The notes below the pieces were generated by a model. The model did no database searches, was not told where the DNA came from, and saw only the letters and a program-made list of their open reading frames with translations. Source: Candidatus Omnitrophota bacterium (lineage in GTDB: Bacteria; Omnitrophota; Gorgyraeia; Gorgyraeales; Gorgyraeaceae). Taken from it: a DNA stretch of 55,119 nucleotides. Each line of letters opens with the position of its first letter. Position 1 is the stretch's first letter. The DNA is taken from positions 1 through 55,119 of the forward strand of contig JBAZEP010000007.1 of assembly GCA_041653835.1 (NCBI GenBank). Direction: 5' to 3'. The position numbers and the translations under genes are program-made. Positions 1 through 55,119 of this stretch are shown here, piece after piece.

Positions 1-389
1 CGATGCGCCAATTGTTCCTGGCTCAACCCTTTCCGGATCCTCGCTTCTTTAATAAGCGCCCCAAACTTCCGGAAAAAAACCGGCGTGGCGCTTGAGGGCT
101 TTCTACGCGCTTGTCCATGCGCATCTACGAGCTGTTCATAGATTGTTTCCCACCAATCCCTGAAATCTGACTGCCGCGCGCGTTTTATCCATTGAACCCT
201 GATCTTTGGCCATGCGTCTATAAACTCATCCTTTGTGATCAAAGAAAACAACTCCTTTGGCTTATCACAGCGCGACAGAAAAATTACCATTTTAACCGGA
301 AATTGCGGATGTTTTGGATTTTTAAGTATTTTGGCTGTTTCTTTCAGGGCATTTTCACTTATGTCCCAAAAATATTTTGAAATAAACAT
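1..389 (-). CDS. XRE-family helix-turn-helix transcriptional regulator with long N-terminal extension (partial, runs off left edge; absent from ORF track)
   Basis: Manual translation from ATG at 389: MFISKYFWDISENALKETAKILKNPKHPQFPVKMVIFLSRCDKPKELFSLITKDEFIDAWPKIRVQWIKRARQSDFRDWWETIYEQLVDAHGQARRKPSSATPVFFRKFGALIKEARIRKGLSQEQLAHR. Open to the edge; GALIKEARIRKGLSQEQLA is the typical start of an XRE/Cro-C1 HTH. ATG overlaps the upstream stop (TAATG). Confidence 0.75.
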   Translation of the reverse strand, partial: MFISKYFWDISENALKETAKILKNPKHPQFPVKMVIFLSRCDKPKELFSLITKDEFIDAWPKIRVQWIKRARQSDFRDWWETIYEQLVDAHGQARRKPSSATPVFFRKFGALIKEARIRKGLSQEQLAH

Positions 390-523
390 TATTCTATTGC
401 CTCCATGGCTAATTGCTTGACCTCGTTTTCCAGGTAAATAACTAATCCCCCGGCATTAAACTCAGTATCGTAAATATCCAGCTCCATTAGCGCGAGCTTA
501 AAATCCATAGAAATCCCCGCCAT
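389..523 (-). CDS. Putative 44-aa acidic small protein, translationally coupled to the XRE gene
   Basis: MAGISMDFKLALMELDIYDTEFNAGGLVIYLENEVKQLAMEAIE*. Lies downstream of a good sigma70-like promoter; its TAA overlaps the XRE ATG. No family recognised. Confidence 0.35.
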   Translation of the reverse strand: MAGISMDFKLALMELDIYDTEFNAGGLVIYLENEVKQLAMEAIE

Positions 524-557
524 ATTTGTATATAGATTATAACCTATTTCTATATAG

Positions 558-585
558 AGTATAAGCTATATTTTTACTTTGTCAA
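558..585 (-). promoter_or_regulatory. Sigma70-like promoter candidate for small ORF + XRE gene
   Basis: Minus strand TTGACA (585-580), 16-nt spacer, TATACT (563-558). Confidence 0.5.
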
Positions 586-822
586 CAGCCGCTTTGAGAT
601 ATTCCTTGCCAAGAACTAAGTTATTCAAAAACTCTGCGGCCTCTTTCATAAAATCCTCTATTAAGACCTGTAAAGCGGCTACATTGCTTTCAACAATTTT
701 AGATCGCTTAACATTCGATCATGAAACTCAAATAAATACTCCAATATTACATTCCAGCCCCATTTGTTTTGGATAAGAAAACTAACTACTTCTTTACAAA
801 AACTATCTATTGGCAAATGCTG

Positions 823-1659
823 CTAATCCAAGAGTTTCTTGCTTTGAGTTTCTTTTAGATAATTTTTACGCGTTAATACTTTTTTACCGCTCTTTCTTTC
901 CAATTCTTTTCTCGCGTTGCCCGCGACAGCGCCGCCTTCCTGGGCCGCTTGCTTGTTCTCGATAAATCCCTGAGCATTTTTATTCATGGTAATTTCTTTA
1001 GTGGATGCCTCTCCAAGCATTGAGAAAATTAACTCCAAGTCATTCATATGATCCCGCAGATTCTCCCGCTTCAACCTTTTAAACTTTTTATACGCGGATG
1101 GAGTCAGGCCAAAAGCTGCTTTCGATATCTCAGCGGTCAGGATTTCATATTCCCTGGGTTTTCTTATATCTCTTTTTTGCCATTGGTCAGTTAGTTCTTC
1201 CCGAATAGCTATACCGCGTAGTCTCTTTTCTATCCAGTCATCGCTGTATCCTTTCGCCTTATATAATGCCCGCGTTCTCTTTGTAGCTAGTTCAGGATCT
1301 TCTATTTCCTGAATCCGCTCATAGCCGACCCTTGCCAGCCACCTTTTAAATGGTTCAGCTTTAGGCGATGGAACTGACTGGATAATACGAAAAATGCCTT
1401 CTGTATTGGCACAATCTGTTTCATATTTTTTACCATCCAAGGCTTCCAATTTCAGTCCGTGACAAAATGTCACGACCTCACTTCCTTCCGCTGTTAATCT
1501 TTGTTTGAGCTTTCTCCAATATGAGCCTGCATCTAAGCTCTCAGTAAGAACATTACATACATCCACAACCGAAAACCACCATTCATTCTTATGAATGGTT
1601 TTCCTGATCTCTTTCTTCCGGAAAATGGCAATTTTAGTAACAGCTGTTTGTTTTGTCAT
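823..1659 (-). CDS. Bro-N domain protein (phage antirepressor / BRO family)
   Basis: N-terminal IRKTIHKNEWWFSVVDVCNVL...YWRKLKQRL and IFRIIQSVPSPKAEPFKRWLARVGYERIQEIEDPE are typical of bacterial Bro-N proteins. Confidence 0.85.
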   Translation of the reverse strand: MTKQTAVTKIAIFRKKEIRKTIHKNEWWFSVVDVCNVLTESLDAGSYWRKLKQRLTAEGSEVVTFCHGLKLEALDGKKYETDCANTEGIFRIIQSVPSPKAEPFKRWLARVGYERIQEIEDPELATKRTRALYKAKGYSDDWIEKRLRGIAIREELTDQWQKRDIRKPREYEILTAEISKAAFGLTPSAYKKFKRLKRENLRDHMNDLELIFSMLGEASTKEITMNKNAQGFIENKQAAQEGGAVAGNARKELERKSGKKVLTRKNYLKETQSKKLLD

Positions 1660-1690
1660 TCATCCCCCAGATTTTTAATTACTATATATA

Positions 1691-1719
1691 AATCTACCCT
1701 CTTATAACTTAAAAGTCAA
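1691..1719 (-). promoter_or_regulatory. Sigma70-like promoter candidate for Bro-N gene
   Basis: Minus strand TTGACT (1719-1714), 17-nt spacer, TAGATT (1696-1691); GGGGGA SD-like motif just before the ATG. Confidence 0.45.
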
Positions 1720-1781
1720 TAGGCGCCGGCGGAATGTGTCTATCAGGCATGTTGTGATGGACTATTAAGAGGAAGGGCATT

Positions 1782-3713
1782 TCAATCTATAAATTCTCTG
1801 TGCCATAGTTCCAGGAACAATAAACTCCAAATCCTGGCGCCGTTATTGGCCCTGGCCGCTACATGCTCATCCAAAAGTCTTTTTACGCTTTCTTTCTTAA
1901 AATAACTTCTCTTAAGGCTTTTTTCACTCATTAAAACCTCATAGGCATAATTTTTCAGTTCCACCCTGAACCATTTATCAACAGGGATACCGAACCCCAT
2001 TTTTCCCCTTCCGAGTATCTCTTCAGGAAGTTTCCCATGCAAAGACTTTTTAAGTATATATTTAAGTTTCATGCCCTTTATTTTCATATTGCTCGGCATG
2101 GCGGCGCAAAACTCCATCATCTTATGGTCCAGGAACGGAGACCTTCCTTCCAGCGAATTCGCCATTGTAGCGATATCCATCTTTACAAGCAGATCGTCCA
2201 GCAGGTTGGTTTTTATATCCGCGTACATCACTTTATCGACCACGTCAGGCGAGCCGCATTCATTAAACGCCGTATTCAAATAATCGAAAGAATGCCTGGC
2301 GGATATTTCTTTATTAAATTCATCGGTAAATAGACTATCCTTTTCATGATTATTAAATATAGCCATCCAATTGTAATGCCTTTTTTTGTATGGTTCAGAC
2401 AATTCCATTAGAAATCTTCTAGTTCTTGCTCTAGAATCTTTAACCCCTAAAGATTCAGGTATTTTCCTAATAATCAGTTTTATGATACTTTCCTTAAACG
2501 GAACTGGTATTCTATTGAGTAATTCCGCATATTTGGCTGCCATGAACCTTTCATACCCTCCAAAACATTCATCCCCGCCGTCGCCATTAAGTGCTACCGT
2601 CACTTCCTGTCTGGTCATTTGAGCTACATAATAACTTGGAAGCGCCGAAGAATCAGCGTAAGGCTCATTATAATGCCATACGAGTTTCGGCAGAAGTTCT
2701 ATCGCATTTGGTTTTACAATATATTCGCGGTGCTCTGTCTTAAATCTATCCGAGATAATCCTCGCGTATTTTAACTCACTGTATTTCTCTTCATTAAAGC
2801 CTATAGAAAACGTTTTTACGGGTTTTGAGTTTAATTTGCTCATCATATAAACTACCACGCTTGAATCTATGCCACCGCTTAAAAATGCCCCGAGCGGCAC
2901 ATCGCTTATAAGCCTGATCTTAGTGCATTCCTCAAGAAGTTCCATTGTCCTGTCACAATAATCTTCTTCGGACATCCTGATCTTCCTGGAAAAATCCAGT
3001 TCCCAGTATTTTTCTAATTTTATATTACCTTTTTCATATATCATAAAATGCGCGGGAGGCAGTTTCATAATATTTTTAAACGCGGTTTCAGGAGTCGGCA
3101 CATATCCATAGCTCAAATAGTCTGTTATGGTAGGCCTATTGACTTCCACAGATGTTTCAGGATCCTGAAGAATGGATTTAATTTCAGAAGCGAAAGTTAG
3201 TGTTTGATTTTTATAAGTATAAAATAGGGGCTTTTTACCGATCCTGTCTCTCGCGATAAAAAGCCTATCTTTATGGCTATCCCATATAGCGAAAGCGAAC
3301 GGGCCTCTCATATCTTTAAGGCATTCTACGCCTTTATCCTCATATAAATGCAATACCATTTCGGTATCGGTATGGGATTTAAACCTGTGGCCTTTTTTCT
3401 CAAGCGCTTTTTTTAATTCTAAAAAATTATAGATCTCTCCATTCAGGACTATCCAAATAGCGCCATCTTCATTGCTCATAGGCTGATGCCCGGCAGGTGA
3501 TAAGTCAATAATAGCGAGCCTCCTATGCCCCAGCCCAACACTAACAGAACTGCTACTGCCAATACTGTTCGAGCGAGACCGCGAAGCGGCCGAGTCGAGA
3601 ACTTCTACTCCCTCGCTATCCGGCCCTCTATGCACTAAAACCTCACACATTTTACGTATGAGGTTTTCACTGACCACGCTATTTAAGCTGATCTTCCCGC
3701 ATATTCCGCACAT
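1782..3713 (-). CDS. asnB: Asparagine synthase (glutamine-hydrolysing) family amidotransferase, probably glycan amidation; carries an in-frame repeat-derived insert
   Basis: Ntn start MCGICG (true ATG at 3713, not 3755), HRGPD, LGHRRLAIID, NGEIYN, RDRIGKKPL, LSGGIDSS, GDGGDECFGGY. Confidence 0.93.
   Translation of the reverse strand: MCGICGKISLNSVVSENLIRKMCEVLVHRGPDSEGVEVLDSAASRSRSNSIGSSSSVSVGLGHRRLAIIDLSPAGHQPMSNEDGAIWIVLNGEIYNFLELKKALEKKGHRFKSHTDTEMVLHLYEDKGVECLKDMRGPFAFAIWDSHKDRLFIARDRIGKKPLFYTYKNQTLTFASEIKSILQDPETSVEVNRPTITDYLSYGYVPTPETAFKNIMKLPPAHFMIYEKGNIKLEKYWELDFSRKIRMSEEDYCDRTMELLEECTKIRLISDVPLGAFLSGGIDSSVVVYMMSKLNSKPVKTFSIGFNEEKYSELKYARIISDRFKTEHREYIVKPNAIELLPKLVWHYNEPYADSSALPSYYVAQMTRQEVTVALNGDGGDECFGGYERFMAAKYAELLNRIPVPFKESIIKLIIRKIPESLGVKDSRARTRRFLMELSEPYKKRHYNWMAIFNNHEKDSLFTDEFNKEISARHSFDYLNTAFNECGSPDVVDKVMYADIKTNLLDDLLVKMDIATMANSLEGRSPFLDHKMMEFCAAMPSNMKIKGMKLKYILKKSLHGKLPEEILGRGKMGFGIPVDKWFRVELKNYAYEVLMSEKSLKRSYFKKESVKRLLDEHVAARANNGARIWSLLFLELWHREFID
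3560..3602. repeat. Half-copy of the TTCTCGAC/GTCGAGAA palindromic repeat inside the asnB reading frame
   Basis: CAATACTGTTCGAGCGA-gaccgcgaagcggccg-AGTCGAGAAC matches the right arms at 47739-47790, 48139-48190 and 51080-51105. Translated on the minus strand as VLDSAASRSRSNSI. Confidence 0.85.
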
Positions 3714-3714
3714 A

Positions 3715-4695
3715 TCAATCTTTTCTTCCTGCGATAATAGTAATATTTGGCGCAAAGTATCCGATATTGCCTAGCCTTAACGCCTGTTCTATTTTAGATA
3801 TCCGGTAAAACAATATCCTGAGAATAAAATTTTTCCAATCCAAAAACCATGGGCTTGGATATTGATAATAATGACCTACATATTTATGCCAGGCAGGTAG
3901 TTGTATAGGCCTGCCAATAATGACTTTTTTTATCTTGAACCCGCACGATCCAAGCATGGCCTTTAAAGTATCGTGAGAATAATGTATGACGTGCTCATAA
4001 GAATCGAATATGTCGTGGTCTTTAAGCCTGCCCATGCTCTTGGCAAGCTTTAGTTTTAGTAGATTATAACTTCCATTTGGGACTTTTATGAAAAGTATGC
4101 CGTCTTTTTTAAGTACTTTTTTTATATCCGCTAGTAATTTTTTGGGCTCTGCTATATGTTCGAACACATCTGTCATCGTGACTATGTCAAAAGACCCATC
4201 CTCGAAACCAGCTTTATCCAGATAGGTGGTCTTGACGTTCAGACCAAAATATTTCCTGGCTATTTCGGATAGCGCTGGAGACGGGTCCACTCCAGTGACA
4301 TCCCATTTTTTTCCCCTGGTATGCCTAAGGAAAAACCCCATATTAGTGCCAATATCCAAAAAATTCCCGCTAGGCTTATATTTTTCTATTATTTTCAGGT
4401 CTTCTATATAATTAATATCCCTGTGATGTTTAGCAGAACCATTGAACACCATCCTTGCTTCTTCATAGTACCTCGCCTCATCTCCCCAGTAATTTTTCTC
4501 GGGCTCTTTCAGCATAGGGCTCACATATATAAGATCGCACTTTTTACACCTCACTATACCGATACTACCCCTCTCAGTATAGACCTTGGCGCTATCCTTG
4601 CTATTACAGAAAGGACAATCCCTTTCCATGACCTCTTCCGGGCCATAGTATGATTTCTGCTTTCCGCCTTTTTTATAATTATCAGATGTTTGCAT
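3715..4695 (-). CDS. Class I SAM-dependent methyltransferase with N-terminal Cys-pair (Zn-ribbon-like) region
   Basis: CPFC...CKKC; motif I FLDIGTNMG; FDIVTMTDVFEHI. Confidence 0.85.
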   Translation of the reverse strand: MQTSDNYKKGGKQKSYYGPEEVMERDCPFCNSKDSAKVYTERGSIGIVRCKKCDLIYVSPMLKEPEKNYWGDEARYYEEARMVFNGSAKHHRDINYIEDLKIIEKYKPSGNFLDIGTNMGFFLRHTRGKKWDVTGVDPSPALSEIARKYFGLNVKTTYLDKAGFEDGSFDIVTMTDVFEHIAEPKKLLADIKKVLKKDGILFIKVPNGSYNLLKLKLAKSMGRLKDHDIFDSYEHVIHYSHDTLKAMLGSCGFKIKKVIIGRPIQLPAWHKYVGHYYQYPSPWFLDWKNFILRILFYRISKIEQALRLGNIGYFAPNITIIAGRKD

Positions 4696-4696
4696 G

Positions 4697-5395
4697 TTAT
4701 TTAAAAAATTTTACTTTAAAGATAGCCTTGATAGCAGGGACGATGTCCATAGCTTTTACTTTTTTACCTTGTCTCGAGCTCCTGGCTTTATATATAACGG
4801 GCACTTCTTTTATCTTAAAGCCTTTTTTGCATAGTTTACTTACTGCTTCAAAATCAAAAGCAATGCCTCTTGATTCTATGTCTACTTTCCTAAAACTCGA
4901 TGTCCTGTATAACCTGGTACCTATGATATCAGTAAAACGCCTTCCGTAAAATAAATTTATCAAAAAAGTAGTGACGAGCGTACCTAGATAATAGGGCCGT
5001 TCTTTTACGAGCTTATGGATCGATATGATATTTTTCCTGATATTATAAAGCCTGGAGCCGAACACAGCATCCAGATTTTCTTTTTCAGCTAAATCAAGCA
5101 TTTTTGGGACACATTCTATGTCGTATTCTAGATCGGAATACTGCACATAGATGTACTCTCCTTTCGCAAGTTCCGATCCTATTTTTACAGACTGACCATA
5201 ACCATAATTCTTGGGCTGGAACACTATTTTCACAGAACCGTCATCCATTGACTTTAGTATCTCTCTCGAGCCGTCTGTGGAGCAGTTGTCTATGATGATT
5301 ATTTCTTTATCTATATTCAGCGCTTTTGTCTCTTCTACAGCCTTGAATATCGTAGCCTTCTCATTGAAACACGTAACTATTACAGTTAATTTCAT
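4697..5395 (-). CDS. GT2 glycosyltransferase (DPM1/polyprenol-phosphate sugar synthase-like)
   Basis: TCFNEKATI, IIIIDNCSTDGS, NYGYG, YSDLEYD, FDFE, IKEVPVIYKAR. Confidence 0.85.
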   Translation of the reverse strand: MKLTVIVTCFNEKATIFKAVEETKALNIDKEIIIIDNCSTDGSREILKSMDDGSVKIVFQPKNYGYGQSVKIGSELAKGEYIYVQYSDLEYDIECVPKMLDLAEKENLDAVFGSRLYNIRKNIISIHKLVKERPYYLGTLVTTFLINLFYGRRFTDIIGTRLYRTSSFRKVDIESRGIAFDFEAVSKLCKKGFKIKEVPVIYKARSSRQGKKVKAMDIVPAIKAIFKVKFFK

Positions 5396-6705
5396 ATTTT
5401 ATTTTTGAAAAAACCATCTACGGTTTTTTCTATGTAATATAACATGGATTTTGTAAGGCCTGGATAAACTCCTATCCAGAAAAGATCGTTCATCACTAGA
5501 TCCGTATTATACAATTCTCCTGTTATCCTGCATTTCATGTTTTTATATGCAGGCTGCTTCGTAAGATTGCCTCCGAAAAGCATCCTTGTAACGATCTTGT
5601 TATTTTCTAAATGGCTTATTATGGCTGACCGCTTAAACGTAGCTCCGCCTCTTACCATGACAGGGAATCCGAACCAACTCGGTTCAGAATACTTTTCTGC
5701 CTGCGGCAATATAAGATATTCTTCATATTTTTTAAAAACAGCTAAAAGAGAGCTGAAATTCTCTCTCCTTCTCTCGATAAAAGTCTGTAGCTTTTCTAAT
5801 TGCGCGACCCCTATAGCAGCCTGCATGTCCGTAACTTTAAGGTTATACCCTATATGAGAATAAACATATTTATGGTCATAACCTAATGGCAGGTCCCCGA
5901 ATTTTTGCGTAAATCTTTTTCTGCATGTATCATCTTTACCTGTATCACACCAGCAATCCCTTCCCCAGTCACGGAAAGAAAGGATTATTTTACGTAGCAT
6001 TGGATCATTCGTCAGGACCGCTCCTCCTTCACCCATTGTCATGTGATGTGGGGGATAAAAACTGCTTGTAGAGATATCCCCAAAACTCCCGGTATATTTA
6101 TTTCTGTATTTTGAGCCAAGCGAATCGCAATTATCCTCTATCCACCAAAGGCCATATTTTTTTACTATTTTTTTAACCATATCTATATTTATAGGATTCC
6201 CTAGAGTATGGGCTGTAAAAATAGCCTTTGTCTTTTTAGAGATGGCTTTTTCTATTTTTTCTGCTTGTATATTATAAGTCCCGAGCTCTACATCTACAAA
6301 TACAGGTATAAGGCCATTTTGAAGTATTGGATTAAGCGTTGTCGGAAATCCGCAAGCAGTAGTTATCACCTCGTCTCCGGGCTTAAGCCTCCTCTCACCT
6401 AAAAGCGATGAGGTTAATGCGGTAATAGCTAAAAGATTGGCTGAAGAGCCTGAATTAACTAAAAGACAATGCTTTACTCCTAAGGCCTCGGGGAATTTTC
6501 TTTCGAATTCTTCAGCATATTTTCCAGCAGTAAGCCAAAAATCCAGAGAAGCGTCGACTAGATTGACCAATTCTTTCTCGTCATAGACGCGTCCTGCGTA
6601 ATTGACCCTTGTAGCTCCAGGAACGAACTTATTATGTTTTTCCGCTCTATGAAATTGTATTACTTTTTTAAGTATATCTTTCCTTAAAGAAGCTTGTTTT
6701 TTCAT
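5392..6705 (-). CDS. rfbH: CDP-4-keto-6-deoxy-D-glucose 3-dehydrase (E1, RfbH/DdhC/AscC family)
   Basis: NSGSSANLLA, EDNCDSLG, SFYPPHHMTMGEGG (His in place of the Schiff-base Lys), RDCWC...DDTC Fe-S cysteines, YDHKY. Confidence 0.92.
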   Translation of the reverse strand: MKKQASLRKDILKKVIQFHRAEKHNKFVPGATRVNYAGRVYDEKELVNLVDASLDFWLTAGKYAEEFERKFPEALGVKHCLLVNSGSSANLLAITALTSSLLGERRLKPGDEVITTACGFPTTLNPILQNGLIPVFVDVELGTYNIQAEKIEKAISKKTKAIFTAHTLGNPINIDMVKKIVKKYGLWWIEDNCDSLGSKYRNKYTGSFGDISTSSFYPPHHMTMGEGGAVLTNDPMLRKIILSFRDWGRDCWCDTGKDDTCRKRFTQKFGDLPLGYDHKYVYSHIGYNLKVTDMQAAIGVAQLEKLQTFIERRRENFSSLLAVFKKYEEYLILPQAEKYSEPSWFGFPVMVRGGATFKRSAIISHLENNKIVTRMLFGGNLTKQPAYKNMKCRITGELYNTDLVMNDLFWIGVYPGLTKSMLYYIEKTVDGFFKNKI

Positions 6706-8453
6706 TTTTTATCCTTTGATGATATAAGGTCTATTAGCATATTCGATCTTAATTCTTCAAGCGGTAAGAAAGGCTCTTGCTCCTCTATGGGCCTATTGAC
6801 TGATAATTTAGGCGAGACCTTTTCTTTAGGGCTTATGTCTATTTCCAAAAACATGGCACGGTCATCTTTAAAAAGCCTGGTAAGCGCTTTAGCGATCTCA
6901 TTTCCACGACTGATCTTCTGGACAGGTAAACAATAAGCAGCTACAACGCGCTGGAAATCAGGACAGCTGTAACCTATGACAGTAGACTGGAATCTGGAAT
7001 TAAAATATTGTTCCTGGAATTGCCTGACCATGCCATAACAGCGATTATTTATCAATATCACCTTGATAGGAAGTTTATAATGGCAGATGGTCTGAAGTTC
7101 CTGTATATTCAACTGAAAACCTCCATCCCCGTTTATTGATACTACTATCCTTCCAGGATCAGCAAAAGAAGCGCCTATTGCCATGGATAAGCTTGAACCC
7201 ATAGCGCCCGCGCCTCCCTGTGTAAGGAATCTCTGTTCTTTTTTTATCTTCAATGCCTGGGCAGCCCAGATCTGGTTCTGGCCCACATCAGCCGAGACTA
7301 CACAACTATCGGGAAGATACTTTGATAATTCATGGATAAAGAGGTCTGGGTGAATAGCGCTTCCTTTAGTTGTATAAGAAGAATACTTTTTCTTATAACT
7401 GGCTACGATATTTTTCCATGGCTTTATTTTAGATCTATCATACTTTCCCATATATTTATTCAACATCCCCAAAAAATCTTTTATATCGCAATGTAAAGCC
7501 AAGTCTACTTTTCTTTTATTATTCAATTCATGCATGTCTATATCCACATGAAAGATCTTGGCTCCTCTGGCGAATGTCTCTGGTATAGTACCAGTCTGAC
7601 GAGTATCTAATCTCGCGCCTAAGATCATGAGCAAGTCACTATTAGCAGTTGTCAGATTAGCGCATCTATTCCCGTAAGTGCCTATCATGCCTGAAAATTC
7701 ACTGTTATCATGACTAAAACCATCTATTCCCATCAAAGAAGACACTACTGGAATGCCTGTATGTTTTATGAATTTAGATAGTTCGTTATGGGCTTTTGAA
7801 AGCCTGAGCCCTCCTCCAATAAGGACAACTGGCCTGGATGAGGATTTTACTAATCCGATCACTTTTTTTATTTGGCTGATATCGGGTTTTTTAATTATTT
7901 TATCCGCATGAAAAACTTCTAATGATCCCGGGTCTATATCCGCTCGCTGGACATTCATAGGTATATCTATCAGAACAGGGCCAGGACGTCCGGACTTGGC
8001 TATATAGAACGCTTTTTCAAGATAGTAACGTATTTTTTTTGGATCAGTAACAAGCACCGCGTACTTTGTAATAGGTTTTACCAAATTCACGATATCTGTT
8101 TCCTGAAACCCTACCTGTCTTACAGGCTTATCGAATTTGAATTCATAGGTATTGACCTGGCCAGTTATAAATACGCACGGTATAGAGTCAAAAAAACAGC
8201 TCGCTATGCCAGTCAATAGATTAGTAGCCCCAGGCCCGCTCGTAGCCATGGCTACCCCTATATTCCCGCTTGAACGAGCAAAACCTTCTGCAGCAAAAGC
8301 AGCTGCTTGCTCATGATGCATGGATACGACACTTATGTCTTTTCTGCTATAAAGTGAATCCAAAAGATGCGTAATAGACCCTCCGCAGACTTCAAAAACA
8401 TGCGTCACATCTTTTGAAACAAGGTAATTTATTATATAGTCTGATAATTTCAC
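6702..8453 (-). CDS. ThDP-dependent acetolactate-synthase-like enzyme, probably YerE-like branched-sugar carboligase
   Basis: HHEQAAAFAAEG, TSGPGATN, FQETD, GRPGPVLIDIP, GDGGFQLNIQEL...NN ThDP motif; sits inside the CDP-dideoxysugar genes. Confidence 0.85.
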   Translation of the reverse strand: MKLSDYIINYLVSKDVTHVFEVCGGSITHLLDSLYSRKDISVVSMHHEQAAAFAAEGFARSSGNIGVAMATSGPGATNLLTGIASCFFDSIPCVFITGQVNTYEFKFDKPVRQVGFQETDIVNLVKPITKYAVLVTDPKKIRYYLEKAFYIAKSGRPGPVLIDIPMNVQRADIDPGSLEVFHADKIIKKPDISQIKKVIGLVKSSSRPVVLIGGGLRLSKAHNELSKFIKHTGIPVVSSLMGIDGFSHDNSEFSGMIGTYGNRCANLTTANSDLLMILGARLDTRQTGTIPETFARGAKIFHVDIDMHELNNKRKVDLALHCDIKDFLGMLNKYMGKYDRSKIKPWKNIVASYKKKYSSYTTKGSAIHPDLFIHELSKYLPDSCVVSADVGQNQIWAAQALKIKKEQRFLTQGGAGAMGSSLSMAIGASFADPGRIVVSINGDGGFQLNIQELQTICHYKLPIKVILINNRCYGMVRQFQEQYFNSRFQSTVIGYSCPDFQRVVAAYCLPVQKISRGNEIAKALTRLFKDDRAMFLEIDISPKEKVSPKLSVNRPIEEQEPFLPLEELRSNMLIDLISSKDKK

Positions 8454-8455
8454 AG

Positions 8456-9409
8456 TTAAGATCGGTTGTAAGACGCTATGTTCTCTTTGAACCAGTTAAT
8501 GTCTTTCTCTAGACCACACGCCAGATCATATTTTGGCTTCCATTTTAATATCCTATAAGTTTTGGATATATCTGCTTGCCAGCGCTTAGGCTCAAGCCTT
8601 GGGTTATCCATTTTCTTCCATCCTGGCCTGACTTTAGCTCCTGTCAAACTGATCACTTCTCGCACAATATCTCCTACGCTATGCTGTTTTCCAGAAGCTA
8701 TATTGAATATCTCTCCACTCGCCTTGTCTTTACTATAGATCATCTTTTCATATGCGCTGATAACGTCTTCTATAAAAATAAAATCCCTGACATTTTTAGA
8801 AGAAGTCAACCCTGGATCTTTAGCCTTGAGACAGGATAAGATCAAGTAAGGAACTAAGCGGTTTTTTTCTTCATAATAGCCGTAAGGAGAGAATAACCTG
8901 GCAGTGACAATAGGCATATTTTCTTTTTTAGCCATAGCGCTACAATACATAGAAGCAGCTGCTTTAGAAACTCCGTATAAAGTAACTGGCTCTAATGGGT
9001 CTGACTCCTTCATGGGCGTTAATCTTATACCATATTCCGAAGAAGAGCTTGTATTTATAAGCAGCTCTAATCTGGTAGCCTTTAATGCATCGACCAGATT
9101 TATCGTAGCATTAAGATTTGTGCTGATTATTTTTGCATTATCATTTTGAAGGGTATTGCCTCCGTACGAAGCAGTATGGATAACAATTTCAGGCTTGGCA
9201 TGTTTTAGCGCTCTTTTTATCCCGCCAGGATCCATCAGATCGACAGCATGGTCTGAAAGATCTTTTAAGATATCCCTGATCCTCCATTTATCAGACCCTT
9301 TTCTTGCAAAGATATCCACCCTAGCGCATTTCTTTAAAAAATATCTCGCGAGATTCGAACCAATGAATCCCGTAGCGCCTGTGATCAGTATCCTTTTATT
9401 TTTTAACAT
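8456..9409 (-). CDS. Extended SDR NAD-dependent epimerase/reductase (possible YerF-like or CDP-dideoxyhexose reductase)
   Basis: GATGFIG, SSSSEYG, YGVSK catalytic YxxxK, RDFIFIED. Confidence 0.8.
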   Translation of the reverse strand: MLKNKRILITGATGFIGSNLARYFLKKCARVDIFARKGSDKWRIRDILKDLSDHAVDLMDPGGIKRALKHAKPEIVIHTASYGGNTLQNDNAKIISTNLNATINLVDALKATRLELLINTSSSSEYGIRLTPMKESDPLEPVTLYGVSKAAASMYCSAMAKKENMPIVTARLFSPYGYYEEKNRLVPYLILSCLKAKDPGLTSSKNVRDFIFIEDVISAYEKMIYSKDKASGEIFNIASGKQHSVGDIVREVISLTGAKVRPGWKKMDNPRLEPKRWQADISKTYRILKWKPKYDLACGLEKDINWFKENIASYNRS

Positions 9410-10361
9410 GCTTATACCATTCTATCGTACTTTTAAGGCCTTCATTCAAAGTATATTCCGGCATCCATCCCAAGACTTTCCTTGCCTTTTTAGAGCACAG
9501 ATACTGATGTTTTATCTCGTATTTAGCGCTATTCAATATCTCATAGTCAGGTTTTTGCCCAGCTAAATTATAAATATTCTTTGCCATCTCTATCACTGTA
9601 ATAGGATTTTCGTCACTGAAATTGAACGCTTCCCCGTATAGCCTTGATCTTTTCATTTTTTCCGCAAGCATGATATATCCATTGACTATATCCCCTACAT
9701 ATACATAATCACGAGTGAACTTACCGTCACTTCTTATTGTGAATTTTTTATTCTTTAATGCGCACCTGACAGCATCCGGGATGAGCCGTGAAAAATTCAG
9801 GTCCCCTGGCCCGTAGATATTACCGCATCGCGTCACGCAAACAGGGGTTTTATAAGTATTCCAATATGTATGACAAATGAGATCAGTGCAGCTCTTTGAG
9901 ACATCGTAAGGATGGGCTCCTTTTAAAGCAGCATCTTCCTTATAAGGCAATATCTTGTGACTGCCATAAGCTTTGTCGCTTGATGCCACCACAATCGCTT
10001 CTATGAACGACCTGGTTCTGGAAGATTCCAAGATATTCCACGTCCCTTCAATGTTTGACCTAAAAGCTTCGACAGGGTATTTATTAGCTCTCCCCACTAT
10101 TGCTTCAGCAGCTATATGGAAGATTACCTCTGGCTTATATTTGTTTATCACTCTTTTAACCAGCTCCATGTCGCTGATATCCCCTTTTATACAGACAATG
10201 TCTCGCCTAAGGCCTGATAATATAGAACCAGGCTTATCCTTTACCTTATCCAGCCCTACTATGTCCGCACCCAAAGCTAATAATGTCTTTGTCAGGTTAG
10301 ACCCTAAAAAACCTTCATGGCCAGTTATCAATACTTTTTTATCTTGCCAATATTTACTCAT
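9396..10361 (-). CDS. rfbG: CDP-glucose 4,6-dehydratase-like SDR
   Basis: MSKYWQDKKVLITGHEGFLGS, ASSDKAYG, HPYDVSKSC, RCGNIYGPGD. ATG at 10361 overlaps rfbF stop (ATGA). Confidence 0.8.
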   Translation of the reverse strand: MSKYWQDKKVLITGHEGFLGSNLTKTLLALGADIVGLDKVKDKPGSILSGLRRDIVCIKGDISDMELVKRVINKYKPEVIFHIAAEAIVGRANKYPVEAFRSNIEGTWNILESSRTRSFIEAIVVASSDKAYGSHKILPYKEDAALKGAHPYDVSKSCTDLICHTYWNTYKTPVCVTRCGNIYGPGDLNFSRLIPDAVRCALKNKKFTIRSDGKFTRDYVYVGDIVNGYIMLAEKMKRSRLYGEAFNFSDENPITVIEMAKNIYNLAGQKPDYEILNSAKYEIKHQYLCSKKARKVLGWMPEYTLNEGLKSTIEWYKHVKK

Positions 10362-11152
10362 TCCCAGACCTTCCAATCAGCTTTATTAGTATCCCATATA
10401 TGGTTCAATATGCCATATTCTCGCGGAGTATCTACACACTGCCAAAAACCATCATGCTTGTAAAACCCGAGCTGTTTATCCTTGACCATCTTCGGCAATA
10501 TCTCTGTTTCTAGTACAAGATCGTCCCCTGGCCTAAAATATTCTTTTATTACGCCTTTATTGAAAAGCATGAACCCGCCATTTATTAAACCTGCGCCTAC
10601 GTTAGGCTTTTCATTGAACTCGATGATCTTATGCCCTGATATTTCCATTTCCCCGAACCTGCCTGAAGGATGAACTCCTGTTATGGTCCCGGCAAAGCCT
10701 GTCTCTTTATGTGTTTTCAAGAGCGCTTTGATATCTATATTAGCGACCCCATCCCCATATGTAACGCTGAACATGTCGCAATCTTCCAGATATTTTTTCG
10801 CATTCCATATCCTGGCCCCTGTCTGGGCATTATCTCCGGTCTCTACCATTGTAATGTTCCAGTCGGACTCATCATTAAGCTTATGATATCTTATTGAGCC
10901 AGCATCCCCAAGCTTTACGCTTATATCCGATATCTTAGCATAATAATTAAGGAAGAATTCCTTAATGACCCAACCTTTGTAACCCAGGCACAGCACAAAA
11001 TCCTTTATACCATAATAAGCGTATATCTTCATTATATGCCAGATGATCGGCATATTGCCTATAGTCAGCATCGGTTTAGGCAACACCTCAGAAACATCCC
11101 TGATCCTAGACCCCTGCCCGCCGCATAATATAACTGCTTTTATTTTGGACAT
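10358..11152 (-). CDS. rfbF: Glucose-1-phosphate cytidylyltransferase
   Basis: AVILCGGQGSRI...PKPM, TGARI, TYGDGVANID, INGGFM, GFWQCVDTPRE; ATG at 11152 preceded by GGAGG. Confidence 0.92.
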   Translation of the reverse strand: MSKIKAVILCGGQGSRIRDVSEVLPKPMLTIGNMPIIWHIMKIYAYYGIKDFVLCLGYKGWVIKEFFLNYYAKISDISVKLGDAGSIRYHKLNDESDWNITMVETGDNAQTGARIWNAKKYLEDCDMFSVTYGDGVANIDIKALLKTHKETGFAGTITGVHPSGRFGEMEISGHKIIEFNEKPNVGAGLINGGFMLFNKGVIKEYFRPGDDLVLETEILPKMVKDKQLGFYKHDGFWQCVDTPREYGILNHIWDTNKADWKVWE

Positions 11153-11197
11153 TTTCCCTCCTGTCGTTACTAGCTGACACAATACTATAATCTTAAT

Positions 11198-11226
11198 ATT
11201 TTAGCACGTTTATCCCTAACTACCAA
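11198..11226 (-). promoter_or_regulatory. Internal sigma70-like promoter candidate upstream of rfbF
   Basis: Minus strand TTGGTA (11226-11221), 17-nt spacer ending TGc, TAAAAT (11203-11198): an extended -10 in one of the few intergenic gaps. Confidence 0.45.
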
Positions 11227-11245
11227 TTGAGAACATATTATCTAT

Positions 11246-12364
11246 CTAATAAATAATATTGATATTATTTTCATACAACTTCTCTAATTGATCGATGTAA
11301 AATTCTGGAGTAAAGGATCTTATCATATTAGTCTTAGTCGAAGGCGCAGCGCAATTGTTTTTACTGGCAATAGCCTCGATAATAGTTATTGATAATGCCT
11401 TAGCATTATTAGGAGCTACTAAAGTGATGGATGGAAATTCCTTTGCTATTTCTCGGATACCACCTATATCAGAAGCTATGCAAGGAACGTTCATATATAC
11501 AGCTTCTATCAACGCTATACCAAAACCTTCATTGAGCGATGGCATCACAAACAGGTCAAGAGATTTCAAAAAATCCGCGATATTTATCACCTTACCCATA
11601 AAAACCACTTGCTCCCCCACACCCAGCTCTTTGCTTAGTTCTTTAAGCTGCTTATCCAGAGGGCCATAACCCGCTATTAATAGTTTTGCATTTTTATGGA
11701 TGTTGAGGACTTCCTCAAAAGCCTTCAATAGAACACTATGGCCTTTCTCTTTTCGCAAATTGCCTACTACTCCGACAACAAAATCATCTGCGCTAAGACC
11801 TAAGCTTTTTCTTGCCTCTATCCTTGTAACATTTGACCTTAATGCATTTGGATCTATGCAATTATAGATCACTTCTATTTTATCAAATCCAATCCCTTCC
11901 TGCGTTACTATGAATTCTTTAACGCTATTAGAGGGAACTATTATCTTACAAGTATATTTTGCTAGCCATATGTCTATTGCAATATGATACCACCTTTTCC
12001 AGGTATACATGCCATGTTCTTCCGTAATAACTGGTATTTTTGTAAGCATCCCTGCTAGACGAGCATGAAAATTAGCATTGAATAAAGCGCTATGGATCAA
12101 ATCTGGCTTTAAGCTTTTTACTAATCTATACAGCCTATACGTTGCTATTAAATTATAAAATTTATCACTTAGATTGAAAACAATTACATCTCCGCCTCTT
12201 TTTATTATCTTATCTCCTATCGTGCCTCTTTTTTTGATGCAACAGTATGTTACTGAATAATCGTTCTTATTAATATGCTTCTCTACAATAAATTTGAGCT
12301 GCTCGGCCCCTCCTAGTGTCAGATCTTGCAGAACAAAAAGTATTTTTTTCTTAGGCTTTACCAT
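11246..12364 (-). CDS. GT4 glycosyltransferase
   Basis: LGGAEQL, VGNLRKEKGH, DLFVMPSLNEGFGIALIEA, SDIGGIRE. Confidence 0.92.
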   Translation of the reverse strand: MVKPKKKILFVLQDLTLGGAEQLKFIVEKHINKNDYSVTYCCIKKRGTIGDKIIKRGGDVIVFNLSDKFYNLIATYRLYRLVKSLKPDLIHSALFNANFHARLAGMLTKIPVITEEHGMYTWKRWYHIAIDIWLAKYTCKIIVPSNSVKEFIVTQEGIGFDKIEVIYNCIDPNALRSNVTRIEARKSLGLSADDFVVGVVGNLRKEKGHSVLLKAFEEVLNIHKNAKLLIAGYGPLDKQLKELSKELGVGEQVVFMGKVINIADFLKSLDLFVMPSLNEGFGIALIEAVYMNVPCIASDIGGIREIAKEFPSITLVAPNNAKALSITIIEAIASKNNCAAPSTKTNMIRSFTPEFYIDQLEKLYENNINIIY

Positions 12365-12375
12365 GTGTTTGTATT

Positions 12376-13284
12376 TTATACAGCCTTAGCAGCGATTAAG
12401 ACCATATTTCCGCTTAGATAGTTAATAAAAGTCAAAGGATATCGAAAAAACATATTATTTCTGTTCTCTATGATTAAAAAATCTTTTGCTAGATCCTTAA
12501 TTATATGCTTATCTTTTTCTTTGTTTGCGCTGTTACTACCTGAACTTGACTTGGAAGTTTTAAACATATGAATATATTTATGCAGCGGCTTTCCTACCTC
12601 GCCCCAAATAAAATTCATTGGAAAAGTTTTCTCTATCGTAAATCCATTTTTTTCAAAATAAGGCTTTAGAGAAGCTACATCAAAAAAATATTCGCAAAAT
12701 CTATATTTATCTGGAGATACTTCATCGAGTTTACAGTCATTGTAATTCTTTTGTAAAATACCCTTTTTTTCGCTGATAGACCTCATATTAAAATATACCT
12801 TTCTTAAGAAATTCACATATGGGACCGTTGCAAGAAAAAGCCCTCCGGTCTTAAGCACACGCCTGGCCTCTTTTATCACAATATCCGGTCCTTGCTCAAA
12901 ATGCTCTATTACTCCTCCAGAAAAATAGCAGTCAAAAAACTGATCCTCAAACGATAACTTAGTCACATCGCCTTCATAGACAGGCAGGCTGCCATCAATA
13001 TCTTTTATCCGCTTTATCGTCTCCGCTGAAAAATCTACACCTATTATATCATAACCCATCTTACGATAAGCAAATACATACTTTCCAGTACCACATCCTC
13101 CTTCAAGAATCCTTTTGGGCGGCTTTGGAAAATATTTTTTAAAAAATATGGAAAGATAATCCTTATCCGCTTTTTTAAAGAGTTCGGTAAGATCTTCTGC
13201 ATTATCCCATCTTTCGGTCCACGATTCAACATCCTGACCACAGTACCCTGACTCCCCTTCTCTTCTAAATGATTTAATGATCAT
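12376..13284 (-). CDS. Class I SAM-dependent methyltransferase
   Basis: ILEGGCGTG, GVDFS, GDVTKLSFEDQFFD, GVIEHF. Confidence 0.88.
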   Translation of the reverse strand: MIIKSFRREGESGYCGQDVESWTERWDNAEDLTELFKKADKDYLSIFFKKYFPKPPKRILEGGCGTGKYVFAYRKMGYDIIGVDFSAETIKRIKDIDGSLPVYEGDVTKLSFEDQFFDCYFSGGVIEHFEQGPDIVIKEARRVLKTGGLFLATVPYVNFLRKVYFNMRSISEKKGILQKNYNDCKLDEVSPDKYRFCEYFFDVASLKPYFEKNGFTIEKTFPMNFIWGEVGKPLHKYIHMFKTSKSSSGSNSANKEKDKHIIKDLAKDFLIIENRNNMFFRYPLTFINYLSGNMVLIAAKAV

Positions 13285-13307
13285 TATCCGCTCCCACTAT
13301 TCTTTCT

Positions 13308-13336
13308 AGTTAACTTCGCATGCTCAAAACAGTCAA
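13308..13336 (-). promoter_or_regulatory. Weak internal promoter candidate directly after first flippase
   Basis: Minus strand TTGACT (13336-13331), 17-nt spacer, TTAACT (13313-13308); GGGAG SD-like motif before ATG at 13284. Confidence 0.3.
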
Positions 13337-13338
13337 AC

Positions 13339-14661
13339 TTATTTAAAAAAATAAAACATATCATTAAATGAATTTTTTATGACATTGAAATCTGATGCCT
13401 TTAATATAAATATTTCCTTTAATTTGAACCGAGTTTGTATGATAAAAAGTGTCAAAAATATTAAAAAACAAACTAAATACGATACGCTGGAAGCAATAGC
13501 GCCTCCGGAAGAATGCATAGTCGGGATAAGCATATAACACAAAACTATTTTGACCGCCAGGACAACAAATAAAACCGCTGTTATGATGCCAGGCCTGCCG
13601 ATAGCTTGAAAATATGATGAAAATAGATAATATGTAGAGATCGATATCATGCCGGGCAGTAAAAGATATGTTAGTTTTATAGAATCCGCATACATGACTC
13701 CATAAGCCAATGGTAAAATATACCTGATAGAAGCAAAAAATAACACAGATGCTCCAAGAGTCAGCATCATAGACATCCTTAATATGAATAAAAATCTTTT
13801 GCCTGCATCTTGATCTGACATATAAGCAAGTTTAGGAAACAGGACTGTACCTGTAGATTCTGGTATAAACAATAATAACTCTGCGAATGATAATGCTACT
13901 GAATAAAAACCAACCTCGCTCATATTTGAATAGTAGCTTAAAAAAAATGAATCTACTCTGTATAATATTAGCGTCAATATGGGCACTAAAAAAACTTTTT
14001 TCCCATAGCTGAATAACGTAGCTATGCTTATCTTATTTATGGCTTTGACATTATGATCATCTTGGATCTCTTTGGACCTAAAAATCATGACCAGATACAT
14101 AACGGATATTAATAGATAAGATAAAAGAAAAGCTAGCAGCGCTCCAAAAAGCCCCATTTTTAGAATAACGACTAGTACGATAAAATTTACTACCATCAGC
14201 AAGAATATGGCTATATTTAAAAAATTAAAAGAAATAAATTTATTGAATCCCATTAAAATAGCACTGTTTAATCTTGATATATTTATAAAAGGTATCGCAA
14301 ATGCGATTATAAACAGATATCTGAATTTTAATTCTAGCAATTCATAAGATAAAAAATGCGCCCTATGCAGTCCTATAAGGATACAAGACATAAATAAGCT
14401 CATGATCATTATAACCATATTCGAGATCATTGCTATCTGCCTTCTGGAATATATCTTTTTACCCAAATAGTATATTACAGCGCTATCAATGCCTAACAAC
14501 GATACTGTAGCAAGTATTAATACTATTTGTATGAGTAAGTAATACGTGCCTTTTACGGAAGGCCCTAGGATCCTGGCTATATAAATAGAGATGAACAAGC
14601 TGGAAGCCAGGCATATTATTTTTGAGAACAACGTTAATACATTAGTTTTAAAGAAATTCAT
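13339..14661 (-). CDS. wzx: Wzx/MOP-family polysaccharide flippase
   Basis: About 12 hydrophobic segments; ARILGPSVKGTY, RVDSFFLSYY...EVGFYSVA...LFPKL. Confidence 0.88.
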   Translation of the reverse strand: MNFFKTNVLTLFSKIICLASSLFISIYIARILGPSVKGTYYLLIQIVLILATVSLLGIDSAVIYYLGKKIYSRRQIAMISNMVIMIMSLFMSCILIGLHRAHFLSYELLELKFRYLFIIAFAIPFINISRLNSAILMGFNKFISFNFLNIAIFLLMVVNFIVLVVILKMGLFGALLAFLLSYLLISVMYLVMIFRSKEIQDDHNVKAINKISIATLFSYGKKVFLVPILTLILYRVDSFFLSYYSNMSEVGFYSVALSFAELLLFIPESTGTVLFPKLAYMSDQDAGKRFLFILRMSMMLTLGASVLFFASIRYILPLAYGVMYADSIKLTYLLLPGMISISTYYLFSSYFQAIGRPGIITAVLFVVLAVKIVLCYMLIPTMHSSGGAIASSVSYLVCFLIFLTLFIIQTRFKLKEIFILKASDFNVIKNSFNDMFYFFK

Positions 14662-14662
14662 A

Positions 14663-15571
14663 TTACTTTATTATAGTCCTTATATGTGAAAGTTTGCAAA
14701 ACTCCGCGCCTATTTTTTTACAGTACTTCAACACATCTTCTATTTTACTGATAAGACTATTACAACCCTCCATACTACTGGCATACGGGCTGGCTCCTGG
14801 ATAGAATTCCATACTGTGAAACATCATATTCAGAACTATCGCGTTATCATGACTGCGTATTTTAATGACTTTGTCCATAAGCTGTTTCATATCTTTAACA
14901 CTGCTGAAGGACGGCCTCAGCCAAGTAGCTCGATTAAAAACTGCTTCTAAGATATTCATAGACATTATCGTGACAGGAACTTCCAGCAGATTACCAGAAT
15001 CCTTGATATTCTTTATGAAATATGGTTGTTCTCGTAAATTTCTAAAATCAGGGCCGCCTATCTTCTCCCATGAGATCCCTGGGGTCACGCTCGTATCAAT
15101 TAAATATCCCAATTTAGACAAAGAACTAGCTGTCGCTAAACTAAAACCGAATTTACCTCCTCTATAGACTAAAGGCGCATATCCTATTCTTTCCTGAAAT
15201 AACTTAGTAAGATTACTGATCTTTTCCATCTCAATCACAGGATCATAGTTATTTGAGAATTCACTCGAAGTCGTTCCTGAGTATTTATAATATTTTTTTT
15301 GGGGCTCTACATATTCCGGATGCAGATGAGTCCCAAGTTCGCATCTATCAATACTCTTAAGGATATTAATAGATACATCGTCTTCCAGAACTTCTGCTGT
15401 TAATAGATATGTGCCTATGGCCCCATATCTTTCGAACAGTGGTTGTATTGTACGCGGTATAGACTCTGTGAGCGACTTAAATGTAAGCGGATCTGATTTC
15501 TTCCAATTAAAAGAATGGTCTGCTTCCGTATCAATCGTGATCACAAAATAAATTTTTGCGCTGTTCTTCAT
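14663..15571 (-). CDS. Polysaccharide deacetylase-like protein (NodB/WalW-like)
   Basis: ITIDTEAD, ELGTHLHP, YRGGKFG, DTSVTP, LLEVPVT, MMFHSME. ATG at 15571 overlaps upstream stop (ATGA). Confidence 0.8.
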   Translation of the reverse strand: MKNSAKIYFVITIDTEADHSFNWKKSDPLTFKSLTESIPRTIQPLFERYGAIGTYLLTAEVLEDDVSINILKSIDRCELGTHLHPEYVEPQKKYYKYSGTTSSEFSNNYDPVIEMEKISNLTKLFQERIGYAPLVYRGGKFGFSLATASSLSKLGYLIDTSVTPGISWEKIGGPDFRNLREQPYFIKNIKDSGNLLEVPVTIMSMNILEAVFNRATWLRPSFSSVKDMKQLMDKVIKIRSHDNAIVLNMMFHSMEFYPGASPYASSMEGCNSLISKIEDVLKYCKKIGAEFCKLSHIRTIIK

Positions 15572-16470
15572 TTTTTTAATACCACACAATAGTTGTATCC
15601 AAAATATTTTATAAATGGCTTAGTCCCTAGAAACTGCGTGATCTTTTTGGATAAAAATAACATATTACATGCTAATCTGTAAGAAATAGTAAGTATTAAC
15701 GGATACGGTACAAATACAGTTGTAAAGGAACTATTTAGTTTAAGGCCTGCCCTTTTAAATTCCGCATTCCAACGATGCGGCATATGGCTTATCATTTCTA
15801 TAAAGCTATTTTTATAGGCCCCATGAGGCCCTGGAAATGGGAAATACTTATAATCTTCTTTAAATTTTTTTATATCAAAAGAATGGTTTTTCGCATTATT
15901 ATCGCGGCTAATTTTTTTCCCGTATATTTTTTTAAAGACCATTTTTATAGCTTTAACCATAAAATATACATAGTACTGAAAAAAAGAATACACTCGTTCT
16001 GTAAAATTCGGCAGTACAAGTACAATCTCTCCATCTTTTTTTACGACTCTTTTGAGTTCATTTAATACAAACTGCCTATCTTTAATATATTGTAAAGTAT
16101 AAGAAGAAAAAACCAGATCAAAAACATCATCTTTAAAAGGCAGGCTCTCTCCCGAACACGCGCATAGACTTATATTCTTACCGCCTATTTTGGATATCAA
16201 CTGCCTGGCATTATCCATCCCGACCGTATGAGACTTTGGGTCCTTACAGTAAAGATCTGTGGCTATAACCGTACTTGAAACAGAGGATACTAGATATGAA
16301 AAAAAGCCATTGCCACACCCGACTTCCAGAGTTTTTCCTATATCATGGCTCTTTATAGATAAGAAAAGATTTTTAAACTCATCACCCCTAATCAAATAAT
16401 ATCCAGGCCATGTTTCCTGTCCACAAGCTTCTTTAATAGCTGTATTTACGCGATCATAAAAATCTATCAT
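15568..16470 (-). CDS. Class I SAM-dependent methyltransferase (type 11)
   Basis: LEVGCGNG, GESLPFKDDVFDLVFSSYTLQY. Confidence 0.88.
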   Translation of the reverse strand: MIDFYDRVNTAIKEACGQETWPGYYLIRGDEFKNLFLSIKSHDIGKTLEVGCGNGFFSYLVSSVSSTVIATDLYCKDPKSHTVGMDNARQLISKIGGKNISLCACSGESLPFKDDVFDLVFSSYTLQYIKDRQFVLNELKRVVKKDGEIVLVLPNFTERVYSFFQYYVYFMVKAIKMVFKKIYGKKISRDNNAKNHSFDIKKFKEDYKYFPFPGPHGAYKNSFIEMISHMPHRWNAEFKRAGLKLNSSFTTVFVPYPLILTISYRLACNMLFLSKKITQFLGTKPFIKYFGYNYCVVLKK

Positions 16471-16474
16471 AATT

Positions 16475-17944
16475 TTAGATCTTAGAACCTGGATTATAAT
16501 ATCTGTTAAATTTAAATAAAATAGCTATTTCAAATGGAAACAAAAAAAACATATTCTTCAGCCTGAATTTCGCTAAATAATAAAAAACTTTCTTCCCTAT
16601 AGACCTTATTAGAGACGAGCTTTTAGAGTGCGTCAGTAATTTGCCGTATTTATCTATTCTGTAAAATAATATCCTTGTCTTTTCATCCGCCCATGGAAGC
16701 CAGGATAACGGCATAGAACTACCAAATGAGTCATAAATATCGTATCCTTCGGTACAAAGAGGGGGTTTGAACCCTTCTCTTATTGCAAGCTCATAAGCAT
16801 CTGTGCCGGGATAAGGCAGGAATGTCTGATAAGTTACTACTATGCCAGGGATCATCTTGGATAATTTTAATCCCAGACTGATACTGTCTTTTATTTCTTT
16901 GAGCGTTTCAGTCGGATACCCTATTATCATGGCGCTGGTCACAGCTATATTCTTATATTTTGAAAGTATGGAGAATTTCTCAAGTATCATTTTTCTTGTG
17001 GTGTTTTTATTCATAAGGGAAAGTATCCTGTCGTTGCCGGATTCTATTCCTATGAATACCCTTTTAACGCCCAGATCATTAAGCCTCTTGACAGATTCTT
17101 CTGTGATCTCATCTACTCTTAAAAGGAACTCTGAACAACTTATCCCAATGGCTTTTAATCTGGAAAGTACTTCAAAAGACCTGATCTTATTCACAAAAAA
17201 GTGATCGTCCATGAAAGAAATGGTATTTATCCCGCAATCTTTCTTGAGTTCTCCGATATCTTTCACAACTCTTTCTATAGAATGAACGCGCCATTTTCTC
17301 TTATTAAATATCCTGTTATAGCAGAACGAGCAATCGTGAGGACACCCCCTGGATGTTAAATATATAAAACCTTTTTCTCCAGTGCCAGGTATGTCTAATA
17401 GACATCTTTGCATATTTACAAGAGACCAATCAATAGAGATATCATCTAAGTCCTTGATTATTTCCCGTTCAGGACTAAAAATAAGTTCTTTATCTTTTTT
17501 ATAACCAATACCTTTTACTGAAACTAGGTCCTTGCCACGAGAAAGAGCATCTGCAAGGTCTAACGCTGTCCTCTCGCCCTCTCCTATTACGATCATATCC
17601 ACATAATCCTCGCTTAAAGTCTCTCGCGGTAAAAGCGAAGGATGGATACCTCCCCATACGACACATACCTTGCTATTTAACTTCTTTATTTCCTTTGATA
17701 ATGTAGCTGAATATTTCGTTTGCGGACCAGAGAGAACTGAAAAACCAACAAATAAATAATCATTCTCAGCTATAGTTTTTGCTTTTTTTTGTATATCAGA
17801 CATATTTAGAAATAATGTCGAAGGGATTATTTCCAGGCCTACTTCATAACCATTGTTCTTTAAATAAGAACCCACATAAAGCAACCCCAGAGGATTATAA
17901 ACGCTTTCATTTTCTATTTTTAACAATAATACCTTATTCTTCAT
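16475..17944 (-). CDS. B12-binding-domain radical SAM protein
   Basis: PLGLLYVGSYL, VWGGIHPS, TSRGCPHDCSFC (CxxxCxxC), IGIESG. Confidence 0.9.
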   Translation of the reverse strand: MKNKVLLLKIENESVYNPLGLLYVGSYLKNNGYEVGLEIIPSTLFLNMSDIQKKAKTIAENDYLFVGFSVLSGPQTKYSATLSKEIKKLNSKVCVVWGGIHPSLLPRETLSEDYVDMIVIGEGERTALDLADALSRGKDLVSVKGIGYKKDKELIFSPEREIIKDLDDISIDWSLVNMQRCLLDIPGTGEKGFIYLTSRGCPHDCSFCYNRIFNKRKWRVHSIERVVKDIGELKKDCGINTISFMDDHFFVNKIRSFEVLSRLKAIGISCSEFLLRVDEITEESVKRLNDLGVKRVFIGIESGNDRILSLMNKNTTRKMILEKFSILSKYKNIAVTSAMIIGYPTETLKEIKDSISLGLKLSKMIPGIVVTYQTFLPYPGTDAYELAIREGFKPPLCTEGYDIYDSFGSSMPLSWLPWADEKTRILFYRIDKYGKLLTHSKSSSLIRSIGKKVFYYLAKFRLKNMFFLFPFEIAILFKFNRYYNPGSKI

Positions 17945-17953
17945 GATCCACTC

Positions 17954-19807
17954 TTATATATAACCTTTAAAAAAGTAATACAATATGCCCATATACTCAT
18001 GCATAATGGCCATCCATTGTCCAAATTTTACGTTTTCACTCTTATCATAAAATTGACATTTATCCGCAGGTAAATAGAGAACTTTCACTCCTTTTTTATA
18101 TTTATCAAACACTAATTTGGCCCTTAGCATATTATAAGGCGAAGATACCAATAATATGGAATCCCATCTATTATTATCTATTATTTTTTTGCAAAATATG
18201 ACATTTTCATAAGTGCTGTTCGCATTTTTTTCCAAAATAATGTCTTTTTCCTTGACCCCCATAGACATGGCGAATAGTTTCATGTTTTCCGCATCATTAT
18301 ATTTGTAGACATACCCTGATGAAAACACTATTTTATCCGCAAAACCCTTACTGTAAAGCTCAGCGGCGTATCTTGCTCTCTCTATAGTGCTTTTACCCGG
18401 ACTGCCAGTCTCTCCTACCCCTCCCCCAAACACAACTATCGCTTGAGCCTTTTGAGGCGGCTCAGATATCTCCAAAGGAGCTGCGACCATCCAGATAAAA
18501 GGAGTCTTGAATATCAATAAATATGCTGCCAGGAAGACTAACATAAATCGCAATGCCCTTCTTTTTGCCATGCGATAAAAACTTATCAGCGTCTCTTTCC
18601 ATAGCGCTTCTCTATCTATTTTTTTCTTCTCTATGGCTTTTTCTACCAATTCGCTCATTTTTTCTATACGACTGTCCCAGCTATTATCCTTGGCAGCCGC
18701 GATACGCCTGGCTTTTAACGCCGCATCTTTTTCATCAAGCGCTTTCAGGATATACGCCTTGAAATCATCATTGTCCTTTCCTATATAGACAATATCCTTG
18801 TATTCCCTATTGAACCGTACGACCTCGGGCAAAGCAACGGAGACAACTGGCTTACCCATTGCATGATATTCATTTAATTTTGTAGGGAATACTGTTTCTG
18901 TATATTCACTCAGGACATAAGGTATAATGCACACATCAAAACTATCTACATAGAAAGCCAGCTCTTTATGACTTTTTTTACCTAAAAATATAACATTTTT
19001 AAGCTCTTTCAGGCTAGCTACGTCTGTTTGAAGAGCGCCTACGAATAAAAATGTACATTCAGGCATTTGTTCTGCAAGAGACCTCACTAGCCTAAGATCT
19101 ACATGTTTATGCACACCTCCGATGTAGCCTATAATTTTGCCTTTTATATCTCGGATATCACTGGGCCGTTCGCTAAGATCGCTTACCTTGTCCTTCATGA
19201 AAGCCTTGATATTCACCCCGAACGGGAATATAGAAACGTTCTTGTTATATTTTTCACAATGTTTTTTTATCTCTTCTCCCTGCGCGAATATCAAGTCCGA
19301 TCTTTTTATTACCTTTTCTTCCGCTCTATTTATTTTGGACGGGTTCTTTACCAGCTTGCTAAAATCCGCTATACAATAATAAACTACCAACTTACTGTCT
19401 ATATTATTAATCAAGTCTAAGGCGAATCCCGTAGGCAAGAATGTCCATATGACAGGATAATCAAAATCCATTGCTTTCATCCACCTGTTCACGACAGATA
19501 GTACCAGGTATTTATTGACCCATCTTGCTAAACGAGAATAAGGGAACGGCAAAACAAGAGGAGAAAGCACATAGAGATTATCCATTACCTTGCGGATGCC
19601 TTTTACGCCTCTGAACCAGTTCTTTACCCTGTGTATTATACGCGACACATCTCTTGCTCCAGGCGAGCGAATGCCTGTATTTTCTATAAAGAGTACCTTG
19701 TTACCATTCTTGGCAAAAGTCGACATTATCTCTTGGTGCCCCTGCCACATAAAATCCCAGTCAATGGTAGCTATACAGATTATGTTCTGTCCTTTAACTA
19801 TTGGCAT
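17954..19807 (-). CDS. Fusion: GT4/TuaH-like glycosyltransferase + TM helix + DUF218 (YdcF/ElyC/SanA) domain
   Basis: N-term WDFMWQGHQEI, YYCIADF, PTKLNEYHAMGKPVV; TM FMLVFLAAYLLIF; C-term IVVFGGG, ERARYAAELY, LEKNANSTYENV, LVSSPYNMLRA, HEYMGILYY. Confidence 0.85.
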   Translation of the reverse strand: MPIVKGQNIICIATIDWDFMWQGHQEIMSTFAKNGNKVLFIENTGIRSPGARDVSRIIHRVKNWFRGVKGIRKVMDNLYVLSPLVLPFPYSRLARWVNKYLVLSVVNRWMKAMDFDYPVIWTFLPTGFALDLINNIDSKLVVYYCIADFSKLVKNPSKINRAEEKVIKRSDLIFAQGEEIKKHCEKYNKNVSIFPFGVNIKAFMKDKVSDLSERPSDIRDIKGKIIGYIGGVHKHVDLRLVRSLAEQMPECTFLFVGALQTDVASLKELKNVIFLGKKSHKELAFYVDSFDVCIIPYVLSEYTETVFPTKLNEYHAMGKPVVSVALPEVVRFNREYKDIVYIGKDNDDFKAYILKALDEKDAALKARRIAAAKDNSWDSRIEKMSELVEKAIEKKKIDREALWKETLISFYRMAKRRALRFMLVFLAAYLLIFKTPFIWMVAAPLEISEPPQKAQAIVVFGGGVGETGSPGKSTIERARYAAELYSKGFADKIVFSSGYVYKYNDAENMKLFAMSMGVKEKDIILEKNANSTYENVIFCKKIIDNNRWDSILLVSSPYNMLRAKLVFDKYKKGVKVLYLPADKCQFYDKSENVKFGQWMAIMHEYMGILYYFFKGYI

Positions 19808-21230
19808 CCAATTCCTTTCTAAAAAAGTAGCTTGATAATGCTAAAAACGACCTGAACATGCTAATAAAGGCCGTGACATTCTTTATCCTTGCAAGGTGGC
19901 CCAATATTACCCTGATCCTAAAATAAAACCTTTTGAACGCGATCTTATTATATTTTATCAACACCTCTTCACTCAAGCCAAATGGTATGAATGAAGGCTT
20001 TATATGCATATGAACGTCTTCGCTATCTGAAATAAGGCGGCCATATTTATCTAACTGGCTGAATAGCTCCGAGCCTGGAAAAGGAGCAAAATAATTTATT
20101 TTAAAATCATCCAATTTAAGCCTCAAAGAAAATTCTATAGTTTGCCTCAGGTCTTCTTCTGTCTCAAGCGGCAATCCCATCATAAAAAATCCAATAGTCT
20201 TCATGCCGCGCTCTTTGCATATTTTAACTGCTTTTTCTATTTGTTCCAGCCTTATGCCTTTTTTCAGGATATCCAGTACTTTCTGCGATCCGCTTTCTAT
20301 CCCGAATCTTATCTGCCAGCATCCTGCTTTTTTCATTTTGTCGATTATTTCTTTATTTACGCTCGACACCCTTCCCAAGCAAGACCAGCTTATCTTCATC
20401 TTTGAATCCATAAGAAGATCGCAGAATTCCAGGATACGTTTTTTCGAGACTATGAACTCATCATCATTTATCCTGATATCCCTTATCCCGTGATTATAAT
20501 AAAGGTCTTTTATCATACCCAATATATACTCTGGGCTGTGCGTCCTGTAGCGGTTCCCAAATACGCTCCTGTCGCAAAAAGTGCACATGTAGGGGCACCC
20601 TCTCGAAGTAACAATAGAAAAAGAAGGGAAATTATTCACAGCATATGCAGTAGGGATATAATGTTTTTTTATGTCGGGTAACAGGTCCCATGCCGGTATA
20701 GGCAATAAATCCAGGTCTTCTAAAAGTTCTCTTCGAGCAGTAGAGATCAACGAGCCATTTTTTCTATACGTGATGCCCTTTACACCTGAAAGGTCCTTAT
20801 TTTTTTCCAAAGCATCTAATAGTTCGATTATGGTCTTGTCCCCTTCGCCTATCACACCTATATCGAATTGAGGATATTTATTCATGACTTCTTCGTGAGT
20901 TGCAGCAATATGAGGCCCTCCTAAAATAATAATGCTTTCAGGCGCTTTTTTCTTTATCATATCAGCTAATTTTGCAGCATTGCGGATTGCTAATGTAACA
21001 GAACTAATCCCTACGTATTTAGGCTTCTTGGCTATTACAATATCCAACGCCTGATCAAACGTCAGGCCCAAAACCGGCATATCCAGGATCTCGGTCTCGT
21101 GTCCAGCTTTTCTCGTAACTGCCGCTAAATAACATAACCCGAGCAATGCTTCGCTGCTCCCTCCGGCTGCAAGTTTCCCGTACATCTCTTTTGCGCTCAA
21201 CGGAGGGCTTATAAATAGTATCTTGGGCAT
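19794..21230 (-). CDS. B12-binding-domain radical SAM protein
   Basis: LGLCYLAAV, ILGGPH, GEGD, TSRGCPYMCTFC, FGIESGSQ. Confidence 0.92.
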   Translation of the reverse strand: MPKILFISPPLSAKEMYGKLAAGGSSEALLGLCYLAAVTRKAGHETEILDMPVLGLTFDQALDIVIAKKPKYVGISSVTLAIRNAAKLADMIKKKAPESIIILGGPHIAATHEEVMNKYPQFDIGVIGEGDKTIIELLDALEKNKDLSGVKGITYRKNGSLISTARRELLEDLDLLPIPAWDLLPDIKKHYIPTAYAVNNFPSFSIVTSRGCPYMCTFCDRSVFGNRYRTHSPEYILGMIKDLYYNHGIRDIRINDDEFIVSKKRILEFCDLLMDSKMKISWSCLGRVSSVNKEIIDKMKKAGCWQIRFGIESGSQKVLDILKKGIRLEQIEKAVKICKERGMKTIGFFMMGLPLETEEDLRQTIEFSLRLKLDDFKINYFAPFPGSELFSQLDKYGRLISDSEDVHMHIKPSFIPFGLSEEVLIKYNKIAFKRFYFRIRVILGHLARIKNVTAFISMFRSFLALSSYFFRKELDANS

Positions 21231-21241
21231 TATAAATATCC

Positions 21242-22183
21242 TTATTTACTTAAAACTTTTTCAATGCATACTGAATTATCTTCTCTCTTAAGCATGAGCA
21301 TGAACTCTACTACCAGGCCTATTCCTATTAGCTGTACTCCCAGGATCATCAAAAGCGCGCCAAATAAAAGCATCGCAGAATGGCCAATATGCCCTACCAT
21401 CAGCCCGCGGATAGTAAAAAAGCTATCCAGTAAAAAACCTGAAAAGAATAAGACTATCCCGAAAGAACCAAATAAATGAAGCGGTCTTTTAGAGTATCTG
21501 GTTATAAAAAGAGTAGTTAAGAGGTCCAAAAAACCGTGCAAGAAGCGCGTAGGGCCATATTTTGATCGCCCATAGACACGCGGGTGATTGCCTACTTTTA
21601 CTTCAGATATCTTGAATCCCTTATCCAACATTAATAACGGAATGAACCTGTAAAGGTCTCCATAAAAATTGATCTCTTTCAACGCTTCTCTGCGATAAGC
21701 CTTGAGCGGACAGTTTATATCCCTTAGGCTGACTTTACTAGAAAACCTGACAAGGCTATTGAAGACCTTTGAAGTAAAACTCCGGAAAAATCCGCTTTTA
21801 CCCTGATGTTTCCAGCCGCTGACCAGGTCATAACCCTCTTTTATCTTTTCCAGCAATACAAGTATATCCTCGGGTTCATCCTGAAGATCGCCGTCCATAG
21901 TGACTATGATCTCTCCTTTTGACAGATTGAAACCGCACGAGTAAGCTGCTGCTTTACCAAAATTCTTGCGGAACTTTATCACCCTTACCTTGTTATCAGA
22001 TCCATGGATATCGCTCAATATAGAAAAACTATTATCAGTACTGCCATCATCAATAAATAATATCTCGTACTCTAGGCCTGAGCCCGACAATACCCCTGTA
22101 AGTTTTTTATGCAGGATACCCAGGCTTTCGGCTTCATTATAAACAGGGATGACTACTGAAAGATAAATCGATCTAGTGGGCAC
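21242..22183 (-). CDS. GT2 ArnC/GtrB-like undecaprenyl-phosphate glycosyltransferase with two C-terminal TM helices
   Basis: IPVYNE, DDGSTD, RKNFGKAAA, MDGDLQDEP, DINCPLKAYR, RVYGRSKYG. Confidence 0.88.
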   Translation of the reverse strand: MPTRSIYLSVVIPVYNEAESLGILHKKLTGVLSGSGLEYEILFIDDGSTDNSFSILSDIHGSDNKVRVIKFRKNFGKAAAYSCGFNLSKGEIIVTMDGDLQDEPEDILVLLEKIKEGYDLVSGWKHQGKSGFFRSFTSKVFNSLVRFSSKVSLRDINCPLKAYRREALKEINFYGDLYRFIPLLMLDKGFKISEVKVGNHPRVYGRSKYGPTRFLHGFLDLLTTLFITRYSKRPLHLFGSFGIVLFFSGFLLDSFFTIRGLMVGHIGHSAMLLFGALLMILGVQLIGIGLVVEFMLMLKREDNSVCIEKVLSK

Positions 22184-23555
22184 ATTGACCTCCTTGATAT
22201 TTGTTAACGATAGCTACGCTATAAGAAAATGCTAAAGCAAAGAAAAACCATACGAATCTAAAATTCATTATATCCATGTCCATGCTTTGTACCAGAAAAC
22301 CTATGCCTACCGCAAAGAACGTGTTCAGCATAAGTTTTTCACCAGCCTCTTTTGCTATTTTACTGCAATCCATGATCTTTTTAAACATGAAAAACCATAG
22401 AAGGCATAGCGCACTAAAACCTATCAGCCCAGTCTGGCTAAGCTGCCCTAAAAAAGTAGAGTGAGGATCAAAAGCCCTGAAATGCCTGGGTAATATTCTT
22501 TGGTTCTCTAATTTCACTATCTCATCATTATACATGCCTACTCCGATACCGAAAAAAGGCTTTTCAAGCCACATCCTTATAGAAGCTTTTTTCAATAAAG
22601 AGTATGCTGTATCAAGATAATCAAAATGGATATCAAACCCTTTTATTTCATCTGTGTTCAGGGGATAAGACCTGCCGTTATCTGCGAAGTTTTCATTAAT
22701 GTAAGATGTTTTATTGACCTTGATATTCGCTACCTCCCACCTCGAAACCAGCAATATGCTGATGCCAAAAATAACTATAAAACCTAAAAGAAATATCTTC
22801 ATCGCATTAACATATCTGGAAGGCTGCAAATGACGCAACACAAGATACAAAGCTATAGAGATGCCTAACCATCCTCGTGAAAAAGTAAGGAACAACACTA
22901 AGAAGAACAATAGAAGCGCTATTTTAAGCCAGCGCCTATCAATTTTATCCCTTATGACTAGAAAAGTCACTGTGAAGGGAATAGCAATTGTCAAATAACT
23001 GCTAAGGAACTTCGCATTTATCAAAAACGTTGAATAGACGCGATAAATATGGCCTATGTAAGGAAAATCCATATATTCTTTTACAAGAAATGTCTTTATA
23101 TTAAAAAATGTGGCTAAAATAAAACCTAAAAGCCCTAGAGCACTTATGACCACACTTGTAATCAACCAGACCAAGATAAGTTTCTCTATCGATCTCTTAT
23201 CTTTTAATACATTCAAAAACACCACGAAAATAAATACGCCGTAGGACATAGCTATGAATTCAACTAAACTCTTGTTAAGATCAGCTGAATTCAATAAAGA
23301 TAAGGCGCAAGAAACAAGATAAAATATCAGTATCCAAAAATATTTAAAAAAATAGAACTTTTCTTCTTTCTTCAAAAGCTTCACGATCCATACAAAAAAT
23401 AAAAGCATGAAAAATATATCGAATACCTGTAATTTTGCAGCAAAAGACAAGCCGAATAAAGGCTTTTCAGGAGTATTGAACATCAACGGGATAATAGCTA
23501 CTAATAATGCCGTCATAAAAAATAATGATCTTGATATTCTGTCTTTCATATTCAC
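22173..23555 (-). CDS. O-antigen ligase / Wzy polymerase family membrane protein
   Basis: About 10-11 TM segments, LTFSRGWLGI, large loop with PFFGIGVG and HSTFLGQLSQTGLIG (Wzy_C-type motif). Confidence 0.85.
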   Translation of the reverse strand: MNMKDRISRSLFFMTALLVAIIPLMFNTPEKPLFGLSFAAKLQVFDIFFMLLFFVWIVKLLKKEEKFYFFKYFWILIFYLVSCALSLLNSADLNKSLVEFIAMSYGVFIFVVFLNVLKDKRSIEKLILVWLITSVVISALGLLGFILATFFNIKTFLVKEYMDFPYIGHIYRVYSTFLINAKFLSSYLTIAIPFTVTFLVIRDKIDRRWLKIALLLFFLVLFLTFSRGWLGISIALYLVLRHLQPSRYVNAMKIFLLGFIVIFGISILLVSRWEVANIKVNKTSYINENFADNGRSYPLNTDEIKGFDIHFDYLDTAYSLLKKASIRMWLEKPFFGIGVGMYNDEIVKLENQRILPRHFRAFDPHSTFLGQLSQTGLIGFSALCLLWFFMFKKIMDCSKIAKEAGEKLMLNTFFAVGIGFLVQSMDMDIMNFRFVWFFFALAFSYSVAIVNKYQGGQCAH

Positions 23556-23559
23556 CTCG

Positions 23560-24144
23560 TTAAACTTCGCATATGGCTATCATCCACGGGAATGAGATCA
23601 TGAGCTTTATTTTTTTGTTAAAATACGGCTTTAATAACTTTAAAAATCCCTTGGGCCCCCAGTTCCATACATGCTCGGGCGTGTTCCCGAAAGCAGTTAT
23701 ATGCCTGAATCTTAAAAAATTACATATACGAAAATATGGCTCAAAAGGAACGCTATAAATACAATACTTGCCAGCGACTCGCTTTGTTTCCATTATCGCT
23801 TTTTCCATATCAGGCAGATGCTCCAATACTTCAAGGGCCAAAACAAGTTCGAATTCTTTGGAAGCGTAATCTAAACTATGAATATCCCCTTTCCTGAGAT
23901 CAAAGTAAACATTGTGACTTCTTGCTTCTTTTATCGCTTCTTCATCTATATCTATTCCACATATATGCAGCTTATCGTTTTTAGATATCAGGTACTTGCC
24001 TACCATGCCTTCTCCGCAGCCCGCATCCAGTATGCGCGTGGTATTTGCTTTGCTTATGGTATTAGCTATATTTTTTAAAAAATTATTCACCAATGCCCGC
24101 TGGACGATATTCTTATTATTATATTTTTTTAAATTGCCTCTCAT
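23560..24144 (-). CDS. Class I SAM-dependent methyltransferase
   Basis: ILDAGCGEG, GIDID, LALEVLEHL. Confidence 0.88.
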   Translation of the reverse strand: MRGNLKKYNNKNIVQRALVNNFLKNIANTISKANTTRILDAGCGEGMVGKYLISKNDKLHICGIDIDEEAIKEARSHNVYFDLRKGDIHSLDYASKEFELVLALEVLEHLPDMEKAIMETKRVAGKYCIYSVPFEPYFRICNFLRFRHITAFGNTPEHVWNWGPKGFLKLLKPYFNKKIKLMISFPWMIAICEV

Positions 24145-24150
24145 ATGTCC

Positions 24151-24882
24151 TTATTTTTTAATAATAATATTTTTCAATTTAGCTAATAAATGCCAGATGC
24201 AGAAATCACTATTATCTATGGCATTACACCCGATATAGGGCTCAAAACCATCTAACGGCTTATTCTTTTCAATGAAAGACCTGTCATTTGCGATCTTATC
24301 TGTCCAGGCTTTCGGATTTTTCGAAGCTATGCAAAAGATATAGACTGATGAATTCTTATGGCTATTAAAACTCAGGTACAATGGCGTCATGGCATTATCT
24401 TTGAACAAACGCTCTATGGTCAATGGTGTAAATCTCCAGTAATCCCCGAACTCAGAATGCATTTGCTGCAAGAACGGCACTACCACTATGGCCACATCCT
24501 TGGTCATCGAGCAAAGATTCCTGAACGCCTTATTTACATCAAAGATATGCTCCAGCACTGTATGGCTAAAAACCACGTCAAACCTATTCAATAACTCTCG
24601 AGGGATGTCTTTTTCCATATCCAGGAAGATCTCGTTCTCATACCCCTGAAAACCCATTGCTTCGGACTTGAAATTAGTGATCGTGTAAGCACTGGCCTTG
24701 ACAAAATAATCTTTATAATAGCCTCCTTCTTTATCCTCATCTTTCCACCCGCTTATATTCGCAATATGGCCTGAAAAAAGAGACGCGAATTTACGCAACT
24801 CTTTATTGGACCATTTACGAGGTAACCGATATTTTCTATCTATAAATAAACTTTTCATAGCAGCATCCTTTCTATGATTCAA
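24151..24882 (-). CDS. Methyltransferase-like protein (divergent motif I)
   Basis: FDVVFSHTVLEHI, VPFLQQMH..FGDYWRFT resemble type-11 methyltransferases in glycan loci. Confidence 0.7.
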   Translation of the reverse strand: MNHRKDAAMKSLFIDRKYRLPRKWSNKELRKFASLFSGHIANISGWKDEDKEGGYYKDYFVKASAYTITNFKSEAMGFQGYENEIFLDMEKDIPRELLNRFDVVFSHTVLEHIFDVNKAFRNLCSMTKDVAIVVVPFLQQMHSEFGDYWRFTPLTIERLFKDNAMTPLYLSFNSHKNSSVYIFCIASKNPKAWTDKIANDRSFIEKNKPLDGFEPYIGCNAIDNSDFCIWHLLAKLKNIIIKK

Positions 24883-26032
24883 ACTTGGATAACACTAATC
24901 CCATCCTGGCATCCCAGCTATTTTTAGAAGCGATATCCTTGCGCCTTTTTATAGGATCGGCCTCGCTCTTAGATTCTAACGCTTTTTTTATGCACCTTAT
25001 AAAATCTTCTTTGTCCTTAGCTACAAAAATATCATCAATACCCCTGACCTCTTCGGAAAAATCAGTAGAGACGACTGGTTTACCCAAAGCAAGGTATTCA
25101 TATAATTTCAAAGGAGATACGTTTTCCATGAACTTATTCTTTTGATAAGGTATAAGACAAACATCAAAGAAGCGGACATAAGACGGGATATCTAGATGGG
25201 TTTTTGGCCCTAAAAAATGCACATTACGTATTTTCTGTAATTTACTGAAACTTCTCGATCCTCTCAATATCGGACCTATCAACACCAGCGACCAGTCTGG
25301 TTTTTCCAGGCTCATGTGTTCCAAGATATCTATATCCAGCACCCTGTCGTCTAGGTATCCTACTAACCCGATGATAGGCTTTTTTATATCCTTTATGTCT
25401 TTTGGTAGTTCTTGTTCCATAGGAATTTTATTAAATAGCTCTATATCTACAGCGCTAGGAAAAAAAACTACATTTTTATTCAACTTGCTATATCTTATAC
25501 ATAAAGTCTTTGTCAAAGCAAACAACAGATCTGAAAGTTTCGCGAGTTCATCTTCCATTCTTATCGTCGTATGCCTGCGTAATAGATTTCTTTTCTCAAT
25601 AGAAAAATCCGCTATGCAATGATATACCAAAAAAATGCCTTTCATGTATTTTACAAGGTCTATGGCTATAGGAGGATAAACCCATGCTATGGAAGGATCA
25701 AATCCTATTTTCTTCATCTCTTTCATCATCGCAGAATATAATAGCGCCTGATTCAGCTTGTTCACGAACCTGAAATAATATCCCCAGGGTAATAAATAAA
25801 AAGGTGGGGTATAGATAAATAGATTCTCATTTAACTTTGATATCTTGCCAAAAGCATTCAGAAGTTTTTTCCAATACCCTCTTTTAAATAAATGCAGAAG
25901 ATTCGACTGATACTCTACATAGAATACCCGGTTATTTGCCGAGAGCCTGCTCATCAGATGCTGCTTGCTCCCCCACGAACAGCCCCAGTCTGAAGTAGAA
26001 ACACATATTATATCTTTTCCTTTTAAAGTCAT
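24872..26032 (-). CDS. GT4/TuaH-like glycosyltransferase
   Basis: WGSKQHLM, YHCIADF, FDVCLIPY, SPLKLYEYLALGKPVVST. Confidence 0.88.
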   Translation of the reverse strand: MTLKGKDIICVSTSDWGCSWGSKQHLMSRLSANNRVFYVEYQSNLLHLFKRGYWKKLLNAFGKISKLNENLFIYTPPFYLLPWGYYFRFVNKLNQALLYSAMMKEMKKIGFDPSIAWVYPPIAIDLVKYMKGIFLVYHCIADFSIEKRNLLRRHTTIRMEDELAKLSDLLFALTKTLCIRYSKLNKNVVFFPSAVDIELFNKIPMEQELPKDIKDIKKPIIGLVGYLDDRVLDIDILEHMSLEKPDWSLVLIGPILRGSRSFSKLQKIRNVHFLGPKTHLDIPSYVRFFDVCLIPYQKNKFMENVSPLKLYEYLALGKPVVSTDFSEEVRGIDDIFVAKDKEDFIRCIKKALESKSEADPIKRRKDIASKNSWDARMGLVLSKFES

Positions 26033-27024
26033 TTTATCCTTATAGACTTATTAAAATCTTCTGTAAAATTACATTCCTTGCACATATCAAGAACCCTTCC
26101 GAAAACTTTTTTTCGATAATCAGCATATTCTCTTGAACGCCATATCTGGCGCAATGGCGTATTCAGGATGTTTCCTACAACGTGCCTGCCATTGAAATCC
26201 AGGCAGCACAATATAACATCTCCATTGTAAAGCACTACCATATCATTGAGAGGGAATATGCAGGGATTATCTCCTTTCTGTCTTTTGAAAGTGTCGCTAG
26301 TTGCATACCTTGAATGTTTTATATCGATAGGTAATAATTTGGCAGCTAATCGTTCTTTTTCTTTTTCAGGAAGCCAGAATCCTATATTCAGGTTCAGGCT
26401 CTTAAATACGACTTTATCTACGCTCAGATCCATTGCCAGGCGCTTGATCGTATCTAGCTGGGATTCATTGCTTTTCATTACTATCGTCTGAAGGGTGATT
26501 TTAGGGAATAGCCTATTCTCTGCGCGCTTCCTGTCGCATAATTTTTTTATCCCTCCATATATTTTTTTAAAATCAGCTCCTTCCCGAAAACTTGATAACG
26601 CTTCTTGGTCTGAGCCATCCAAAGAAATGGTTATATATTTAAGTCCGCTTTCGATTATCTCATCTATGTGATGCTCCAACTCCATGCCATTTGTATCAAA
26701 GCCTGTTGGTATTCCCTTGGCTGAAGCCAAGGAGATCATCTTGAATAGCTGCTTATTAAGAAGAGGTTCTCCTGAATAACCAAGATCGAGTTTATCTATT
26801 TTCCAATCAAGCTGCTCTATCAATGCTTGGAACGTCTCCATAGCCATGAACCCAGTAGGCCTCTTCATAGCATTAGCCGTAGGGCAAGTAGGGCAGTTAA
26901 GCATACAAATATTCCCAGTCTCCACTACCACGATTCTAGGAAGACGCATCTTTGCTAAAAATCCCATCCTGTACATTGCGTGCCGTAACATAGGGCCTGC
27001 GCATCTTTTTAATGACAATTCCAT
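26029..27024 (-). CDS. Radical SAM protein with C-terminal SPASM/twitch domain
   Basis: ETGNICMLNCPTC, SGEPLLN, TNG, ISLDG; CIFP...GDVILCC...GNI...CKEC. Confidence 0.9.
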   Translation of the reverse strand: MELSLKRCAGPMLRHAMYRMGFLAKMRLPRIVVVETGNICMLNCPTCPTANAMKRPTGFMAMETFQALIEQLDWKIDKLDLGYSGEPLLNKQLFKMISLASAKGIPTGFDTNGMELEHHIDEIIESGLKYITISLDGSDQEALSSFREGADFKKIYGGIKKLCDRKRAENRLFPKITLQTIVMKSNESQLDTIKRLAMDLSVDKVVFKSLNLNIGFWLPEKEKERLAAKLLPIDIKHSRYATSDTFKRQKGDNPCIFPLNDMVVLYNGDVILCCLDFNGRHVVGNILNTPLRQIWRSREYADYRKKVFGRVLDMCKECNFTEDFNKSIRIK

Positions 27025-28520
27025 CCTAGTGTGGTCCTTTTTATGGCATATCTTGCGAGCCTATTAATGAATCCAAGAGGATGCTTTGACATATATGAAT
27101 AGCGTAACGAGAGTTTTTTAAATATCGAACTCTGGGCCTTATTGTAATCATCTACGTACTTTGACATATCCTTTAGCTGTTTCTTAAAATCCTCCGTATC
27201 CATTGCATTCGCAAAATTATGACTTCCTCCTTTTGTCTCTACTACATCCCAATCCACGTTTTTAAGAAGTCCTAGCTCTTCACAACGCTCGTAAAGCTGG
27301 GTCCCTGGATAGGGCGCAAAGACATTAAGGAATAATCTGGAAGGCTTTATTTTTTTCATAAAAGAAAAAGTTTCTATCATGTCCGCTTTTGTCTCGTCTG
27401 GGAATCCTACTATAAAATACGCTTTCCACGGCATCTTTGCTTTTTTTAGAAGGTCTTGAGCTTCCAGTACTTTATCCAGCGATATGTTTTTATCTATCTG
27501 GTCCAGAGTTTTTTTACTGCCTGATTCTATGCCTAAAAATACTGTAAAGCACCCTGCTTGTTTCATTTTTTTAAGCGCTTCGCTAGACAAAAGATCTACC
27601 CTGGTAGCGCAGCTCCAGAGAAACGGACTTTTCTTGCTTATCAGTATATCGCAAAACCTGTAAAAATAATCTTTGTTCAATGTAAACGTATCATCCCATA
27701 TATGGAACTCCCTGCTTCCATAATTTTTCTGTATATGTTCCATTTCCGCTGCAACATTATCTGGACTACGGAAACGGATTGTCTTTCCCCAGACATTTTT
27801 AACGCTACAGAACTTGCAATTGAACGGACAGCCTCTGGAGCCTATCAGGTCTGTCATGAATGTAGAAAACACAGCTTTCTGATAATTATGCACATTAAGC
27901 AGTCCACCCCTATCTGGAAAAGGCAACGTATCTATATTTTCTATCATAGGAGCTTTGTCATTAAATATAAATTCGTTTCCTTTCTTAGTTACGATGCTTC
28001 CTATATCCTTGAATGCTTTTTCACCTTTCAGAAAATCCATAAGGCCTTTCAGGGGTATCTCCCCTTCGCCTGTGATCACGAAATCAATGTTTTCCGTAAA
28101 ACAAGATATAGGATCCACTGATGCATGCGGCCCGCCTATCACGACTTTTATATCCTTATCAATGGCTTTTACCAACTCGGCTATCCTTTTTGTCACGCCC
28201 AATGCAACGGTCACTGTCCCAATGCCAACGACAGCTGGTTTTTCAGTAGCTATAACATGCCCGATCTCTTTCCATATTGGGTCATCATAATCATATATTC
28301 TTTTCTTCACTTGCTGCGATAAGGTCAAATTCGCAAGCTGACCCCCATAGCTTGCTTCTTTAGCCTTTTCATCCGGAGCAGGTATCTCTGCATTATATAT
28401 CACTGCCTGGTGCCCAACTTGTTTAGCCATAGCGGACAGATAGCCCAGGCCCAGGGGAAAATATATATTTTCGATATTCTTGAACCTTATATAGGGCGGA
28501 TTTATGAATAATATTTTCAT
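27009..28520 (-). CDS. B12-binding-domain radical SAM protein
   Basis: PLGLGYLSA, IGGPHAS, GEGE, SRGCPFNCKFC, LGIESGS. Confidence 0.92.
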   Translation of the reverse strand: MKILFINPPYIRFKNIENIYFPLGLGYLSAMAKQVGHQAVIYNAEIPAPDEKAKEASYGGQLANLTLSQQVKKRIYDYDDPIWKEIGHVIATEKPAVVGIGTVTVALGVTKRIAELVKAIDKDIKVVIGGPHASVDPISCFTENIDFVITGEGEIPLKGLMDFLKGEKAFKDIGSIVTKKGNEFIFNDKAPMIENIDTLPFPDRGGLLNVHNYQKAVFSTFMTDLIGSRGCPFNCKFCSVKNVWGKTIRFRSPDNVAAEMEHIQKNYGSREFHIWDDTFTLNKDYFYRFCDILISKKSPFLWSCATRVDLLSSEALKKMKQAGCFTVFLGIESGSKKTLDQIDKNISLDKVLEAQDLLKKAKMPWKAYFIVGFPDETKADMIETFSFMKKIKPSRLFLNVFAPYPGTQLYERCEELGLLKNVDWDVVETKGGSHNFANAMDTEDFKKQLKDMSKYVDDYNKAQSSIFKKLSLRYSYMSKHPLGFINRLARYAIKRTTLGWNCH

Positions 28521-28530
28521 ACGATGATAA

Positions 28531-29697
28531 TTATTTTTTTATTTTTACAGCTGAGTTCTTTGGCAATGCTATTATATTTCTTAAGCTCTTTTCTATTACA
28601 CTAGCCGCAAATATAGACCCTTTGTTGTTAAAATGCCCGCAATCGTATATATAATCCTTTGATTTCGGGATAGCCTTATCCAGATCTATGACTAATATGC
28701 GGTTCTTAACTCCGACATCCCTTATTTCCTGGTTGAGCATATCATAAATCTCTTTTAGCGCTTTATAGTCCACTCCTTGGCCTTCTAGTTTTTTTAACCC
28801 TTCTGTTACTACTATGTCTGGATCATCTGTCAATGCATTCTGCTGCGTCATCAATACAGGGGTGATATTCCTCGCCTCGCATATATTGATAAATGTCTGA
28901 AGGTTCATCCTGAACTCGCCCAGAATATGTTCTTTATCTATATTTATTTTTCGTTTTCTATTGAACTGGAACTCGTCATTCTCTACCCTTGAAGTGATAT
29001 TAAAATTAAATATCCCATTCAATTTATAATATAAATGCGGTATAGTAGAATCTTTTATCTTTCTTAAGATATCCGAGGGCCTGGCTTTATATATCGTGGA
29101 TCTATAAACATTGTCATTCCAATATGTCCCCTCATGTAGCAACACGCTTAGATCATTAAAAATATGCATCATCACTACTATGTCTGGTTTAAGCAGGATC
29201 ACTTTGTTCAATAGTATATTCAAAGAGTGCAGCGAATTATTTCCAAATACCCCTGAATTATAAGAATTGGTCTTTAAGCCTATATTTTTCTCTATCGATC
29301 TACCTGCTAAATACGGGAATCTGTTCTCCTCGTCTACCCTCAGGCACTCAGTAGTAGAACCTCCAAGAAAAACTATGGCAAGATCAGGTTTATCATGGAT
29401 CTTTGATGGCATGATAAATCCATTCTCGTCTGTCCGGAAAGAATAATCCTTTGGCTTTGGCTTCAGTTGATCTACGTTATCATAATCAATATCATGAAAA
29501 ACTCCTGACAGTAATGGCTTGTGTTCCCTAAGCCTTATATATCTATCAGTAGAAAAATCTATTATGGTTTTTTCATACGACAGTATGCTCTCTGCCATGC
29601 AGACAACTATAAGCATAAATATCGAACAAACAAAGAACAGTGTTATTACAGGGTGCTGTTCGAACCAACTTTTACTATTTTTAGGTTCACTTTGCAT
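28531..29697 (-). CDS. Membrane-anchored SGNH/GDSL hydrolase (possible O-acetyl transferase/esterase)
   Basis: N-terminal TM helix; FLGGSTTE (block I), NSGVFG, IFND, DCGHF (DxxH). Confidence 0.8.
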   Translation of the reverse strand: MQSEPKNSKSWFEQHPVITLFFVCSIFMLIVVCMAESILSYEKTIIDFSTDRYIRLREHKPLLSGVFHDIDYDNVDQLKPKPKDYSFRTDENGFIMPSKIHDKPDLAIVFLGGSTTECLRVDEENRFPYLAGRSIEKNIGLKTNSYNSGVFGNNSLHSLNILLNKVILLKPDIVVMMHIFNDLSVLLHEGTYWNDNVYRSTIYKARPSDILRKIKDSTIPHLYYKLNGIFNFNITSRVENDEFQFNRKRKINIDKEHILGEFRMNLQTFINICEARNITPVLMTQQNALTDDPDIVVTEGLKKLEGQGVDYKALKEIYDMLNQEIRDVGVKNRILVIDLDKAIPKSKDYIYDCGHFNNKGSIFAASVIEKSLRNIIALPKNSAVKIKK

Positions 29698-30406
29698 GTT
29701 TCTTCTCCGCTATTAAGCAACAGATCATCAAATATTCATCCTGATATCCTCTGGTGCGGCTAAGTAAACAAAATACGAGGCCCAGCATGTGGACTAACAT
29801 ATCCAAGGTCCTGAGGCTCCCTTTAAATCTAGGTTTTTGGATAATAGTAGCCAAGGTGCTCCAAATATTCCCAAGAGTCTCGCAGCGTATTATATTGAAA
29901 TCCTTAAAACTCTCGGACAATGCTGAAGGAGAAAATCTGTAGAGATCATCTGGAAAAGGATGAAAATAATAAGTGAATGGGACTGTCAAAAATATCTTAC
30001 CTCCAGGCTTTAGCACCCTTTTGATCTCGCGTATTGCTTTACCCGGGTCAATTACGTGCTCTAAGACGTTCAAGCAAACAATACCGTCCACGGAATTATC
30101 TTCAAGATGCATATTCAATACATCTAAATACATCATATCCGGATCATCTTTTGACAGATTACTTAAAATATACTCACTAGCAGAAACAGCAAATCTCTTA
30201 TATCTATTATTTTTGCTAGCTCCAAGCTCGATGACCTTGCCTTTCAATAAGGGCATGAAATCCTTGATAAACCCTTCCTCCATTATCCTGATCGGTGTTT
30301 TTATCCCGAATAAGTAATCCCTGACCGATCTAAAACTCATCGGCAACTTACGATTAGTCAGGCATAAGCCTTTTTCTTTGTAATATTTATTTAGGTCCAT
30401 TGCCAA
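29687..30406 (-). CDS. Class I SAM-dependent methyltransferase (type 11)
   Basis: VIELGAS, DNSVDGIVCLNVLEHV, RVLKPGG, HPFPDDLYRFS. Confidence 0.85.
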   Translation of the reverse strand: MAMDLNKYYKEKGLCLTNRKLPMSFRSVRDYLFGIKTPIRIMEEGFIKDFMPLLKGKVIELGASKNNRYKRFAVSASEYILSNLSKDDPDMMYLDVLNMHLEDNSVDGIVCLNVLEHVIDPGKAIREIKRVLKPGGKIFLTVPFTYYFHPFPDDLYRFSPSALSESFKDFNIIRCETLGNIWSTLATIIQKPRFKGSLRTLDMLVHMLGLVFCLLSRTRGYQDEYLMICCLIAEKKHAK

Positions 30407-31832
30407 GCCTTGCTTTTTTATGAAATAATTCTTTTATAAAATGAATTAATATTTTTATATCACCCATGTTCCTTGCGCAGAAAATTTTCTTTAAACCTTT
30501 GAAAAGCAGCCCCAATAAACTGTTTTGCCGCCTTGCGACATAGAATTTTATATCCGCATGGGACATAAGGCCATTGCTATACATAGGCAATGACGGATTA
30601 GAGCCTAATAGTTCCGCGTCTTTGAACTCATAGGGGCTATTCCATGAAAAATCCTTGGGCATTATACCTCTTTCTTTAGCGAGGTATTCAAACTTAGTCA
30701 TAGGGTATATCCTGGTGAAGCTATAAAAAGCGACCACTTTTTTCTTTTTTAATCTATCTATAAGATCAAAGGTCAATTTCAGGTCATCTTCTGTCTCCTC
30801 TGGAAGGCTTACCATGAAAGTGCATTTTACTACCATTCCCTCGTTAAGCGCCACATTAGTAGCCTCGAGCAGGTTCAAAGACAACGTTTTGTTCATGGCA
30901 CGTAATACCTTTTCGCTTCCAGATTCAGCGCCGATGCCTATTGAAACGCATCCAGCCTTACGCATTAATTTTATATTTTCTGCATTTATAGTATTTACAG
31001 GAGCTCTAGCAAACCATTTTATGTCCAATCCTCTTTTGATGATCAAAGAACAAATATCCCTTAAATGCGCTTCATCTATAGTGAAAGAATCATCCCAAAA
31101 ATTAAATCCATCTATTTTATATTTATTAACAATATATTCCATTTCCGCCACGACATTTTCAGGAGAACGCTTTCTGACCTTGCGCAGGCCAAGCGCCCCG
31201 TTAGCGCAAAAATAACAATCATAGGGACAACCTCGTAAACTTATTATACCTGCAGCCCGCGTCTTATACTCTCCTTCAACAGTCACTATATACTTGTCCA
31301 TATCTACAAGATGCCTGGCTGGTAAAGGCAAAGTATTTAGGTCGCTAATGAATGGCCTGTCAGGAGTTTCTATTATACTCCCTTCCTTGCTTCTATAGAT
31401 AATACCCTGGATCTTGCCCAGATCATCTGTTTTGGAGTATGCTTCTAGAAACTCGGGCGTCGTGATCTCTCCCTCGCCTTTTACAATAATATCCACATCC
31501 ACTATTTTATCTATCGCGTCTCTGGACGTTAGAGTGGCATGCGGGCCGCCCCAGATGGTAAGGACACTTGGCAACGCTTCCTTTATCATTTTGAAGAGCT
31601 CTATCACTATAAATCTATTTTCCGTAGTTCCTGTAATACCAACCGCATCAGGCTTAATACTGATGATATTCCTTAAAACACCTTTATTATCAAGTTCTTC
31701 GTTTTGTGAATCTATAACTATCACTTCATGCCCTGCGGCCTCTAAGGTAGAAGCAACATATAAAAGCCCTAAAGGCGCGGTATGCATCTTTTTTAAATAA
31801 TTATCACGAGCAGACACTAATACGATCTTCAT
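30387..31832 (-). CDS. B12-binding-domain radical SAM protein
   Basis: Start MKIVLVS at 31832 (AGGAG SD); PLGLLYVAS, WGGPHAT, GEGE, RGCPYDCYFC, GAESGS. Confidence 0.92.
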   Translation of the reverse strand: MKIVLVSARDNYLKKMHTAPLGLLYVASTLEAAGHEVIVIDSQNEELDNKGVLRNIISIKPDAVGITGTTENRFIVIELFKMIKEALPSVLTIWGGPHATLTSRDAIDKIVDVDIIVKGEGEITTPEFLEAYSKTDDLGKIQGIIYRSKEGSIIETPDRPFISDLNTLPLPARHLVDMDKYIVTVEGEYKTRAAGIISLRGCPYDCYFCANGALGLRKVRKRSPENVVAEMEYIVNKYKIDGFNFWDDSFTIDEAHLRDICSLIIKRGLDIKWFARAPVNTINAENIKLMRKAGCVSIGIGAESGSEKVLRAMNKTLSLNLLEATNVALNEGMVVKCTFMVSLPEETEDDLKLTFDLIDRLKKKKVVAFYSFTRIYPMTKFEYLAKERGIMPKDFSWNSPYEFKDAELLGSNPSLPMYSNGLMSHADIKFYVARRQNSLLGLLFKGLKKIFCARNMGDIKILIHFIKELFHKKARLGNGPK

Positions 31833-33111
31833 CTTTCTCCTTACGAATAAAATTATGAACAATTATTATTAAAATAGTATTAAATATACAAAAATTTAAT
31901 AAAACAGCTATAGAAGCACCTATATATCCATACCTTGGTATTAAAAAAAAACAAGCAAATGCAATAAATACCGCACTAAAAAAACCTAACGCTGCGGATA
32001 TATTTGGATACCCTATCCCTAATATAAACGATCTTGCCCAAAAAACAAAGCTTGCATACACTCCTCCACCTATTAGTATATAAATCGCGAAACGCGCTGG
32101 CTCGTATTCTTTACCATAAAAAGCCATGATAAGGGGTTTGGCAAACAGAACGATGCCAGTTGCCGCAACAACCGCAAACGTCCCAATAAATACAGAGCTC
32201 TTAATCAAAAGATTTTTTATTTCCGTTTTTTTCTTCTGATTCCACAACTCCGCAATCCTGGGGTAAATATTGACTACAAGCGGTTCATATATAACCGTTA
32301 GAATCCCGACTATAGTAAGCGCAATTTTGTAGTAACCTACTTCCGCAAGCGGCCTAAAATATCCCAGCAACAATATGTCAAGCCTGCTATTTAATGCCTT
32401 GAACGTGGTTGAAAGATACACATGTAAATTAAAGTATAAAAATGCTTTAATGGGTTCAAAAGATTTTACGATTCTGATTCCAGAAAGCCTCTTATGAATC
32501 AATTTGATTGCTAAAACCATATATAAAATCGACGACATAGCAGTGACACCAATAAAGACAAATAACACATTTTTTAATCCGGCTGAAATAAAAAAAAGTA
32601 TCCCTAATAACTTCATAAGCTTTGAAAAAACCATCAAAAAACCAAAGTAATTGAACTTTTTAAATACTTGAAACACAGCGTTTGAGGTAGATTGAACGGA
32701 ATCGCAAAGCGGTAATAGCGCGTAAATCTTAAGAAAATACTCAATGCGCGTATCATGAAAAATCTTTTCTCCTATTAGTCCGGCTGTAAAAAATAATATT
32801 GCCGAGATTATAGTACCGAGTATAAAATCCAATAAATAACTCGTTTTTATTACTAAAAGAGCTTTGCCTTTCTCTTTATCTATATATTCCGATAAAAATT
32901 TGATCGTAGCTTCGTTAGTGTTTATAGTAAAAGATAATTTTGTAAACTCTATTATGGATATTAGAAGAGCTAGTAATCCATAAGTTTCTGCACCAAGTCC
33001 TCTTGCTAGAACTATTGCCGTTATAAAAGTTAGGCCATAAGAAATATAGCTAGAACTGTAAAGGAAAATCGAGTCTTTTATAAATTTTTGTTTTAGGTAC
33101 TTATAAAACAT
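31804..33111 (-). CDS. wzx: Second Wzx/MOP-family flippase
   Basis: Multi-TM; LARGLGAETYG, RLDILLLGYF...EVGYYKIA...YPRIA, IPRYGYIGASIA. Confidence 0.88.
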   Translation of the reverse strand: MFYKYLKQKFIKDSIFLYSSSYISYGLTFITAIVLARGLGAETYGLLALLISIIEFTKLSFTINTNEATIKFLSEYIDKEKGKALLVIKTSYLLDFILGTIISAILFFTAGLIGEKIFHDTRIEYFLKIYALLPLCDSVQSTSNAVFQVFKKFNYFGFLMVFSKLMKLLGILFFISAGLKNVLFVFIGVTAMSSILYMVLAIKLIHKRLSGIRIVKSFEPIKAFLYFNLHVYLSTTFKALNSRLDILLLGYFRPLAEVGYYKIALTIVGILTVIYEPLVVNIYPRIAELWNQKKKTEIKNLLIKSSVFIGTFAVVAATGIVLFAKPLIMAFYGKEYEPARFAIYILIGGGVYASFVFWARSFILGIGYPNISAALGFFSAVFIAFACFFLIPRYGYIGASIAVLLNFCIFNTILIIIVHNFIRKEKDEDRISVCS

Positions 33112-33116
33112 AAGGC

Positions 33117-34313
33117 CTATCTTTCAGCCACGATATCATTTAAAAAATCCTGTATCGTCTCAGCTCTTTTTTCAAAATAAAAAGCCTTTGCAGATTTCAT
33201 TCCATTAAGCCTAATTTTATCCCTGACATCATTATTGTTCAGGATATAACACATCTTATCAGACAAATCCGCCACATCAGACGGAGTGAATAAAATTCCG
33301 TTCCATCCATCCTTTATTTTTTCAGATACACATTCCAAATTGGACGCCACAACAGGAAGGCCACTTTCCATGTATTCGGACAACTTGAGCGGTGAAGAAA
33401 AGTTCCAAAAATCTTTATCGTTATTTGGAGTAGGCAATACTCCTATATCTGATATATATAGATACTTTTTAACTTTAGTAGGCTCTATTGGGCCTGAAAA
33501 GTATATATAACTATCCATGCCAAGGGATACTGCAAGATCCTTACATCTGGTCAGATCACGAGTATCTTCGCCGCCCAATACAACAAGACGAGCGCCAGGC
33601 ATTATTTTATTTAATCTGGAAAAAGCTTTTATCAATGTATCTACGCCCTTGGATGGGTAGAGATGTCCGGCATAAATGATAATTTTTTCATTCTCGCTAA
33701 AAGGCAAACCTAGTTCATTGATAAGGTCTATGCGGCCATTTGGCTGCTTTACAGAAGGATTGACTCCGCTATGAGCTACTTCAATACAAGAAGATTTTAT
33801 CCCGCGCTTTACAAATTCTTTTTTCAGCGCATGTGAAATAGTAACAATCCCATCAAACACGTTCTTATCATACATTTTTTTTATCAGCTTGAAAGTCTTC
33901 TGTTCCAGACAAGCCTGGTGCATCTCGCTTACGATCTTTAGGTTTATCATCTTTTTGATAGAACTTAGAAAGCTCAAATATCTACTGACACCAGTACAAT
34001 ACACGATATCCGCTTTCTTCTTCCCTATCTTCCATAATAAGAAGGCGATAGCTGACAGCGTGAAATAACTATCGCCTATGATATTTTTACTTAAGAAACA
34101 AGGTACATAGAGTAGCTTTATATCCAGATTGTCATGATGGGCTAACCCATAATACTCTAGAACATCCCTGGCTCTCTCATTGCCTTTCCTCTTAAAAAAA
34201 CCATGTACACTTACTCCGTTCGAGGCTAACGCATAGATAGTGTTCATTACTTGTATAGCGCTTGCCATATTATTTGGATAATAATCATTTTTTATATATA
34301 CGAGATCTATCAT
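33117..34313 (-). CDS. GT4 glycosyltransferase
   Basis: YAGHLYPSKG, DIGVLP, SPLKLSEYMESGLPVVAS. Confidence 0.9.
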   Translation of the reverse strand: MIDLVYIKNDYYPNNMASAIQVMNTIYALASNGVSVHGFFKRKGNERARDVLEYYGLAHHDNLDIKLLYVPCFLSKNIIGDSYFTLSAIAFLLWKIGKKKADIVYCTGVSRYLSFLSSIKKMINLKIVSEMHQACLEQKTFKLIKKMYDKNVFDGIVTISHALKKEFVKRGIKSSCIEVAHSGVNPSVKQPNGRIDLINELGLPFSENEKIIIYAGHLYPSKGVDTLIKAFSRLNKIMPGARLVVLGGEDTRDLTRCKDLAVSLGMDSYIYFSGPIEPTKVKKYLYISDIGVLPTPNNDKDFWNFSSPLKLSEYMESGLPVVASNLECVSEKIKDGWNGILFTPSDVADLSDKMCYILNNNDVRDKIRLNGMKSAKAFYFEKRAETIQDFLNDIVAER

Positions 34314-34349
34314 TTTATTTGTCCAGACTTGTCCTATTTTTCCTATTTT

Positions 34350-35162
34350 TCACCAGGCATGAAGCATGACATAGAGGCCAAGCTTACCTTTAATGCCTTT
34401 CAATAAGATATTATAATCCGGGTTTATTTCTTTCAAATAACCAGAGATCATTTTCGCATGATCTTTATTATGATAAGTAGTAACGACTATTTTTGGCTTA
34501 TACTTGCTGATCGTCTTTCTCGCGCCCTTCAACATTTCCATCTCGTATCCTTCAAGGTCCGCTTTTATATACGAGACTGGCCTATCTTTATCATGGAACA
34601 ATCGATCGACCGTGGTTATCTCCACAGGAACGCCTTCACCACCAGCAATTACCTGGGAACTTATACCGTTCTCAAGCAAAGATCCTTTTAGCTCCCTGTC
34701 TGACAATGCCACAGGGATTATTTCAATATTGCTAAAACCTGAAAACGTAACTTTCATTGCCTTCACAAATGAATTCAAAGGCTCTATTACATATACTTTC
34801 TTGCATCTACTAGCTATCAATAGACTGAACAAGCCTTCAGCTGCCCCGCAATCTACCACGATGTCTTGAGGCCTGACTCTTGTCTGATCTATCTCATAAT
34901 AATGCCAGTCCTCTGGATACATCGTCTCTCCAACTATCTGAAGCAGTTTAGCCTTATTTACATCCTTAGGGCAATATAGCGGCTCTTTTACATTTTTAAA
35001 ATGCATCACGAGATATTCTCCTGTCTCATCTATGCTACTTATCTTAGCGCTAGCTTTAGAAAAATAGACAGGGCTCATCAAAAAGCGTGCGAGATCTTTC
35101 AATGAAACCCCGTTCTTTTTGCCAAAACACCAATGCCTTAATACTTCCAATCTCCTATTCAT
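34350..35162 (-). CDS. FkbM-family methyltransferase
   Basis: VDCGAAEG, VIEP, VALSD, YIKADLEGYEMEML. Confidence 0.9.
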   Translation of the reverse strand: MNRRLEVLRHWCFGKKNGVSLKDLARFLMSPVYFSKASAKISSIDETGEYLVMHFKNVKEPLYCPKDVNKAKLLQIVGETMYPEDWHYYEIDQTRVRPQDIVVDCGAAEGLFSLLIASRCKKVYVIEPLNSFVKAMKVTFSGFSNIEIIPVALSDRELKGSLLENGISSQVIAGGEGVPVEITTVDRLFHDKDRPVSYIKADLEGYEMEMLKGARKTISKYKPKIVVTTYHNKDHAKMISGYLKEINPDYNILLKGIKGKLGLYVMLHAW

Positions 35163-35187
35163 GGATCAAGGAACCTCCTGTTCAATA

Positions 35188-36285
35188 TCACGCATGGTTG
35201 CACCCCTTGCACACTGAAGGCGCATTCCCGTTATTCAGCTCATGTCTAAATTGAACATAAGCTGGGCTATTCCAGATCTGTCTGATATTATTATTAAAAA
35301 TATTCCCAAAATTGAATTCTTCATAATTAGGCCTGATACAGCAAGGAGTAACATAACCGTTCCATGAGACATAAACGCCTTTTTTATACCAGAAACATTT
35401 GCCTCTTTGCTCCTCGGGTAAGACAAAATCAACATGTACTGCTTTTGTCTTAGCTAAAAGCATTGCTTTTTTTAGATGAACTGCATTTTCCCCATCCATG
35501 ACCAGATTCCTTTCTGATAATTTCTGCCTTTTATCAGCATGCTTGCTGTCTACGCTTACCCAATTCTGAAGGTTCACGATATTAATATGATAGACTCCAA
35601 GATCGCTTATCAAACCTATCAATGGGCAAAGGTCTTCGACATTAGTTTTCTCCATGACAAAATTCACTGCTATATCAGCATTGCTATTGTTAGCCGAGAT
35701 GAGCAGCCGGATGCCCTTTAATATACTGTCCAGGCAATCCACTCCCCTTATCTCCTTGATCTTATCCTTTCCGAAAGCATCCAGTGATATCTCTATTTTA
35801 TCAAAATATTTTATCATATAGCGAGCATTCTCCTCCGTGATCAGAGTAGCATTAGAAGCGATATAAGTGGTGATGTTCTTTTTCTTCAAGTGCTCCGCCA
35901 TTTTAAAAAGCGACGCGTTCAATAAAGGCTCTCCCAGCCCCTGCAATTTCACTTCTTTTAAAAATGGGAACTGCCCGACCACTTTAATGAAATCATTGAA
36001 TTCCATGTCCCCTGATGCGCTAAGAACATCCCGGGTACAATTCCTGCACTTCATGTTACATCGTGACGTAGGCTCTAATTGAAGATAGCTTGGGAAAGTA
36101 TATTTATGCTTATTAGCTGCCGCGAAGCATGATTCCATACACCTCATCGCAATATATGGCATCCCAAACCTTGCCTCTCTGTGAACGCGGCCGAATACAT
36201 GTTTCTTTAGAAAACTATCTAATCCCTTATGCTTTATGAGGATATGAGCTGCTTTTAATTTATTTGCTATTGTATGTGATTTCAT
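35188..36285 (-). CDS. Radical SAM protein with C-terminal SPASM/twitch domain
   Basis: EPTSRCNMKCRNC, GLGEPLLN, ISLD; CFW...GYVTPCC...GNI...CKGC. Start moved to Met at 36285 to avoid a 113-nt overlap. Confidence 0.88.
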   Translation of the reverse strand: MKSHTIANKLKAAHILIKHKGLDSFLKKHVFGRVHREARFGMPYIAMRCMESCFAAANKHKYTFPSYLQLEPTSRCNMKCRNCTRDVLSASGDMEFNDFIKVVGQFPFLKEVKLQGLGEPLLNASLFKMAEHLKKKNITTYIASNATLITEENARYMIKYFDKIEISLDAFGKDKIKEIRGVDCLDSILKGIRLLISANNSNADIAVNFVMEKTNVEDLCPLIGLISDLGVYHINIVNLQNWVSVDSKHADKRQKLSERNLVMDGENAVHLKKAMLLAKTKAVHVDFVLPEEQRGKCFWYKKGVYVSWNGYVTPCCIRPNYEEFNFGNIFNNNIRQIWNSPAYVQFRHELNNGNAPSVCKGCNHA

Positions 36286-37615
36286 TTTTATCCAGTAAAA
36301 CCTTATCAATGACCTCTTTACCCTGCATAAAAGAATGGTCCATGTTCCCGATCTCATATCTCCACGCGCCAAACCTTCCTCTGGAATACACGCTGTTATC
36401 CTCCAAAAAAAGATTTATTCTTTTTAAAGCTTTGTCACGGCCTATAGTAGGCACTGGGTACGAATATCCAATATCTATGGTATGAGTGGATATTATATTT
36501 TTCCTATCACTGTCAGATATGATATTGCTATCCAAAAGCCCTTTAATTGTCTCGTTCACTATCTTAGTTTTATCTATTTTTTTATATTTAGAGTAACTGG
36601 TCTCGCACATGAGCGACCAATTAGCTTTAGAGTCAGGTACGTTATATTTGGAATAATTAGAAAAATACGTTACACGATAAAAAGGGAAATTACTCTCTGG
36701 AAAATACATCCAGCATTTAGAACTCCTGCACCTGCCTTTTAAACCTAACCCTACTACATAAGAACTGCTGTGTTTCAGGCATTTGGCATGAGGCTCAAGT
36801 CCTCTTTTTGCTGCGCATGGTCTCATCATCTTGACAAACAGGTCTAAAGGCGAAGTATTTATCAGTATGTCATAATCCATGACCTCGTCATCGTCCAAGG
36901 CCAATTTTTTATTAGCCATGTCTATTTTGACTACCTTTTTCCCTAAACATAAGTTTTCTTTAAAGATAGGCTCGAATTTAGAGAACAATCCTCCTGTACC
37001 CCCGTGCAAAGGAAACTTGAATTTATTGTTAGGGCCCCATCCATTGTCATCTTTATTGTAAAGTATATTTTTCAATATCCTTACTGGATCTATAACGCTT
37101 ATCCTCTCCTTGATCCAATTATTATCCATGTCCTCTAAAGGATGCGCCCATGTCTTCAGATTTTGAGGCATCATAAAATAGTTAGCTATGCCTTCCCCAA
37201 AAGTGTTCACTATCCATTCTTTAAAATTATGGCTGTTTTTTTCTTTTTGTTGGGAGATGATCAGCCCCATAATGGACTCGAACATAGCGTCTTTAGGCAG
37301 ATGCCGGATATTGTTCTGAAACGGATATGGTATCCACTTTTTCATGCAATAGATATAGGCTTTTCTCTCATGCTCTACATACCCACGATAGAGAAGCTTC
37401 TCCACTATGTCGTCAAAATACTTATAATGAGAGAATAATACGTGCCCGCCTTTATCCCAGATAAAATTCAAGTCATCTTTCACTGAAGCTGAAAGTCCTC
37501 CTACATATTGTTCTTTTTCCAATAAGACCCAGTTCTTGTGCTTTAGCTCTTTTAATCTATAAGCTGCCCCAAGGCCTGTAGGGCCGCCTCCTATGATCAC
37601 TACCCTTTTTTCCAT
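36260..37615 (-). CDS. FAD-dependent oxidoreductase resembling eukaryote-type UDP-galactopyranose mutase
   Basis: GGGPTGL, GGHVLFSHYKYFD, YPFQNNI, WGPNNKFKFP..GGTGG, SRGRFGAWRYEIGNMDHSFMQG. Confidence 0.8.
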   Translation of the reverse strand: MEKRVVIIGGGPTGLGAAYRLKELKHKNWVLLEKEQYVGGLSASVKDDLNFIWDKGGHVLFSHYKYFDDIVEKLLYRGYVEHERKAYIYCMKKWIPYPFQNNIRHLPKDAMFESIMGLIISQQKEKNSHNFKEWIVNTFGEGIANYFMMPQNLKTWAHPLEDMDNNWIKERISVIDPVRILKNILYNKDDNGWGPNNKFKFPLHGGTGGLFSKFEPIFKENLCLGKKVVKIDMANKKLALDDDEVMDYDILINTSPLDLFVKMMRPCAAKRGLEPHAKCLKHSSSYVVGLGLKGRCRSSKCWMYFPESNFPFYRVTYFSNYSKYNVPDSKANWSLMCETSYSKYKKIDKTKIVNETIKGLLDSNIISDSDRKNIISTHTIDIGYSYPVPTIGRDKALKRINLFLEDNSVYSRGRFGAWRYEIGNMDHSFMQGKEVIDKVLLDKNEITYNSK

Positions 37616-38553
37616 AAATACTTTAATCCTCCGCAGTAAGCCAAGACTAGCGTTTTTACCAGTTCTATTTGTTTAAAAAACGTATTATTACGTATTATCC
37701 CGTAAAAATACGCCAATATCCTTATGTGCATGGAGATCAAAAAAATAGCCCGGTCGATACCTCTATAATTTTTTTTCATAAAATAAAACCCATTATATAC
37801 TGCATAATGGATCCATTTCTTGTTCTGGAATCTCTTATAAGGCTCGGATGTATTATGATACGATAGAGCCTTGCTGCAATAAATACTCTTATACCCTTTT
37901 CTCATGGCCCTTAATGTCCAATCCAGGTCATCAAAATATAAAAAGTAATTCTCATCCATCAGCCCCACTTCATCTATTACTGTTCTCTTTACAAGCATCA
38001 TGCACCCGTTGACGACATCGATCTGCCTGTCTTTATCATACAGACTACTGGCTGACTTGTATTTACCTATGCCTATGCCCCCGGAATAGAACGGGCTTAA
38101 TGTCGAGCCTATTAAATGAAGTTTAGTCTTATCAGAATAATAAAAGACTTTACCTCCGACAAACCCTATCTTAGCGCCAGATCCGCCGCATTTGATCAAT
38201 TCCATCAAACAGTCCCTGGTAAGCACCATGTCGCTATCTAATTTCAATATATAGTCATATGCTTTATCAGCCTTGTTTATCCCCAGGTTGTAAGCAGCCG
38301 GCGCCCCTGCATTTACAGCTGATTCTATCAGCTTGATCTTATTATCAGTAATGAAAGATGAATACCTGCTCTTTAATGCCCCTAAAGAACCATCCGATGA
38401 ATTATTATCTATGATAATGACCTCATAACGCTCTATCGGATATTCCAGGTGCAATATAGAATCCATCAAATTCATTAAAAAAGGGCCTCCGTTATAATTT
38501 GGGATCACTATGCTAACAAAAGGTAATATATTTTTTTTAAGCTTCTCGTCCAT
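37600..38553 (-). CDS. GT2 glycosyltransferase (WbbL/rhamnosyl- or galactofuranosyltransferase-like)
   Basis: IVIPNYNG, IDNNSSDGS, LDSD, NGCMMLV, GLMDENYFLYFDDLDW. Start set at MDEK (38553). Confidence 0.88.
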   Translation of the reverse strand: MDEKLKKNILPFVSIVIPNYNGGPFLMNLMDSILHLEYPIERYEVIIIDNNSSDGSLGALKSRYSSFITDNKIKLIESAVNAGAPAAYNLGINKADKAYDYILKLDSDMVLTRDCLMELIKCGGSGAKIGFVGGKVFYYSDKTKLHLIGSTLSPFYSGGIGIGKYKSASSLYDKDRQIDVVNGCMMLVKRTVIDEVGLMDENYFLYFDDLDWTLRAMRKGYKSIYCSKALSYHNTSEPYKRFQNKKWIHYAVYNGFYFMKKNYRGIDRAIFLISMHIRILAYFYGIIRNNTFFKQIELVKTLVLAYCGGLKYLWKKG

Positions 38554-39793
38554 ATAGCACCTTATTGTATATACTAAAGTATTTGGAAACACCCATCTCC
38601 AGGGAAAACATAGTATCTACTGTCTTATGACACCTCGCCACTAACATATCCTTATCTTTTAACAGCTCCATTAATTCGTTCAAAGCATTCATATACGCAT
38701 CTTTATTGAGATCTTTGATAACGACGCCTAATCTATTATTTTCAACGATGACATCTGTATCGCCTATCTGCGAGTTTATTATCACAGGCAAGCTGCTAGC
38801 CAGGTATTCCGCGAACTTAGTGGGACATGAAGATCTTTTGGAAAGCACTTGTTTTATAAAAAACATGCCCGCATCGCCTAGTTTAGTATAATAAGGCACA
38901 TCCTCGAACTCTGACTCTATTATAGTAAAATCGCTTTCGTGCAGCCCTTTTTCCCTGCAATATTTATCCGCTATTTTTTTACCTGTATGCGTCACTATCA
39001 GAAAATGCGCGTTCTTGATGCGTTCTTTTGCTGTGATAAAAAAATCTATCATCTCGCTCAATAAATACCATGTACCTAACGACCCGGCGTATAAGAAAAC
39101 GAACTTCTCTGCCAGGCCATGTTCTTGCTTTACTTTTTTTGTTATATTTTTATCACCATTAAATCTCTCGACATCAACACAGCATGGTATGACCATTACA
39201 CTCTGCTTTTTATTCATATTATTGCGTGGCAGATAATCGCTATGCGACAGGAAATCCTTTATATTCTCAGAAAGGACTATCAGCCCATCCGCTTTTATCA
39301 AAAATATCTTTTCAAAATAGGCCGTGAGCTTATAAGAAATACTGTCCTTTTTCCACATACCCCCATCAACATACTCCTCAGCGGTCAACCCTCTCTCATC
39401 AAATATGAATTTTTTTCCTGTTAACTTAGTGATCATGCGCCCCATCGCAGCTGAAACAGTGGTCCGGGCATGTATAATATCTATTTTTTTTGATATAGTA
39501 ATATAGCATCCTAACAATATGCCCATGAATATATCAAATAAAGTGGCAGGCAAAGATGGATTCTTATGATACCTGAGGCTATACCATTTAATACCATTTG
39601 ACTTTAATTCTTCTCTATAACTAGCGATCTTTTCTTTTGGATATTTTTTCCAAAACTCTTTTTTTTCAAAACTCAATAAATAGACCGATACCCCTTTCCG
39701 GGATAGGCCTTTTAAATACGGAATCCCCTGGGATAACATTAATGGTTCCATTGCACCGTTATAAGAAATAAATAAAGTTTTCATAATATTCAC
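38537..39793 (-). CDS. GT4 glycosyltransferase
   Basis: FDERG, YAGSLGTWY, PTKFAEYLASSLPVI. Confidence 0.88.
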   Translation of the reverse strand: MNIMKTLFISYNGAMEPLMLSQGIPYLKGLSRKGVSVYLLSFEKKEFWKKYPKEKIASYREELKSNGIKWYSLRYHKNPSLPATLFDIFMGILLGCYITISKKIDIIHARTTVSAAMGRMITKLTGKKFIFDERGLTAEEYVDGGMWKKDSISYKLTAYFEKIFLIKADGLIVLSENIKDFLSHSDYLPRNNMNKKQSVMVIPCCVDVERFNGDKNITKKVKQEHGLAEKFVFLYAGSLGTWYLLSEMIDFFITAKERIKNAHFLIVTHTGKKIADKYCREKGLHESDFTIIESEFEDVPYYTKLGDAGMFFIKQVLSKRSSCPTKFAEYLASSLPVIINSQIGDTDVIVENNRLGVVIKDLNKDAYMNALNELMELLKDKDMLVARCHKTVDTMFSLEMGVSKYFSIYNKVLYGREA

Positions 39794-41130
39794 GTCCGTA
39801 TTGCAGCTTCAATACTTTTTTTCTCCAAGCCTATCCCTATCAGCACAAATACAAAAGGCAATACCATTGCCCTATGCCTGAATAGCGTACCGATATTGCC
39901 TTCTATAAAAGCCAAAACAAGCATCATTATGGCTATATACAAGACTACTATCCCGCCTTCTCTTGCTTTATGTTTCATAATAAAACTCCATCCTATAAAC
40001 ATAGCTGGTAACAACAAATAATATACGATCATCTCCGGGATTACCATTACCTGCGACATGCTGCCAAGCTGCCAGGGAAAAGGCGCTAACCATGCTACAA
40101 ATATCGCTAGAGGCGCGAAGAGTATTAGGCTCAATGGATTAGTAATATCCAGGCTAGACAAAAATGCTGTATTTCCATATGTCCTGAACGTTCGCATCTT
40201 ATATATATACTCTATCAACGAAAAGCTATTCTTGCCTCCAGGTAAAAATTTCATTATATACTCATATACACAAGTGGCAGCTATCACGCTTGCTAATATG
40301 ATTATGAATATAAATAGCAACTTGTGCTTATCCCATAAGAACAATATCAGAGAAACCGGGAATATTAACGCATAAAAGATGAAAAAAGACACGAATCTTA
40401 ACTCTTTTAAAGCTAAACTGGCTAATATCATTATAAATATTAAATGAAGTCTGAACCTTGTTTTTAATTGGATTATAGCCCACACCAGCACTACTATTAA
40501 AAAAATACTTAGGGGTTCTTTAAGGTCTTGAATAGACCATATGAATAATGATGGCCAGAAAGCAGTTAAAAGAGCGGATATCCTCGCTGCTCTTTTATCA
40601 TAAAGCTGTAAAGTTATATAATAGATAAACACAGCTGTCAAGGAGCTTGCCAAAGAATTTATAAAGATCACACAAAGGGGGCTTTTGCCGCTGAAAAAAT
40701 ATACAATAGCGTTCCAGAAATCAAAAGCACCAAGTGTTCCGCTAGTGCTAATGCTTCTCACGTAATTATGTATATATTCCAGGTCCCTGACACCTGATAA
40801 CCACACGTCTACTATCTTAGCCCCATTCCCGCTATAACTGAATGCATCTCCTATCAAGCCATTGCCTTGAAATATGTAAATAATGTTATAAAGTAAACAA
40901 GAGCCTATGACCCTTGATAAGATCGCTACGATGAATATTCCTGACAAGAAAGTCCGTTCACTTGAAGCTTTTATAACGCAGGTAAGGCAGAATAAACAGC
41001 CCGATATACCAAGCATCATAATCAAAGCAGAGGATGTAAAGGATATAGGGACTAAAATTACTACCAAAGCTATAAATATCGCAGACAAAAATAATAAAAC
41101 ATACTTTTTAGTTATCAATAGCTCAATCAC
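39790..41130 (-). CDS. Polytopic membrane protein, probable Wzy polymerase or GT-C fold enzyme
   Basis: About 11-12 TM segments; GDAFSY, WSIQDLKEPL, NIGTLFRHR near the C-terminus. Confidence 0.65.
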   Translation of the reverse strand: MIELLITKKYVLLFLSAIFIALVVILVPISFTSSALIMMLGISGCLFCLTCVIKASSERTFLSGIFIVAILSRVIGSCLLYNIIYIFQGNGLIGDAFSYSGNGAKIVDVWLSGVRDLEYIHNYVRSISTSGTLGAFDFWNAIVYFFSGKSPLCVIFINSLASSLTAVFIYYITLQLYDKRAARISALLTAFWPSLFIWSIQDLKEPLSIFLIVVLVWAIIQLKTRFRLHLIFIMILASLALKELRFVSFFIFYALIFPVSLILFLWDKHKLLFIFIIILASVIAATCVYEYIMKFLPGGKNSFSLIEYIYKMRTFRTYGNTAFLSSLDITNPLSLILFAPLAIFVAWLAPFPWQLGSMSQVMVIPEMIVYYLLLPAMFIGWSFIMKHKAREGGIVVLYIAIMMLVLAFIEGNIGTLFRHRAMVLPFVFVLIGIGLEKKSIEAAIRT

Positions 41131-42449
41131 GAAACAGCCTTTTTATTCCTTATGACGAAGGCGGTAGACAGGATTATATAATACGGAATAAGCGGAACTG
41201 AATAGCGCCCATGGCCGTATATAACAGCATACGCTAAGGAAACATACGATATCACGATCAACAAAAATACCCATTTACGCCACAACATCTTTTGCTCTAG
41301 CATTCCCATTACGGAAAACGCTATCATTAGATATGCCAGTAACCTAAAAACACCCCTGAATAAAGAAAGTGCTAAGCTTCCGTACCTGATACTGGATATC
41401 TTCTTTATTAGATACTCCTGATCTATCAAAGCTGGAAGATACGTAAACTGTGTCATTTTAAGCAAATCAATGGAAGACACCGCTATGAATTTAACGGGTC
41501 TTCTCATTATCTCTTTTATCATGGTATTTTTAATTTTATTGGCGCTATAGCCCTTGCTTTTTAATTCAGGCAATATTTTTTCCCTGACCAAGATGTCTTC
41601 CCTGAATAAAAAATCCCTCGGATTCTCAACTGCATTAGGAAACACCTTTTTACCAAGATTCTCGGATAAAATGAAAACCAGGCTTTGCTTCAGATCATTA
41701 AAATTATAATCAAGCTTTTGAACCTTTATACATAGAGGTTCTAGGCTCCCCTCTCTTAAGGAAAAGTCCCCGAATTTCGTGTAGTTCCTTGACATCCACG
41801 GTAATGTCAAACATATAAAAATCAGGGACATGGCGAATATCTTTATGATAAGACCTTTATTGTCGGCTGACTTGATTTTCAATAATATGAGCCACATAAC
41901 TGCTATAAACAAAAAAGGCAGCATTATGACCTTACATAACGCCGCCAGTCCCAACGCCATACCAAACAGCAGATAATAACTGAACCGGCTAGTGAAATAA
42001 ACCTTCATACCCAAAAATACGACCAGGGCAAGCAAAAACGTAAATAACGCCTCACTAAGAATATAGCTTGAGTAGTTTACAAGTGTCGGGAAAAAGGCAG
42101 TCACGGTCATTGAATAAAAGGCTATCTTCTCTTTGAAAATTATCCCAGCTATTTTATATACAAGGATAGTTGTTGCTAAAAACAATAGTATCTGAAGTAA
42201 TTGGACAAAAAAATAATTATGACCGAACATCGAATATACTAAGGCTAAGAAAAGCGGATACAACGGCTCTCTCTCCATTGTAAGATTTCCGGCACTATCG
42301 GTATAACCATGGCCATTCGCGATGTTCAACCCAATAGCATCATAACTGTAAGAGTCCGGCTGCATAGGGGTTTTTGTTAAAAATAACAAGACAAGACCAA
42401 ATATAAAAGAACCCGTTAAAATATATAAAAACCGCTTTTCTTTAAACAT
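41127..42449 (-). CDS. ArnT/PMT-like GT-C glycosyltransferase
   Basis: PDSYSYD acidic motif after TM1, REPLYPLFLA, LSEALFTFL, WMSRNY, RYSVPLIP. Confidence 0.82.
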   Translation of the reverse strand: MFKEKRFLYILTGSFIFGLVLLFLTKTPMQPDSYSYDAIGLNIANGHGYTDSAGNLTMEREPLYPLFLALVYSMFGHNYFFVQLLQILLFLATTILVYKIAGIIFKEKIAFYSMTVTAFFPTLVNYSSYILSEALFTFLLALVVFLGMKVYFTSRFSYYLLFGMALGLAALCKVIMLPFLFIAVMWLILLKIKSADNKGLIIKIFAMSLIFICLTLPWMSRNYTKFGDFSLREGSLEPLCIKVQKLDYNFNDLKQSLVFILSENLGKKVFPNAVENPRDFLFREDILVREKILPELKSKGYSANKIKNTMIKEIMRRPVKFIAVSSIDLLKMTQFTYLPALIDQEYLIKKISSIRYGSLALSLFRGVFRLLAYLMIAFSVMGMLEQKMLWRKWVFLLIVISYVSLAYAVIYGHGRYSVPLIPYYIILSTAFVIRNKKAVS

Positions 42450-42473
42450 TTCATAGCCCTACATGTCTTAATA

Positions 42474-43103
42474 TTATTGCGATAATTTTATTTTTTTAAG
42501 GTAACTATAGAAAAATATATGGAGGCTGATTAATAGAAATGCAAAAAGGCCTGCGATAAAAGCTTTTCTGATAACCTGCCGAGATTCTTTTTCGCCATAA
42601 GAAGCAGGATCTAATACTTTTACCATAGGCTTAGCTGGAGTAATATCTAACTCGCCATTTATCCTATCTAAATTTTGAATTATAAAATTCGCTATCTTTT
42701 CGGTAAATGCGGGGTTAGCGCCTTTAACTTCTATTTCCAATCCAGCTATCATTTCACGAGTATTTATTTTATATTTAAGATCTGGCTGCTTGTTTAACTC
42801 TAAGAAATTTTTTATATCTTTAGTCATGCGATTACTCTTAAGCAAAACAAAAATTATGTCGCTATAAGAAGTACCTTTTGAAATACCCGCTATTCCAAAA
42901 AATTTACTAATAGAAGATACTGACGAAACTCCGCCGCCTACAGAATCAGTAGAGATAATAGTAACTTTAGACACATAACTTGCTGGCATAAGCAGTGAAA
43001 AAATAACTGTAAAAAATACAGCCGCTGCCATCAGCTTTACGATAGTTTTCCACCATTTTTTATACATATTTAGATAATATAGTATATTAAAATCGTATTC
43101 CAT
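42474..43103 (-). CDS. Short Wzz-like chain-length determinant / polysaccharide co-polymerase
   Basis: KKWWKTI, TM1, P..Y.SKVTI, LKSNRM, VLDPA, TM2; AGGAG SD. Only 209 aa. Confidence 0.65.
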   Translation of the reverse strand: MEYDFNILYYLNMYKKWWKTIVKLMAAAVFFTVIFSLLMPASYVSKVTIISTDSVGGGVSSVSSISKFFGIAGISKGTSYSDIIFVLLKSNRMTKDIKNFLELNKQPDLKYKINTREMIAGLEIEVKGANPAFTEKIANFIIQNLDRINGELDITPAKPMVKVLDPASYGEKESRQVIRKAFIAGLFAFLLISLHIFFYSYLKKIKLSQ

Positions 43104-43163
43104 ATTTGGCTCCTATGGGTTATATATCTATTCTATAGTATAATATTATAAATAATAGCTTTG

Positions 43164-43192
43164 ATTATAGCGTATTTGGGGGTTAATCGCAA
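43164..43192 (-). promoter_or_regulatory. Strong sigma70-like internal promoter candidate for the AT-rich tailoring region
   Basis: Minus strand TTGCGA (43192-43187), 17-nt spacer, perfect TATAAT (43169-43164). Confidence 0.6.
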
Positions 43193-43214
43193 GAAAAATT
43201 AGGGGGTTATTACG

Positions 43215-43241
43215 GCGAGGTGGCCCGCAGGGCCACCTCGC
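43215..43241. other. GC-rich stem-loop after the SLBB gene (possible terminator or mRNA-stabilising hairpin)
   Basis: GCGAGGTGGCCC-GCA-GGGCCACCTCGC, a perfect 12-bp stem 10 nt past the stop; no immediate U-tract, so not a canonical intrinsic terminator. Confidence 0.55.
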
Positions 43242-43250
43242 AGGGCTGGT

Positions 43251-46136
43251 TTAGTTAAGAGCGGCGATGACGCCTACGCCGATTATTAGCTGGGATAGGA
43301 TCTGCACCGTATCTTTAAACACTGTGCCCGCGGGGGTCCAGTATTTAAATTCCTGCGGCACAACTATGGTATCCCCGCGCTCGACAAACTTGGTCATCAT
43401 AAATTTATTGATGGCTTCGCCGTTGGCGCGGACAGCGTATATACCGCTCCTGTCAGCGTGCTTTGTGAGCCCGCCTGTCCTCTGTATATAATAATCCATG
43501 CCTTTACCTGCCTCAAAAGGCACTGAGGTAGGGTTATTGACACTGCCTATTACAGTGATAGCCGACGGCGGTTCGGGTATTGTAAGCGTATCGCCGTCTT
43601 CGAGGGATATATCGTACTTTGTATGTTTTAACTGCTCCATAGGCACAAGGGTTATGACCATGCGGCCTTCTATATCAGCCTCGGAGATCATCTCCATCAT
43701 TTCCATCCTCGCTCTTACAGATTGGTTTACAGCCTCAGCGCTCGCAGTGCTTCCCGCCCGCATTAAAATAGACTGCTGTTCTTCCATGACATTTCTCTGT
43801 TCTCTCTCGAGGAATTTTTTGCGCATCTTTTCCTGGGCTTCTTTAATAGACTTCCTGGTAAACACAGCCCCGGGCAAAAACGCCTCTTTGGTATAGCCCC
43901 CGGCGCGCTCTATCAGGTCGCTGAGCCTCTCTCCTTCTATTATCGGATATACGCCCGGGAACCTGACCTCGCCTTTTACGGTAATCAGCTTCCTTTCAGT
44001 AAGCCCAGGTTCTGATTTCACGAAAAGCATGTCGCCCGCCTGAAGAAAAATATCCTTATCTATCTGAAGATTCGATCCGAAAAGACGTTTAACCCCTATC
44101 TCCCTTACCACAGGCTGTTCGCCAGGGATAATATGAAAAAGCTCGGCCCCGCTTATGAAATCCTTGGACATTACACCTCCTGCCCTGAATATAAGATCAG
44201 AAACTTTCATATTCGGCGTAAGTTCATACCTGCCGGGCTTATTGACTGAGCCGTCTATATCCACGAACGAAGGCGCCTGCGCCTCAGCCTCGGAATAGAT
44301 CAGGAGAATATCCCATTCTTTCAATAAAATGTTCTCGTCCCTTCCGCCTAACATCATTTTATCCAGGTTAATGGGTATTATCTCCCGGGAACGGTCTTTG
44401 GTGACCCTGGCTATTTCCGCCCTGTAAAGATATGTCCCCGGCATGATCCCCTTTGCCTTTTCTATTAAATCCGTGACAGTCATCCCTTCACGCCTTCCAT
44501 AATCACCGGGGGTTTCAATATTGCCTAAAACTGTCACAAAATCATGCTTAAGCCTTACAATAGGGGAAACCATTACTAAATCGCCGTTATGAAGATTGAT
44601 ATCTTTAAAAGGGATATCTGAACCTGAAGAAGTTTTCAACTCGATGTCGGATATTACACGGCGTTCATTGTCTTCTATGCGTTCTACCTGGATATGCTGG
44701 AGGTTGCCTGTAGGCGTAATACCGCCCGCGAAACTCATCAGATCAGAAAGAGGGATATCGCTCTTTGTCTCATATATGCCGGGGCGTTTAACATTGCCCG
44801 TTATAGCTACGACATCTCCTATCGGAGGCACGAATATAGTGTCTCCTGATTGTATTATGGAGTTGTCCGCGGGTTCGCCCTTAAGCAAGAATTCATAAAG
44901 GTCTATTTCTCTCGATTTACCGTCGGAGGTGATTATCTTTATCTTGCGCATGGAGCCCATTTTGGTAGGGCCTCCTGCCTGGTAAAGCGCTTGAAAAATA
45001 TTAGACTGGGAACTGATGGAATACGCGCCCGGTTTTTTAACCTCACCCATTATAAAAACGCGGACATTTCTGAGTTTCCCCATCGAGACTTCCACATTGA
45101 AATTCGTATAATATTCATTGAGCTTCTGGGAAATGCGCTCTTCAGTTTCCTTGAGTTTCATGCCCCATACGTAAAGGGGGCCGGATTTGGGAAGCATTAT
45201 CTTACCTTCCCTGTCCACCTCCGCGGGGAAACTTTCCTGGACGCTTCCCCATATATTGATAAGCAGTGTATCGCCCGGGCCTATCACATAATCGGAACTG
45301 ACAGGAATTACAGCCGCGTCTTCCGAATCTGTGATCTGGGAAGAAAATCCGGAACCCTGGGATGCCTGGCCCCCCAACGCCGTCTTTATCATGCCTAACG
45401 CCGCGAGGGATTCCATGGATTTACCGATAGAACTCTCTTCTTCCTGTTTATCTTTTTTTTCCTTATCTTTTTCGGGCATTATGAATAATTCATACCCGAA
45501 CTGTTTCAAGTCTTTGGAAGCCCCGAAACTTATGGATTTCGAAAAACTGGATTCGATATTGGAAGGTTCTTCCTGGAAAATAATCTTTGGCTTGAACTTG
45601 GCCTGGTCCAGGAGGTCTCCTTCCGGAAAAAATACATGACCATCATAAGGGCAGGTAAGCTGGAGCCTGGGTTTATATTTGGGCTCGGCTTTCTCTTCCT
45701 GCATGGACAATGCCTTTTTTACAGCTTCGTCCTTATCTATATTCTCATCAAGCGCGGCATCTTTTAATTTAAAAAGATCAAGCGATTTATTCTTCCTGGC
45801 AAGTTCTTTTATTTTTTTCTGTTTATCTTTCAGGGATATTTCTTCGTTATCCGGGCTATCTTTATCCCCGCTGATGTTTTTATCGCGTCTCTCTTCGTAG
45901 TGGACCCAATGCGAATGAGGTCCTTCCTTGCCGGGGACATAGAAAAACTCCATTAGGCAGTTCGGACAGCGGATCTTTTTGAACGAAACTATATCCGCGC
46001 CTTTGGATTCGTCCACCAGTTTCCTCTCTTCGCTGTCCTCGCTGAACTGGTAAGAAAATACTCCCGACGGGAAAACAGCGGAAAATAGAAATATGACAGC
46101 TATGAAAAGATTGACAAAAGAAAGCCTCTTAGGCAT
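43251..46136 (-). CDS. Large SLBB-repeat polysaccharide export protein (Wza/KpsD-like)
   Basis: Signal peptide; Poly_export motif DYVIGPGDTLLINIWG; six SLBB starts (GEVKKPG, GNVKRPG, GNIETPG, GSVNKPG, GEVRFPG, GSVNNP); C-terminal amphipathic helix. Confidence 0.88.
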   Translation of the reverse strand: MPKRLSFVNLFIAVIFLFSAVFPSGVFSYQFSEDSEERKLVDESKGADIVSFKKIRCPNCLMEFFYVPGKEGPHSHWVHYEERRDKNISGDKDSPDNEEISLKDKQKKIKELARKNKSLDLFKLKDAALDENIDKDEAVKKALSMQEEKAEPKYKPRLQLTCPYDGHVFFPEGDLLDQAKFKPKIIFQEEPSNIESSFSKSISFGASKDLKQFGYELFIMPEKDKEKKDKQEEESSIGKSMESLAALGMIKTALGGQASQGSGFSSQITDSEDAAVIPVSSDYVIGPGDTLLINIWGSVQESFPAEVDREGKIMLPKSGPLYVWGMKLKETEERISQKLNEYYTNFNVEVSMGKLRNVRVFIMGEVKKPGAYSISSQSNIFQALYQAGGPTKMGSMRKIKIITSDGKSREIDLYEFLLKGEPADNSIIQSGDTIFVPPIGDVVAITGNVKRPGIYETKSDIPLSDLMSFAGGITPTGNLQHIQVERIEDNERRVISDIELKTSSGSDIPFKDINLHNGDLVMVSPIVRLKHDFVTVLGNIETPGDYGRREGMTVTDLIEKAKGIMPGTYLYRAEIARVTKDRSREIIPINLDKMMLGGRDENILLKEWDILLIYSEAEAQAPSFVDIDGSVNKPGRYELTPNMKVSDLIFRAGGVMSKDFISGAELFHIIPGEQPVVREIGVKRLFGSNLQIDKDIFLQAGDMLFVKSEPGLTERKLITVKGEVRFPGVYPIIEGERLSDLIERAGGYTKEAFLPGAVFTRKSIKEAQEKMRKKFLEREQRNVMEEQQSILMRAGSTASAEAVNQSVRARMEMMEMISEADIEGRMVITLVPMEQLKHTKYDISLEDGDTLTIPEPPSAITVIGSVNNPTSVPFEAGKGMDYYIQRTGGLTKHADRSGIYAVRANGEAINKFMMTKFVERGDTIVVPQEFKYWTPAGTVFKDTVQILSQLIIGVGVIAALN

Positions 46137-47798
46137 TTAGAACCTCCTTGTTACTTCCGCGCCGAGGATATGGTTTTTGGCGCTCAAAGCGGTATTCTCG
46201 AAATTTTCTATATCGTCAAATTCGTAAAACAGGGTTACGTCTACATTATTTACATTATACATCTTTAACCCGTTAATAACAGTAAATTCTAATTTTATTT
46301 GATCCGTGGTTTCTATGAATACCCTGGTAAGGCCGCTTCTCATATGGCTGAAAGTAAAGCTCGCCCGGTATTCCTCCGGAAAGCTGAATATGGCGCTAAG
46401 CGCGATATCCTCCGAATCTCCTCCAGCGTGATGGCCTATAAAATTTCCCTTACGGGTATAGCCCGATGTGTATTTAAAATGCGAGTAAAAGGCCTCGTGG
46501 AATTTAGCTATCTCGGCCTTTACATCAAAACCCGGGATCTTGAATACATCCGTGAAATACGCGCCTATTATATGCGCGAGGTCCACCGGCACGCTTTTCG
46601 CCTCGTCTTCCGCCCCCCATTCCATATAAAGTTTCGCGCCTGTGGCTATGGGCAAAAACCTGTCTATGCGCCTCAGGAACAACTGGACATCCCCTGACAT
46701 GATATGGTTTTCAGGGTCATCCGCTCCGCCGCCCGAGCTGAAGAAAAGAGAGCTGTTGCCTACAAAATCATTGAAACCATATCTATTGACGCCTTTGCCG
46801 CCGAACATCAGGATATGGCCGACGCCGAATTTTAAGAACTCCGACGGTATATAGTCCAGTTTCCATCCCGAGACCAGGGCATGCGGAAGGTTGAATTTTT
46901 TGTCCATCCTTGAAATAAACCATGTACCGCTCCACCTGCCCATCTTTTTGAAAATCCCTGGAAGCCTGAAAGGCCGGATGTTATTGATCCTTAAAGCATC
47001 CATGGGAAAGGCATTGTCGGTCATAAGTATCGAGCCGTGAAAACCCGGGCCCCACCACGCGGAAGTCCTCCCGATAGAAAATTCCGTGTTCCAGCCACGG
47101 GGATTTATCCTTAAATGAGCGTTTTCGATATTCAGGTCTGTATCGTCCTTGGAATATCTTATGCCGGGGGTAATTGATACGGCGTATAAGTCAGCGAGTT
47201 TCGCCCAGCCTGTAACTTTGATCCTGGAGTTGATACCGTCTTTTAAAACCCATCCATCCTTGTTTTCGAACAGCATGTTGTCTGAATCAAACACGCCGTA
47301 TGCCTGTTCAACGCTCATGTCGCTGATAAGTCTTATTGTATTTTTAGGAAGAGGCTGGTCAAAAGTACTCGCGACCTCAACGCCTATATCGACAAGCTCC
47401 ACCCTGAACTCATCTATCAATTTATTCAAAAGTGTTTCAAGGTAATCCTGCTCGTTCCATTCGAATTCTCCACTATAATCCCTTGCCTTGTCAATGGCGG
47501 TCTTTACGATATTAGCCATTTTAATACGTGAGACAGGCCTTATGCCGATATCCGCGATATCGCACAGCCCGACAATGGCCAGTTTTTCTATGGCGTCGTA
47601 ACTCCAGTGGCGTAAGGGGACATCGACGGAAGGGGAAGCGTAACACTCGCTGGCTACAAAAAGAATTGTTACAAATAATATTGTTCGAGCGAGGTCAAAT
47701 ATTCTTCTCGACTTCGCTCGAAGAGTATTGTGTCTATCCAATATTGTTCGAGCGAACATCGTTTCCAGGCATGTGAGCTTAGTCGAGAACCTTACCAT
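46137..47798 (-). CDS. wzi: Capsule assembly Wzi-family outer-membrane protein; N-terminus built from repeat DNA
   Basis: SIGRTSAWWGPGFHGSILMTDNA, YMEWGAED, IGHHAGGDS, terminal F. Start chosen at ATG 47798 overlapping the GIY-YIG stop (alternative ATG 47759); the track start at 47849 overlaps the nuclease gene. Confidence 0.8.
   Translation of the reverse strand: MVRFSTKLTCLETMFARTILDRHNTLRAKSRRIFDLARTILFVTILFVASECYASPSVDVPLRHWSYDAIEKLAIVGLCDIADIGIRPVSRIKMANIVKTAIDKARDYSGEFEWNEQDYLETLLNKLIDEFRVELVDIGVEVASTFDQPLPKNTIRLISDMSVEQAYGVFDSDNMLFENKDGWVLKDGINSRIKVTGWAKLADLYAVSITPGIRYSKDDTDLNIENAHLRINPRGWNTEFSIGRTSAWWGPGFHGSILMTDNAFPMDALRINNIRPFRLPGIFKKMGRWSGTWFISRMDKKFNLPHALVSGWKLDYIPSEFLKFGVGHILMFGGKGVNRYGFNDFVGNSSLFFSSGGGADDPENHIMSGDVQLFLRRIDRFLPIATGAKLYMEWGAEDEAKSVPVDLAHIIGAYFTDVFKIPGFDVKAEIAKFHEAFYSHFKYTSGYTRKGNFIGHHAGGDSEDIALSAIFSFPEEYRASFTFSHMRSGLTRVFIETTDQIKLEFTVINGLKMYNVNNVDVTLFYEFDDIENFENTALSAKNHILGAEVTRRF
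47677..47692. repeat. Partial arm of the palindromic repeat within the wzi signal-peptide region
   Basis: AATATTGTTCGAGCGA, identical to 47740-47755 and 51080-51095. Confidence 0.75.
47704..47790. repeat. Palindromic repeat copy 1 (downstream of GIY-YIG gene)
   Basis: C-TTCTCGACT-TCGCTCGAAGAGTATTG-tgtctatc-CAATATTGTTCGAGCGA-[25 nt]-AGTCGAGAA-C; nested inverted repeats. Confidence 0.9.
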
Positions 47799-48064
47799 TC
47801 TTTTTTCCATTCCCCTTTTATGAGTTTCTCTTTCTTTTCCCGATTCCAATCCTTGATTTGCTTCTCTCTCTTTCTCGCTTCTTCTATATTTTCATGTTCT
47901 TCGATATAAACAATTTTTTTCACGCCATGTATAGAAGTATATTTACTTCCCATCCCTGAAATATGCTGATCATATCTAAGATAAGGCTGCCATGTCATCC
48001 CTGTATAATATGTCCCATCTTTACATTCAATGATATAAATATACCATTTCCATGGTTCTTTCAT
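47792..48064 (-). CDS. Stand-alone GIY-YIG nuclease (UPF0213/YhbQ-like), 90 aa
   Basis: WYIYIIECKDGTYYTGMT (GIY-YIG motifs), LRYDQH (catalytic Arg region), EARKREKQIK (metal-binding Glu). Confidence 0.9.
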   Translation of the reverse strand: MKEPWKWYIYIIECKDGTYYTGMTWQPYLRYDQHISGMGSKYTSIHGVKKIVYIEEHENIEEARKREKQIKDWNREKKEKLIKGEWKKEW

Positions 48065-48077
48065 AAAACACTATTAA

Positions 48078-48190
48078 CTTCTCGACTTTGCTAACGTATT
48101 ATGCCTTCACGTCTGCTCGAAGAATATTGTGTCCATTCCAATATTGTTCGAGCAGAAATATTGCGTATACACGTAACCTTGGTCGAGAAC
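48078..48190. repeat. Palindromic repeat copy 2 (upstream of GIY-YIG gene)
   Basis: C-TTCTCGACT-[25 nt]-CTGCTCGAAGAATATTG-tgtccattc-CAATATTGTTCGAGCAG-[25 nt]-GGTCGAGAA-C. Confidence 0.9.
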
Positions 48191-48201
48191 CTTCATATCC
48201 G

Positions 48202-49131
48202 CTAGGAAGATCTAAACCATTCTATTGTATCTCTTAATCCTTTTTCCAGGTCAATCTTCGGCTCCCATTGCAAGAGTTTACGCGCTCTTGTAATATCAGG
48301 CTGACGGAGCTTAGGGTCATCTACGGGAAGAGTATTATAAATAATTTTACTTTTGCTTCCCGTAAACTTAATGATAAGCTTGGCCAAATCTATGATCTTC
48401 AGTTCATGCGGGTTGCCTATATTCACAGGGTCATGGATATCGGATTGGCTTAAACGATATATGCCTTCGACAAGATCTGAGACAAAGCAAAGGGACCTCG
48501 TCTGGCTGCCTTTGCCATAAACAGTGATGGGTTCGTTTTTCAGCGCCTGATTTATAAAATTCGGTATAACCCTGCCGTCGTTCTTCCTCATCCTGGGACC
48601 GTAAGTATTGAAAATACGCACTATCCTGGTGTTGAGCTTGTGGGCGTTATGATATGCCATTGTAATGGCCTCGGCAAAACGCTTTGCCTCGTCATAGACA
48701 CCGCGCGGGCCCACGCAATTCACATTGCCGTAATAAGATTCAGGCTGGGGATTGACCTTTGGGTCGCCATACACTTCCGAAGTGGATGCCAGGAGATATT
48801 TGGCATTTTTAGCCTTAGCCACGCCAAGCGTATTGTGCGTGCCCAATGAACCGACTTTAAGAGTGGGTATCGGATACATCAGATAATCTATAGGACTGGC
48901 GGGCGACGCAAAATGCAGGATAAGGCTGATATCGTCTTTTAGATCTATATGTTCTGATACATTATGCTTTATGAATTTGAAATCCGGGTTTTTCTCAAGG
49001 TGAGAAATATTGGCAAGGCTTCCTGTTATAAGGTTATCCATACAGATAACCTTATGGCCTTCTTTAAGGAACCTGTCGCATAAATGGGAACCGAGAAATC
49101 CTGCCCCGCCGGTGATCAATACGTTTTTCAT
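48202..49131 (-). CDS. uxs: UDP-glucuronate decarboxylase (UDP-xylose synthase)
   Basis: [46 protein letters not shown]. Confidence 0.9.
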
Positions 49132-50102
49132 AGCATCTTAAGCCTTCTCATATCTTCATCCATCATCATCTTGACAAGTTCCTTGAATCTTACTTTAGGT
49201 TTCCAGCCCAATACGCGTTTGGCTTTGGATGAATCTCCTATAAGAAGATTTACTTCGGCCGGCCTGAAAAGTTCCTTATCCTGTTTGATATATTTTTTCC
49301 AGTCAAGGCCCGCGCAGCTGAAAGCAAGCTCGGCAAATTGTTTTACCGTATGGGTTTCTCCGGTAGAAACCACATAATCATCCGGTTTTTCCTGCTGCAG
49401 CATCAGGTACATGGCCTCCACGAAATCGCCCGCGAATCCCCAGTCACGCTTGGCATCCAGATTGCCGAGTTTTAATTCTTTAGCCAGGCCCGCCTTGATG
49501 CGCGCCGCGCCAAGGGTGATCTTACGGGTGACAAATTCATATCCCCGCATGGGAGACTCATGATTGAATAAAATGCCGTTGCAGGCGAAAAGTTTGTACG
49601 ATTCCCTGTAATTCCTGGTAAGTTCGAAGCCGGCGACTTTCGATATCCCGTAAGGGGAACGCGGATAAAAAGGTGTAGACTCTTTCTGCGGTATCTCCCT
49701 TACATTGCCGAACATCTCGGAACTGCCCGCGAAATAGAATTTGCAGTTAGGGGCTTTGTGTTTTATCGCCGACAGTATGTAAAGAGTGCCGTTTATATTG
49801 GTATTTATGGTGGAGAACTCATCCTCGAAAGAATAACTTACGAAACTTTGGGCGGCCAGGTGGTAGCATTCGTCCGGCTTTACTTTCTGGACGATATTAA
49901 AAAGACTGGCGTAGCTTTCCAGGGAACCGGCGTGCAGTTTTATTTTTTTCAGTAAAGGCTTTAACCGCCACAATCTATGGTCAGGGTCTTCCAGGGCTAC
50001 GCGCCGCACTATTCCATGGACCTGATAACCTTTATCCACCAACAACCTGGATAAATACGCCCCGTCCTGGCCCGTAATGCCCGTAATCAACGCCCTTTTC
50101 AT
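49128..50102 (-). CDS. gmd: GDP-mannose 4,6-dehydratase
   Basis: [56 protein letters not shown]. Confidence 0.93.
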
Positions 50103-51031
50103 TTCACTCCCTTAAAATATTCTATGGCTTTTTTAAGGCCGTCTTCAAAACCTATTTCCGGCTTAAACCCGATGAGTTTTTTGGCTTTGGAGATATCCGC
50201 CAGGGTATGTTTGGCATCGCCCGACCTTATGGGCCCGAACTTCGGTTTTATGTCCTTGCCGAGGATTTTATTGACATATTTTACTATATCCAGCACGCTG
50301 TAAGCCTTGCCGCACGCTATATTGAAAACTTCGCATTTTATGTCCGGAGTAACTGCTGATTTGATATTTGCCTGGACAACATTCGCCACATAAGTGAAAT
50401 CCCGGGTCTGTTTGCCGTCGCCGTGGATAGGAGGCTGTTCGTCTTTAAGTATGCAGGTTATAAACTTTGGGATCACGACCGCGTATTCATTCTCAAGCGA
50501 CTGACGCGGCCCGAATACGTTGAAATACCTGAGATTTACCGTCTCAAGCCCATAAATCCTGCTGAAGATCCTGGAATAATATTCCCCGGCGAGTTTACTG
50601 AGGCCGTATGGGGATATAAGCTGAGGTAAAAAGTCTTCCCTTTCCGGAAGTTTTTCTACCTCCCCATAGATAGAGCTGGAAGAAGCCGTAACTACCCTTT
50701 TGACCTTGGCGTCGCGCGCATGTGTCAGGATATTCAGCGTGCCGTTAATATTTACGTCATTATAAAGTTCAGGGTTTGCCAGTGATTTCGGCACGCTCCT
50801 CAGCGCCGCCTGGTGAAGCACGTAATCAACGCCTTCCATAGCGCCCCGGACAATGTCTTTATCTCTTATATCTCCTTTTACAAGTTCTATTTTATTTAAA
50901 ACACCTGCCAGGTTTTCCATCCTGCCTGAAGAAAAATCATCCAGGACCCTGACTTTATCGTTGTTCGCGACAAGCGCGTCCACTATATGCGAACCTATGA
51001 ACCCCGCCCCGCCCGTAACTAAAAATCTCAT
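50099..51031 (-). CDS. NAD-dependent UDP-HexNAc(A) 4-epimerase (WbpP/TviC-like)
   Basis: GGAGFIGSH, HQAALRSVPKS, ASSSSIYG, SPYGLSK, RYFNVFGPRQ, GDGKQTRDFTYV. Confidence 0.85.
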   Translation of the reverse strand: MRFLVTGGAGFIGSHIVDALVANNDKVRVLDDFSSGRMENLAGVLNKIELVKGDIRDKDIVRGAMEGVDYVLHQAALRSVPKSLANPELYNDVNINGTLNILTHARDAKVKRVVTASSSSIYGEVEKLPEREDFLPQLISPYGLSKLAGEYYSRIFSRIYGLETVNLRYFNVFGPRQSLENEYAVVIPKFITCILKDEQPPIHGDGKQTRDFTYVANVVQANIKSAVTPDIKCEVFNIACGKAYSVLDIVKYVNKILGKDIKPKFGPIRSGDAKHTLADISKAKKLIGFKPEIGFEDGLKKAIEYFKGVK

Positions 51032-51041
51032 ATACCTCTTT

Positions 51042-51105
51042 CTTCTCGACTTCGTTCGCTTTGCTCACTTCGCTCGAAGAATATTGTTCGAGCGAAGTCG
51101 AGAAC
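51042..51105. repeat. Palindromic repeat copy 3 (directly after the dehydrogenase stop codon)
   Basis: C-TTCTCGACT-[18 nt tcgttcgctttgctcact]-TCGCTCGAAGAATATTGTTCGAGCGA-AGTCGAGAA-C. Confidence 0.9.
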
Positions 51106-53864
51106 TATAATTTAATTATATTCTTCGCGTTCCTGAAATTCTTCAACGCGTTGCGCGTGTCAAATACAAGACCCGCGTTATCTAAAATAAATTTATAATC
51201 TATGCCGGAATGGTCCGTGATGATCACTGTTAAATCGCTTATGGAGATATTTTCTTTCGTAAGTTTGACTGTATTTATTTTTTTGCCGTCTATCTGGAAA
51301 CTCGATACCAGGGGATCATGGCAGTAAACATGCGCGCCCTTCTTGATAAGGGAACTTACTATTTCAAGCGCGGGCGATTCCCTGATGTCATTTATATCCT
51401 TTTTATAAGTAACGCCTATTATCAGGATGTTGGACCCCTCAAGGGATTTTTTCTTTTTACTGAGGATGGAAATTATTTTATCCATTACATAATGCGGCAT
51501 ATAAGAATTTATCTCGTCCGCCAGTTCAATAAACCTTGCCTCGAACCCATGCTGTCTCGCCTTCCATGACAGATATAGGGGGTCGAGTGGGATGCAATTA
51601 TGAGAAATTATCCCGTAAGAAGAAACGAACGTATTGGTATCCTCTACTTCAAGTGAATAGACTTTCTTGAGATTTATTTTATTTATACTTTTTATCCTTG
51701 AAGTTACAAATCCTTCATAAGTTTTAAATATTTTGCTTTTTGGGGCCCTGATTTTATTTTTAATATACAGGTCTATTTTTTCATCCTTCCTGCCTGCCAG
51801 CAATCCCTTCAGTTTCATTATATTCTCAAGCCCTGATATATTAATAAGTCCTTTTCGAACTTTAAAAGTAGGCATTATGCCAAGGCTTTGTAAAAGAAAA
51901 ATTACCTGGTGAAAAAGAACAGAGCTGCAGGAAAAATAATTGGCGCTTAATGAATTGGAATTATGCTGATAGAGCTTGCCATTCTTTCTGTAACTCATTT
52001 TTCCGCATTTATAGTCTACTCCTCCATCGCCTCTCAACAGTCCGGCTAAAAGATTTTTTCTATAATTAACGGGAAAACCTAAAAAGGCTTCAGGTATTTT
52101 CATAGAGTGTGAGTTAACGCCGCAGCTTAAAATATCCCTTATCAATATCCCAAAAATATCTGAAGAAGCTTTAATACAGTTCGTATGCCATTTTTTAGAA
52201 TGATATTCGGAATAACGGAGCCCCATCTTATTTAGAATATTTTCAACGTCCTGTATATATTCTTTCTCGTCTCTATTGAATGAAAACCTGGTTCTGGTAG
52301 ATTTATCTACCGTAACGCACCCTTCGCTAAGATAATAACCTATAAGCCTGCAGAAATCTTCGTCTATTAAAATAGAAGCCGGGAATCTTACCTGCGACGG
52401 CCCCCTGCCCGTACATAAAGATAGTTCTTTGGCGGTAACCTCTTTCAGGCTGTTTTTTATTTCCAGATAAATATCAAGGGGTATCTGATTGCATCTGTAA
52501 AAATCATCGTAATTTTTATATTTATCTTTTACCAAAGGAGTAATCAAATTCCTGTATTCTTTCCAGGAAAAACTTTTTGATTCAACACGTATTTTTTTCT
52601 TTATAGGGTTATTGCTGCTTGCAAGGTATTCTATAATATCTATCTCTATAGGTGTATTACCGATTTCTTTTTCTGGAAAGTTATTTATCAGCGGCATTTC
52701 TTCGCCTGGTTTTAAATCTTTCGCAAGTTTAACCGCTAATTTTCCATTTTGCACAAAAAGAGGATGTTTGTCCGTAACCTTTATAGACCTGTTATCCGTT
52801 GTTTTAATCTCTAACGAAACGCCGTCGTATTTGCGCTCCGTAAGGCAATGGACATTTTTAAAAACCAGTTTTCTGGAATTAGGATCGAATGACAAGGTAG
52901 ATATATCTTTAGGAAAGATAAAAAGAACGTCTCTATAATACATCTTTTTTATCTCGGGGGCTTCTTTTAATTCCGCAAAAATTTCTCCGATCCTGGTGAG
53001 TTTTAGGCCTTTTGTATCTTTTATTAATAGAAATTCATCCTCACTTAAACAGTGCCCGCCTATGCCGGGGCCGGGATAAAAGGGCATGAAGCCGAAAGGT
53101 TTTGTCTTCGCGGCGTCTATGATCTCCCAGACATTAAGGCCCATCTTGTGGCACATAAGCGCGAGTTCGTTTACCATGGCTATATTGACGCTGCGGAAGG
53201 TGTTCTCCAGGAGTTTTACCATCTCCGCCGAACGCGTCGAAGACACAGGCACGACCTCTTTTATCGCCTGGGAATATAAAAGCCTGGCGAGCTCTGTACA
53301 TTCAGGCGTTACCCCGCCCACGATCTTGGTGATATCTTTTGTTTTATATTTAGGGTTGCCCGGATCCACCCTCTCAGGAGAGAACGCCAGGAAGAAATCT
53401 TTGCCGACCTTTAAACCGTCCACGTCTAATTTGGGCAGAATGACCTCTTCAGTCGTGCCCGGGTAAGTGGTGCTTTCCAGGATCACGAGCTGGCCTTTCC
53501 TTTTGTTTTTGGCTATTGCCTCGCTCGCCGACAGGATATAAGAAATATCCGGCTCTTTTGTCTTACGCAGAGGCGTAGGAACGCAGATGATAATGGCGTC
53601 CATTTTATTAAGTAGTTTAGTGTCTGTGGTGGCTTTTAATTTGCCGGAAGAAACAAGCTCCTTTACGTCTTTCGCCGGCACATCGAGTATATAAGACTCG
53701 CCTTTATTGATACTGGATACTTTATTCTCATCGTTATCGAAACCCGTGACCTTGAAACCCGCTTTCGCGAATTCCACAGCCAGGGGAAGCCCGACATAGC
53801 CCTGGCCTATGATCCCTATATTAGCCTTTTTATTCTCTATTTTCTTTTTTAATTCGTTAAACAT
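51105..53864 (-). CDS. UDP-N-acetylhexosamine 6-dehydrogenase (WbpA/WecC/TviB family) interrupted by an intein; 434 aa after splicing
   Basis: GQGYVGLP, ICVPTP, ESTTYPGTT, SPERVDPG, KLLENTFR, GPGIGGH|C, YKKDINDIRESPA. Confidence 0.93.
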   Translation of the reverse strand: MFNELKKKIENKKANIGIIGQGYVGLPLAVEFAKAGFKVTGFDNDENKVSSINKGESYILDVPAKDVKELVSSGKLKATTDTKLLNKMDAIIICVPTPLRKTKEPDISYILSASEAIAKNKRKGQLVILESTTYPGTTEEVILPKLDVDGLKVGKDFFLAFSPERVDPGNPKYKTKDITKIVGGVTPECTELARLLYSQAIKEVVPVSSTRSAEMVKLLENTFRSVNIAMVNELALMCHKMGLNVWEIIDAAKTKPFGFMPFYPGPGIGGHCLSEDEFLLIKDTKGLKLTRIGEIFAELKEAPEIKKMYYRDVLFIFPKDISTLSFDPNSRKLVFKNVHCLTERKYDGVSLEIKTTDNRSIKVTDKHPLFVQNGKLAVKLAKDLKPGEEMPLINNFPEKEIGNTPIEIDIIEYLASSNNPIKKKIRVESKSFSWKEYRNLITPLVKDKYKNYDDFYRCNQIPLDIYLEIKNSLKEVTAKELSLCTGRGPSQVRFPASILIDEDFCRLIGYYLSEGCVTVDKSTRTRFSFNRDEKEYIQDVENILNKMGLRYSEYHSKKWHTNCIKASSDIFGILIRDILSCGVNSHSMKIPEAFLGFPVNYRKNLLAGLLRGDGGVDYKCGKMSYRKNGKLYQHNSNSLSANYFSCSSVLFHQVIFLLQSLGIMPTFKVRKGLINISGLENIMKLKGLLAGRKDEKIDLYIKNKIRAPKSKIFKTYEGFVTSRIKSINKINLKKVYSLEVEDTNTFVSSYGIISHNCIPLDPLYLSWKARQHGFEARFIELADEINSYMPHYVMDKIISILSKKKKSLEGSNILIIGVTYKKDINDIRESPALEIVSSLIKKGAHVYCHDPLVSSFQIDGKKINTVKLTKENISISDLTVIITDHSGIDYKFILDNAGLVFDTRNALKNFRNAKNIIKL
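51597..53051 (-). mobile_element. 485-aa intein with LAGLIDADG homing endonuclease (residues 272-756)
   Basis: Block A CLSEDEFLLI; block B VTDKHPLF (TxxH); LAGLIDADG RLIGYYLSEG and LLAGLLRGDG; block F VYSLEVEDTNTF; ends SHN before Cys+1. Removal restores GPGIGGHCIPLDP. Confidence 0.95.
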
Positions 53865-53874
53865 ATTTACATAT

Positions 53875-53906
53875 TCGTAGGGACAGGTCGCGACCTGTCC
53901 CTACGA
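53875..53906. repeat. Perfect 32-bp palindrome, GTAG-type REP-like element
   Basis: TCGTAGGGACAGGTCG CGACCTGTCCCTACGA fills most of the 44-nt gap between rmlB and the dehydrogenase. Confidence 0.8.
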
Positions 53907-53908
53907 TT

Positions 53909-54865
53909 TCATATTTTTAATTTCTGCCACCACGTTGTGTTGGCTTTATACCAGTTTATCGTCTCTTTTATCGCCGCGTTAAAATCCCTGGACGGCTTCC
54001 ATCCTAACTTACAGACCTTTGTGGAATCCAATGAGTAGCGCCTGTCATGGCCTAATCTGTCGGTAACATAGTTTATCATTTTATCGTTTTTTCCCATGAG
54101 TTTCAATATAATCTTTGTAAGTTCTATATTAGGGATCTCGAAACTCCCGCCTATATTATATATCTCGCCGGCCTTGCCTTTATGAAGGACAATATCTATC
54201 GCCGCGCAATTATCCCCTACATACAGCCAGTCCCGGACATTGAGGCCGTCCCCGTACAGGGGCACCTTTTTATTCTGCAAAAGGTTCGTGATAAAAAGCG
54301 GTATTACTTTTTCCGGATACTGGTATGGCCCGAAATTATTGCTCGAGCGCGTGATTATAACAGGCGTCTTGAAGGTCGTATAATAAGCCATTGCCAGGTG
54401 GTCCCCGCCCGCCTTTGCCGCGGAATACGGACTGTTCGGACGAAGCGGGCTTGATTCTTTAAAAGAGCCTTTATTGATACTCCCGTAAACTTCATCCGTC
54501 GAGATGTGAATGACCCTTCTTACATTATGTTTTTTAGCGGCCTCGAGCAAAATATACACGCCGTGAATATTCGTGCGGATAAAATCGGATGCGTTGCTTA
54601 TCGACCTGTCCACATGGGTCTCGGCGGCGAAGTTGATCACGCTGTCGCAGTTTTTTACGAGCTTGTCCACGATCTTCGCGTCGCAGATATCGCCTTTCAC
54701 GAAATCGTAGCGCTTATCTTTTTCGACACCGCTCAGGTTGCACAGATTTCCGCAGTATGTGAGCTTATCGAGATTTACGATCTTGTAAGCCGGGTATTTT
54801 TTCAGGATATGCTTTATGAAATTAGAGCCTATAAAACCACAGCCGCCTGTTACCAGAAGCCTCAT
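53909..54865 (-). CDS. rmlB: dTDP-glucose 4,6-dehydratase
   Basis: [66 protein letters not shown]. Confidence 0.95.
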
Positions 54866-55119
54866 TTTTTATTTGTCCTTGCCACAAGGTTATTGGCGCG
54901 CAAAAGCGCCTCGTGTGTCCCGCAGTCGGACCACCAGCCGTCCATGACCGCGAATGTCATATTCCCGCGTTTGATATACTCGTTATTCACGTCCGTGATC
55001 TCAAGCTCTCCCCTGTCGGAAGGCTTGAGGGTTTTTATTATATCGAATACCTTCCTGTCGTACATGTAAATACCTGTAACGGCGTAGCTGGATTTTGGGT
55101 GTTTGGGTTTTTCCGCTAT
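54862..55119 (-). CDS. Glucose-1-phosphate thymidylyltransferase-like nucleotidyltransferase, C-terminal part (runs off right edge)
   Basis: Frame open to the edge: [21 protein letters not shown]...[14 protein letters not shown]...WSDCGT. Confidence 0.88.

Follow-up and report, generated by a model that had tools for sequence, protein, structure and literature searches.

A dispersed, probably mobile hairpin repeat, linked to a stand-alone GIY-YIG gene, lies in frame within an AsnB-family gene of Omnitrophota

To our knowledge, in-frame palindromic insertions are a textbook matter for Rickettsia only. There, according to the summary of Ogata et al. (2000) in PMC10969869, the Rickettsia palindromic elements (RPEs) are palindromic repeats lying in frame in unrelated, often essential genes and translated as an extra peptide; the host proteins are still conserved, the inserts being found at positions that the fold can accommodate, and the element carries no transposase. 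The second system of closest likeness is that of REP/REPIN sequences, i.e., small, imperfectly paired hairpins bearing a short, conserved tag at the 5′ end, arranged singly or as inverted doublets, with many dispersed copies per genome and one small repeat-flanked gene (PMC3116915, PMC3337134, PMC3733652). For the GIY-YIG superfamily, it has been suggested that members other than the known selfish endonucleases are possibly molecular parasites (PMC1564403). The 55,119-nt stretch of Omnitrophota DNA analysed here (the window) contains a hairpin family sharing the traits listed above for both repeat systems; an in-frame palindrome compatible with its host protein was found in asnB and, in other genomes, in ten further open reading frames (ORFs).

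The host gene in the window (1782..3713, minus strand) is a 643-aa ORF whose product starts MCGICG. An N-terminal-Cys Ntn glutaminase domain joined to an Asn_synthase domain identifies the product as an AsnB-family glutamine amidotransferase (Pfam Asn_synthase, 5e-99; GATase_7, 1.5e-47; also GATase_6); among NCBIfam models, TIGR01536 is above cut-off and TIGR03108 (EPS-type amidotransferase) is the best match. The protein keeps every invariant column of 78 orthologues. Within it, one hairpin unit occupies 3561..3602 (plus strand), made up of the tag AATACT (3561-3566) and a 36-nt imperfect G-type hairpin (3567-3602) of the form G-TTCGAGCGA-(GACCGC GAA GCGGCC G)-AGTCGAGAA-C. The plus strand of the unit is AATACTGTTCGAGCGA-gaccgcgaagcggccg-AGTCGAGAAC; its reverse complement, GTT CTC GAC TCG GCC GCT TCG CGG TCT CGC TCG AAC AGT ATT, reads in frame on the minus strand as VLDSAASRSRSNSI, corresponding to AsnB residues 38-51. 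The initial annotation had described half of a palindromic repeat, translated in frame at 3560-3602, with codons that are the reverse complement of the repeat. Sequence and frame were confirmed; the start was one base early, and the segment is not a half but a complete, functional-looking unit, i.e., one tagged hairpin, with the two-hairpin form found in other orthologues.

The length of the inserted DNA is divisible by three, so asnB remains an open frame in which the hairpin encodes a loop; that this loop is translated we take from the conserved reading frame rather than from peptide data. Between the hairpin and the conserved VGLGHRRL lies a Ser-rich extension, GSSSSVS (residues 52-58; 3540..3560, minus strand), in which no second hairpin was recognisable; it is part of a net insertion of 17 residues, also the size of the gap at this loop against PDB 7ylz, where a gap of about 14 residues had been expected. 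The IG..V junction is common to the orthologues P0007 (IGGVSVGL) and P0006 (IGAGV...). The insert is located in the glutaminase domain, at a β-hairpin tip between strands 32-40 and 58-66, and in the AlphaFold2 model this tip is predicted with low confidence (mean pLDDT 52 for residues 41-50, below 50 for residues 48-53) within an otherwise confident structure (mean 90), in keeping with the surface loop proposed originally. The hairpin-derived loop is Ser/Arg-rich and, as judged from the model, apparently disordered.

Such a segment could also be removed after transcription or after translation, in the manner of an intron or mini-intein, leaving a mature enzyme without it. An intein is indeed present in a different gene of the window, indicating that such elements occur in the source genome, and the AsnB insert falls within a conserved catalytic domain. 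However, the inserts of the orthologues span 17-30 residues with no intein blocks and no nucleophile or HN-Cys boundaries, and Rfam returned no intron or other RNA family, either for the whole window at gathering threshold or for 47.6-48.25 kb at E ≤10. In addition, the reading frame is kept through the loop in all ~190 orthologous genes inspected, as expected only if the segment is translated. Removal of the insert is therefore highly improbable, and both an intein and a self-splicing intron were rejected as identities for it. Two orthologues considered as broken by their inserts were likewise rejected as such: P0070 is in frame, its short gene call reflecting start-codon choice, and the P0041 gene is cut by the contig end.

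Across its copies, the unit opens with a 5′ AATATT-like tag, after which comes an imperfect hairpin of the form S-TTCGAGCGA-(variable stem-loop)-G-AGTCGAGAA-S′. Covariation is seen at the S-S′ closing pair and at two pairs inside it; the conserved features also include two G.A/A.G oppositions and a single unpaired T, and the apical part varies in length from 0 to ~28 nt. Among 146 copies, S/S′ is C..G in 83, G..C in 58, and unpaired in 5, while the tag is AATATT in 51 and an A/T-rich variant in the remainder; 62% of the apical parts pair with themselves, vs 18% in shuffled controls. When the anchor is relaxed, 243 copies have GC and 21 have CG at position 7, and position 8 holds CG in 229, TA in 16, and TG in 14; the mismatch sites are G.A in 204 and A.G in 165. 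The asnB unit fits this covariation model at all positions, with one A.C mismatch in the apical stem. Nearest-neighbour folding of single units was no better than that of shuffles (z -0.5 to +0.6); the evidence for the hairpin structure is covariation, whose few states might each go back to a single ancestral subfamily. Strong folding was obtained only for full doublets inside asnB orthologues (z -4.5 to -7.3). Units (20-50 nt) occur singly or as head-to-head doublets (46-105 nt) of one G-type and one C-type hairpin, forming a longer palindrome (e.g., 51042-51105 and 48078-48190 in the window, and L001:1017-1086). The consensus unit, comprising tag, boxes, and common apical forms, contains no stop codon in any of the six frames, a state reached by 2% of shuffles, or 0.3% for the doublet.

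Further copies of the asnB repeat family lie in the window at 47677-47790, 48078-48190, and 51042-51105; the family reported by the initial annotation is real, with its copies 44-47.5 kb from the asnB copy instead of at 44-47 kb. The first group comprises (i) an orphan tag and box 1 (AATATTGTTCGAGCGA) that lack a box 2 (47677..47692, plus strand), (ii) a C-type hairpin with no apical insert (CTTCGAGCGAAGTCGAGAAG) and tag AATACT (47704..47729, minus strand), and (iii) tag AATATT with a G-type hairpin having a 25-nt apical part (47740..47790, plus strand), which adjoins the stop codon of a stand-alone GIY-YIG gene and holds the likely ATG (47759-47757, minus strand) of a wzi-like gene. In the second group, a C-type hairpin with its tag (box 1 variant CTTCGAGCAGA, 24-nt apical part; 48078..48128, minus strand) lies 14 nt upstream of the GIY-YIG ATG, followed by a tag and G-type hairpin variant (GTTCGAGCAG...GGTCGAGAAC; 48140..48190, plus strand). 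The third, flanked by two sugar-nucleotide genes, is a full head-to-head doublet (51042..51105) in which a C-type hairpin with an 18-nt apical part and the shared central tag AATATT (51042..51085, minus strand) meets a tag and G-type hairpin with no apical insert (51080..51105, plus strand).

That a Ser/Arg-rich, low-complexity loop should resemble these repeats by coincidence, or that the intergenic copies should derive from a fragment of asnB, is barely credible. The loop is indeed rich in Ser and Arg, and a 46-nt copy of the L127 insert, rejected as a free repeat, belongs to a second, truncated copy of the 5′ part of asnB that includes the insert (L127:3960-4100). At the asnB site, however, the 16-nt box (one mismatch), the exact 10-nt box, the apical stem, the closing G-C, and the 5′ tag all match the model. 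The 42-base string has no match with ≤3 mismatches elsewhere in the window and none in 100 shuffles, and the window contains seven matches to the 16-mer box (≤3 mismatches; 0.32 expected) and seven to the 10-mer box (1.7 expected). By a rough analytic estimate, the chance of box 1 (≤1 mismatch) followed by an exact box 2 within 30 nt in 55 kb is ~4e-8. Moreover, hundreds of unrelated contexts, in different phyla, contain members of the family, and alleles of asnB without the element exist.

These empty alleles define the base state of the AsnB loop. As originally supposed, the loop is normally short, measuring 10 residues in 24 of the 106 full-length orthologues (e.g., at 77% identity, L132 and L128a) and in almost every relative with 42-55% identity, and it is the only large indel site in the protein (10-40 aa, with 589-597 aa for the remainder). 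An insertion relative to this short loop is therefore upheld; a recent and private one is not, since the element is present at the same site, on the same strand, and in the same frame in 14 orthologue clusters (57-81% identical). It occurs in the asnB genes of L001, L122, L123, L124, L126, and L128b, as a full doublet in L001, L122, and L124. An identical loop in genomes lacking the repeat would have spoken against the insertion; instead, the L001, L124, and L128 contigs with the loop hold further hairpin copies. The apical sequence nearest to that of the window's asnB copy is that of the L001 asnB copy (13/16 nt), the window's own intergenic copies not being the closest.

The constancy of site, strand, and frame in all 14 filled clusters could indicate that the hairpin is kept for the host, whether as a DNA or mRNA structure affecting asnB expression or as a useful loop, after one old entry followed by vertical descent and precise losses. 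Silent-site conservation of the boxes also fits selection for host function: in asnB copies, the box codons are identical at 25-27 of 27 nt, and 65 of 75 four-fold sites are identical vs 0.48 (saturated) in the remaining gene. The P0076 and P0013 inserts are 88% identical between proteins that are 45-68% identical elsewhere, and the apical stems of the window and L001 differ by one compensatory A-T to G-C change. However, intergenic copies in different phyla conserve the boxes to the same degree, so this conservation belongs to the element and not to asnB. Filled and empty alleles are also interleaved on the tree, and clusters at ≥90% protein identity contain empty alleles together with several differently filled ones. 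Besides the empty state, at least four distinct fillings occur among alleles ~90% identical. Filled P0006 is 90-92% identical to empty P0245, P0243, and P0249, with the loop as the sole internal gap; filled P0004 is 89% identical to empty P0259; and P0006 and P0247, 98.5% identical, have unrelated apical parts. In other lineages, the same loop carries at least three other hairpin families (ATTGCGAG..GAAGCAAT, TCATTCCCGC..GCGGGAAT, and CCCTCTCCC..GGGAGAGGG), which have dispersed copies in the same locus set, as well as short tandem repeats. This variety identifies the loop as a recurrent hotspot, a feature absent from the initial annotation, as was the GIY-YIG link, and it argues that no single sequence or structure is needed there; the loop is, moreover, predicted to be disordered. 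Retention for a host function is thus unlikely, and we favour a dispersed, probably mobile element. In filled/empty pairs, no target-site duplication, target motif, or exact insertion boundary could be defined; between empty L132 and filled L124, 12 nt are replaced by 102 nt.

Beyond asnB, the hairpin family is present in at least 118 stretches of genome contigs from Omnitrophota, Patescibacteria, and other metagenome-assembled genomes (MAGs) of many phyla, the phylum labels being those of MAG record titles, with mis-binned contigs possible. About a fifth of copies (30/144) are inside long ORFs. All 10 hairpin-bearing ORFs checked were genes with Pfam matches, the hairpin lying within the matched domain span in seven, in an inter-domain linker in two, and C-terminal to the match in one. 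Genes invaded in other genomes encode SecA, TsaD, a GatA-type amidase, a class I aminoacyl-tRNA synthetase, RecJ, TatD, an RluA-type synthase, riboflavin synthase, and spermidine synthase, bearing out the proposal that the element enters coding sequence and creates new peptide. A hairpin scan of IMG/VR viral contigs returned none, and near-identical strain contigs (L202-207, L209-214) displayed no hairpin gain or loss; no movement was observed.

The gene between the first two hairpin groups (47792..48064, minus strand), with hairpin doublets on both sides, encodes a 90-aa protein with a single GIY-YIG domain (Pfam PF01541, 4.6e-16; PDB 1zg2, 1e-14; 1ywl, 6e-12) related to BH0048 and EF2693. 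Judged from its sequence, the product is a putative nuclease of the UPF0213 / prokaryotic Slx1-like group, for which we know of no assigned function. Hairpins flank this gene in 8/8 lineages examined (window, L012, L024, L202, L208, L209, L215, and L217). In the five of these fetched by protein identity alone (L202, L208, L209, L215, and L217), all were flanked, with one hairpin 0-3 nt past the stop codon and another 5-24 nt ahead of the ATG; 27 of 31 hairpin calls there were ≤210 nt from the gene, and the neighbouring genes differ per lineage. The nuclease is 62-83% identical across phyla. More distant UPF0213 genes, in L035 and L142, have inverted repeats of other kinds on their flanks. Unbiased clustering of ORFs beside hairpins at 118 loci returned GIY-YIG as the sole recurring family and no transposase family or parent insertion sequence (IS). 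Most hairpin loci have no GIY-YIG gene within ±4 kb, and a search of PLSDB plasmids with the GIY-YIG protein yielded only homologues of <45% identity. As an alternative to a role in hairpin propagation, the gene might be selfish in its own right, with the hairpins as no more than its targets.

Taken together, we consider it likely that the 42 bases in asnB represent a single copy of a hairpin that is small, dispersed, probably mobile, and linked to a GIY-YIG gene. Under this reading, the hairpins would spread as non-autonomous elements, with the GIY-YIG nuclease making a structure- or sequence-specific cut that leads to copying or repair-mediated insertion, a role that would be like that of RAYT transposases for REP/REPIN elements; we know of no strand transfer by GIY-YIG enzymes. 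By analogy with RPEs, genic copies would survive only where a surface loop tolerates them. The window copy probably came with its asnB allele, through inheritance or allelic recombination, and probably not by a recent jump from the copies 44 kb away. More tentatively, we propose a bolder version, which may well prove too strong: a minimal, 90-aa Slx1-like GIY-YIG protein would propagate AATATT-tagged, G.A-mismatch hairpins across phyla, with selection keeping all six frames stop-free, so that the hairpins would routinely write new surface loops in essential Omnitrophota and Patescibacteria proteins, some of these loops being re-used landing sites.

The phenomenon described for Rickettsia is seen here in several large uncultivated phyla, with a unit that is far smaller and has a defined structure. 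UPF0213 supplies a candidate for the partner enzyme, and alleles that are empty or filled in various ways form a natural series at a single site. This makes approachable the spread of transposase-less hairpin repeats, the role of stand-alone bacterial GIY-YIG proteins, and the frequency with which selfish DNA makes new protein loops. The hairpins also account for length variation among otherwise conserved proteins and for many odd peptides and spurious 'hypothetical proteins' in metagenomes (...SRLRSNN..., ...YSSSEVEK..., ...ILRAKSR...). In the literature available to us, searches on the box sequences, the derived peptides, and a GIY-YIG link to REP/MITE-type repeats found nothing.

Compared with integron attC sites (RYYYAAC ... 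GTTRRRY, in one-orientation arrays beside an integrase), rejected as a candidate on sequence, orientation, and location, the boxes here are GTTCGAG / CTCGAAC, CTTCGAG and are found in both orientations and also inside genes. ERIC, BOX, and cyanobacterial MITE sequences are similarly small and non-autonomous with inverted ends and occasional in-frame ORF fusions (PMC2229807, PMC3184786, PMC10969869). However, we found no IS-derived terminal repeats, transposase relative, or target-site duplication; the outer doublet ends are inverted repeats, filled/empty pairs gave no duplication or clean boundary, and the conserved part is a mismatch-containing hairpin stem as opposed to IS terminal inverted repeats. 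GIY-YIG homing endonuclease genes (I-TevI-type; PMC12774661) and the Slx1-like group (PMC1564403) share the catalytic domain, and free-standing members are likewise small genes whose neighbourhood varies by lineage (PMC12774661, PMC1564403). In contrast to the homing enzymes, the protein described here has no DNA-binding extension and no intron or intein context, and its gene is flanked by structured hairpins, many copies of which are gene-less.

Relative to RPEs, with units of ~100-150 bp, this appears to be another sequence family, set apart by its unit size (20-50 nt per hairpin, 46-105 nt per doublet) and by its hosts, which are free-living or episymbiotic members of uncultivated phyla (Omnitrophota, Patescibacteria, and others) and not Rickettsia. 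Its apical part is variable and can hold nested copies, the family has a particular GIY-YIG gene associated with it, and one loop has been struck repeatedly by several families. Relative to REP/RAYT systems, the flanked gene encodes a minimal GIY-YIG nuclease and not a Y1 HUH transposase, the tag is AATATT-like instead of GTAG or CGTC, and about one-fifth of copies are inside ORFs, whereas REPs are extragenic; REPIN-RAYT systems are also described as mostly vertically inherited, whereas the boxes and nuclease here are common to several phyla. By analogy, we infer a putatively mobile, REP/RAYT-like system built on a different enzyme, with effects on proteins like those of the Rickettsia palindromic elements.

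The hairpin copy inside asnB lies at positions 3561–3602, where the + strand reads AATACTGTTCGAGCGA gaccgcgaagcggccg AGTCGAGAAC and the reverse complement runs in frame through the minus-strand ORF (1782–3713, 643 aa), coding for VLDSAASRSRSNSI. Sequence, frame, and family membership bear out the proposal of the initial annotation that half of a palindromic repeat is inserted and translated in this gene, although the start given there was one base too early. A chance match can be dismissed because the shuffled search that it suggested gave 0 matches in 100 shuffles, and box matches in the window were well over the expected number. The host gene encodes a glutamine amidotransferase of the AsnB family (Pfam matches to Asn_synthase, 5e-99, and GATase_7, 1.5e-47) that exceeds the cut-off of TIGR01536, scores highest in NCBIfam against the EPS-type model TIGR03108, and retains all columns invariant across 78 orthologues. 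Its start is the ATG at 3713 (3713–3711, MCGICG...), 1 base past the stop of the upstream methyltransferase gene (3715–3717); the TTG that the ORF tool gives (3755) was rejected.

Searching species-representative genomes with the pattern TATTSTTCGAGCGA-N(0-30)-AGTCGAGAA returned at least 118 stretches, and 146 copies were analysed. The base after the AATATT-like tag pairs with the base after box 2 (C..G in 83 copies, G..C in 58, with 5 exceptions). Between the two boxes, the length of the apical part is 0 in 37 copies, 8 in 43, and 28 at most; it has a terminal G in 92/107 copies, and its remainder is self-complementary in 62% versus 18% of shuffled controls. With a looser anchor (312 hits, ~7% noise), two more covarying pairs emerged (G-C 243 / C-G 21; C-G 229 / T-A 16 / T-G 14), along with two conserved oppositions (G opposite A in 204, A opposite G in 165). 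We model the unit as 5'-tag-S-TT-CGAG-CGA-[stem-loop]-GAG-T-CGAG-AA-S', in which the stem would contain two tandem G.A motifs, if these bases indeed pair, and one unpaired T. Standard energy rules did not rate single units higher than their shuffles. The structural evidence for a hairpin is good, but not conclusive, since each covarying state may stem from one ancestral subfamily. Every doublet pairs a G-type with a C-type hairpin, the tag lying at their head-to-head junction. Further hairpins of the family are nested inside apical loops (L012:6290–6360, L024:6140–6215, and the asnB inserts of protein clusters P0013, P0076, and P0242), which may explain the variability of the apical part. The consensus unit has 0 stop codons in six frames, a property matched by only 2% of composition-matched shuffles (0.3% for the doublet). 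In the asnB copy of the window the hairpin is intact, but the tag is altered (AATACT), the apical stem has an A.C mismatch, and the second hairpin is absent.

Among 106 full-length AsnB orthologues, the stretch from HRGPD to (G)LGHRRL spans 10–40 residues, with the remainder of the protein varying only from 589 to 597. As anticipated, a short loop is the normal condition in these enzymes: 24 close orthologues and almost every relative at 42–55% identity have a 10-residue loop (e.g., SEGVYVKEGI). The gap expected against homologues is likewise present, but it measures 17 residues rather than about 14, as the closest solved homologue (7ylz) has a 17-residue gap facing AsnB residues 40–56. This net gain comprises the 14 hairpin codons and the adjoining Ser-rich GSSSSVS (3540–3560), with the short original turn replaced. 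In an AlphaFold2 model built on 78 orthologues (mean pLDDT 90.1), the insert forms the tip of a β-hairpin (strands 32–40 and 58–66), at which pLDDT averages 52 over residues 41–50 and falls below 50 at residues 48–53. The predicted structure agrees with the proposed surface location and supports insertion into a loop that is tolerant and probably exposed.

The element occurs at the same place, strand, and frame (VLDS...RSNNI) in 14 orthologue clusters that are 57–81% identical to the window protein, as confirmed in DNA for loci L001, L122, L123, L124, L126, and L128b. In L001, L122, and L124 the palindrome is complete with both hairpins, GTTCTCGACT-x-TCGCTCGAACAATATTCTTCGAGCGA-x-AGTCGAGAAG; it encodes VLDS-x-RSNNILRAS-x-SREV and folds strongly (z -4.5 to -7.3). 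In its apical sequence, the window copy most resembles the L001 asnB copy (13/16 nt, including one compensatory A-T to G-C change) and bears no close resemblance to the intergenic copies in the window. The same loop in genomes lacking the repeat, which would speak against insertion, is not what we found, as the filled-allele contigs L001, L124, and L128 bear additional hairpins elsewhere. Of two asnB paralogues on the L128 contig (at 5288 and 12280), one has the empty loop (NEGVYVKEGI), and the other holds just one hairpin (VLDSAPRSNNI).

A neighbour-joining tree inferred without the loop intermingles filled, empty, and differently filled alleles. Protein clusters of at least 90% identity include empty alleles (P0243, P0245 [i.e., L132], P0249, and P0259) and at least 4 distinct fillings (P0006, P0247, P0242, and P0004). 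Filled and empty pairs are 89–92% identical, with the loop as the only internal gap; P0006 and P0247 are 98.5% identical and differ in their apical parts, and P0076 and P0013 have almost identical inserts in proteins otherwise only 45–68% identical. Between filled orthologues, the host gene is ~48% identical at four-fold degenerate sites, i.e., near saturation, whereas box codons are identical in 65/75 four-fold comparisons and 25–27/27 box nucleotides match; the boxes are therefore not decaying neutrally along with the gene. This conservation could stem from the element inserting again and again, from gene conversion by copies elsewhere in the genome, or from selection acting on the nucleic acid. 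Neither a target motif nor a target-site duplication could be defined, with 12 nt of the empty L132 allele replaced by 102 nt in the filled L124 allele. The reading frame is kept through the loop in all ~190 genes inspected.

Quite different inserts occupy the same loop in other orthologues, three of which match other dispersed hairpin families of the fetched loci: ATTGCGAG..GAAGCAAT (peptide DCFV..LAMT; 18 copies, 13 loci), TCATTCCCGC..GCGGGAAT (DSRFRGND; 9 copies), and CCCTCTCCC..GGGAGAGGG (PSPLKGRG; 11 copies). In more distant AsnB relatives, 7–8 nt tandem repeats fill the loop in place of hairpins (L160:10112–10150, VKSEGLRVR; L169:10106–10147, SELKTQNSKL; L185:10112–10159, SHQSPATSHQS). 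Repeats from several families have repeatedly landed in this AsnB loop. At L127:3960–4100, upstream of a glycosyltransferase gene, the 5' end of asnB is duplicated in truncated form (GICGKVSLN ... MTYVGLGH), complete with an insert of the ATTGCGAG..GAAGCAAT family, suggesting rearrangement at or near such inserts.

Coding insertion reaches far past asnB. Of 144 copies, 30 are embedded in frames that run for ≥200 codons uninterrupted by a stop and extend ≥40 codons to either side of the copy, and all ten that were checked sit in genes with clear Pfam matches, so the proposal that the element invades coding sequence and creates new peptides is well supported. Seven lie inside the matched domain span (SecA, L058; spermidine synthase, L070; TsaD, L120; riboflavin synthase, L118; TatD, L069; RluA-type pseudouridine synthase, L083; GatA-type amidase, L053), two in inter-domain linkers (RecJ, L097; class I aminoacyl-tRNA synthetase, L115), and one C-terminal of the matched region (YfhO, L094). 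By record title, the hosts are Omnitrophota, Patescibacteria (Doudna-, Davies-, Curtiss-, Gottesman-, Roizman-, Berkel-, and Saccharibacteria, among others), 'Uncultured Gammaproteobacteria', Elusimicrobia, Planctomycetia, Stahlbacteria, Auribacterota, WOR-3, Eisenbacteria, Actinomycetota, and one Nanoarchaeia MAG, although mis-binning may lie behind some of these assignments. Exact matches on contigs labelled Nanoarchaeia archaeon and Actinomycetota (L113, L067, L098, and L110) point either to horizontal transfer over a very wide range or to errors in binning.

Within the window, the repeat family is indeed present elsewhere, with copies at 47677–47790, 48078–48190, and 51042–51105; these are separated from 3561–3602 by 44–47.5 kb and do not themselves lie at 44–47 kb. 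The 5' end of a minus-strand wzi-like ORF (46137–47849) overlaps hairpin DNA at 47677–47776. Its sole in-frame ATG before the signal-peptide-like ILFVTILFVASECYA is at 47759–47757, within a hairpin unit; ~27 N-terminal codons (MFARTILDRHNTLRAKSRRIFDLARTI) of the capsule-assembly protein would then come from hairpin DNA, so that the element would serve as coding sequence twice in the window. A minus-strand UDP-glucose/GDP-mannose dehydrogenase ORF (51105–53864, 919 aa) is split by an intein that carries a homing-endonuclease domain of the LAGLIDADG type (Pfam Intein_splicing, aa 310–756; LAGLIDADG_3, aa 506–558), a second type of selfish insert in the same gene cluster.

A minus-strand 90-aa ORF (47792–48064) separates the hairpin doublets at 47.7 and 48.1 kb; it has a GIY-YIG domain match and is akin to the UPF0213 proteins BH0048 and EF2693 (PDB 1zg2, 1ywl). 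UPF0213-type proteins form a stand-alone prokaryotic branch of the Slx1 family (PMC1564403). Close homologues (62–83% identical) have the same phylum range as the hairpin, and five lineages were fetched by protein identity alone: L202–207 (Patescibacteria), L208 (a Pseudomonadota MAG), L209–214 (Gottesmanbacteria), L215/216 (Berkelbacteria), and L217. The linkage is tight: in 5/5 lineages, as in the window, L012, and L024, a C-type hairpin lies 5–24 nt upstream of the ATG, and the reverse complement of a G-type hairpin lies 0–3 nt past the stop or overlaps it. In these five lineages, 27/31 hairpin calls fall within 210 nt of the gene, the neighbours of which differ in each lineage. Unbiased clustering of hairpin-adjacent ORFs yielded no other recurrent gene. 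Hairpin blocks are frequently directly repeated on either side of the gene. Distant UPF0213 genes (L035:4428–4720 and L142:7600–7920, ~32–36% identical to that of the window) lie between inverted repeats whose sequence is unrelated (ATCCCGCACCTTTT / AAAAGGTGCGGGAT; CCCTGTTAA / TTAACAGGG, which overlaps the stop codon), hinting at a separate repeat for each subfamily of the nuclease. On several related contigs (that of P0008, L001, L208, and L218), asnB or the GIY-YIG gene is directly adjoined by toxin genes of the AbiEii and ParE types.

Most likely, the hairpins are non-autonomous mobile DNA: the putative enzyme would recognise the mismatch-containing stem or the doublet cruciform, its cut would lead to copying by repair, and genic insertions would persist only if a multiple of three, stop-free, and in a tolerant loop. 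Alternatively, the nuclease gene could be a separate selfish gene homing into hairpin arrays. No movement was observed: near-identical strains did not differ in their hairpins, and viral contigs yielded no copy. The initial reading of a selfish hairpin tolerated in frame in a surface loop is right in substance, yet incomplete: (i) the insertion is common to and polymorphic among orthologues rather than private to this genome, (ii) the loop receives several repeat families, and (iii) the element is a member of a widespread hairpin family tied to a minimal, predicted GIY-YIG nuclease.

Rfam holds no matching family, and our literature search found neither the box sequences and derived peptides nor any tie between GIY-YIG genes and REP- or MITE-type repeats. 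Rickettsia palindromic elements (PMC10969869) are alike in their effect on proteins, but the element differs from them in size, sequence, and hosts and is not a member. With REP/REPIN-RAYT systems (PMC3116915, PMC3733652) it shares tagged hairpins, inverted doublets, and one flanked gene, while its tag, enzyme class, and frequent intragenic location set it apart from that group as well.

Follow-up and report, generated by a model that had tools for sequence, protein, structure and literature searches.

Why would a bacterial surface-polysaccharide locus carry six radical SAM genes, and what would their products do there? The question is raised by a gene cluster of ~53 kb from an uncultured groundwater bacterium, which we analyzed in a window of 55,119 nucleotides (the whole stretch of DNA; positions are counted from its first letter).

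Gene content of the locus

The window comprises a single surface-polysaccharide locus, long and co-oriented, that depends on Wzx/Wzy and exports through Wza/Wzi. According to Pfam and the ORF list, six radical SAM genes, six methyltransferases and one methyltransferase-like gene lie in one tightly packed, operon-like array on the minus strand, which also encodes ~11 glycosyltransferases, two Wzx, Wzy, Wza, Wzi and nucleotide-sugar enzymes. Models named below are from Pfam unless marked otherwise.

Left edge of the window: Bro-N gene (Pfam)
3715-4695, minus: class I methyltransferase (Methyltransf_23), above cutoff
5392-11182, minus: CDP-3,6-dideoxy or branched-chain sugar cassette (nucleotidyltransferase, 4,6-dehydratase, SDR, ALS-like TPP enzyme, RfbH/E1; Pfam)
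12376-13284, minus: class I methyltransferase, above cutoff; segment swapped in sister locus L001
13339-14661, minus: Wzx-type flippase 1 (Polysacc_synt)
15568-16470, minus: class I methyltransferase, above cutoff; directly downstream of B12-rSAM-1 (4 nt)
16475-17944, minus: B12-rSAM-1, 489 aa (Radical_SAM 89.9 bits, B12-binding 65.8 bits; motif CPHDCSFC)
17954-19807, minus: GT4 glycosyltransferase joined via one TM helix to DUF218 (Pfam; TuaH-like in NCBIfam)
19794-21230, minus: B12-rSAM-2, 478 aa (B12-binding, Radical_SAM)
21242-22183, minus: GT2 with two C-terminal TM helices (234-253, 261-281; Glycos_transf_2 114.7 bits)
22173-23555, minus: Wzy-type polymerase (Wzy_C; 10 TM helices)
23560-24144, minus: class I methyltransferase, 194 aa, above cutoff
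24151-24882, minus: degenerate methyltransferase-like gene, below all cutoffs (best 21.4 bits against 27)
26029-27024, minus: BtrN-like enzyme 1, 331 aa (Radical_SAM, SPASM)
27009-28520, minus: B12-rSAM-3, 503 aa (B12-binding, Radical_SAM; motif CPFNCKFC), overlapping the gene of BtrN-like enzyme 1 at its start
28531-29697, minus: GDSL/SGNH-like protein starting with a TM helix or signal (Lipase_GDSL_2 31.1 bits, slightly short of the 32.9 cutoff)
29687-30406, minus: class I methyltransferase (Methyltransf_11 53.4 bits), overlapping the upstream B12-rSAM-4 by 20 nt
30387-31862, minus: B12-rSAM-4, 491 aa (B12-binding, Radical_SAM)
31804-33111, minus: Wzx-type flippase 2 (Polysacc_synt)
34350-35162, minus: FkbM-family methyltransferase (Methyltransf_21; NCBIfam fkbM_fam 64.8 bits, cutoff 37.7)
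35188-36285, minus: BtrN-like enzyme 2 (Radical_SAM, SPASM); ORF extends to 36372
36260-37615, minus: FAD-dependent amine-oxidase-like oxidoreductase (Pfam)
39790-41130, minus: GT-C-type membrane protein, 10 TM helices (weak PMT_2, 17.7 bits)
41127-42449, minus: GT-C-type membrane protein (PMT_2 50.8 bits, above cutoff)
43251-46136, minus: Wza-type exporter with multiple SLBB domains (Poly_export, SLBB)
46137-47849, minus: Wzi (Caps_assemb_Wzi)

In the sugar cassette RfbH reaches 714.6 bits, above its NCBIfam cutoff of 423, and the TPP enzyme is similar to the large subunit of acetolactate synthase, with a score below the NCBIfam cutoff. AsnB-type amidotransferases are encoded in the locus as well. 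From its fold family, the product of 28531-29697, with its Pfam match below cutoff, is possibly a sugar O-acyl esterase or transferase. Across the window the GC content ranges between 0.34 and 0.45. All ORFs named in the initial annotation lie on the minus strand with the low coordinates given there. Six of the seven methyltransferases listed in the initial annotation could be confirmed; the seventh, 24151-24882, is a distant paralog of 29687-30406 in which no glycine-rich SAM motif I was found.

Within 20 kb, 6 of 19 genes encode radical SAM proteins. This density is above chance, since a binomial test gives P ~1e-6 when the genome-wide share is assumed, as we did, to be at most 2% of genes. 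The start and stop codons of the radical SAM genes overlap those of the adjoining glycan genes, and the overlap of 29687-30406 with B12-rSAM-4 indicates that the two are translationally coupled.

The radical SAM enzymes and their relatives

All six radical SAM proteins retain an intact CX3CX2C motif. In the four that had been described as B12-binding, both the B12-binding and the Radical_SAM domain score above the Pfam gathering cutoffs. None of the six (including B12-rSAM-1) reaches the cutoff of a curated NCBIfam family, so that no function can be transferred from these families. As the cutoffs for HpnJ, HpnR, BchE and ladderane-lipid enzymes are among those not reached, the proteins fall outside the lipid, hopanoid and tetrapyrrole families, a clustering that the initial annotation had named as the finding that would contradict it. 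The best NCBIfam family of B12-rSAM-2 is HpnJ (216.7 bits, cutoff 577.6), with BchE also among the best; both are non-methylases, which we count against a role in C-methylation.

For B12-rSAM-2 the AF2 model (pLDDT 87.5) matches the folds of AprD4, TsrM, MgmA/QCMT, CysS, OxsB and TokK at a TM of ~0.7. The best PDB match is AprD4, with E 1.9e-25 for the sequence and TM 0.73-0.76 for the fold, whereas the AprD4 family profile gives 98.9 bits against a cutoff of 500. AprD4 is a diol dehydratase that is not known to use cobalamin, and we count this match, too, against C-methylation. The alignment to AprD4 stays within the radical SAM core. On the Pfam B12-binding model the N-terminal domain reaches 62-75 bits, and sequence matches of the B12 domain reach true cobalamin binders (QCMT 9CCB, TokK, OxsB, HpnJ, BchE, PhpK).

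The two remaining genes had been called SPASM radical SAM genes. Pfam does assign Radical_SAM and SPASM to both, yet each carries only five cysteines in its C-terminal domain, spaced C-X17-CC-X42-C-X2-C in both, and four of the five align with the single auxiliary cluster of BtrN. Because of this both proteins are twitch-like and not full 7-Cys SPASM enzymes. Their proposed relationship to BtrN is borne out by profile and fold: the family profile of enzyme 1 matches BtrN with E 7e-31, all four auxiliary-cluster cysteines being aligned, and its top three Foldseek matches are BtrN, BlsE and DesII, all of which act on sugars. BtrN is also the best PDB sequence match of enzyme 2, which, according to start-codon analysis, likely starts at the ATG at 36285, where the region given in the initial annotation also ends, and not at the ORF end at 36372.

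Selection and recurrence in other genomes

The same arrangement was found in independent metagenome contigs with 89-90% nucleotide identity. Comparison with sister locus L001 (~90% identical) gave dN/dS values of 0.05-0.16 for the radical SAM genes tested (0.12 for B12-rSAM-1, 0.086 for B12-rSAM-3, 0.09-0.10 for B12-rSAM-4), and these genes are thus under purifying selection. Identity to L001 collapses at 11.4-13.3 kb, where a segment has been swapped.

Thousands of proteins from anaerobic lineages belong to the orthogroup of B12-rSAM-2. More than 2700 homologs were found, and among the 600 pattern matches listed for species-representative genomes at least 581 were confirmed as relatives. The genome neighborhoods of the orthogroup are rich in glycosyltransferases in many phyla. 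In loci of at least 12 kb (n=64) a glycosyltransferase is present in 84%, a second B12-rSAM in 55%, a methyltransferase in 44% and a SPASM-type enzyme in 23%. Direct neighbors in 79 loci comprise GT2s (29), multi-TM proteins (16), B12 paralogs (13), methyltransferases (8) and SPASM-type enzymes (6). When ten adjoining multi-TM proteins were scanned, five matched PMT/PMT_2 (two above the gathering cutoff), one DUF2079 and one combined TM helices with TPR. The module associations recur over many phyla and archaea, and Pfam-annotated contexts with the same toolkit come from Omnitrophota, Elusimicrobia, Planctomycetia and the cultured Pelotalea chapellei.

Several partners recur individually. Some members of the orthogroup carry a fused class I methyltransferase domain, C-terminal in two proteins and N-terminal in three. 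Methyltransferases of the 23560 type adjoin B12-rSAM-GT2 pairs in seven loci, the amine-oxidase-like partner is found in seven, and paralogs of the 27009 type follow 19794-type genes in five Elusimicrobia loci. The GT4-DUF218 fusion is also present in L008/L009 and L089; in Pelotalea chapellei DUF218 stands alone. This broad context is confined to the 19794 orthogroup and, thinly, 26029. By sequence, B12-rSAM-4 is a rare lineage-specific paralog: a metagenome scan returned relatives from the same population (88% identity), all other matches being at or below 33%.

Predicted function and known systems

Taking these data together, the six radical SAM enzymes are probably tailoring enzymes of the glycan made by the locus. 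The likeliest chemistry for the four B12-domain enzymes, which we assign tentatively, would be the methylation of unactivated sugar carbons with cobalamin and SAM; gentamicin and moenomycin offer precedents, with sugar carbons methylated by class B enzymes (PMC9204698). The translationally coupled class I methyltransferases, of a kind fused to orthologs elsewhere, would act jointly with them. The BtrN-like enzymes would most likely oxidize a secondary alcohol of a sugar to a ketone without NAD, or alternatively carry out a one-electron reaction of a similar kind, for instance a decarboxylation. B12-rSAM-2 is flanked by the GT2 upstream and the GT4-DUF218 protein downstream. Its conserved neighbors suggest an Arn/Gtr-like side branch. 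The GT2, a candidate ArnC/GtrB/PgfS-like polyprenyl-phosphate glycosyltransferase (176 bits to NCBIfam ArnC along its entire length, against a cutoff of 529; PgfS and AglJ also matched), would place a sugar on polyprenyl phosphate, the radical SAM enzyme would alter it, and a GT-C enzyme would move it onto the glycan outside the membrane. We infer cobalamin use, C-methylation, the form of the substrate and the order of steps. To this explanation as a whole we assign a probability of about 0.5. Counted against it are that adjoining GT2s are heterogeneous (a C-terminal TM helix in only 12 of 29) and that the ORF list and Pfam scan of the window revealed no GtrA/ArnEF-type small flippase, initiating phosphoglycosyltransferase or Wzc kinase; genes for cobalamin biosynthesis or uptake were likewise not found within the window.

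The B12-domain enzymes might instead tailor the glycan as non-methylases, all methyl groups being supplied by the class I and FkbM methyltransferases. Ring contraction of the HpnJ/OxsB type to a carbocyclic or furanose-like unit, or deoxygenation by 1,2-diol dehydration of the AprD4 type could then be expected. The best matches point this way, since AprD4 acts on the pseudodisaccharide paromamine and HpnJ is a putative ring-contraction enzyme following the GT2-type HpnI on a lipid-linked sugar (PMC13459092), and six ordinary methyltransferases are already at hand. However, the scores lie far under both family cutoffs, the likeness to AprD4 ends with the radical SAM core, characterized class B enzymes are mostly methylases (2022 and 2026 reviews), and the recurrent methyltransferase fusions suit methyl chemistry at least equally, so that we regard this possibility as rather unlikely.

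Still less probable is a target in the non-sugar part of the product, for example the anchor (polyprenyl or another lipid), a substituent of amino-acid or acyl type, or a decorating phosphonate. Non-sugar substituents are evidently handled in the locus, given the amidotransferases and the GDSL-like protein, and NCBIfam similarity extends to the P-methyltransferases PhpK and Sden_1168, the RiPP enzyme ApyD and B12-rSAMs of lipid biosynthesis, but these cutoffs are all missed 3- to 5-fold. The Pfam scan of the window revealed no PEP mutase, phosphonate genes, precursor peptide or lipid-synthesis genes, the consistent neighbors are glycosyltransferases and NDP-sugar enzymes, and the twitch enzymes resemble sugar-acting ones. 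That the genes are passengers without a link to the pathway, or copies in decay, within a hypervariable island is very improbable: mosaic loci with the segment swap, the uneven GC content and the Bro-N gene would fit, but the intact motifs, the low dN/dS, the overlaps with glycan genes, the fusions and the same associations in many phyla and archaea disfavor it.

Tailoring of the glycan, our preferred reading, keeps part of the initial interpretation, namely the setting in glycan biosynthesis, the likeness to BtrN and a chemistry uncharacterized in O-antigen and capsule pathways. The last point appears correct because the words polysaccharide and glycan are absent from both class B radical SAM reviews (2022 and 2026); we found no published characterization of the enzymes themselves. 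The groundwater source and the anaerobic lineages holding homologs only hint at an anaerobic, cobalamin-using host. The enzymes belong to a widespread, biochemically uncharacterized toolkit that probably provides the cell surface of anaerobes with unusual sugars (C-methylated, oxidized or rearranged).

Among known systems, Arn (ArnC/ArnD/ArnT) and Gtr (GtrA/B/C) share with the locus an ArnC/GtrB-like GT2 with C-terminal TM helices, GT-C (PMT_2) transferases and, with its gene lying between theirs, a modifying enzyme; in the locus a radical SAM protein would take the place of the deformylase, the GT2 scores below the ArnC cutoff and the GtrA/ArnEF flippase is missing from the window. In the HpnI-HpnK-HpnJ pathway to the hopanoid cyclitol ether a GT2-type enzyme likewise adds a sugar to a lipid before a B12-domain radical SAM enzyme remodels it. 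In contrast, the window is free of squalene and hopanoid genes, and here the carrier would be polyprenyl phosphate and the product a polysaccharide. AprD4, from apramycin biosynthesis, is sugar-acting but differs from B12-rSAM-2 in the N-terminal domain. BtrN (2-deoxy-scyllo-inosamine dehydrogenase), BlsE and DesII also combine a radical SAM core with a C-terminal twitch whose four cysteines are spaced as in the locus enzymes, and they act on carbohydrate-like substrates; for both locus proteins BtrN is the top match in sequence and in fold; identity is only ~20%, the locus enzymes are 60-100 residues longer, and the known ones come from aminoglycoside or nucleoside antibiotic clusters instead of a polysaccharide locus. 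Finally, the class B sugar C-methyltransferases GenK, GenD1, MoeK5 and Fms7 of antibiotic pathways show the same order of an N-terminal B12-binding Rossmann domain and a CX3CX2C core. Both groups are proposed to act on unactivated sugar carbons and are encoded beside glycosyltransferases and ordinary methyltransferases; for GenK and MoeK5 this likeness is one of description and not of sequence alignment, and the activity of the locus enzymes is a predicted one. While the GenK group tailors secondary-metabolite sugars of actinomycetes, the enzymes described here are part of a Wzx/Wzy/Wza surface-polysaccharide locus, and enzymes of their type also occur in anaerobes, CPR bacteria and DPANN archaea, within modules linked to GT-C.

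Six radical SAM genes in a predicted surface-polysaccharide locus

All substantial ORFs of the 55-kb window lie on the minus strand, with intergenic gaps of at most 63 nt across 1782–43103 and frequent overlaps of start and stop codons. By its gene content the window is a surface-polysaccharide locus. Pfam models identified a Wzx/Wzy/Wza/Wzi set (Polysacc_synt twice, Wzy_C, Poly_export with SLBB, Caps_assemb_Wzi), comprising two Wzx-type flippases, one Wzy polymerase, a long multi-SLBB Wza and one Wzi. The glycosyltransferase (GT) repertoire consists of GT4 and GT2 enzymes, including a GT4-TM-DUF218 fusion, and two GT-C/PMT_2-type membrane proteins. An AsnB-type amidotransferase, an FAD amine-oxidase-like oxidoreductase and a GDSL-like protein (Pfam just under cutoff) are also present. 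Nucleotide-sugar enzymes are numerous: Gmd, several SDRs, an intein-interrupted UDP-glucose dehydrogenase and a CDP-sugar cassette. No window ORF carries a Bac_transf, Glycos_transf_4 or kinase domain expected of an initiating phosphoglycosyltransferase or a Wzc-type co-polymerase kinase, and the sole Wzz-like trace is a faint match (E 0.13) of a 209-aa protein with two TM helices. Since an RmlA-like gene is cut by the right end of the window, the locus extends past it, and the phosphoglycosyltransferase and Wzc genes may therefore lie outside.

Features of the locus (Pfam domains of the radical SAM genes all above gathering cutoffs)
5392–11182, minus strand: CDP-sugar cassette with nucleotidyltransferase, 4,6-dehydratase, SDR, acetolactate-synthase-like TPP enzyme and RfbH/E1 (714.6 bits, above the cutoff of 423)
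14663–15589, minus strand: 308-aa soluble protein without family assignment, conserved in the sister locus L001
16475–17944, minus strand: B12-binding and Radical_SAM domains (B12-rSAM-1)
19794–21230, minus strand: B12-binding and Radical_SAM domains (B12-rSAM-2)
26029–27024, minus strand: Radical_SAM and SPASM domains (SPASM-1)
27009–28520, minus strand: B12-binding and Radical_SAM domains (B12-rSAM-3)
30387–31862, minus strand: B12-binding and Radical_SAM domains (B12-rSAM-4)
35188–36372, minus strand: Radical_SAM and SPASM domains (SPASM-2)
42474–43103, minus strand: 209-aa protein with two TM helices and without family assignment, just before Wza at the expected co-polymerase place
51105–53864, minus strand: UDP-glucose/GDP-mannose dehydrogenase gene with an intein at about 51597–52937 that contains a LAGLIDADG homing-endonuclease domain

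The initial annotation had counted six radical SAM enzymes and seven methyltransferases in the locus and suggested that the glycan may carry unusual sugars. All six radical SAM genes were confirmed by their Pfam domains, and each product carries CX3CX2C. In the four B12 proteins the [4Fe-4S] cluster motif reads CPHDCSFC, CPYMCTFC, CPFNCKFC and CPYDCYFC, and all four have an N-terminal Rossmann-type B12-binding domain (PF02310, 62–75.5 bits, cutoff 32.1) ahead of the radical SAM domain; the other two proteins end in a SPASM domain (PF13186, 54.3 and 61.0 bits, cutoff 21.5). Pairwise identity is 27–37% among the B12 proteins, which are old paralogs, and 22% between the two SPASM-type proteins. 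That six of 19 consecutive genes encode radical SAM proteins is far above any plausible background. Five groundwater metagenome contigs (L001–L003, L090, L091) share the gene order at 89–90% nucleotide identity, and the tested genes, three B12-rSAMs and SPASM-1 among them, gave dN/dS values of 0.05–0.16. Conserved order in independent contigs together with these ratios indicates that the genes are real and under selection.

Six of the methyltransferases are solid (3715, 12376, 15568, 23560 and 29687 as class I, 34350 as FkbM), whereas the seventh, 24151–24882, scores under all cutoffs, has no SAM motif I and is recognizable only as a distant paralog of 29687.

The cassette at 5392–11182, in which no E3 reductase gene was seen, resembles a CDP-3,6-dideoxyhexose or yersiniose pathway (YerE-type, two-carbon branch). 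In the 919-aa dehydrogenase product Pfam placed Intein_splicing at residues 310–756 and LAGLIDADG_3 at 506–558. Compared with L001 (17864–19720), the segment 11433–13347 has flanks that are 89–94% identical, while its GT4 falls to 74% and a different methyltransferase stands in another order. Such local exchange of a cassette is typical of serotype variation. We also noticed duplications: two Wzx-type flippases (13339–14661 and 31804–33111, minus strand, 24% identical) versus a single Wzy, two GT4 genes (17954 and 24872) and the methyltransferases 24151 and 29687. These could reflect two glycans or two fused ancestral sub-clusters. At the left border a Bro-N domain protein (823–1659, minus strand) and a cut-off HTH (XRE-like) gene (1–460, minus strand) may be mobile-element or phage remnants marking the edge of an island.

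Genomic neighbourhoods of the radical SAM families

B12-rSAM-2 has more than 2700 homologs at E ≤ 1e-20. In a scan of species-representative genomes at least 581 relatives were confirmed among the 600 pattern matches listed, and lineages among these listed matches include Planctomycetia, Elusimicrobia, Omnitrophota, Nitrospinota, Nitrospirota, Desulfobacteria, Geobacterales, anammox lineages, CPR bacteria and DPANN archaea. The closest species-representative locus among them belongs to a Planctomycetia MAG (57% protein identity). We surveyed the flanks (±10 kb) of 64 loci of at least 12 kb, annotated by the window's own proteins, which makes the survey crude and conservative by design.

Genes near orthologs of B12-rSAM-2
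Any glycosyltransferase within ±10 kb: 84% of 64 loci
GT2 within ±10 kb: 78% of 64 loci
Second B12-rSAM within ±10 kb: 55% of 64 loci
Three or more B12-rSAMs within ±10 kb: 28% of 64 loci
Class I methyltransferase within ±10 kb: 44% of 64 loci
SPASM-type enzyme within ±10 kb: 23% of 64 loci
DegT aminotransferase within ±10 kb: 22% of 64 loci
Direct neighbour GT2: 29 (79 loci)
Direct neighbour unannotated multi-TM protein: 16 (79 loci)
Direct neighbour B12 paralog: 13 (79 loci)
Direct neighbour methyltransferase: 8 (79 loci)
Direct neighbour SPASM-type enzyme: 6 (79 loci)

A Pfam scan of ten multi-TM neighbours gave five matches to PMT/PMT_2 (two above cutoff) and one to DUF2079, and one protein combined TM helices with TPR, so that most are GT-C-like. 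A shared toolkit of B12-rSAMs, SPASM-type radical SAM proteins, GT2, GT4, PMT_2, SDRs, FAD amine-oxidase-like proteins, AsnB and GT4-DUF218 (Pfam) recurs in Omnitrophota, Elusimicrobia, a Planctomycetia MAG and other contigs. Among cultured organisms, the strict anaerobe Pelotalea chapellei DSM 13688 offers a testable carrier, with a compact operon in the order B12-rSAM, GT2, methyltransferase, SPASM, one further gene, DUF218 and GT2. More distant B12-rSAMs are located between genes for NDP-sugar nucleotidyltransferases, dehydratases and aminotransferases, and in several Elusimicrobia loci paralogs of the B12-rSAM-3 type follow genes of the B12-rSAM-2 type. A word-indexed search with SPASM-1 gave 23 matches, one of them on a long contig (L089) with the same toolkit. 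For B12-rSAM-4 the metagenome scan returned only contigs of the same population (88% identity); other matches were paralogs at ≤33%.

Class I methyltransferase domains are fused to members of the B12-rSAM-2 orthogroup C-terminally in two proteins (P0009, P0031) and N-terminally in three (P0065, P0079, P0092). These are independent Rosetta-stone events, and they mirror the translational coupling in the window of B12-rSAM-4 with methyltransferase 29687 and of B12-rSAM-1 with methyltransferase 15568. A further candidate, a DegT::B12-rSAM fusion (P0085), was rejected because it probably reflects a frameshift, the contig being a 3x long-read one with an adjacent DegT gene.

The neighbourhoods, toolkit contexts and methyltransferase fusions make the glycan association strong for the B12-rSAM-2 type and reasonable for the SPASM-1 type; for B12-rSAM-1, B12-rSAM-4 and SPASM-2 the support comes mostly from this locus and closely related ones. 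The glycan-tailoring role proposed initially holds up well, with GT-rich surroundings and the same toolkit across lineages, and the locus is a Wzx/Wzy polysaccharide locus whose set of radical SAM tailoring enzymes is widespread and uncharacterised.

Arrays of five or six B12-rSAM paralogs within 20 kb occur in single MAGs of Planctomycetales (L088), Planctomycetia (L050) and Omnitrophota (L058) and in metagenome contigs (L107, L112, L117). Such arrays are often consecutive and lie beside SDR and DegT genes. In a Thermodesulfobacteriota MAG (L073, 116–9856, plus strand) a 3246-aa ORF is located directly upstream of the B12-rSAM ortholog.

Predicted chemistry of the radical SAM enzymes

None of the six radical SAM proteins reached the cutoff of a curated NCBIfam model, and assignment to any curated radical SAM family was dropped. 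The best scores of the B12 proteins, to HpnJ, BchE, ApyD, PhpK, HpnR and ladderane-type lipid enzymes, were 134–217 bits versus cutoffs of 360–750 (BchE 481, HpnJ 578, HpnR 650, PhpK 600, rSAM_ladder_B12 360). With scores this far under the cutoffs, the proteins fall outside the lipid, hopanoid and tetrapyrrole families, clustering with which the initial annotation had named as evidence against its proposal. A lipid, hopanoid, tetrapyrrole or phosphonate role was likewise dropped, since the window also holds no supporting genes.

Cobalamin binding and methyl transfer to unactivated C or P have no diagnostic sequence motif. The AF2 model of B12-rSAM-2 (pLDDT 87.5) matched every solved class B enzyme at a TM of about 0.7, with AprD4 ranked first, followed by TsrM, MgmA/QCMT, CysS, OxsB and TokK (about 0.66–0.73). 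AprD4, a sugar 1,2-diol dehydratase, presumably illustrates that such a fold can occur without cobalamin use. Its sequence match to B12-rSAM-2 is limited to the radical SAM core, whereas the matches of QCMT, TokK, OxsB, HpnJ, BchE and PhpK reach into the B12 domain, which favours genuine cobalamin use. Methylases, dehydratases and ring-contraction enzymes all match alike in the fold search (TM about 0.7), which does not separate them. C-methylation is preferred over HpnJ-like ring contraction or AprD4-like dehydration because most characterised class B enzymes are methylases, some of which (GenK, GenD1, MoeK5) act on sugar carbons (PMC9204698); the structure 9CCB is that of QCMT (PMC12931638). 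Cobalamin-dependent C-methylation of sugars by the B12-domain enzymes is therefore the leading but unproven assignment.

For the SPASM-type proteins the proposed analogy to BtrN gained support, as a resemblance only. Their top NCBIfam model is TIGR04317 (131–137 bits, cutoff 380); no curated BtrN model exists. A full SPASM domain has seven Cys for two auxiliary clusters and a twitch domain four Cys for one. Both proteins have five Cys in the C-terminal domain instead of the seven-Cys motif, and the conserved C255, C273, C315 and C318 align with the single auxiliary cluster of BtrN, which makes them twitch-like. The family profile (A2) matched BtrN (4m7t) with E 7e-31, all four auxiliary-cluster ligands aligned and an identity of about 20%. 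In a Foldseek search the AF2 model (pLDDT 87.3) had BtrN at rank 1, then BlsE and DesII, as its best three PDB neighbours. All three enzymes act on carbohydrate-like substrates, and our best guess is that the two proteins oxidise a sugar alcohol to a ketone by radical chemistry or carry out a related decarboxylation or deamination.

The GT2 at 21242–22183, upstream of B12-rSAM-2, is ArnC/PgfS/AglJ-like over its full length (ArnC 176 bits, cutoff 529). Its two C-terminal TM helices are the architecture of polyprenyl-phosphate glycosyltransferases, and GT-C proteins, which use polyprenyl-phosphate-sugar donors, occur in the window (PMT_2 50.8 bits, cutoff 26.1) and beside orthologs elsewhere. 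Two Nitrospirota loci (L030, L033) contain a minimal module in the order GT-C, B12-rSAM, GT2 with two TM helices and methyltransferase. Together this suggests an Arn/Gtr-like side-branch route in which B12-rSAM-2 would modify a sugar either as nucleotide sugar or on the lipid carrier, ahead of GT-C transfer. HpnI/HpnK/HpnJ provide a precedent in which a lipid-linked sugar is the target of a glycosyltransferase plus a radical SAM enzyme (PMC13459092). However, the adjacent GT2s are heterogeneous, with a C-terminal TM helix in just 12 of 29, and no GtrA/ArnEF-like small flippase gene was found among the window ORFs.

A possible glycan-modification system of anaerobes

Our literature search for radical SAM enzymes encoded in gene clusters for O-antigen, capsule or EPS, or in Omnitrophota and Elusimicrobia loci, found incidental mentions only, and the words polysaccharide and glycan are absent from the 2022 and 2026 reviews of class B enzymes. 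The S-layer O-glycan of the anammox bacterium Kuenenia reportedly carries up to five methyl groups on six sugars, at positions inferred from mass only (PMC5088730). Anammox relatives with the module include Brocadia (L054) and Scalinduaceae (L031), which makes a connection to this methylation a lead, not evidence. The matches of the window to groundwater metagenome contigs, and the concentration of the listed homologs of B12-rSAM-2 in lineages known as anaerobes, make an anaerobic, cobalamin-using host plausible. Cobalamin genes were not found in the window.

Tentatively, and with a probability of roughly 0.3, we propose that anaerobic bacteria and archaea, including CPR, DPANN, Omnitrophota, Elusimicrobia, anammox Planctomycetes and Geobacterales, share a widespread and so far undescribed system for modifying glycans. 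Cobalamin-type radical SAM enzymes would C-methylate or ring-contract polyprenyl-phosphate- or nucleotide-linked sugars, with BtrN-like oxidases and methyltransferases (fused or encoded nearby) as partners, and GT-C or GT2 enzymes would install the products on surface polysaccharides or glycoproteins. If true, class B radical SAM chemistry would gain a new class of substrates, and heavily 'methylated' glycans such as that of the Kuenenia S-layer could find an explanation. Most members of the large class B family have no known function; a role in glycan synthesis would place one of its biggest uncharacterised orthogroups in a biological setting and would predict new sugars (C-methyl, keto, deoxy or carbocyclic units), with a bearing on phage/host recognition in candidate phyla. 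To our knowledge, what has been learned of bacterial surface-glycan chemistry comes almost entirely from pathogens that can be grown aerobically and that tailor their sugars with NAD-, PLP- and SAM-dependent (polar) enzymes; this locus and its thousands of relatives indicate that anaerobes routinely recruit radical chemistry for their cell-surface sugars.

Follow-up and report, generated by a model that had tools for sequence, protein, structure and literature searches.

Ssn-type elements were described only in 2025, when single-stranded-DNA nucleases of the Ssn type were reported together with hairpin repeats (NTS/SRM) in an NTS-ssnA-NTS layout (Chenal et al., Nat Commun 2025; PMC11893778). 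The same authors remark on the IS-like look of the nuclease/repeat unit (PMC11893778). Rickettsia palindromic elements (RPE) and other MITEs are known to become part of host ORFs by in-frame fusion (reviewed in PMC10969869).

In an uncultured Omnitrophota bacterium, a cassette consisting of an Ssn-like nuclease gene and its repeats occupies the junction between uxs and wzi. It displaced the ancestral start of wzi, so that pre-Wzi would probably start at one or both of the ATGs at the end of the nuclease gene and its leader would run through a repeat arm. The cassette would thus act at the protein level, by providing a conserved outer-membrane capsule protein with its translation start and part of its export signal, a state that persists in several lineages.

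The uxs/wzi junction and its features

The window, i.e. the whole stretch of DNA that was analysed, comprises 55,119 nt, and all coordinates are window positions. The features relevant for the analysis are the following:

48202..49131, minus strand: uxs, UDP-glucuronate decarboxylase-like SDR (ORF list; Pfam PF16363/PF01370)
48212..48220, minus strand: former wzi start, now a relic reading ATG GTT TAG; lies in the +1 frame relative to the Trp-Phe codons of uxs and meets a stop at codon 3
48191..48196, minus strand: ATG AAG, 5 nt past the uxs stop
48078..48190, minus strand: RepA, full nested hairpin of 113 nt (inverted-repeat detection, RNA fold, family census)
47792..48064, minus strand: GIY-YIG nuclease ORF, 90 aa, single-domain, Ssn-like (PF01541, E 4.6e-16)
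47808..47810, minus strand: candidate wzi start ATG, in frame, 58-aa leader MEKRMVRF...
47796..47798, minus strand: candidate wzi start, with an ATG that overlaps the stop of the nuclease (ATGGTAA), in frame, 54-aa leader
47704..47790, minus strand: RepB, full nested hairpin of 87 nt = 29 codons, in-frame translation FSTKLTCLETMFARTILDRHNTLRAKSRR
47677..47703, minus strand: degenerate outer module and terminal half repeat (AATATTTGACCTC-GCTCGAACAATATT), encodes IFDLARTIL
47637..47676, minus strand: Wzi signal-peptide h- and c-regions FVTILFVASECYA, predicted cleavage after CYA
46137..47636, minus strand: mature Wzi, 498 aa and stop, intact (Pfam PF14052)
46136, minus strand: start ATG of a Wza-like gene directly after wzi (Poly_export/SLBB protein)
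51042..51105, minus strand: another full repeat copy, which fills the gap between two genes immediately ahead of the SD and ATG of the following one
3561..3610, minus strand: partial repeat copy, in frame inside an asparagine-synthase-like gene (VLDSAASRSRSNSI...)

The cassette shares the minus-strand orientation of uxs and wzi and thus of the operon. Read from uxs towards mature Wzi, the sequence gives the order hairpin RepA, 90-aa GIY-YIG ORF, hairpin RepB and half repeat. The orthologs of uxs adjoin wzi in relatives, identifying it as the upstream operon gene; its final codons here are GAA TGG TTT AGA TCT TCC TAG, with the stop at 48204-48202. At the other end, 47677..47703 forms the conserved right end of the cassette and abuts the h-region, the half copy itself being located at 47690-47677. 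The Caps_assemb_Wzi domain (PF14052, E 4.9e-56) covers residues 190-553 in a capsule-export context, and the Wzi orthologs are 75-77% identical without internal stops.

The identical uxs/cassette/wzi arrangement was detected in two further assemblies (a Logan contig with 100% and a JGI contig with 99.77% identity), and it is therefore not an assembly artefact. An exact-protein look-up with UXS retrieved no same-species contigs, while the look-up with the nuclease did find some. A cassette-borne promoter or terminator was considered and rejected, as promoter-like sites occurred at chance frequency and terminator-like sites were absent from 47500-48400. The statements of the initial annotation on repeats, ORFs and coordinates were all reproduced on re-reading.

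The nuclease and its repeat family

The PF01541 match covers residues 6-79 of the 90-aa nuclease, and no second family was matched; an NCBIfam search with the nuclease and with pre-Wzi gave no match either. Its relatives in the PDB, 1ZG2/1YWL, are single-domain proteins of 96-107 aa annotated as UPF0213. The protein ends with ...KGEWKKEW*, and within the last 25 nt of its gene lie an SD-like run rich in purines and, in the frame of wzi, two ATGs. The close homologs of this presumably active nuclease fall into 198 clusters, and all close homologs that were inspected (69-100% identity) have the repeat motifs on their flanks, in unrelated gene contexts. One of them lies on a Patescibacteria contig. 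Repeat motifs were found at none of 16 loci encoding GIY-YIG paralogs of about 40% identity, and four other GIY-YIG paralogs of the genome were checked as candidates for sharing these repeats, but none do. In the sequences compared, the repeat is found only beside this nuclease subfamily, even in Patescibacteria. The unit of hairpin, nuclease and hairpin with outer GTTCTCGAC/GTCGAGAAG ends also occurs elsewhere, e.g. in the relative G004.

The repeat is a nested palindrome with the outer modules GTTCTCGAC/GTCGAGAAG and the inner modules GCTCGAACAATATT/AATATTCTTCGAGC. RepA has the structure GTTCTCGAC-x28-GCTCGAACAATATT-loop-CAATATTCTTCGAGC-x'-GTCGAGAAG and a predicted RNA fold of -46.2 kcal/mol (z -5.4). 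Whereas the initial annotation treated the repeats as local to the locus, they turned out to belong to a genome-wide and cross-phylum family. The motif GCTCGAACAATATT occurs with at most one mismatch 7 times in the window (0.06 expected) and 44 times over the two strands of the 1.7-Mb genome combined, in which the family comprises about 30 multi-module loci with nested double palindromes spanning 54-113 nt. Each full repeat copy has on average 3.9 of 6 frames open, compared to 2.0 in composition shuffles, 2.0 in palindrome-preserving shuffles (maximum 3.15 of 300) and 2.6 in random genomic segments; since the copies are related, this depletion of stop codons mostly describes the repeat consensus.

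An in-frame repeat copy is also located in a loop encoded by valS of this genome. The loop is 8-17 aa longer and contains the repeat-encoded peptides FST..., SLEEY... or NIVR... in this genome, G004, G005 and G007. The extension is absent in G006, G008, G009 and G028, so that such peptides recur in three of the seven relatives compared. A reading as a 23-aa insertion was discarded, as the alignment showed a variable loop with a net gain of 8-17 aa. Other candidate in-frame copies were noted in asnB, mtnA-like and GT9 genes, based on this genome alone.

Junctions in related lineages and the start of pre-Wzi

Of the cassette-free relatives, at least 13 have a uxs that overlaps wzi, the start codon of wzi being a GTG, ATG or TTG within the Trp-Phe codons of uxs. 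The ancestral-type start (A/G/T)TG-GTT is present in G014, G025, G013, G015, G023, G021, G006, G010, G011, L053, L055, L057 and L058, which are distributed across the family and the order, and lies 23-34 codons ahead of the mature N-terminus. The ancestral position corresponds to a site inside uxs, 24 nt upstream of ATG 48196 and in the same frame. The relic start at this site is likewise closed (GTT TAA/TAG) in the cassette-bearing lineages L051, L076 and L081. The overlap in cassette-free relatives supports the proposal of the initial annotation that a nuclease-repeat unit had inserted into the start of wzi. As a side observation, the ancestral uxs/wzi pair and the neighbouring operon genes overlap or abut alike.

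The cassette was detected at the uxs/wzi junction in four lineages: this genome, L051, L076-78 and L081. In all four, an ATG formed by the final Glu-Trp codons of the nuclease overlaps its stop codon (ATGGTAA in this genome, ATGGTGATG in L051, ATGGTAAA in L076 and ATGGTAATG in L081) and leads in frame, with no stop in between, into mature Wzi over 54, 39, 32 and 43 codons, respectively, although these are not four independent trials because the cassettes share ancestry or exchange. L076 encodes no in-frame ATG, GTG or TTG between the nuclease stop and mature Wzi, and the sole canonical start past the stop-overlapping ATG in L081 lies 4 codons before the cleavage site, leaving two of the four lineages without another usable canonical start. 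This pattern speaks for the earlier suggestion that initiation relies on the 3' end of the nuclease ORF. The lengths of the variable arm (28, 46, 19 and 52 nt) are all 1 mod 3. This was considered as a test of translation and set aside, since 1 mod 3 is also the commonest length class genome-wide (10 of 17 copies) and frame conservation alone is therefore weak evidence (about P = 0.1).

In all four lineages the terminal repeat module GCTCGAACA(A/G)TAT encodes ARTIL, the stretch where the n-region meets the h-region, and the junction of this module with the h-region is homologous in L051, L076 and L081. Thus, repeat DNA very probably encodes the n-region of Wzi, as the initial annotation had proposed. 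At the left end, L051, L076 and L081 have (A)ATATT-CTTCGAGC at a distance of 0-7 nt from the uxs stop, and no ATG is present after this stop.

In the phylogenetic tree the Wzi sequences of cassette-bearing lineages are interspersed with those of cassette-free lineages. Mature wzi of L051 is 89% identical to that of the cassette-free L057, whereas the leader is just 50% identical; in contrast, the leader of this genome and that of L051 share 80% identity, compared to 75% elsewhere. The replaced flank comprises the last ~20 nt of uxs and the whole wzi leader, while the body of uxs is untouched. According to these comparisons, what distinguishes close relatives that carry the cassette from those that lack it is an exchange of the entire junction, Wzi leader included, and this site seems to act as a hot spot at which leader sequences are swapped between species.

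The canonical in-frame starts preceding the hydrophobic segment ILFVTILFVA are TTG 47849, ATG 47810, ATG 47798, ATG 47759 and TTG 47741, and none occurs past 47741. The initial annotation had listed 47798, 47759 and a TTG, all of them in frame, but had overlooked ATG 47810, which gene callers picked on a sister contig. An AAGGGG sequence precedes 47798 by 14 nt and 47810 by 2 nt and is thus SD-like but poorly spaced. SD cores are more frequent ahead of first ATGs than in the background (35% vs 11%); the 16S 3' end is absent from the assembly. For the nuclease gene no obvious SD was identified in this genome, and coupling could therefore deliver few ribosomes.

The leader starting at 47798 comprises 54 aa with 7 Arg and 2 Lys, and its Arg-rich sequence is exactly as initially given. 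According to heuristics only, the n-region carries a net charge of about +6, and ILFVTILFVA is the most hydrophobic 10-mer with a mean hydropathy of 3.17. The C-Y-A motif before SPSVDVP aligns with the leaders of relatives ending with ..LEA or ..LHA before (S/N/H)PSVDVP. A leader of 54-58 aa with a 38-aa n-region is unusually long; precise deletion of RepB would leave MVRIFDLARTILFVTILFVASECYA.

Based on these observations, the start codon and the front part of the signal peptide of Wzi most likely come from the cassette now, and ATG 47798 together with 47810 is the favoured start. As a mobile cassette, the Ssn-like gene between its cognate nested-hairpin repeats has come to occupy the formerly overlapping junction and has cut wzi off from the ancestral GTG or ATG in the Trp-Phe codons of uxs, a site that now reads ATG GTT TAG. 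Translation would begin at ATG 47798 within ATGGTAA or at ATG 47810, 12 nt upstream, both ATGs being supplied by Glu-Trp codons of the nuclease. Ribosomes may reinitiate there on finishing the nuclease, or they may initiate de novo by way of the KGE codons, which are rich in purines. The ribosome would then read the right arm of the cassette, here the 87-nt full hairpin and the half repeat, yielding a long positive n-region that is followed by the h- and c-regions and by cleavage after CYA, presumably in an export-competent form. Related lineages would exchange this junction, be it with or without the cassette, through homologous recombination, the complete leader moving along with it.

Alternatively, Wzi may start de novo within RepB, at ATG 47759 (41 aa, MFARTILDRH...) or at TTG 47741 (35 aa), independently of the translation of the nuclease. 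This is rather unlikely. Both codons are in frame, and ATG 47759 is preceded at 7-9 nt by a weak GGA and would give a shorter, more conventional leader. Excision of the 63-nt unit between the two copies of GCTCGAACAATATT would result in a textbook signal peptide of 20 aa, MFARTILFVTILFVASECYA. If Wzi started within RepB, the ATG overlapping the nuclease stop would simply follow from the conserved Glu-Trp ending of the nuclease: the subfamily ends with (E/D)W*, and the ATG therefore exists whatever follows downstream. Members of the subfamily in other gene contexts mostly share this ending, one of them ending with EWD* instead, and the idea that the nuclease ending GAATGGTAA is a captured uxs/wzi junction GAATGGTT was rejected for this reason. 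However, neither of the internal starts is conserved, L076 having none and L081 a single one 4 codons before the cleavage site, and both codons are located in or beside hairpin stems.

The initial annotation had assumed a different history, in which wzi started at ATG 48196 and a 485-bp unit, reaching from one outer repeat to the other, landed directly behind it, so that excision would restore MKGIFDLARTIL... (uxs stop followed by ATGAAGGGAATATTTGACC). The position of ATG AAG 5 nt beyond the uxs stop was confirmed, and deletion of 47705-48189 does yield MKGIFDLARTILFVTILFVASECYA. Moreover, ATG 48196 shares its frame with the relic start at 48220, 24 nt apart, and the hairpin-nuclease-hairpin unit with matching outer ends in G004 provides a precedent for the mobile unit. 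The frame is, however, kept by only one of the tested boundary choices, a one-in-three coincidence, and removal of one or both flanking G as well (486 or 487 bp) leads to a stop, as the initial annotation had cautioned. It had also named relatives with a start unrelated to 48196 as evidence to the contrary, and such starts were found: cassette-free wzi begins within uxs and not past it. Taking furthermore into account that L051, L076 and L081 lack an ATG beyond the uxs stop and that the DNA encoding IFDLARTIL is itself cassette repeat DNA, continuous with the right arm in these three lineages, this history seems improbable, both for the ancestral start and for the pre-insertion state. The ATG AAG most likely straddles the junction between the flank and (A)ATAT together with a GAAG tail preceding an extra left half-hairpin.

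It seems still less probable that the insertion inactivated wzi, leaving a recent pseudogene or an untranslated gene whose open frame reflects the stop-poor repeat. The repeats are indeed stop-poor in all frames, which makes openness cheap, but the 498-aa mature ORF has stayed intact although about 25% of its nucleotides differ from its relatives, four diverged lineages as well as three samples of this species combine the cassette with an open wzi frame, and Wza follows directly in the operon.

Beyond the displacement of the wzi start by the cassette, we tentatively consider the possibility, itself doubtful, that Ssn-like cassettes are selfish elements adapted to tightly packed operons, which replace the initiation region of a gene and add a harmless N-terminal extension, in the case of Wzi a positively charged n-region of the signal peptide. 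With stop-free arms and a terminal combination of ribosome-binding stretch, ATG and stop, a cassette landing on a gene start could replace its initiation region; this would allow it to persist, and recombination at the same junction would carry it from species to species. In sister species, a second, unrelated NTS-like repeat would serve Wzi in the same way (MSLRAKRSNL...). The case illustrates how a compact genome may tolerate the invasion of an overlapping gene junction, with repeat DNA becoming coding sequence. For gene calling it implies that starts located beside such repeats in Omnitrophota and CPR genomes may fall inside the preceding nuclease gene.

Comparison with described systems

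The cassette shares with the Ssn system a single-domain GIY-YIG protein of about 90 aa, a hairpin repeat on both sides, many dispersed genomic copies and a strict pairing of a single nuclease clade with a single type of repeat. Unlike the Ssn hairpins of 20-50 nt, the repeats described here are nested double palindromes of 54-113 nt, and copies appear to be translated in frame, one cassette most likely giving a start codon and a signal-peptide n-region. The SRM consensus HGTCWYN(0-2)YYVSBRHN(0-5)WNVSBRGN(0-2)RNCYNB had 5 matches in the genome compared to 3-12 in shuffles, none of which coincided with the repeats or lay close to a GIY-YIG gene among those inspected.

The likeness to RPE lies in the kind of element: both are short, stop-poor palindromic repeats tolerated as extra segments in functional proteins, and the in-frame insertion absent from orthologs that marks an RPE was found at valS. 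RPE are mainly internal insertions, whereas the repeat considered here would form an N-terminal leader and is linked to a nuclease gene supplying the ATG. As in REP/BIME-RAYT systems, a nuclease gene is bracketed by its own extragenic palindromes, which have been amplified genome-wide in mosaic module arrays. However, RAYT (TnpA-REP) is an HUH tyrosine transposase, while the predicted GIY-YIG hydrolytic nuclease differs in fold and chemistry, and REPs are typically extragenic and untranslated.

Free-standing GIY-YIG homing endonucleases such as phage T4 Seg resemble the cassette in occupying the same locus in non-sister lineages with co-converted flanks, a pattern that ordinary between-species recombination would give identically. 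These enzymes are two to three times larger and have additional domains for DNA binding; in the nuclease of the cassette no DNA-binding module or other domain was identified outside the 78-position GIY-YIG core. Finally, the overlap of stop and start (ATGGTAA, TGATG, TAATG) corresponds to that of translationally coupled genes of the ATGA/TAATG type. In contrast to the usual coupled pairs, the upstream partner of the putative coupling would be a selfish nuclease gene that has replaced the native partner of wzi.

Ancestral and interrupted states of the uxs/wzi junction

In the window the cassette, a gene for a GIY-YIG nuclease set between copies of its hairpin repeat, separates uxs from wzi in the following gene order:

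49131-48202, minus strand: uxs, stop codon TAG at 48204-48202
11 nt, minus strand: gap between uxs and RepA, containing ATG AAG (48196-48191)
48190-48078, minus strand: hairpin RepA, followed by a 13-nt spacer before the nuclease ORF
48064-47792, minus strand: GIY-YIG ORF, 90 aa (PF01541, E 4.6e-16)
47790-47704, minus strand: hairpin RepB
47703-47677, minus strand: degenerate module and half repeat
47676-47637, minus strand: Wzi leader, hydrophobic core with cleavage region
47636-46137, minus strand: mature Wzi (PF14052, E 4.9e-56)
after mature Wzi, minus strand: Wza-like exporter

The identical arrangement was detected in two further assemblies (100% and 99.77% identity). Since no terminator-like sites were found in the cassette and wzi is intact, transcriptional read-through into wzi and a functional Wzi seem plausible.

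Across the genus, family and order wzi directly follows uxs. The wzi start of cassette-free genomes is GTG, or inside the genus ATG or TTG, and arises from the Trp-Phe codons of uxs read in the +1 frame. It precedes (N/S)PSVDVP by 23-24 codons, or by 34 in genomes with a small hairpin insert, and both genes consequently overlap. As this start is conserved in at least 13 lineages, the cassette-free junction represents the ancestral state, and the comparison supports the initial annotation, which had placed the cassette in the start of wzi. The ancestral start site of the window genome now reads ATG GTT TAG (48220-48212) and is closed, as it is in the other cassette-bearing loci.

A relic start followed by GTT TA(A/G), and thus a stop at codon 3, was present in 7/7 interrupted junctions (window 48212-48220, L051, L076, L081 and L004/L054/L061), a count that ignores kinship. 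In the uninterrupted junctions examined the frame continues with GTT CAA, CGC, CTC, TGC or similar. The stop codon could have arisen because constraint was relaxed or because spurious initiation was selected against.

The initial annotation had regarded ATG 48196 as the native wzi start, restored by excision of 47705-48189. The arithmetic of this deletion is correct in that it places the ATG in frame; as a history, the reconstruction is not supported, because the cassette-free relatives start inside uxs, within the Trp-Phe codons. ATG 48196 is therefore not the native start, an outcome that the initial annotation had itself named as refuting its proposal. Most likely ATG 48196 straddles the (A)ATAT junction motif, which follows the uxs stop in cassette-bearing relatives, and the GAAG tail of an outer module.

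Probable initiation of wzi at the 3' end of the nuclease gene

The cassette occupies the uxs/wzi junction in the window genome and in three relatives, with nuclease identities to that of the window of 89% (L051, a metagenome contig), 83% (L076-78) and 77% (L081, whose Wzi is closest to other genera). The relatives are simpler: on the left side the uxs stop is followed by 0-7 nt, (A)ATATT-CTTCGAGC...GTCGAGAAG and the nuclease, on the right side the nuclease by GTTCTCGAC - arm - GCTCGAACA(A/G)TAT and, directly thereafter, the hydrophobic core. Since the terminal module abuts this core, the residues ARTIL/ARTVL/ARTIS at the n/h boundary are encoded by the cassette in all four junctions, in agreement with the earlier claim that repeat DNA encodes the n-region of Wzi.

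An ATG derived from the final Glu-Trp codons of the nuclease lies in the wzi frame, open to the mature protein, in 4/4 junctions, which are non-independent trials; frame conservation alone is weak evidence, since arms whose length is 1 mod 3 occur commonly throughout the genome.

Overlap of nuclease stop and wzi-frame ATG, and distance to mature Wzi
window genome: ATGGTAA, 54 codons
L051: ATGGTGATG, 39 codons
L076: ATGGTAAA, 32 codons
L081: ATGGTAATG, 43 codons

The main argument for wzi initiation at the nuclease 3' end is the near-absence of other starts: L076 contains no other in-frame ATG, GTG or TTG, and L081 only one, located 4 codons before the cleavage site. At this end the KGE codons of the nuclease also provide a purine-rich sequence resembling an SD (AAGGAG, AAGGGG, GGAGG). 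Judged from these sequences, initiation would depend on the invader, as had been suggested. In the window genome Wzi may instead start at ATG 47759 or TTG 47741. Here we confirmed that no in-frame ATG, GTG or TTG follows TTG 47741 and that ATG 47798 overlaps the nuclease stop and yields the 54-aa leader; a further in-frame ATG at 47810 had been overlooked.

Compared with the simpler loci, the window genome carries an extra left half-hairpin upstream, preceded by CGGATATGAAG, which completes RepA. In addition, its nuclease stop and terminal half repeat are separated by a complete RepB of 87 nt, or 29 in-frame codons. In silico deletion of RepB leaves a conventional signal peptide of 25 aa (MVRIFDLARTILFVTILFVASECYA), which makes RepB look like an in-frame insertion acquired later, when the cassette already encoded the leader.

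Exchange and further insertions at the junction

In the Wzi tree the window genome is the first branch within the genus, and L051 is sister to the cassette-free L057 (support 100/99). These two loci are 89% identical in mature wzi (87-94% in most 90-nt windows) and 80-94% in uxs as far as the final codons, whereas their Wzi leaders share only 50% identity; the leaders of L051 and the window genome share 80%. This mismatch amid similar neighbouring genes shows that the junction was replaced as a block, reaching from the final ~20 nt of uxs through the cassette and the entire leader; its end points lie in two conserved stretches, the 3' end of uxs and the SPSVDVPLRHW codons. Either a gain by L051 or a loss by L057 would account for it.

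The junction appears to be a general hot spot. Among the relatives' genomes, the Wzi n-region of G006, G010 and G011 contains a small GC hairpin, and in G005 a terminator-like hairpin is accompanied by a new start, TTG. In G009 and G004 a repeat resembling NTS, a hairpin repeat of the Ssn nucleases, supplies the ATG and MSLRAK(R/Q)S of the n-region, as a second, different repeat family providing start and n-region; the G004 junction still has a left arm of the window's family. The NTS-like repeat (ATGTCATTGCGAGCGAAGCGAAGCAATC) is present in three copies in G009 (L007 540-640) and also in G004 (L005 reverse strand, ~1460-1500). The leader of G020 (L027), 46 codons counted from the conserved GTG, contains an in-frame palindromic insert of ~23 codons built from partly complementary (AAAACAG)n and (TTTTTGG)n runs. 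In a sister genus (G017, L010) wzi is not preceded by uxs, and its region is flanked by NTS-like hairpins of canonical form (GTCATTCCCGCGAAAGCGGGAATC).

The repeat family, its nuclease and related systems

The repeat has the form of a nested palindrome (GTTCTCGAC - variable arm - GCTCGAACAATATT/CTTCGAGC - variable arm - GTCGAGAAG). Multi-module copies occupy ~30 loci of the 1.7-Mb genome, besides half copies and permuted (inner-module-outward) copies; RepA has a fold energy of -46 kcal/mol (z -5.4). The nuclease subfamily comprises 198 clusters at E <= 1e-20, with Patescibacteria among the sources; the 120 clusters listed are 62-83% identical to the query. Repeat motifs were located directly at the nuclease ends in every member whose context was examined (G007, G004, G039, L051, L066/69, L070, L073-75, L076-78, L079/80, L081, L082), and at 0/16 loci of paralogs of ~40% identity; the other four GIY-YIG paralogs of the window genome are likewise without these repeats.

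In Patescibacteria contigs (L070-L072, tyrS/purH interval) a nuclease 73% identical to the window's is flanked by GTTCTCGAC / GCTCGAACAATA / AATATTCTTCGAGC / GTCGAGAAG, motifs shared despite the different phylum, and the terminal module is followed without a gap by the purH ATG. Another polysaccharide-locus context is provided by L034 (G039, from a different family of the class), where a nuclease of 69% identity, together with dense repeat arrays, directly precedes a uxs homolog. Two of the window genome's paralogs (C3:47186-47416, C6:26246-26476; ~40% identical) adjoin tRNA genes and lie between inverted repeats of another kind (TCCCGAGC..GCGAGGG upstream, CCCTCGC..GCTCGGGA downstream), which looks like a second nuclease/repeat pairing.

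Full repeat copies have 3.9 of 6 frames open vs 2.0 in shuffles. An in-frame copy lies in the variable loop of valS (C26:9530-9596, between RFVLMN and LSIADKWILS), where the window genome, G004, G005 and G007 have 8-17 extra residues with repeat-like or repeat-encoded peptides; these were absent from G006, G008, G009 and G028 (L087-L095 compared). Further copies are probably in frame in an asparagine-synthase-like gene (asnB; partial copy, window 3561-3610, minus strand, ..GVEVLDSAASRSRSNSIGSSSSVSVGLGHRRL..), lengthening its HRGPD-LGHRRL segment by roughly 15 aa, in an MtnA/eIF-2B-like isomerase (C32:16485-16553), in a heptosyltransferase-like GT9 linker (C28:11224-11273) and in the linker between DUF1573-like and thioredoxin-like domains (C31:445-547), the last also in the G004 ortholog (L033, ~2500-2560).

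In the literature searched we found no description of a signal-peptide start taken over by such a cassette. The in-frame copies inside proteins resemble the Rickettsia palindromic elements (PMC10969869). The position of the nuclease between hairpin repeats matches the published architecture of Ssn nucleases with NTS/SRM hairpins (PMC11893778), whereas the cassette repeats deviate from the SRM consensus of that work. We therefore refer to the cassette as Ssn-like, without claiming proven membership, and regard it as a new variant of these recently described nuclease/hairpin elements.
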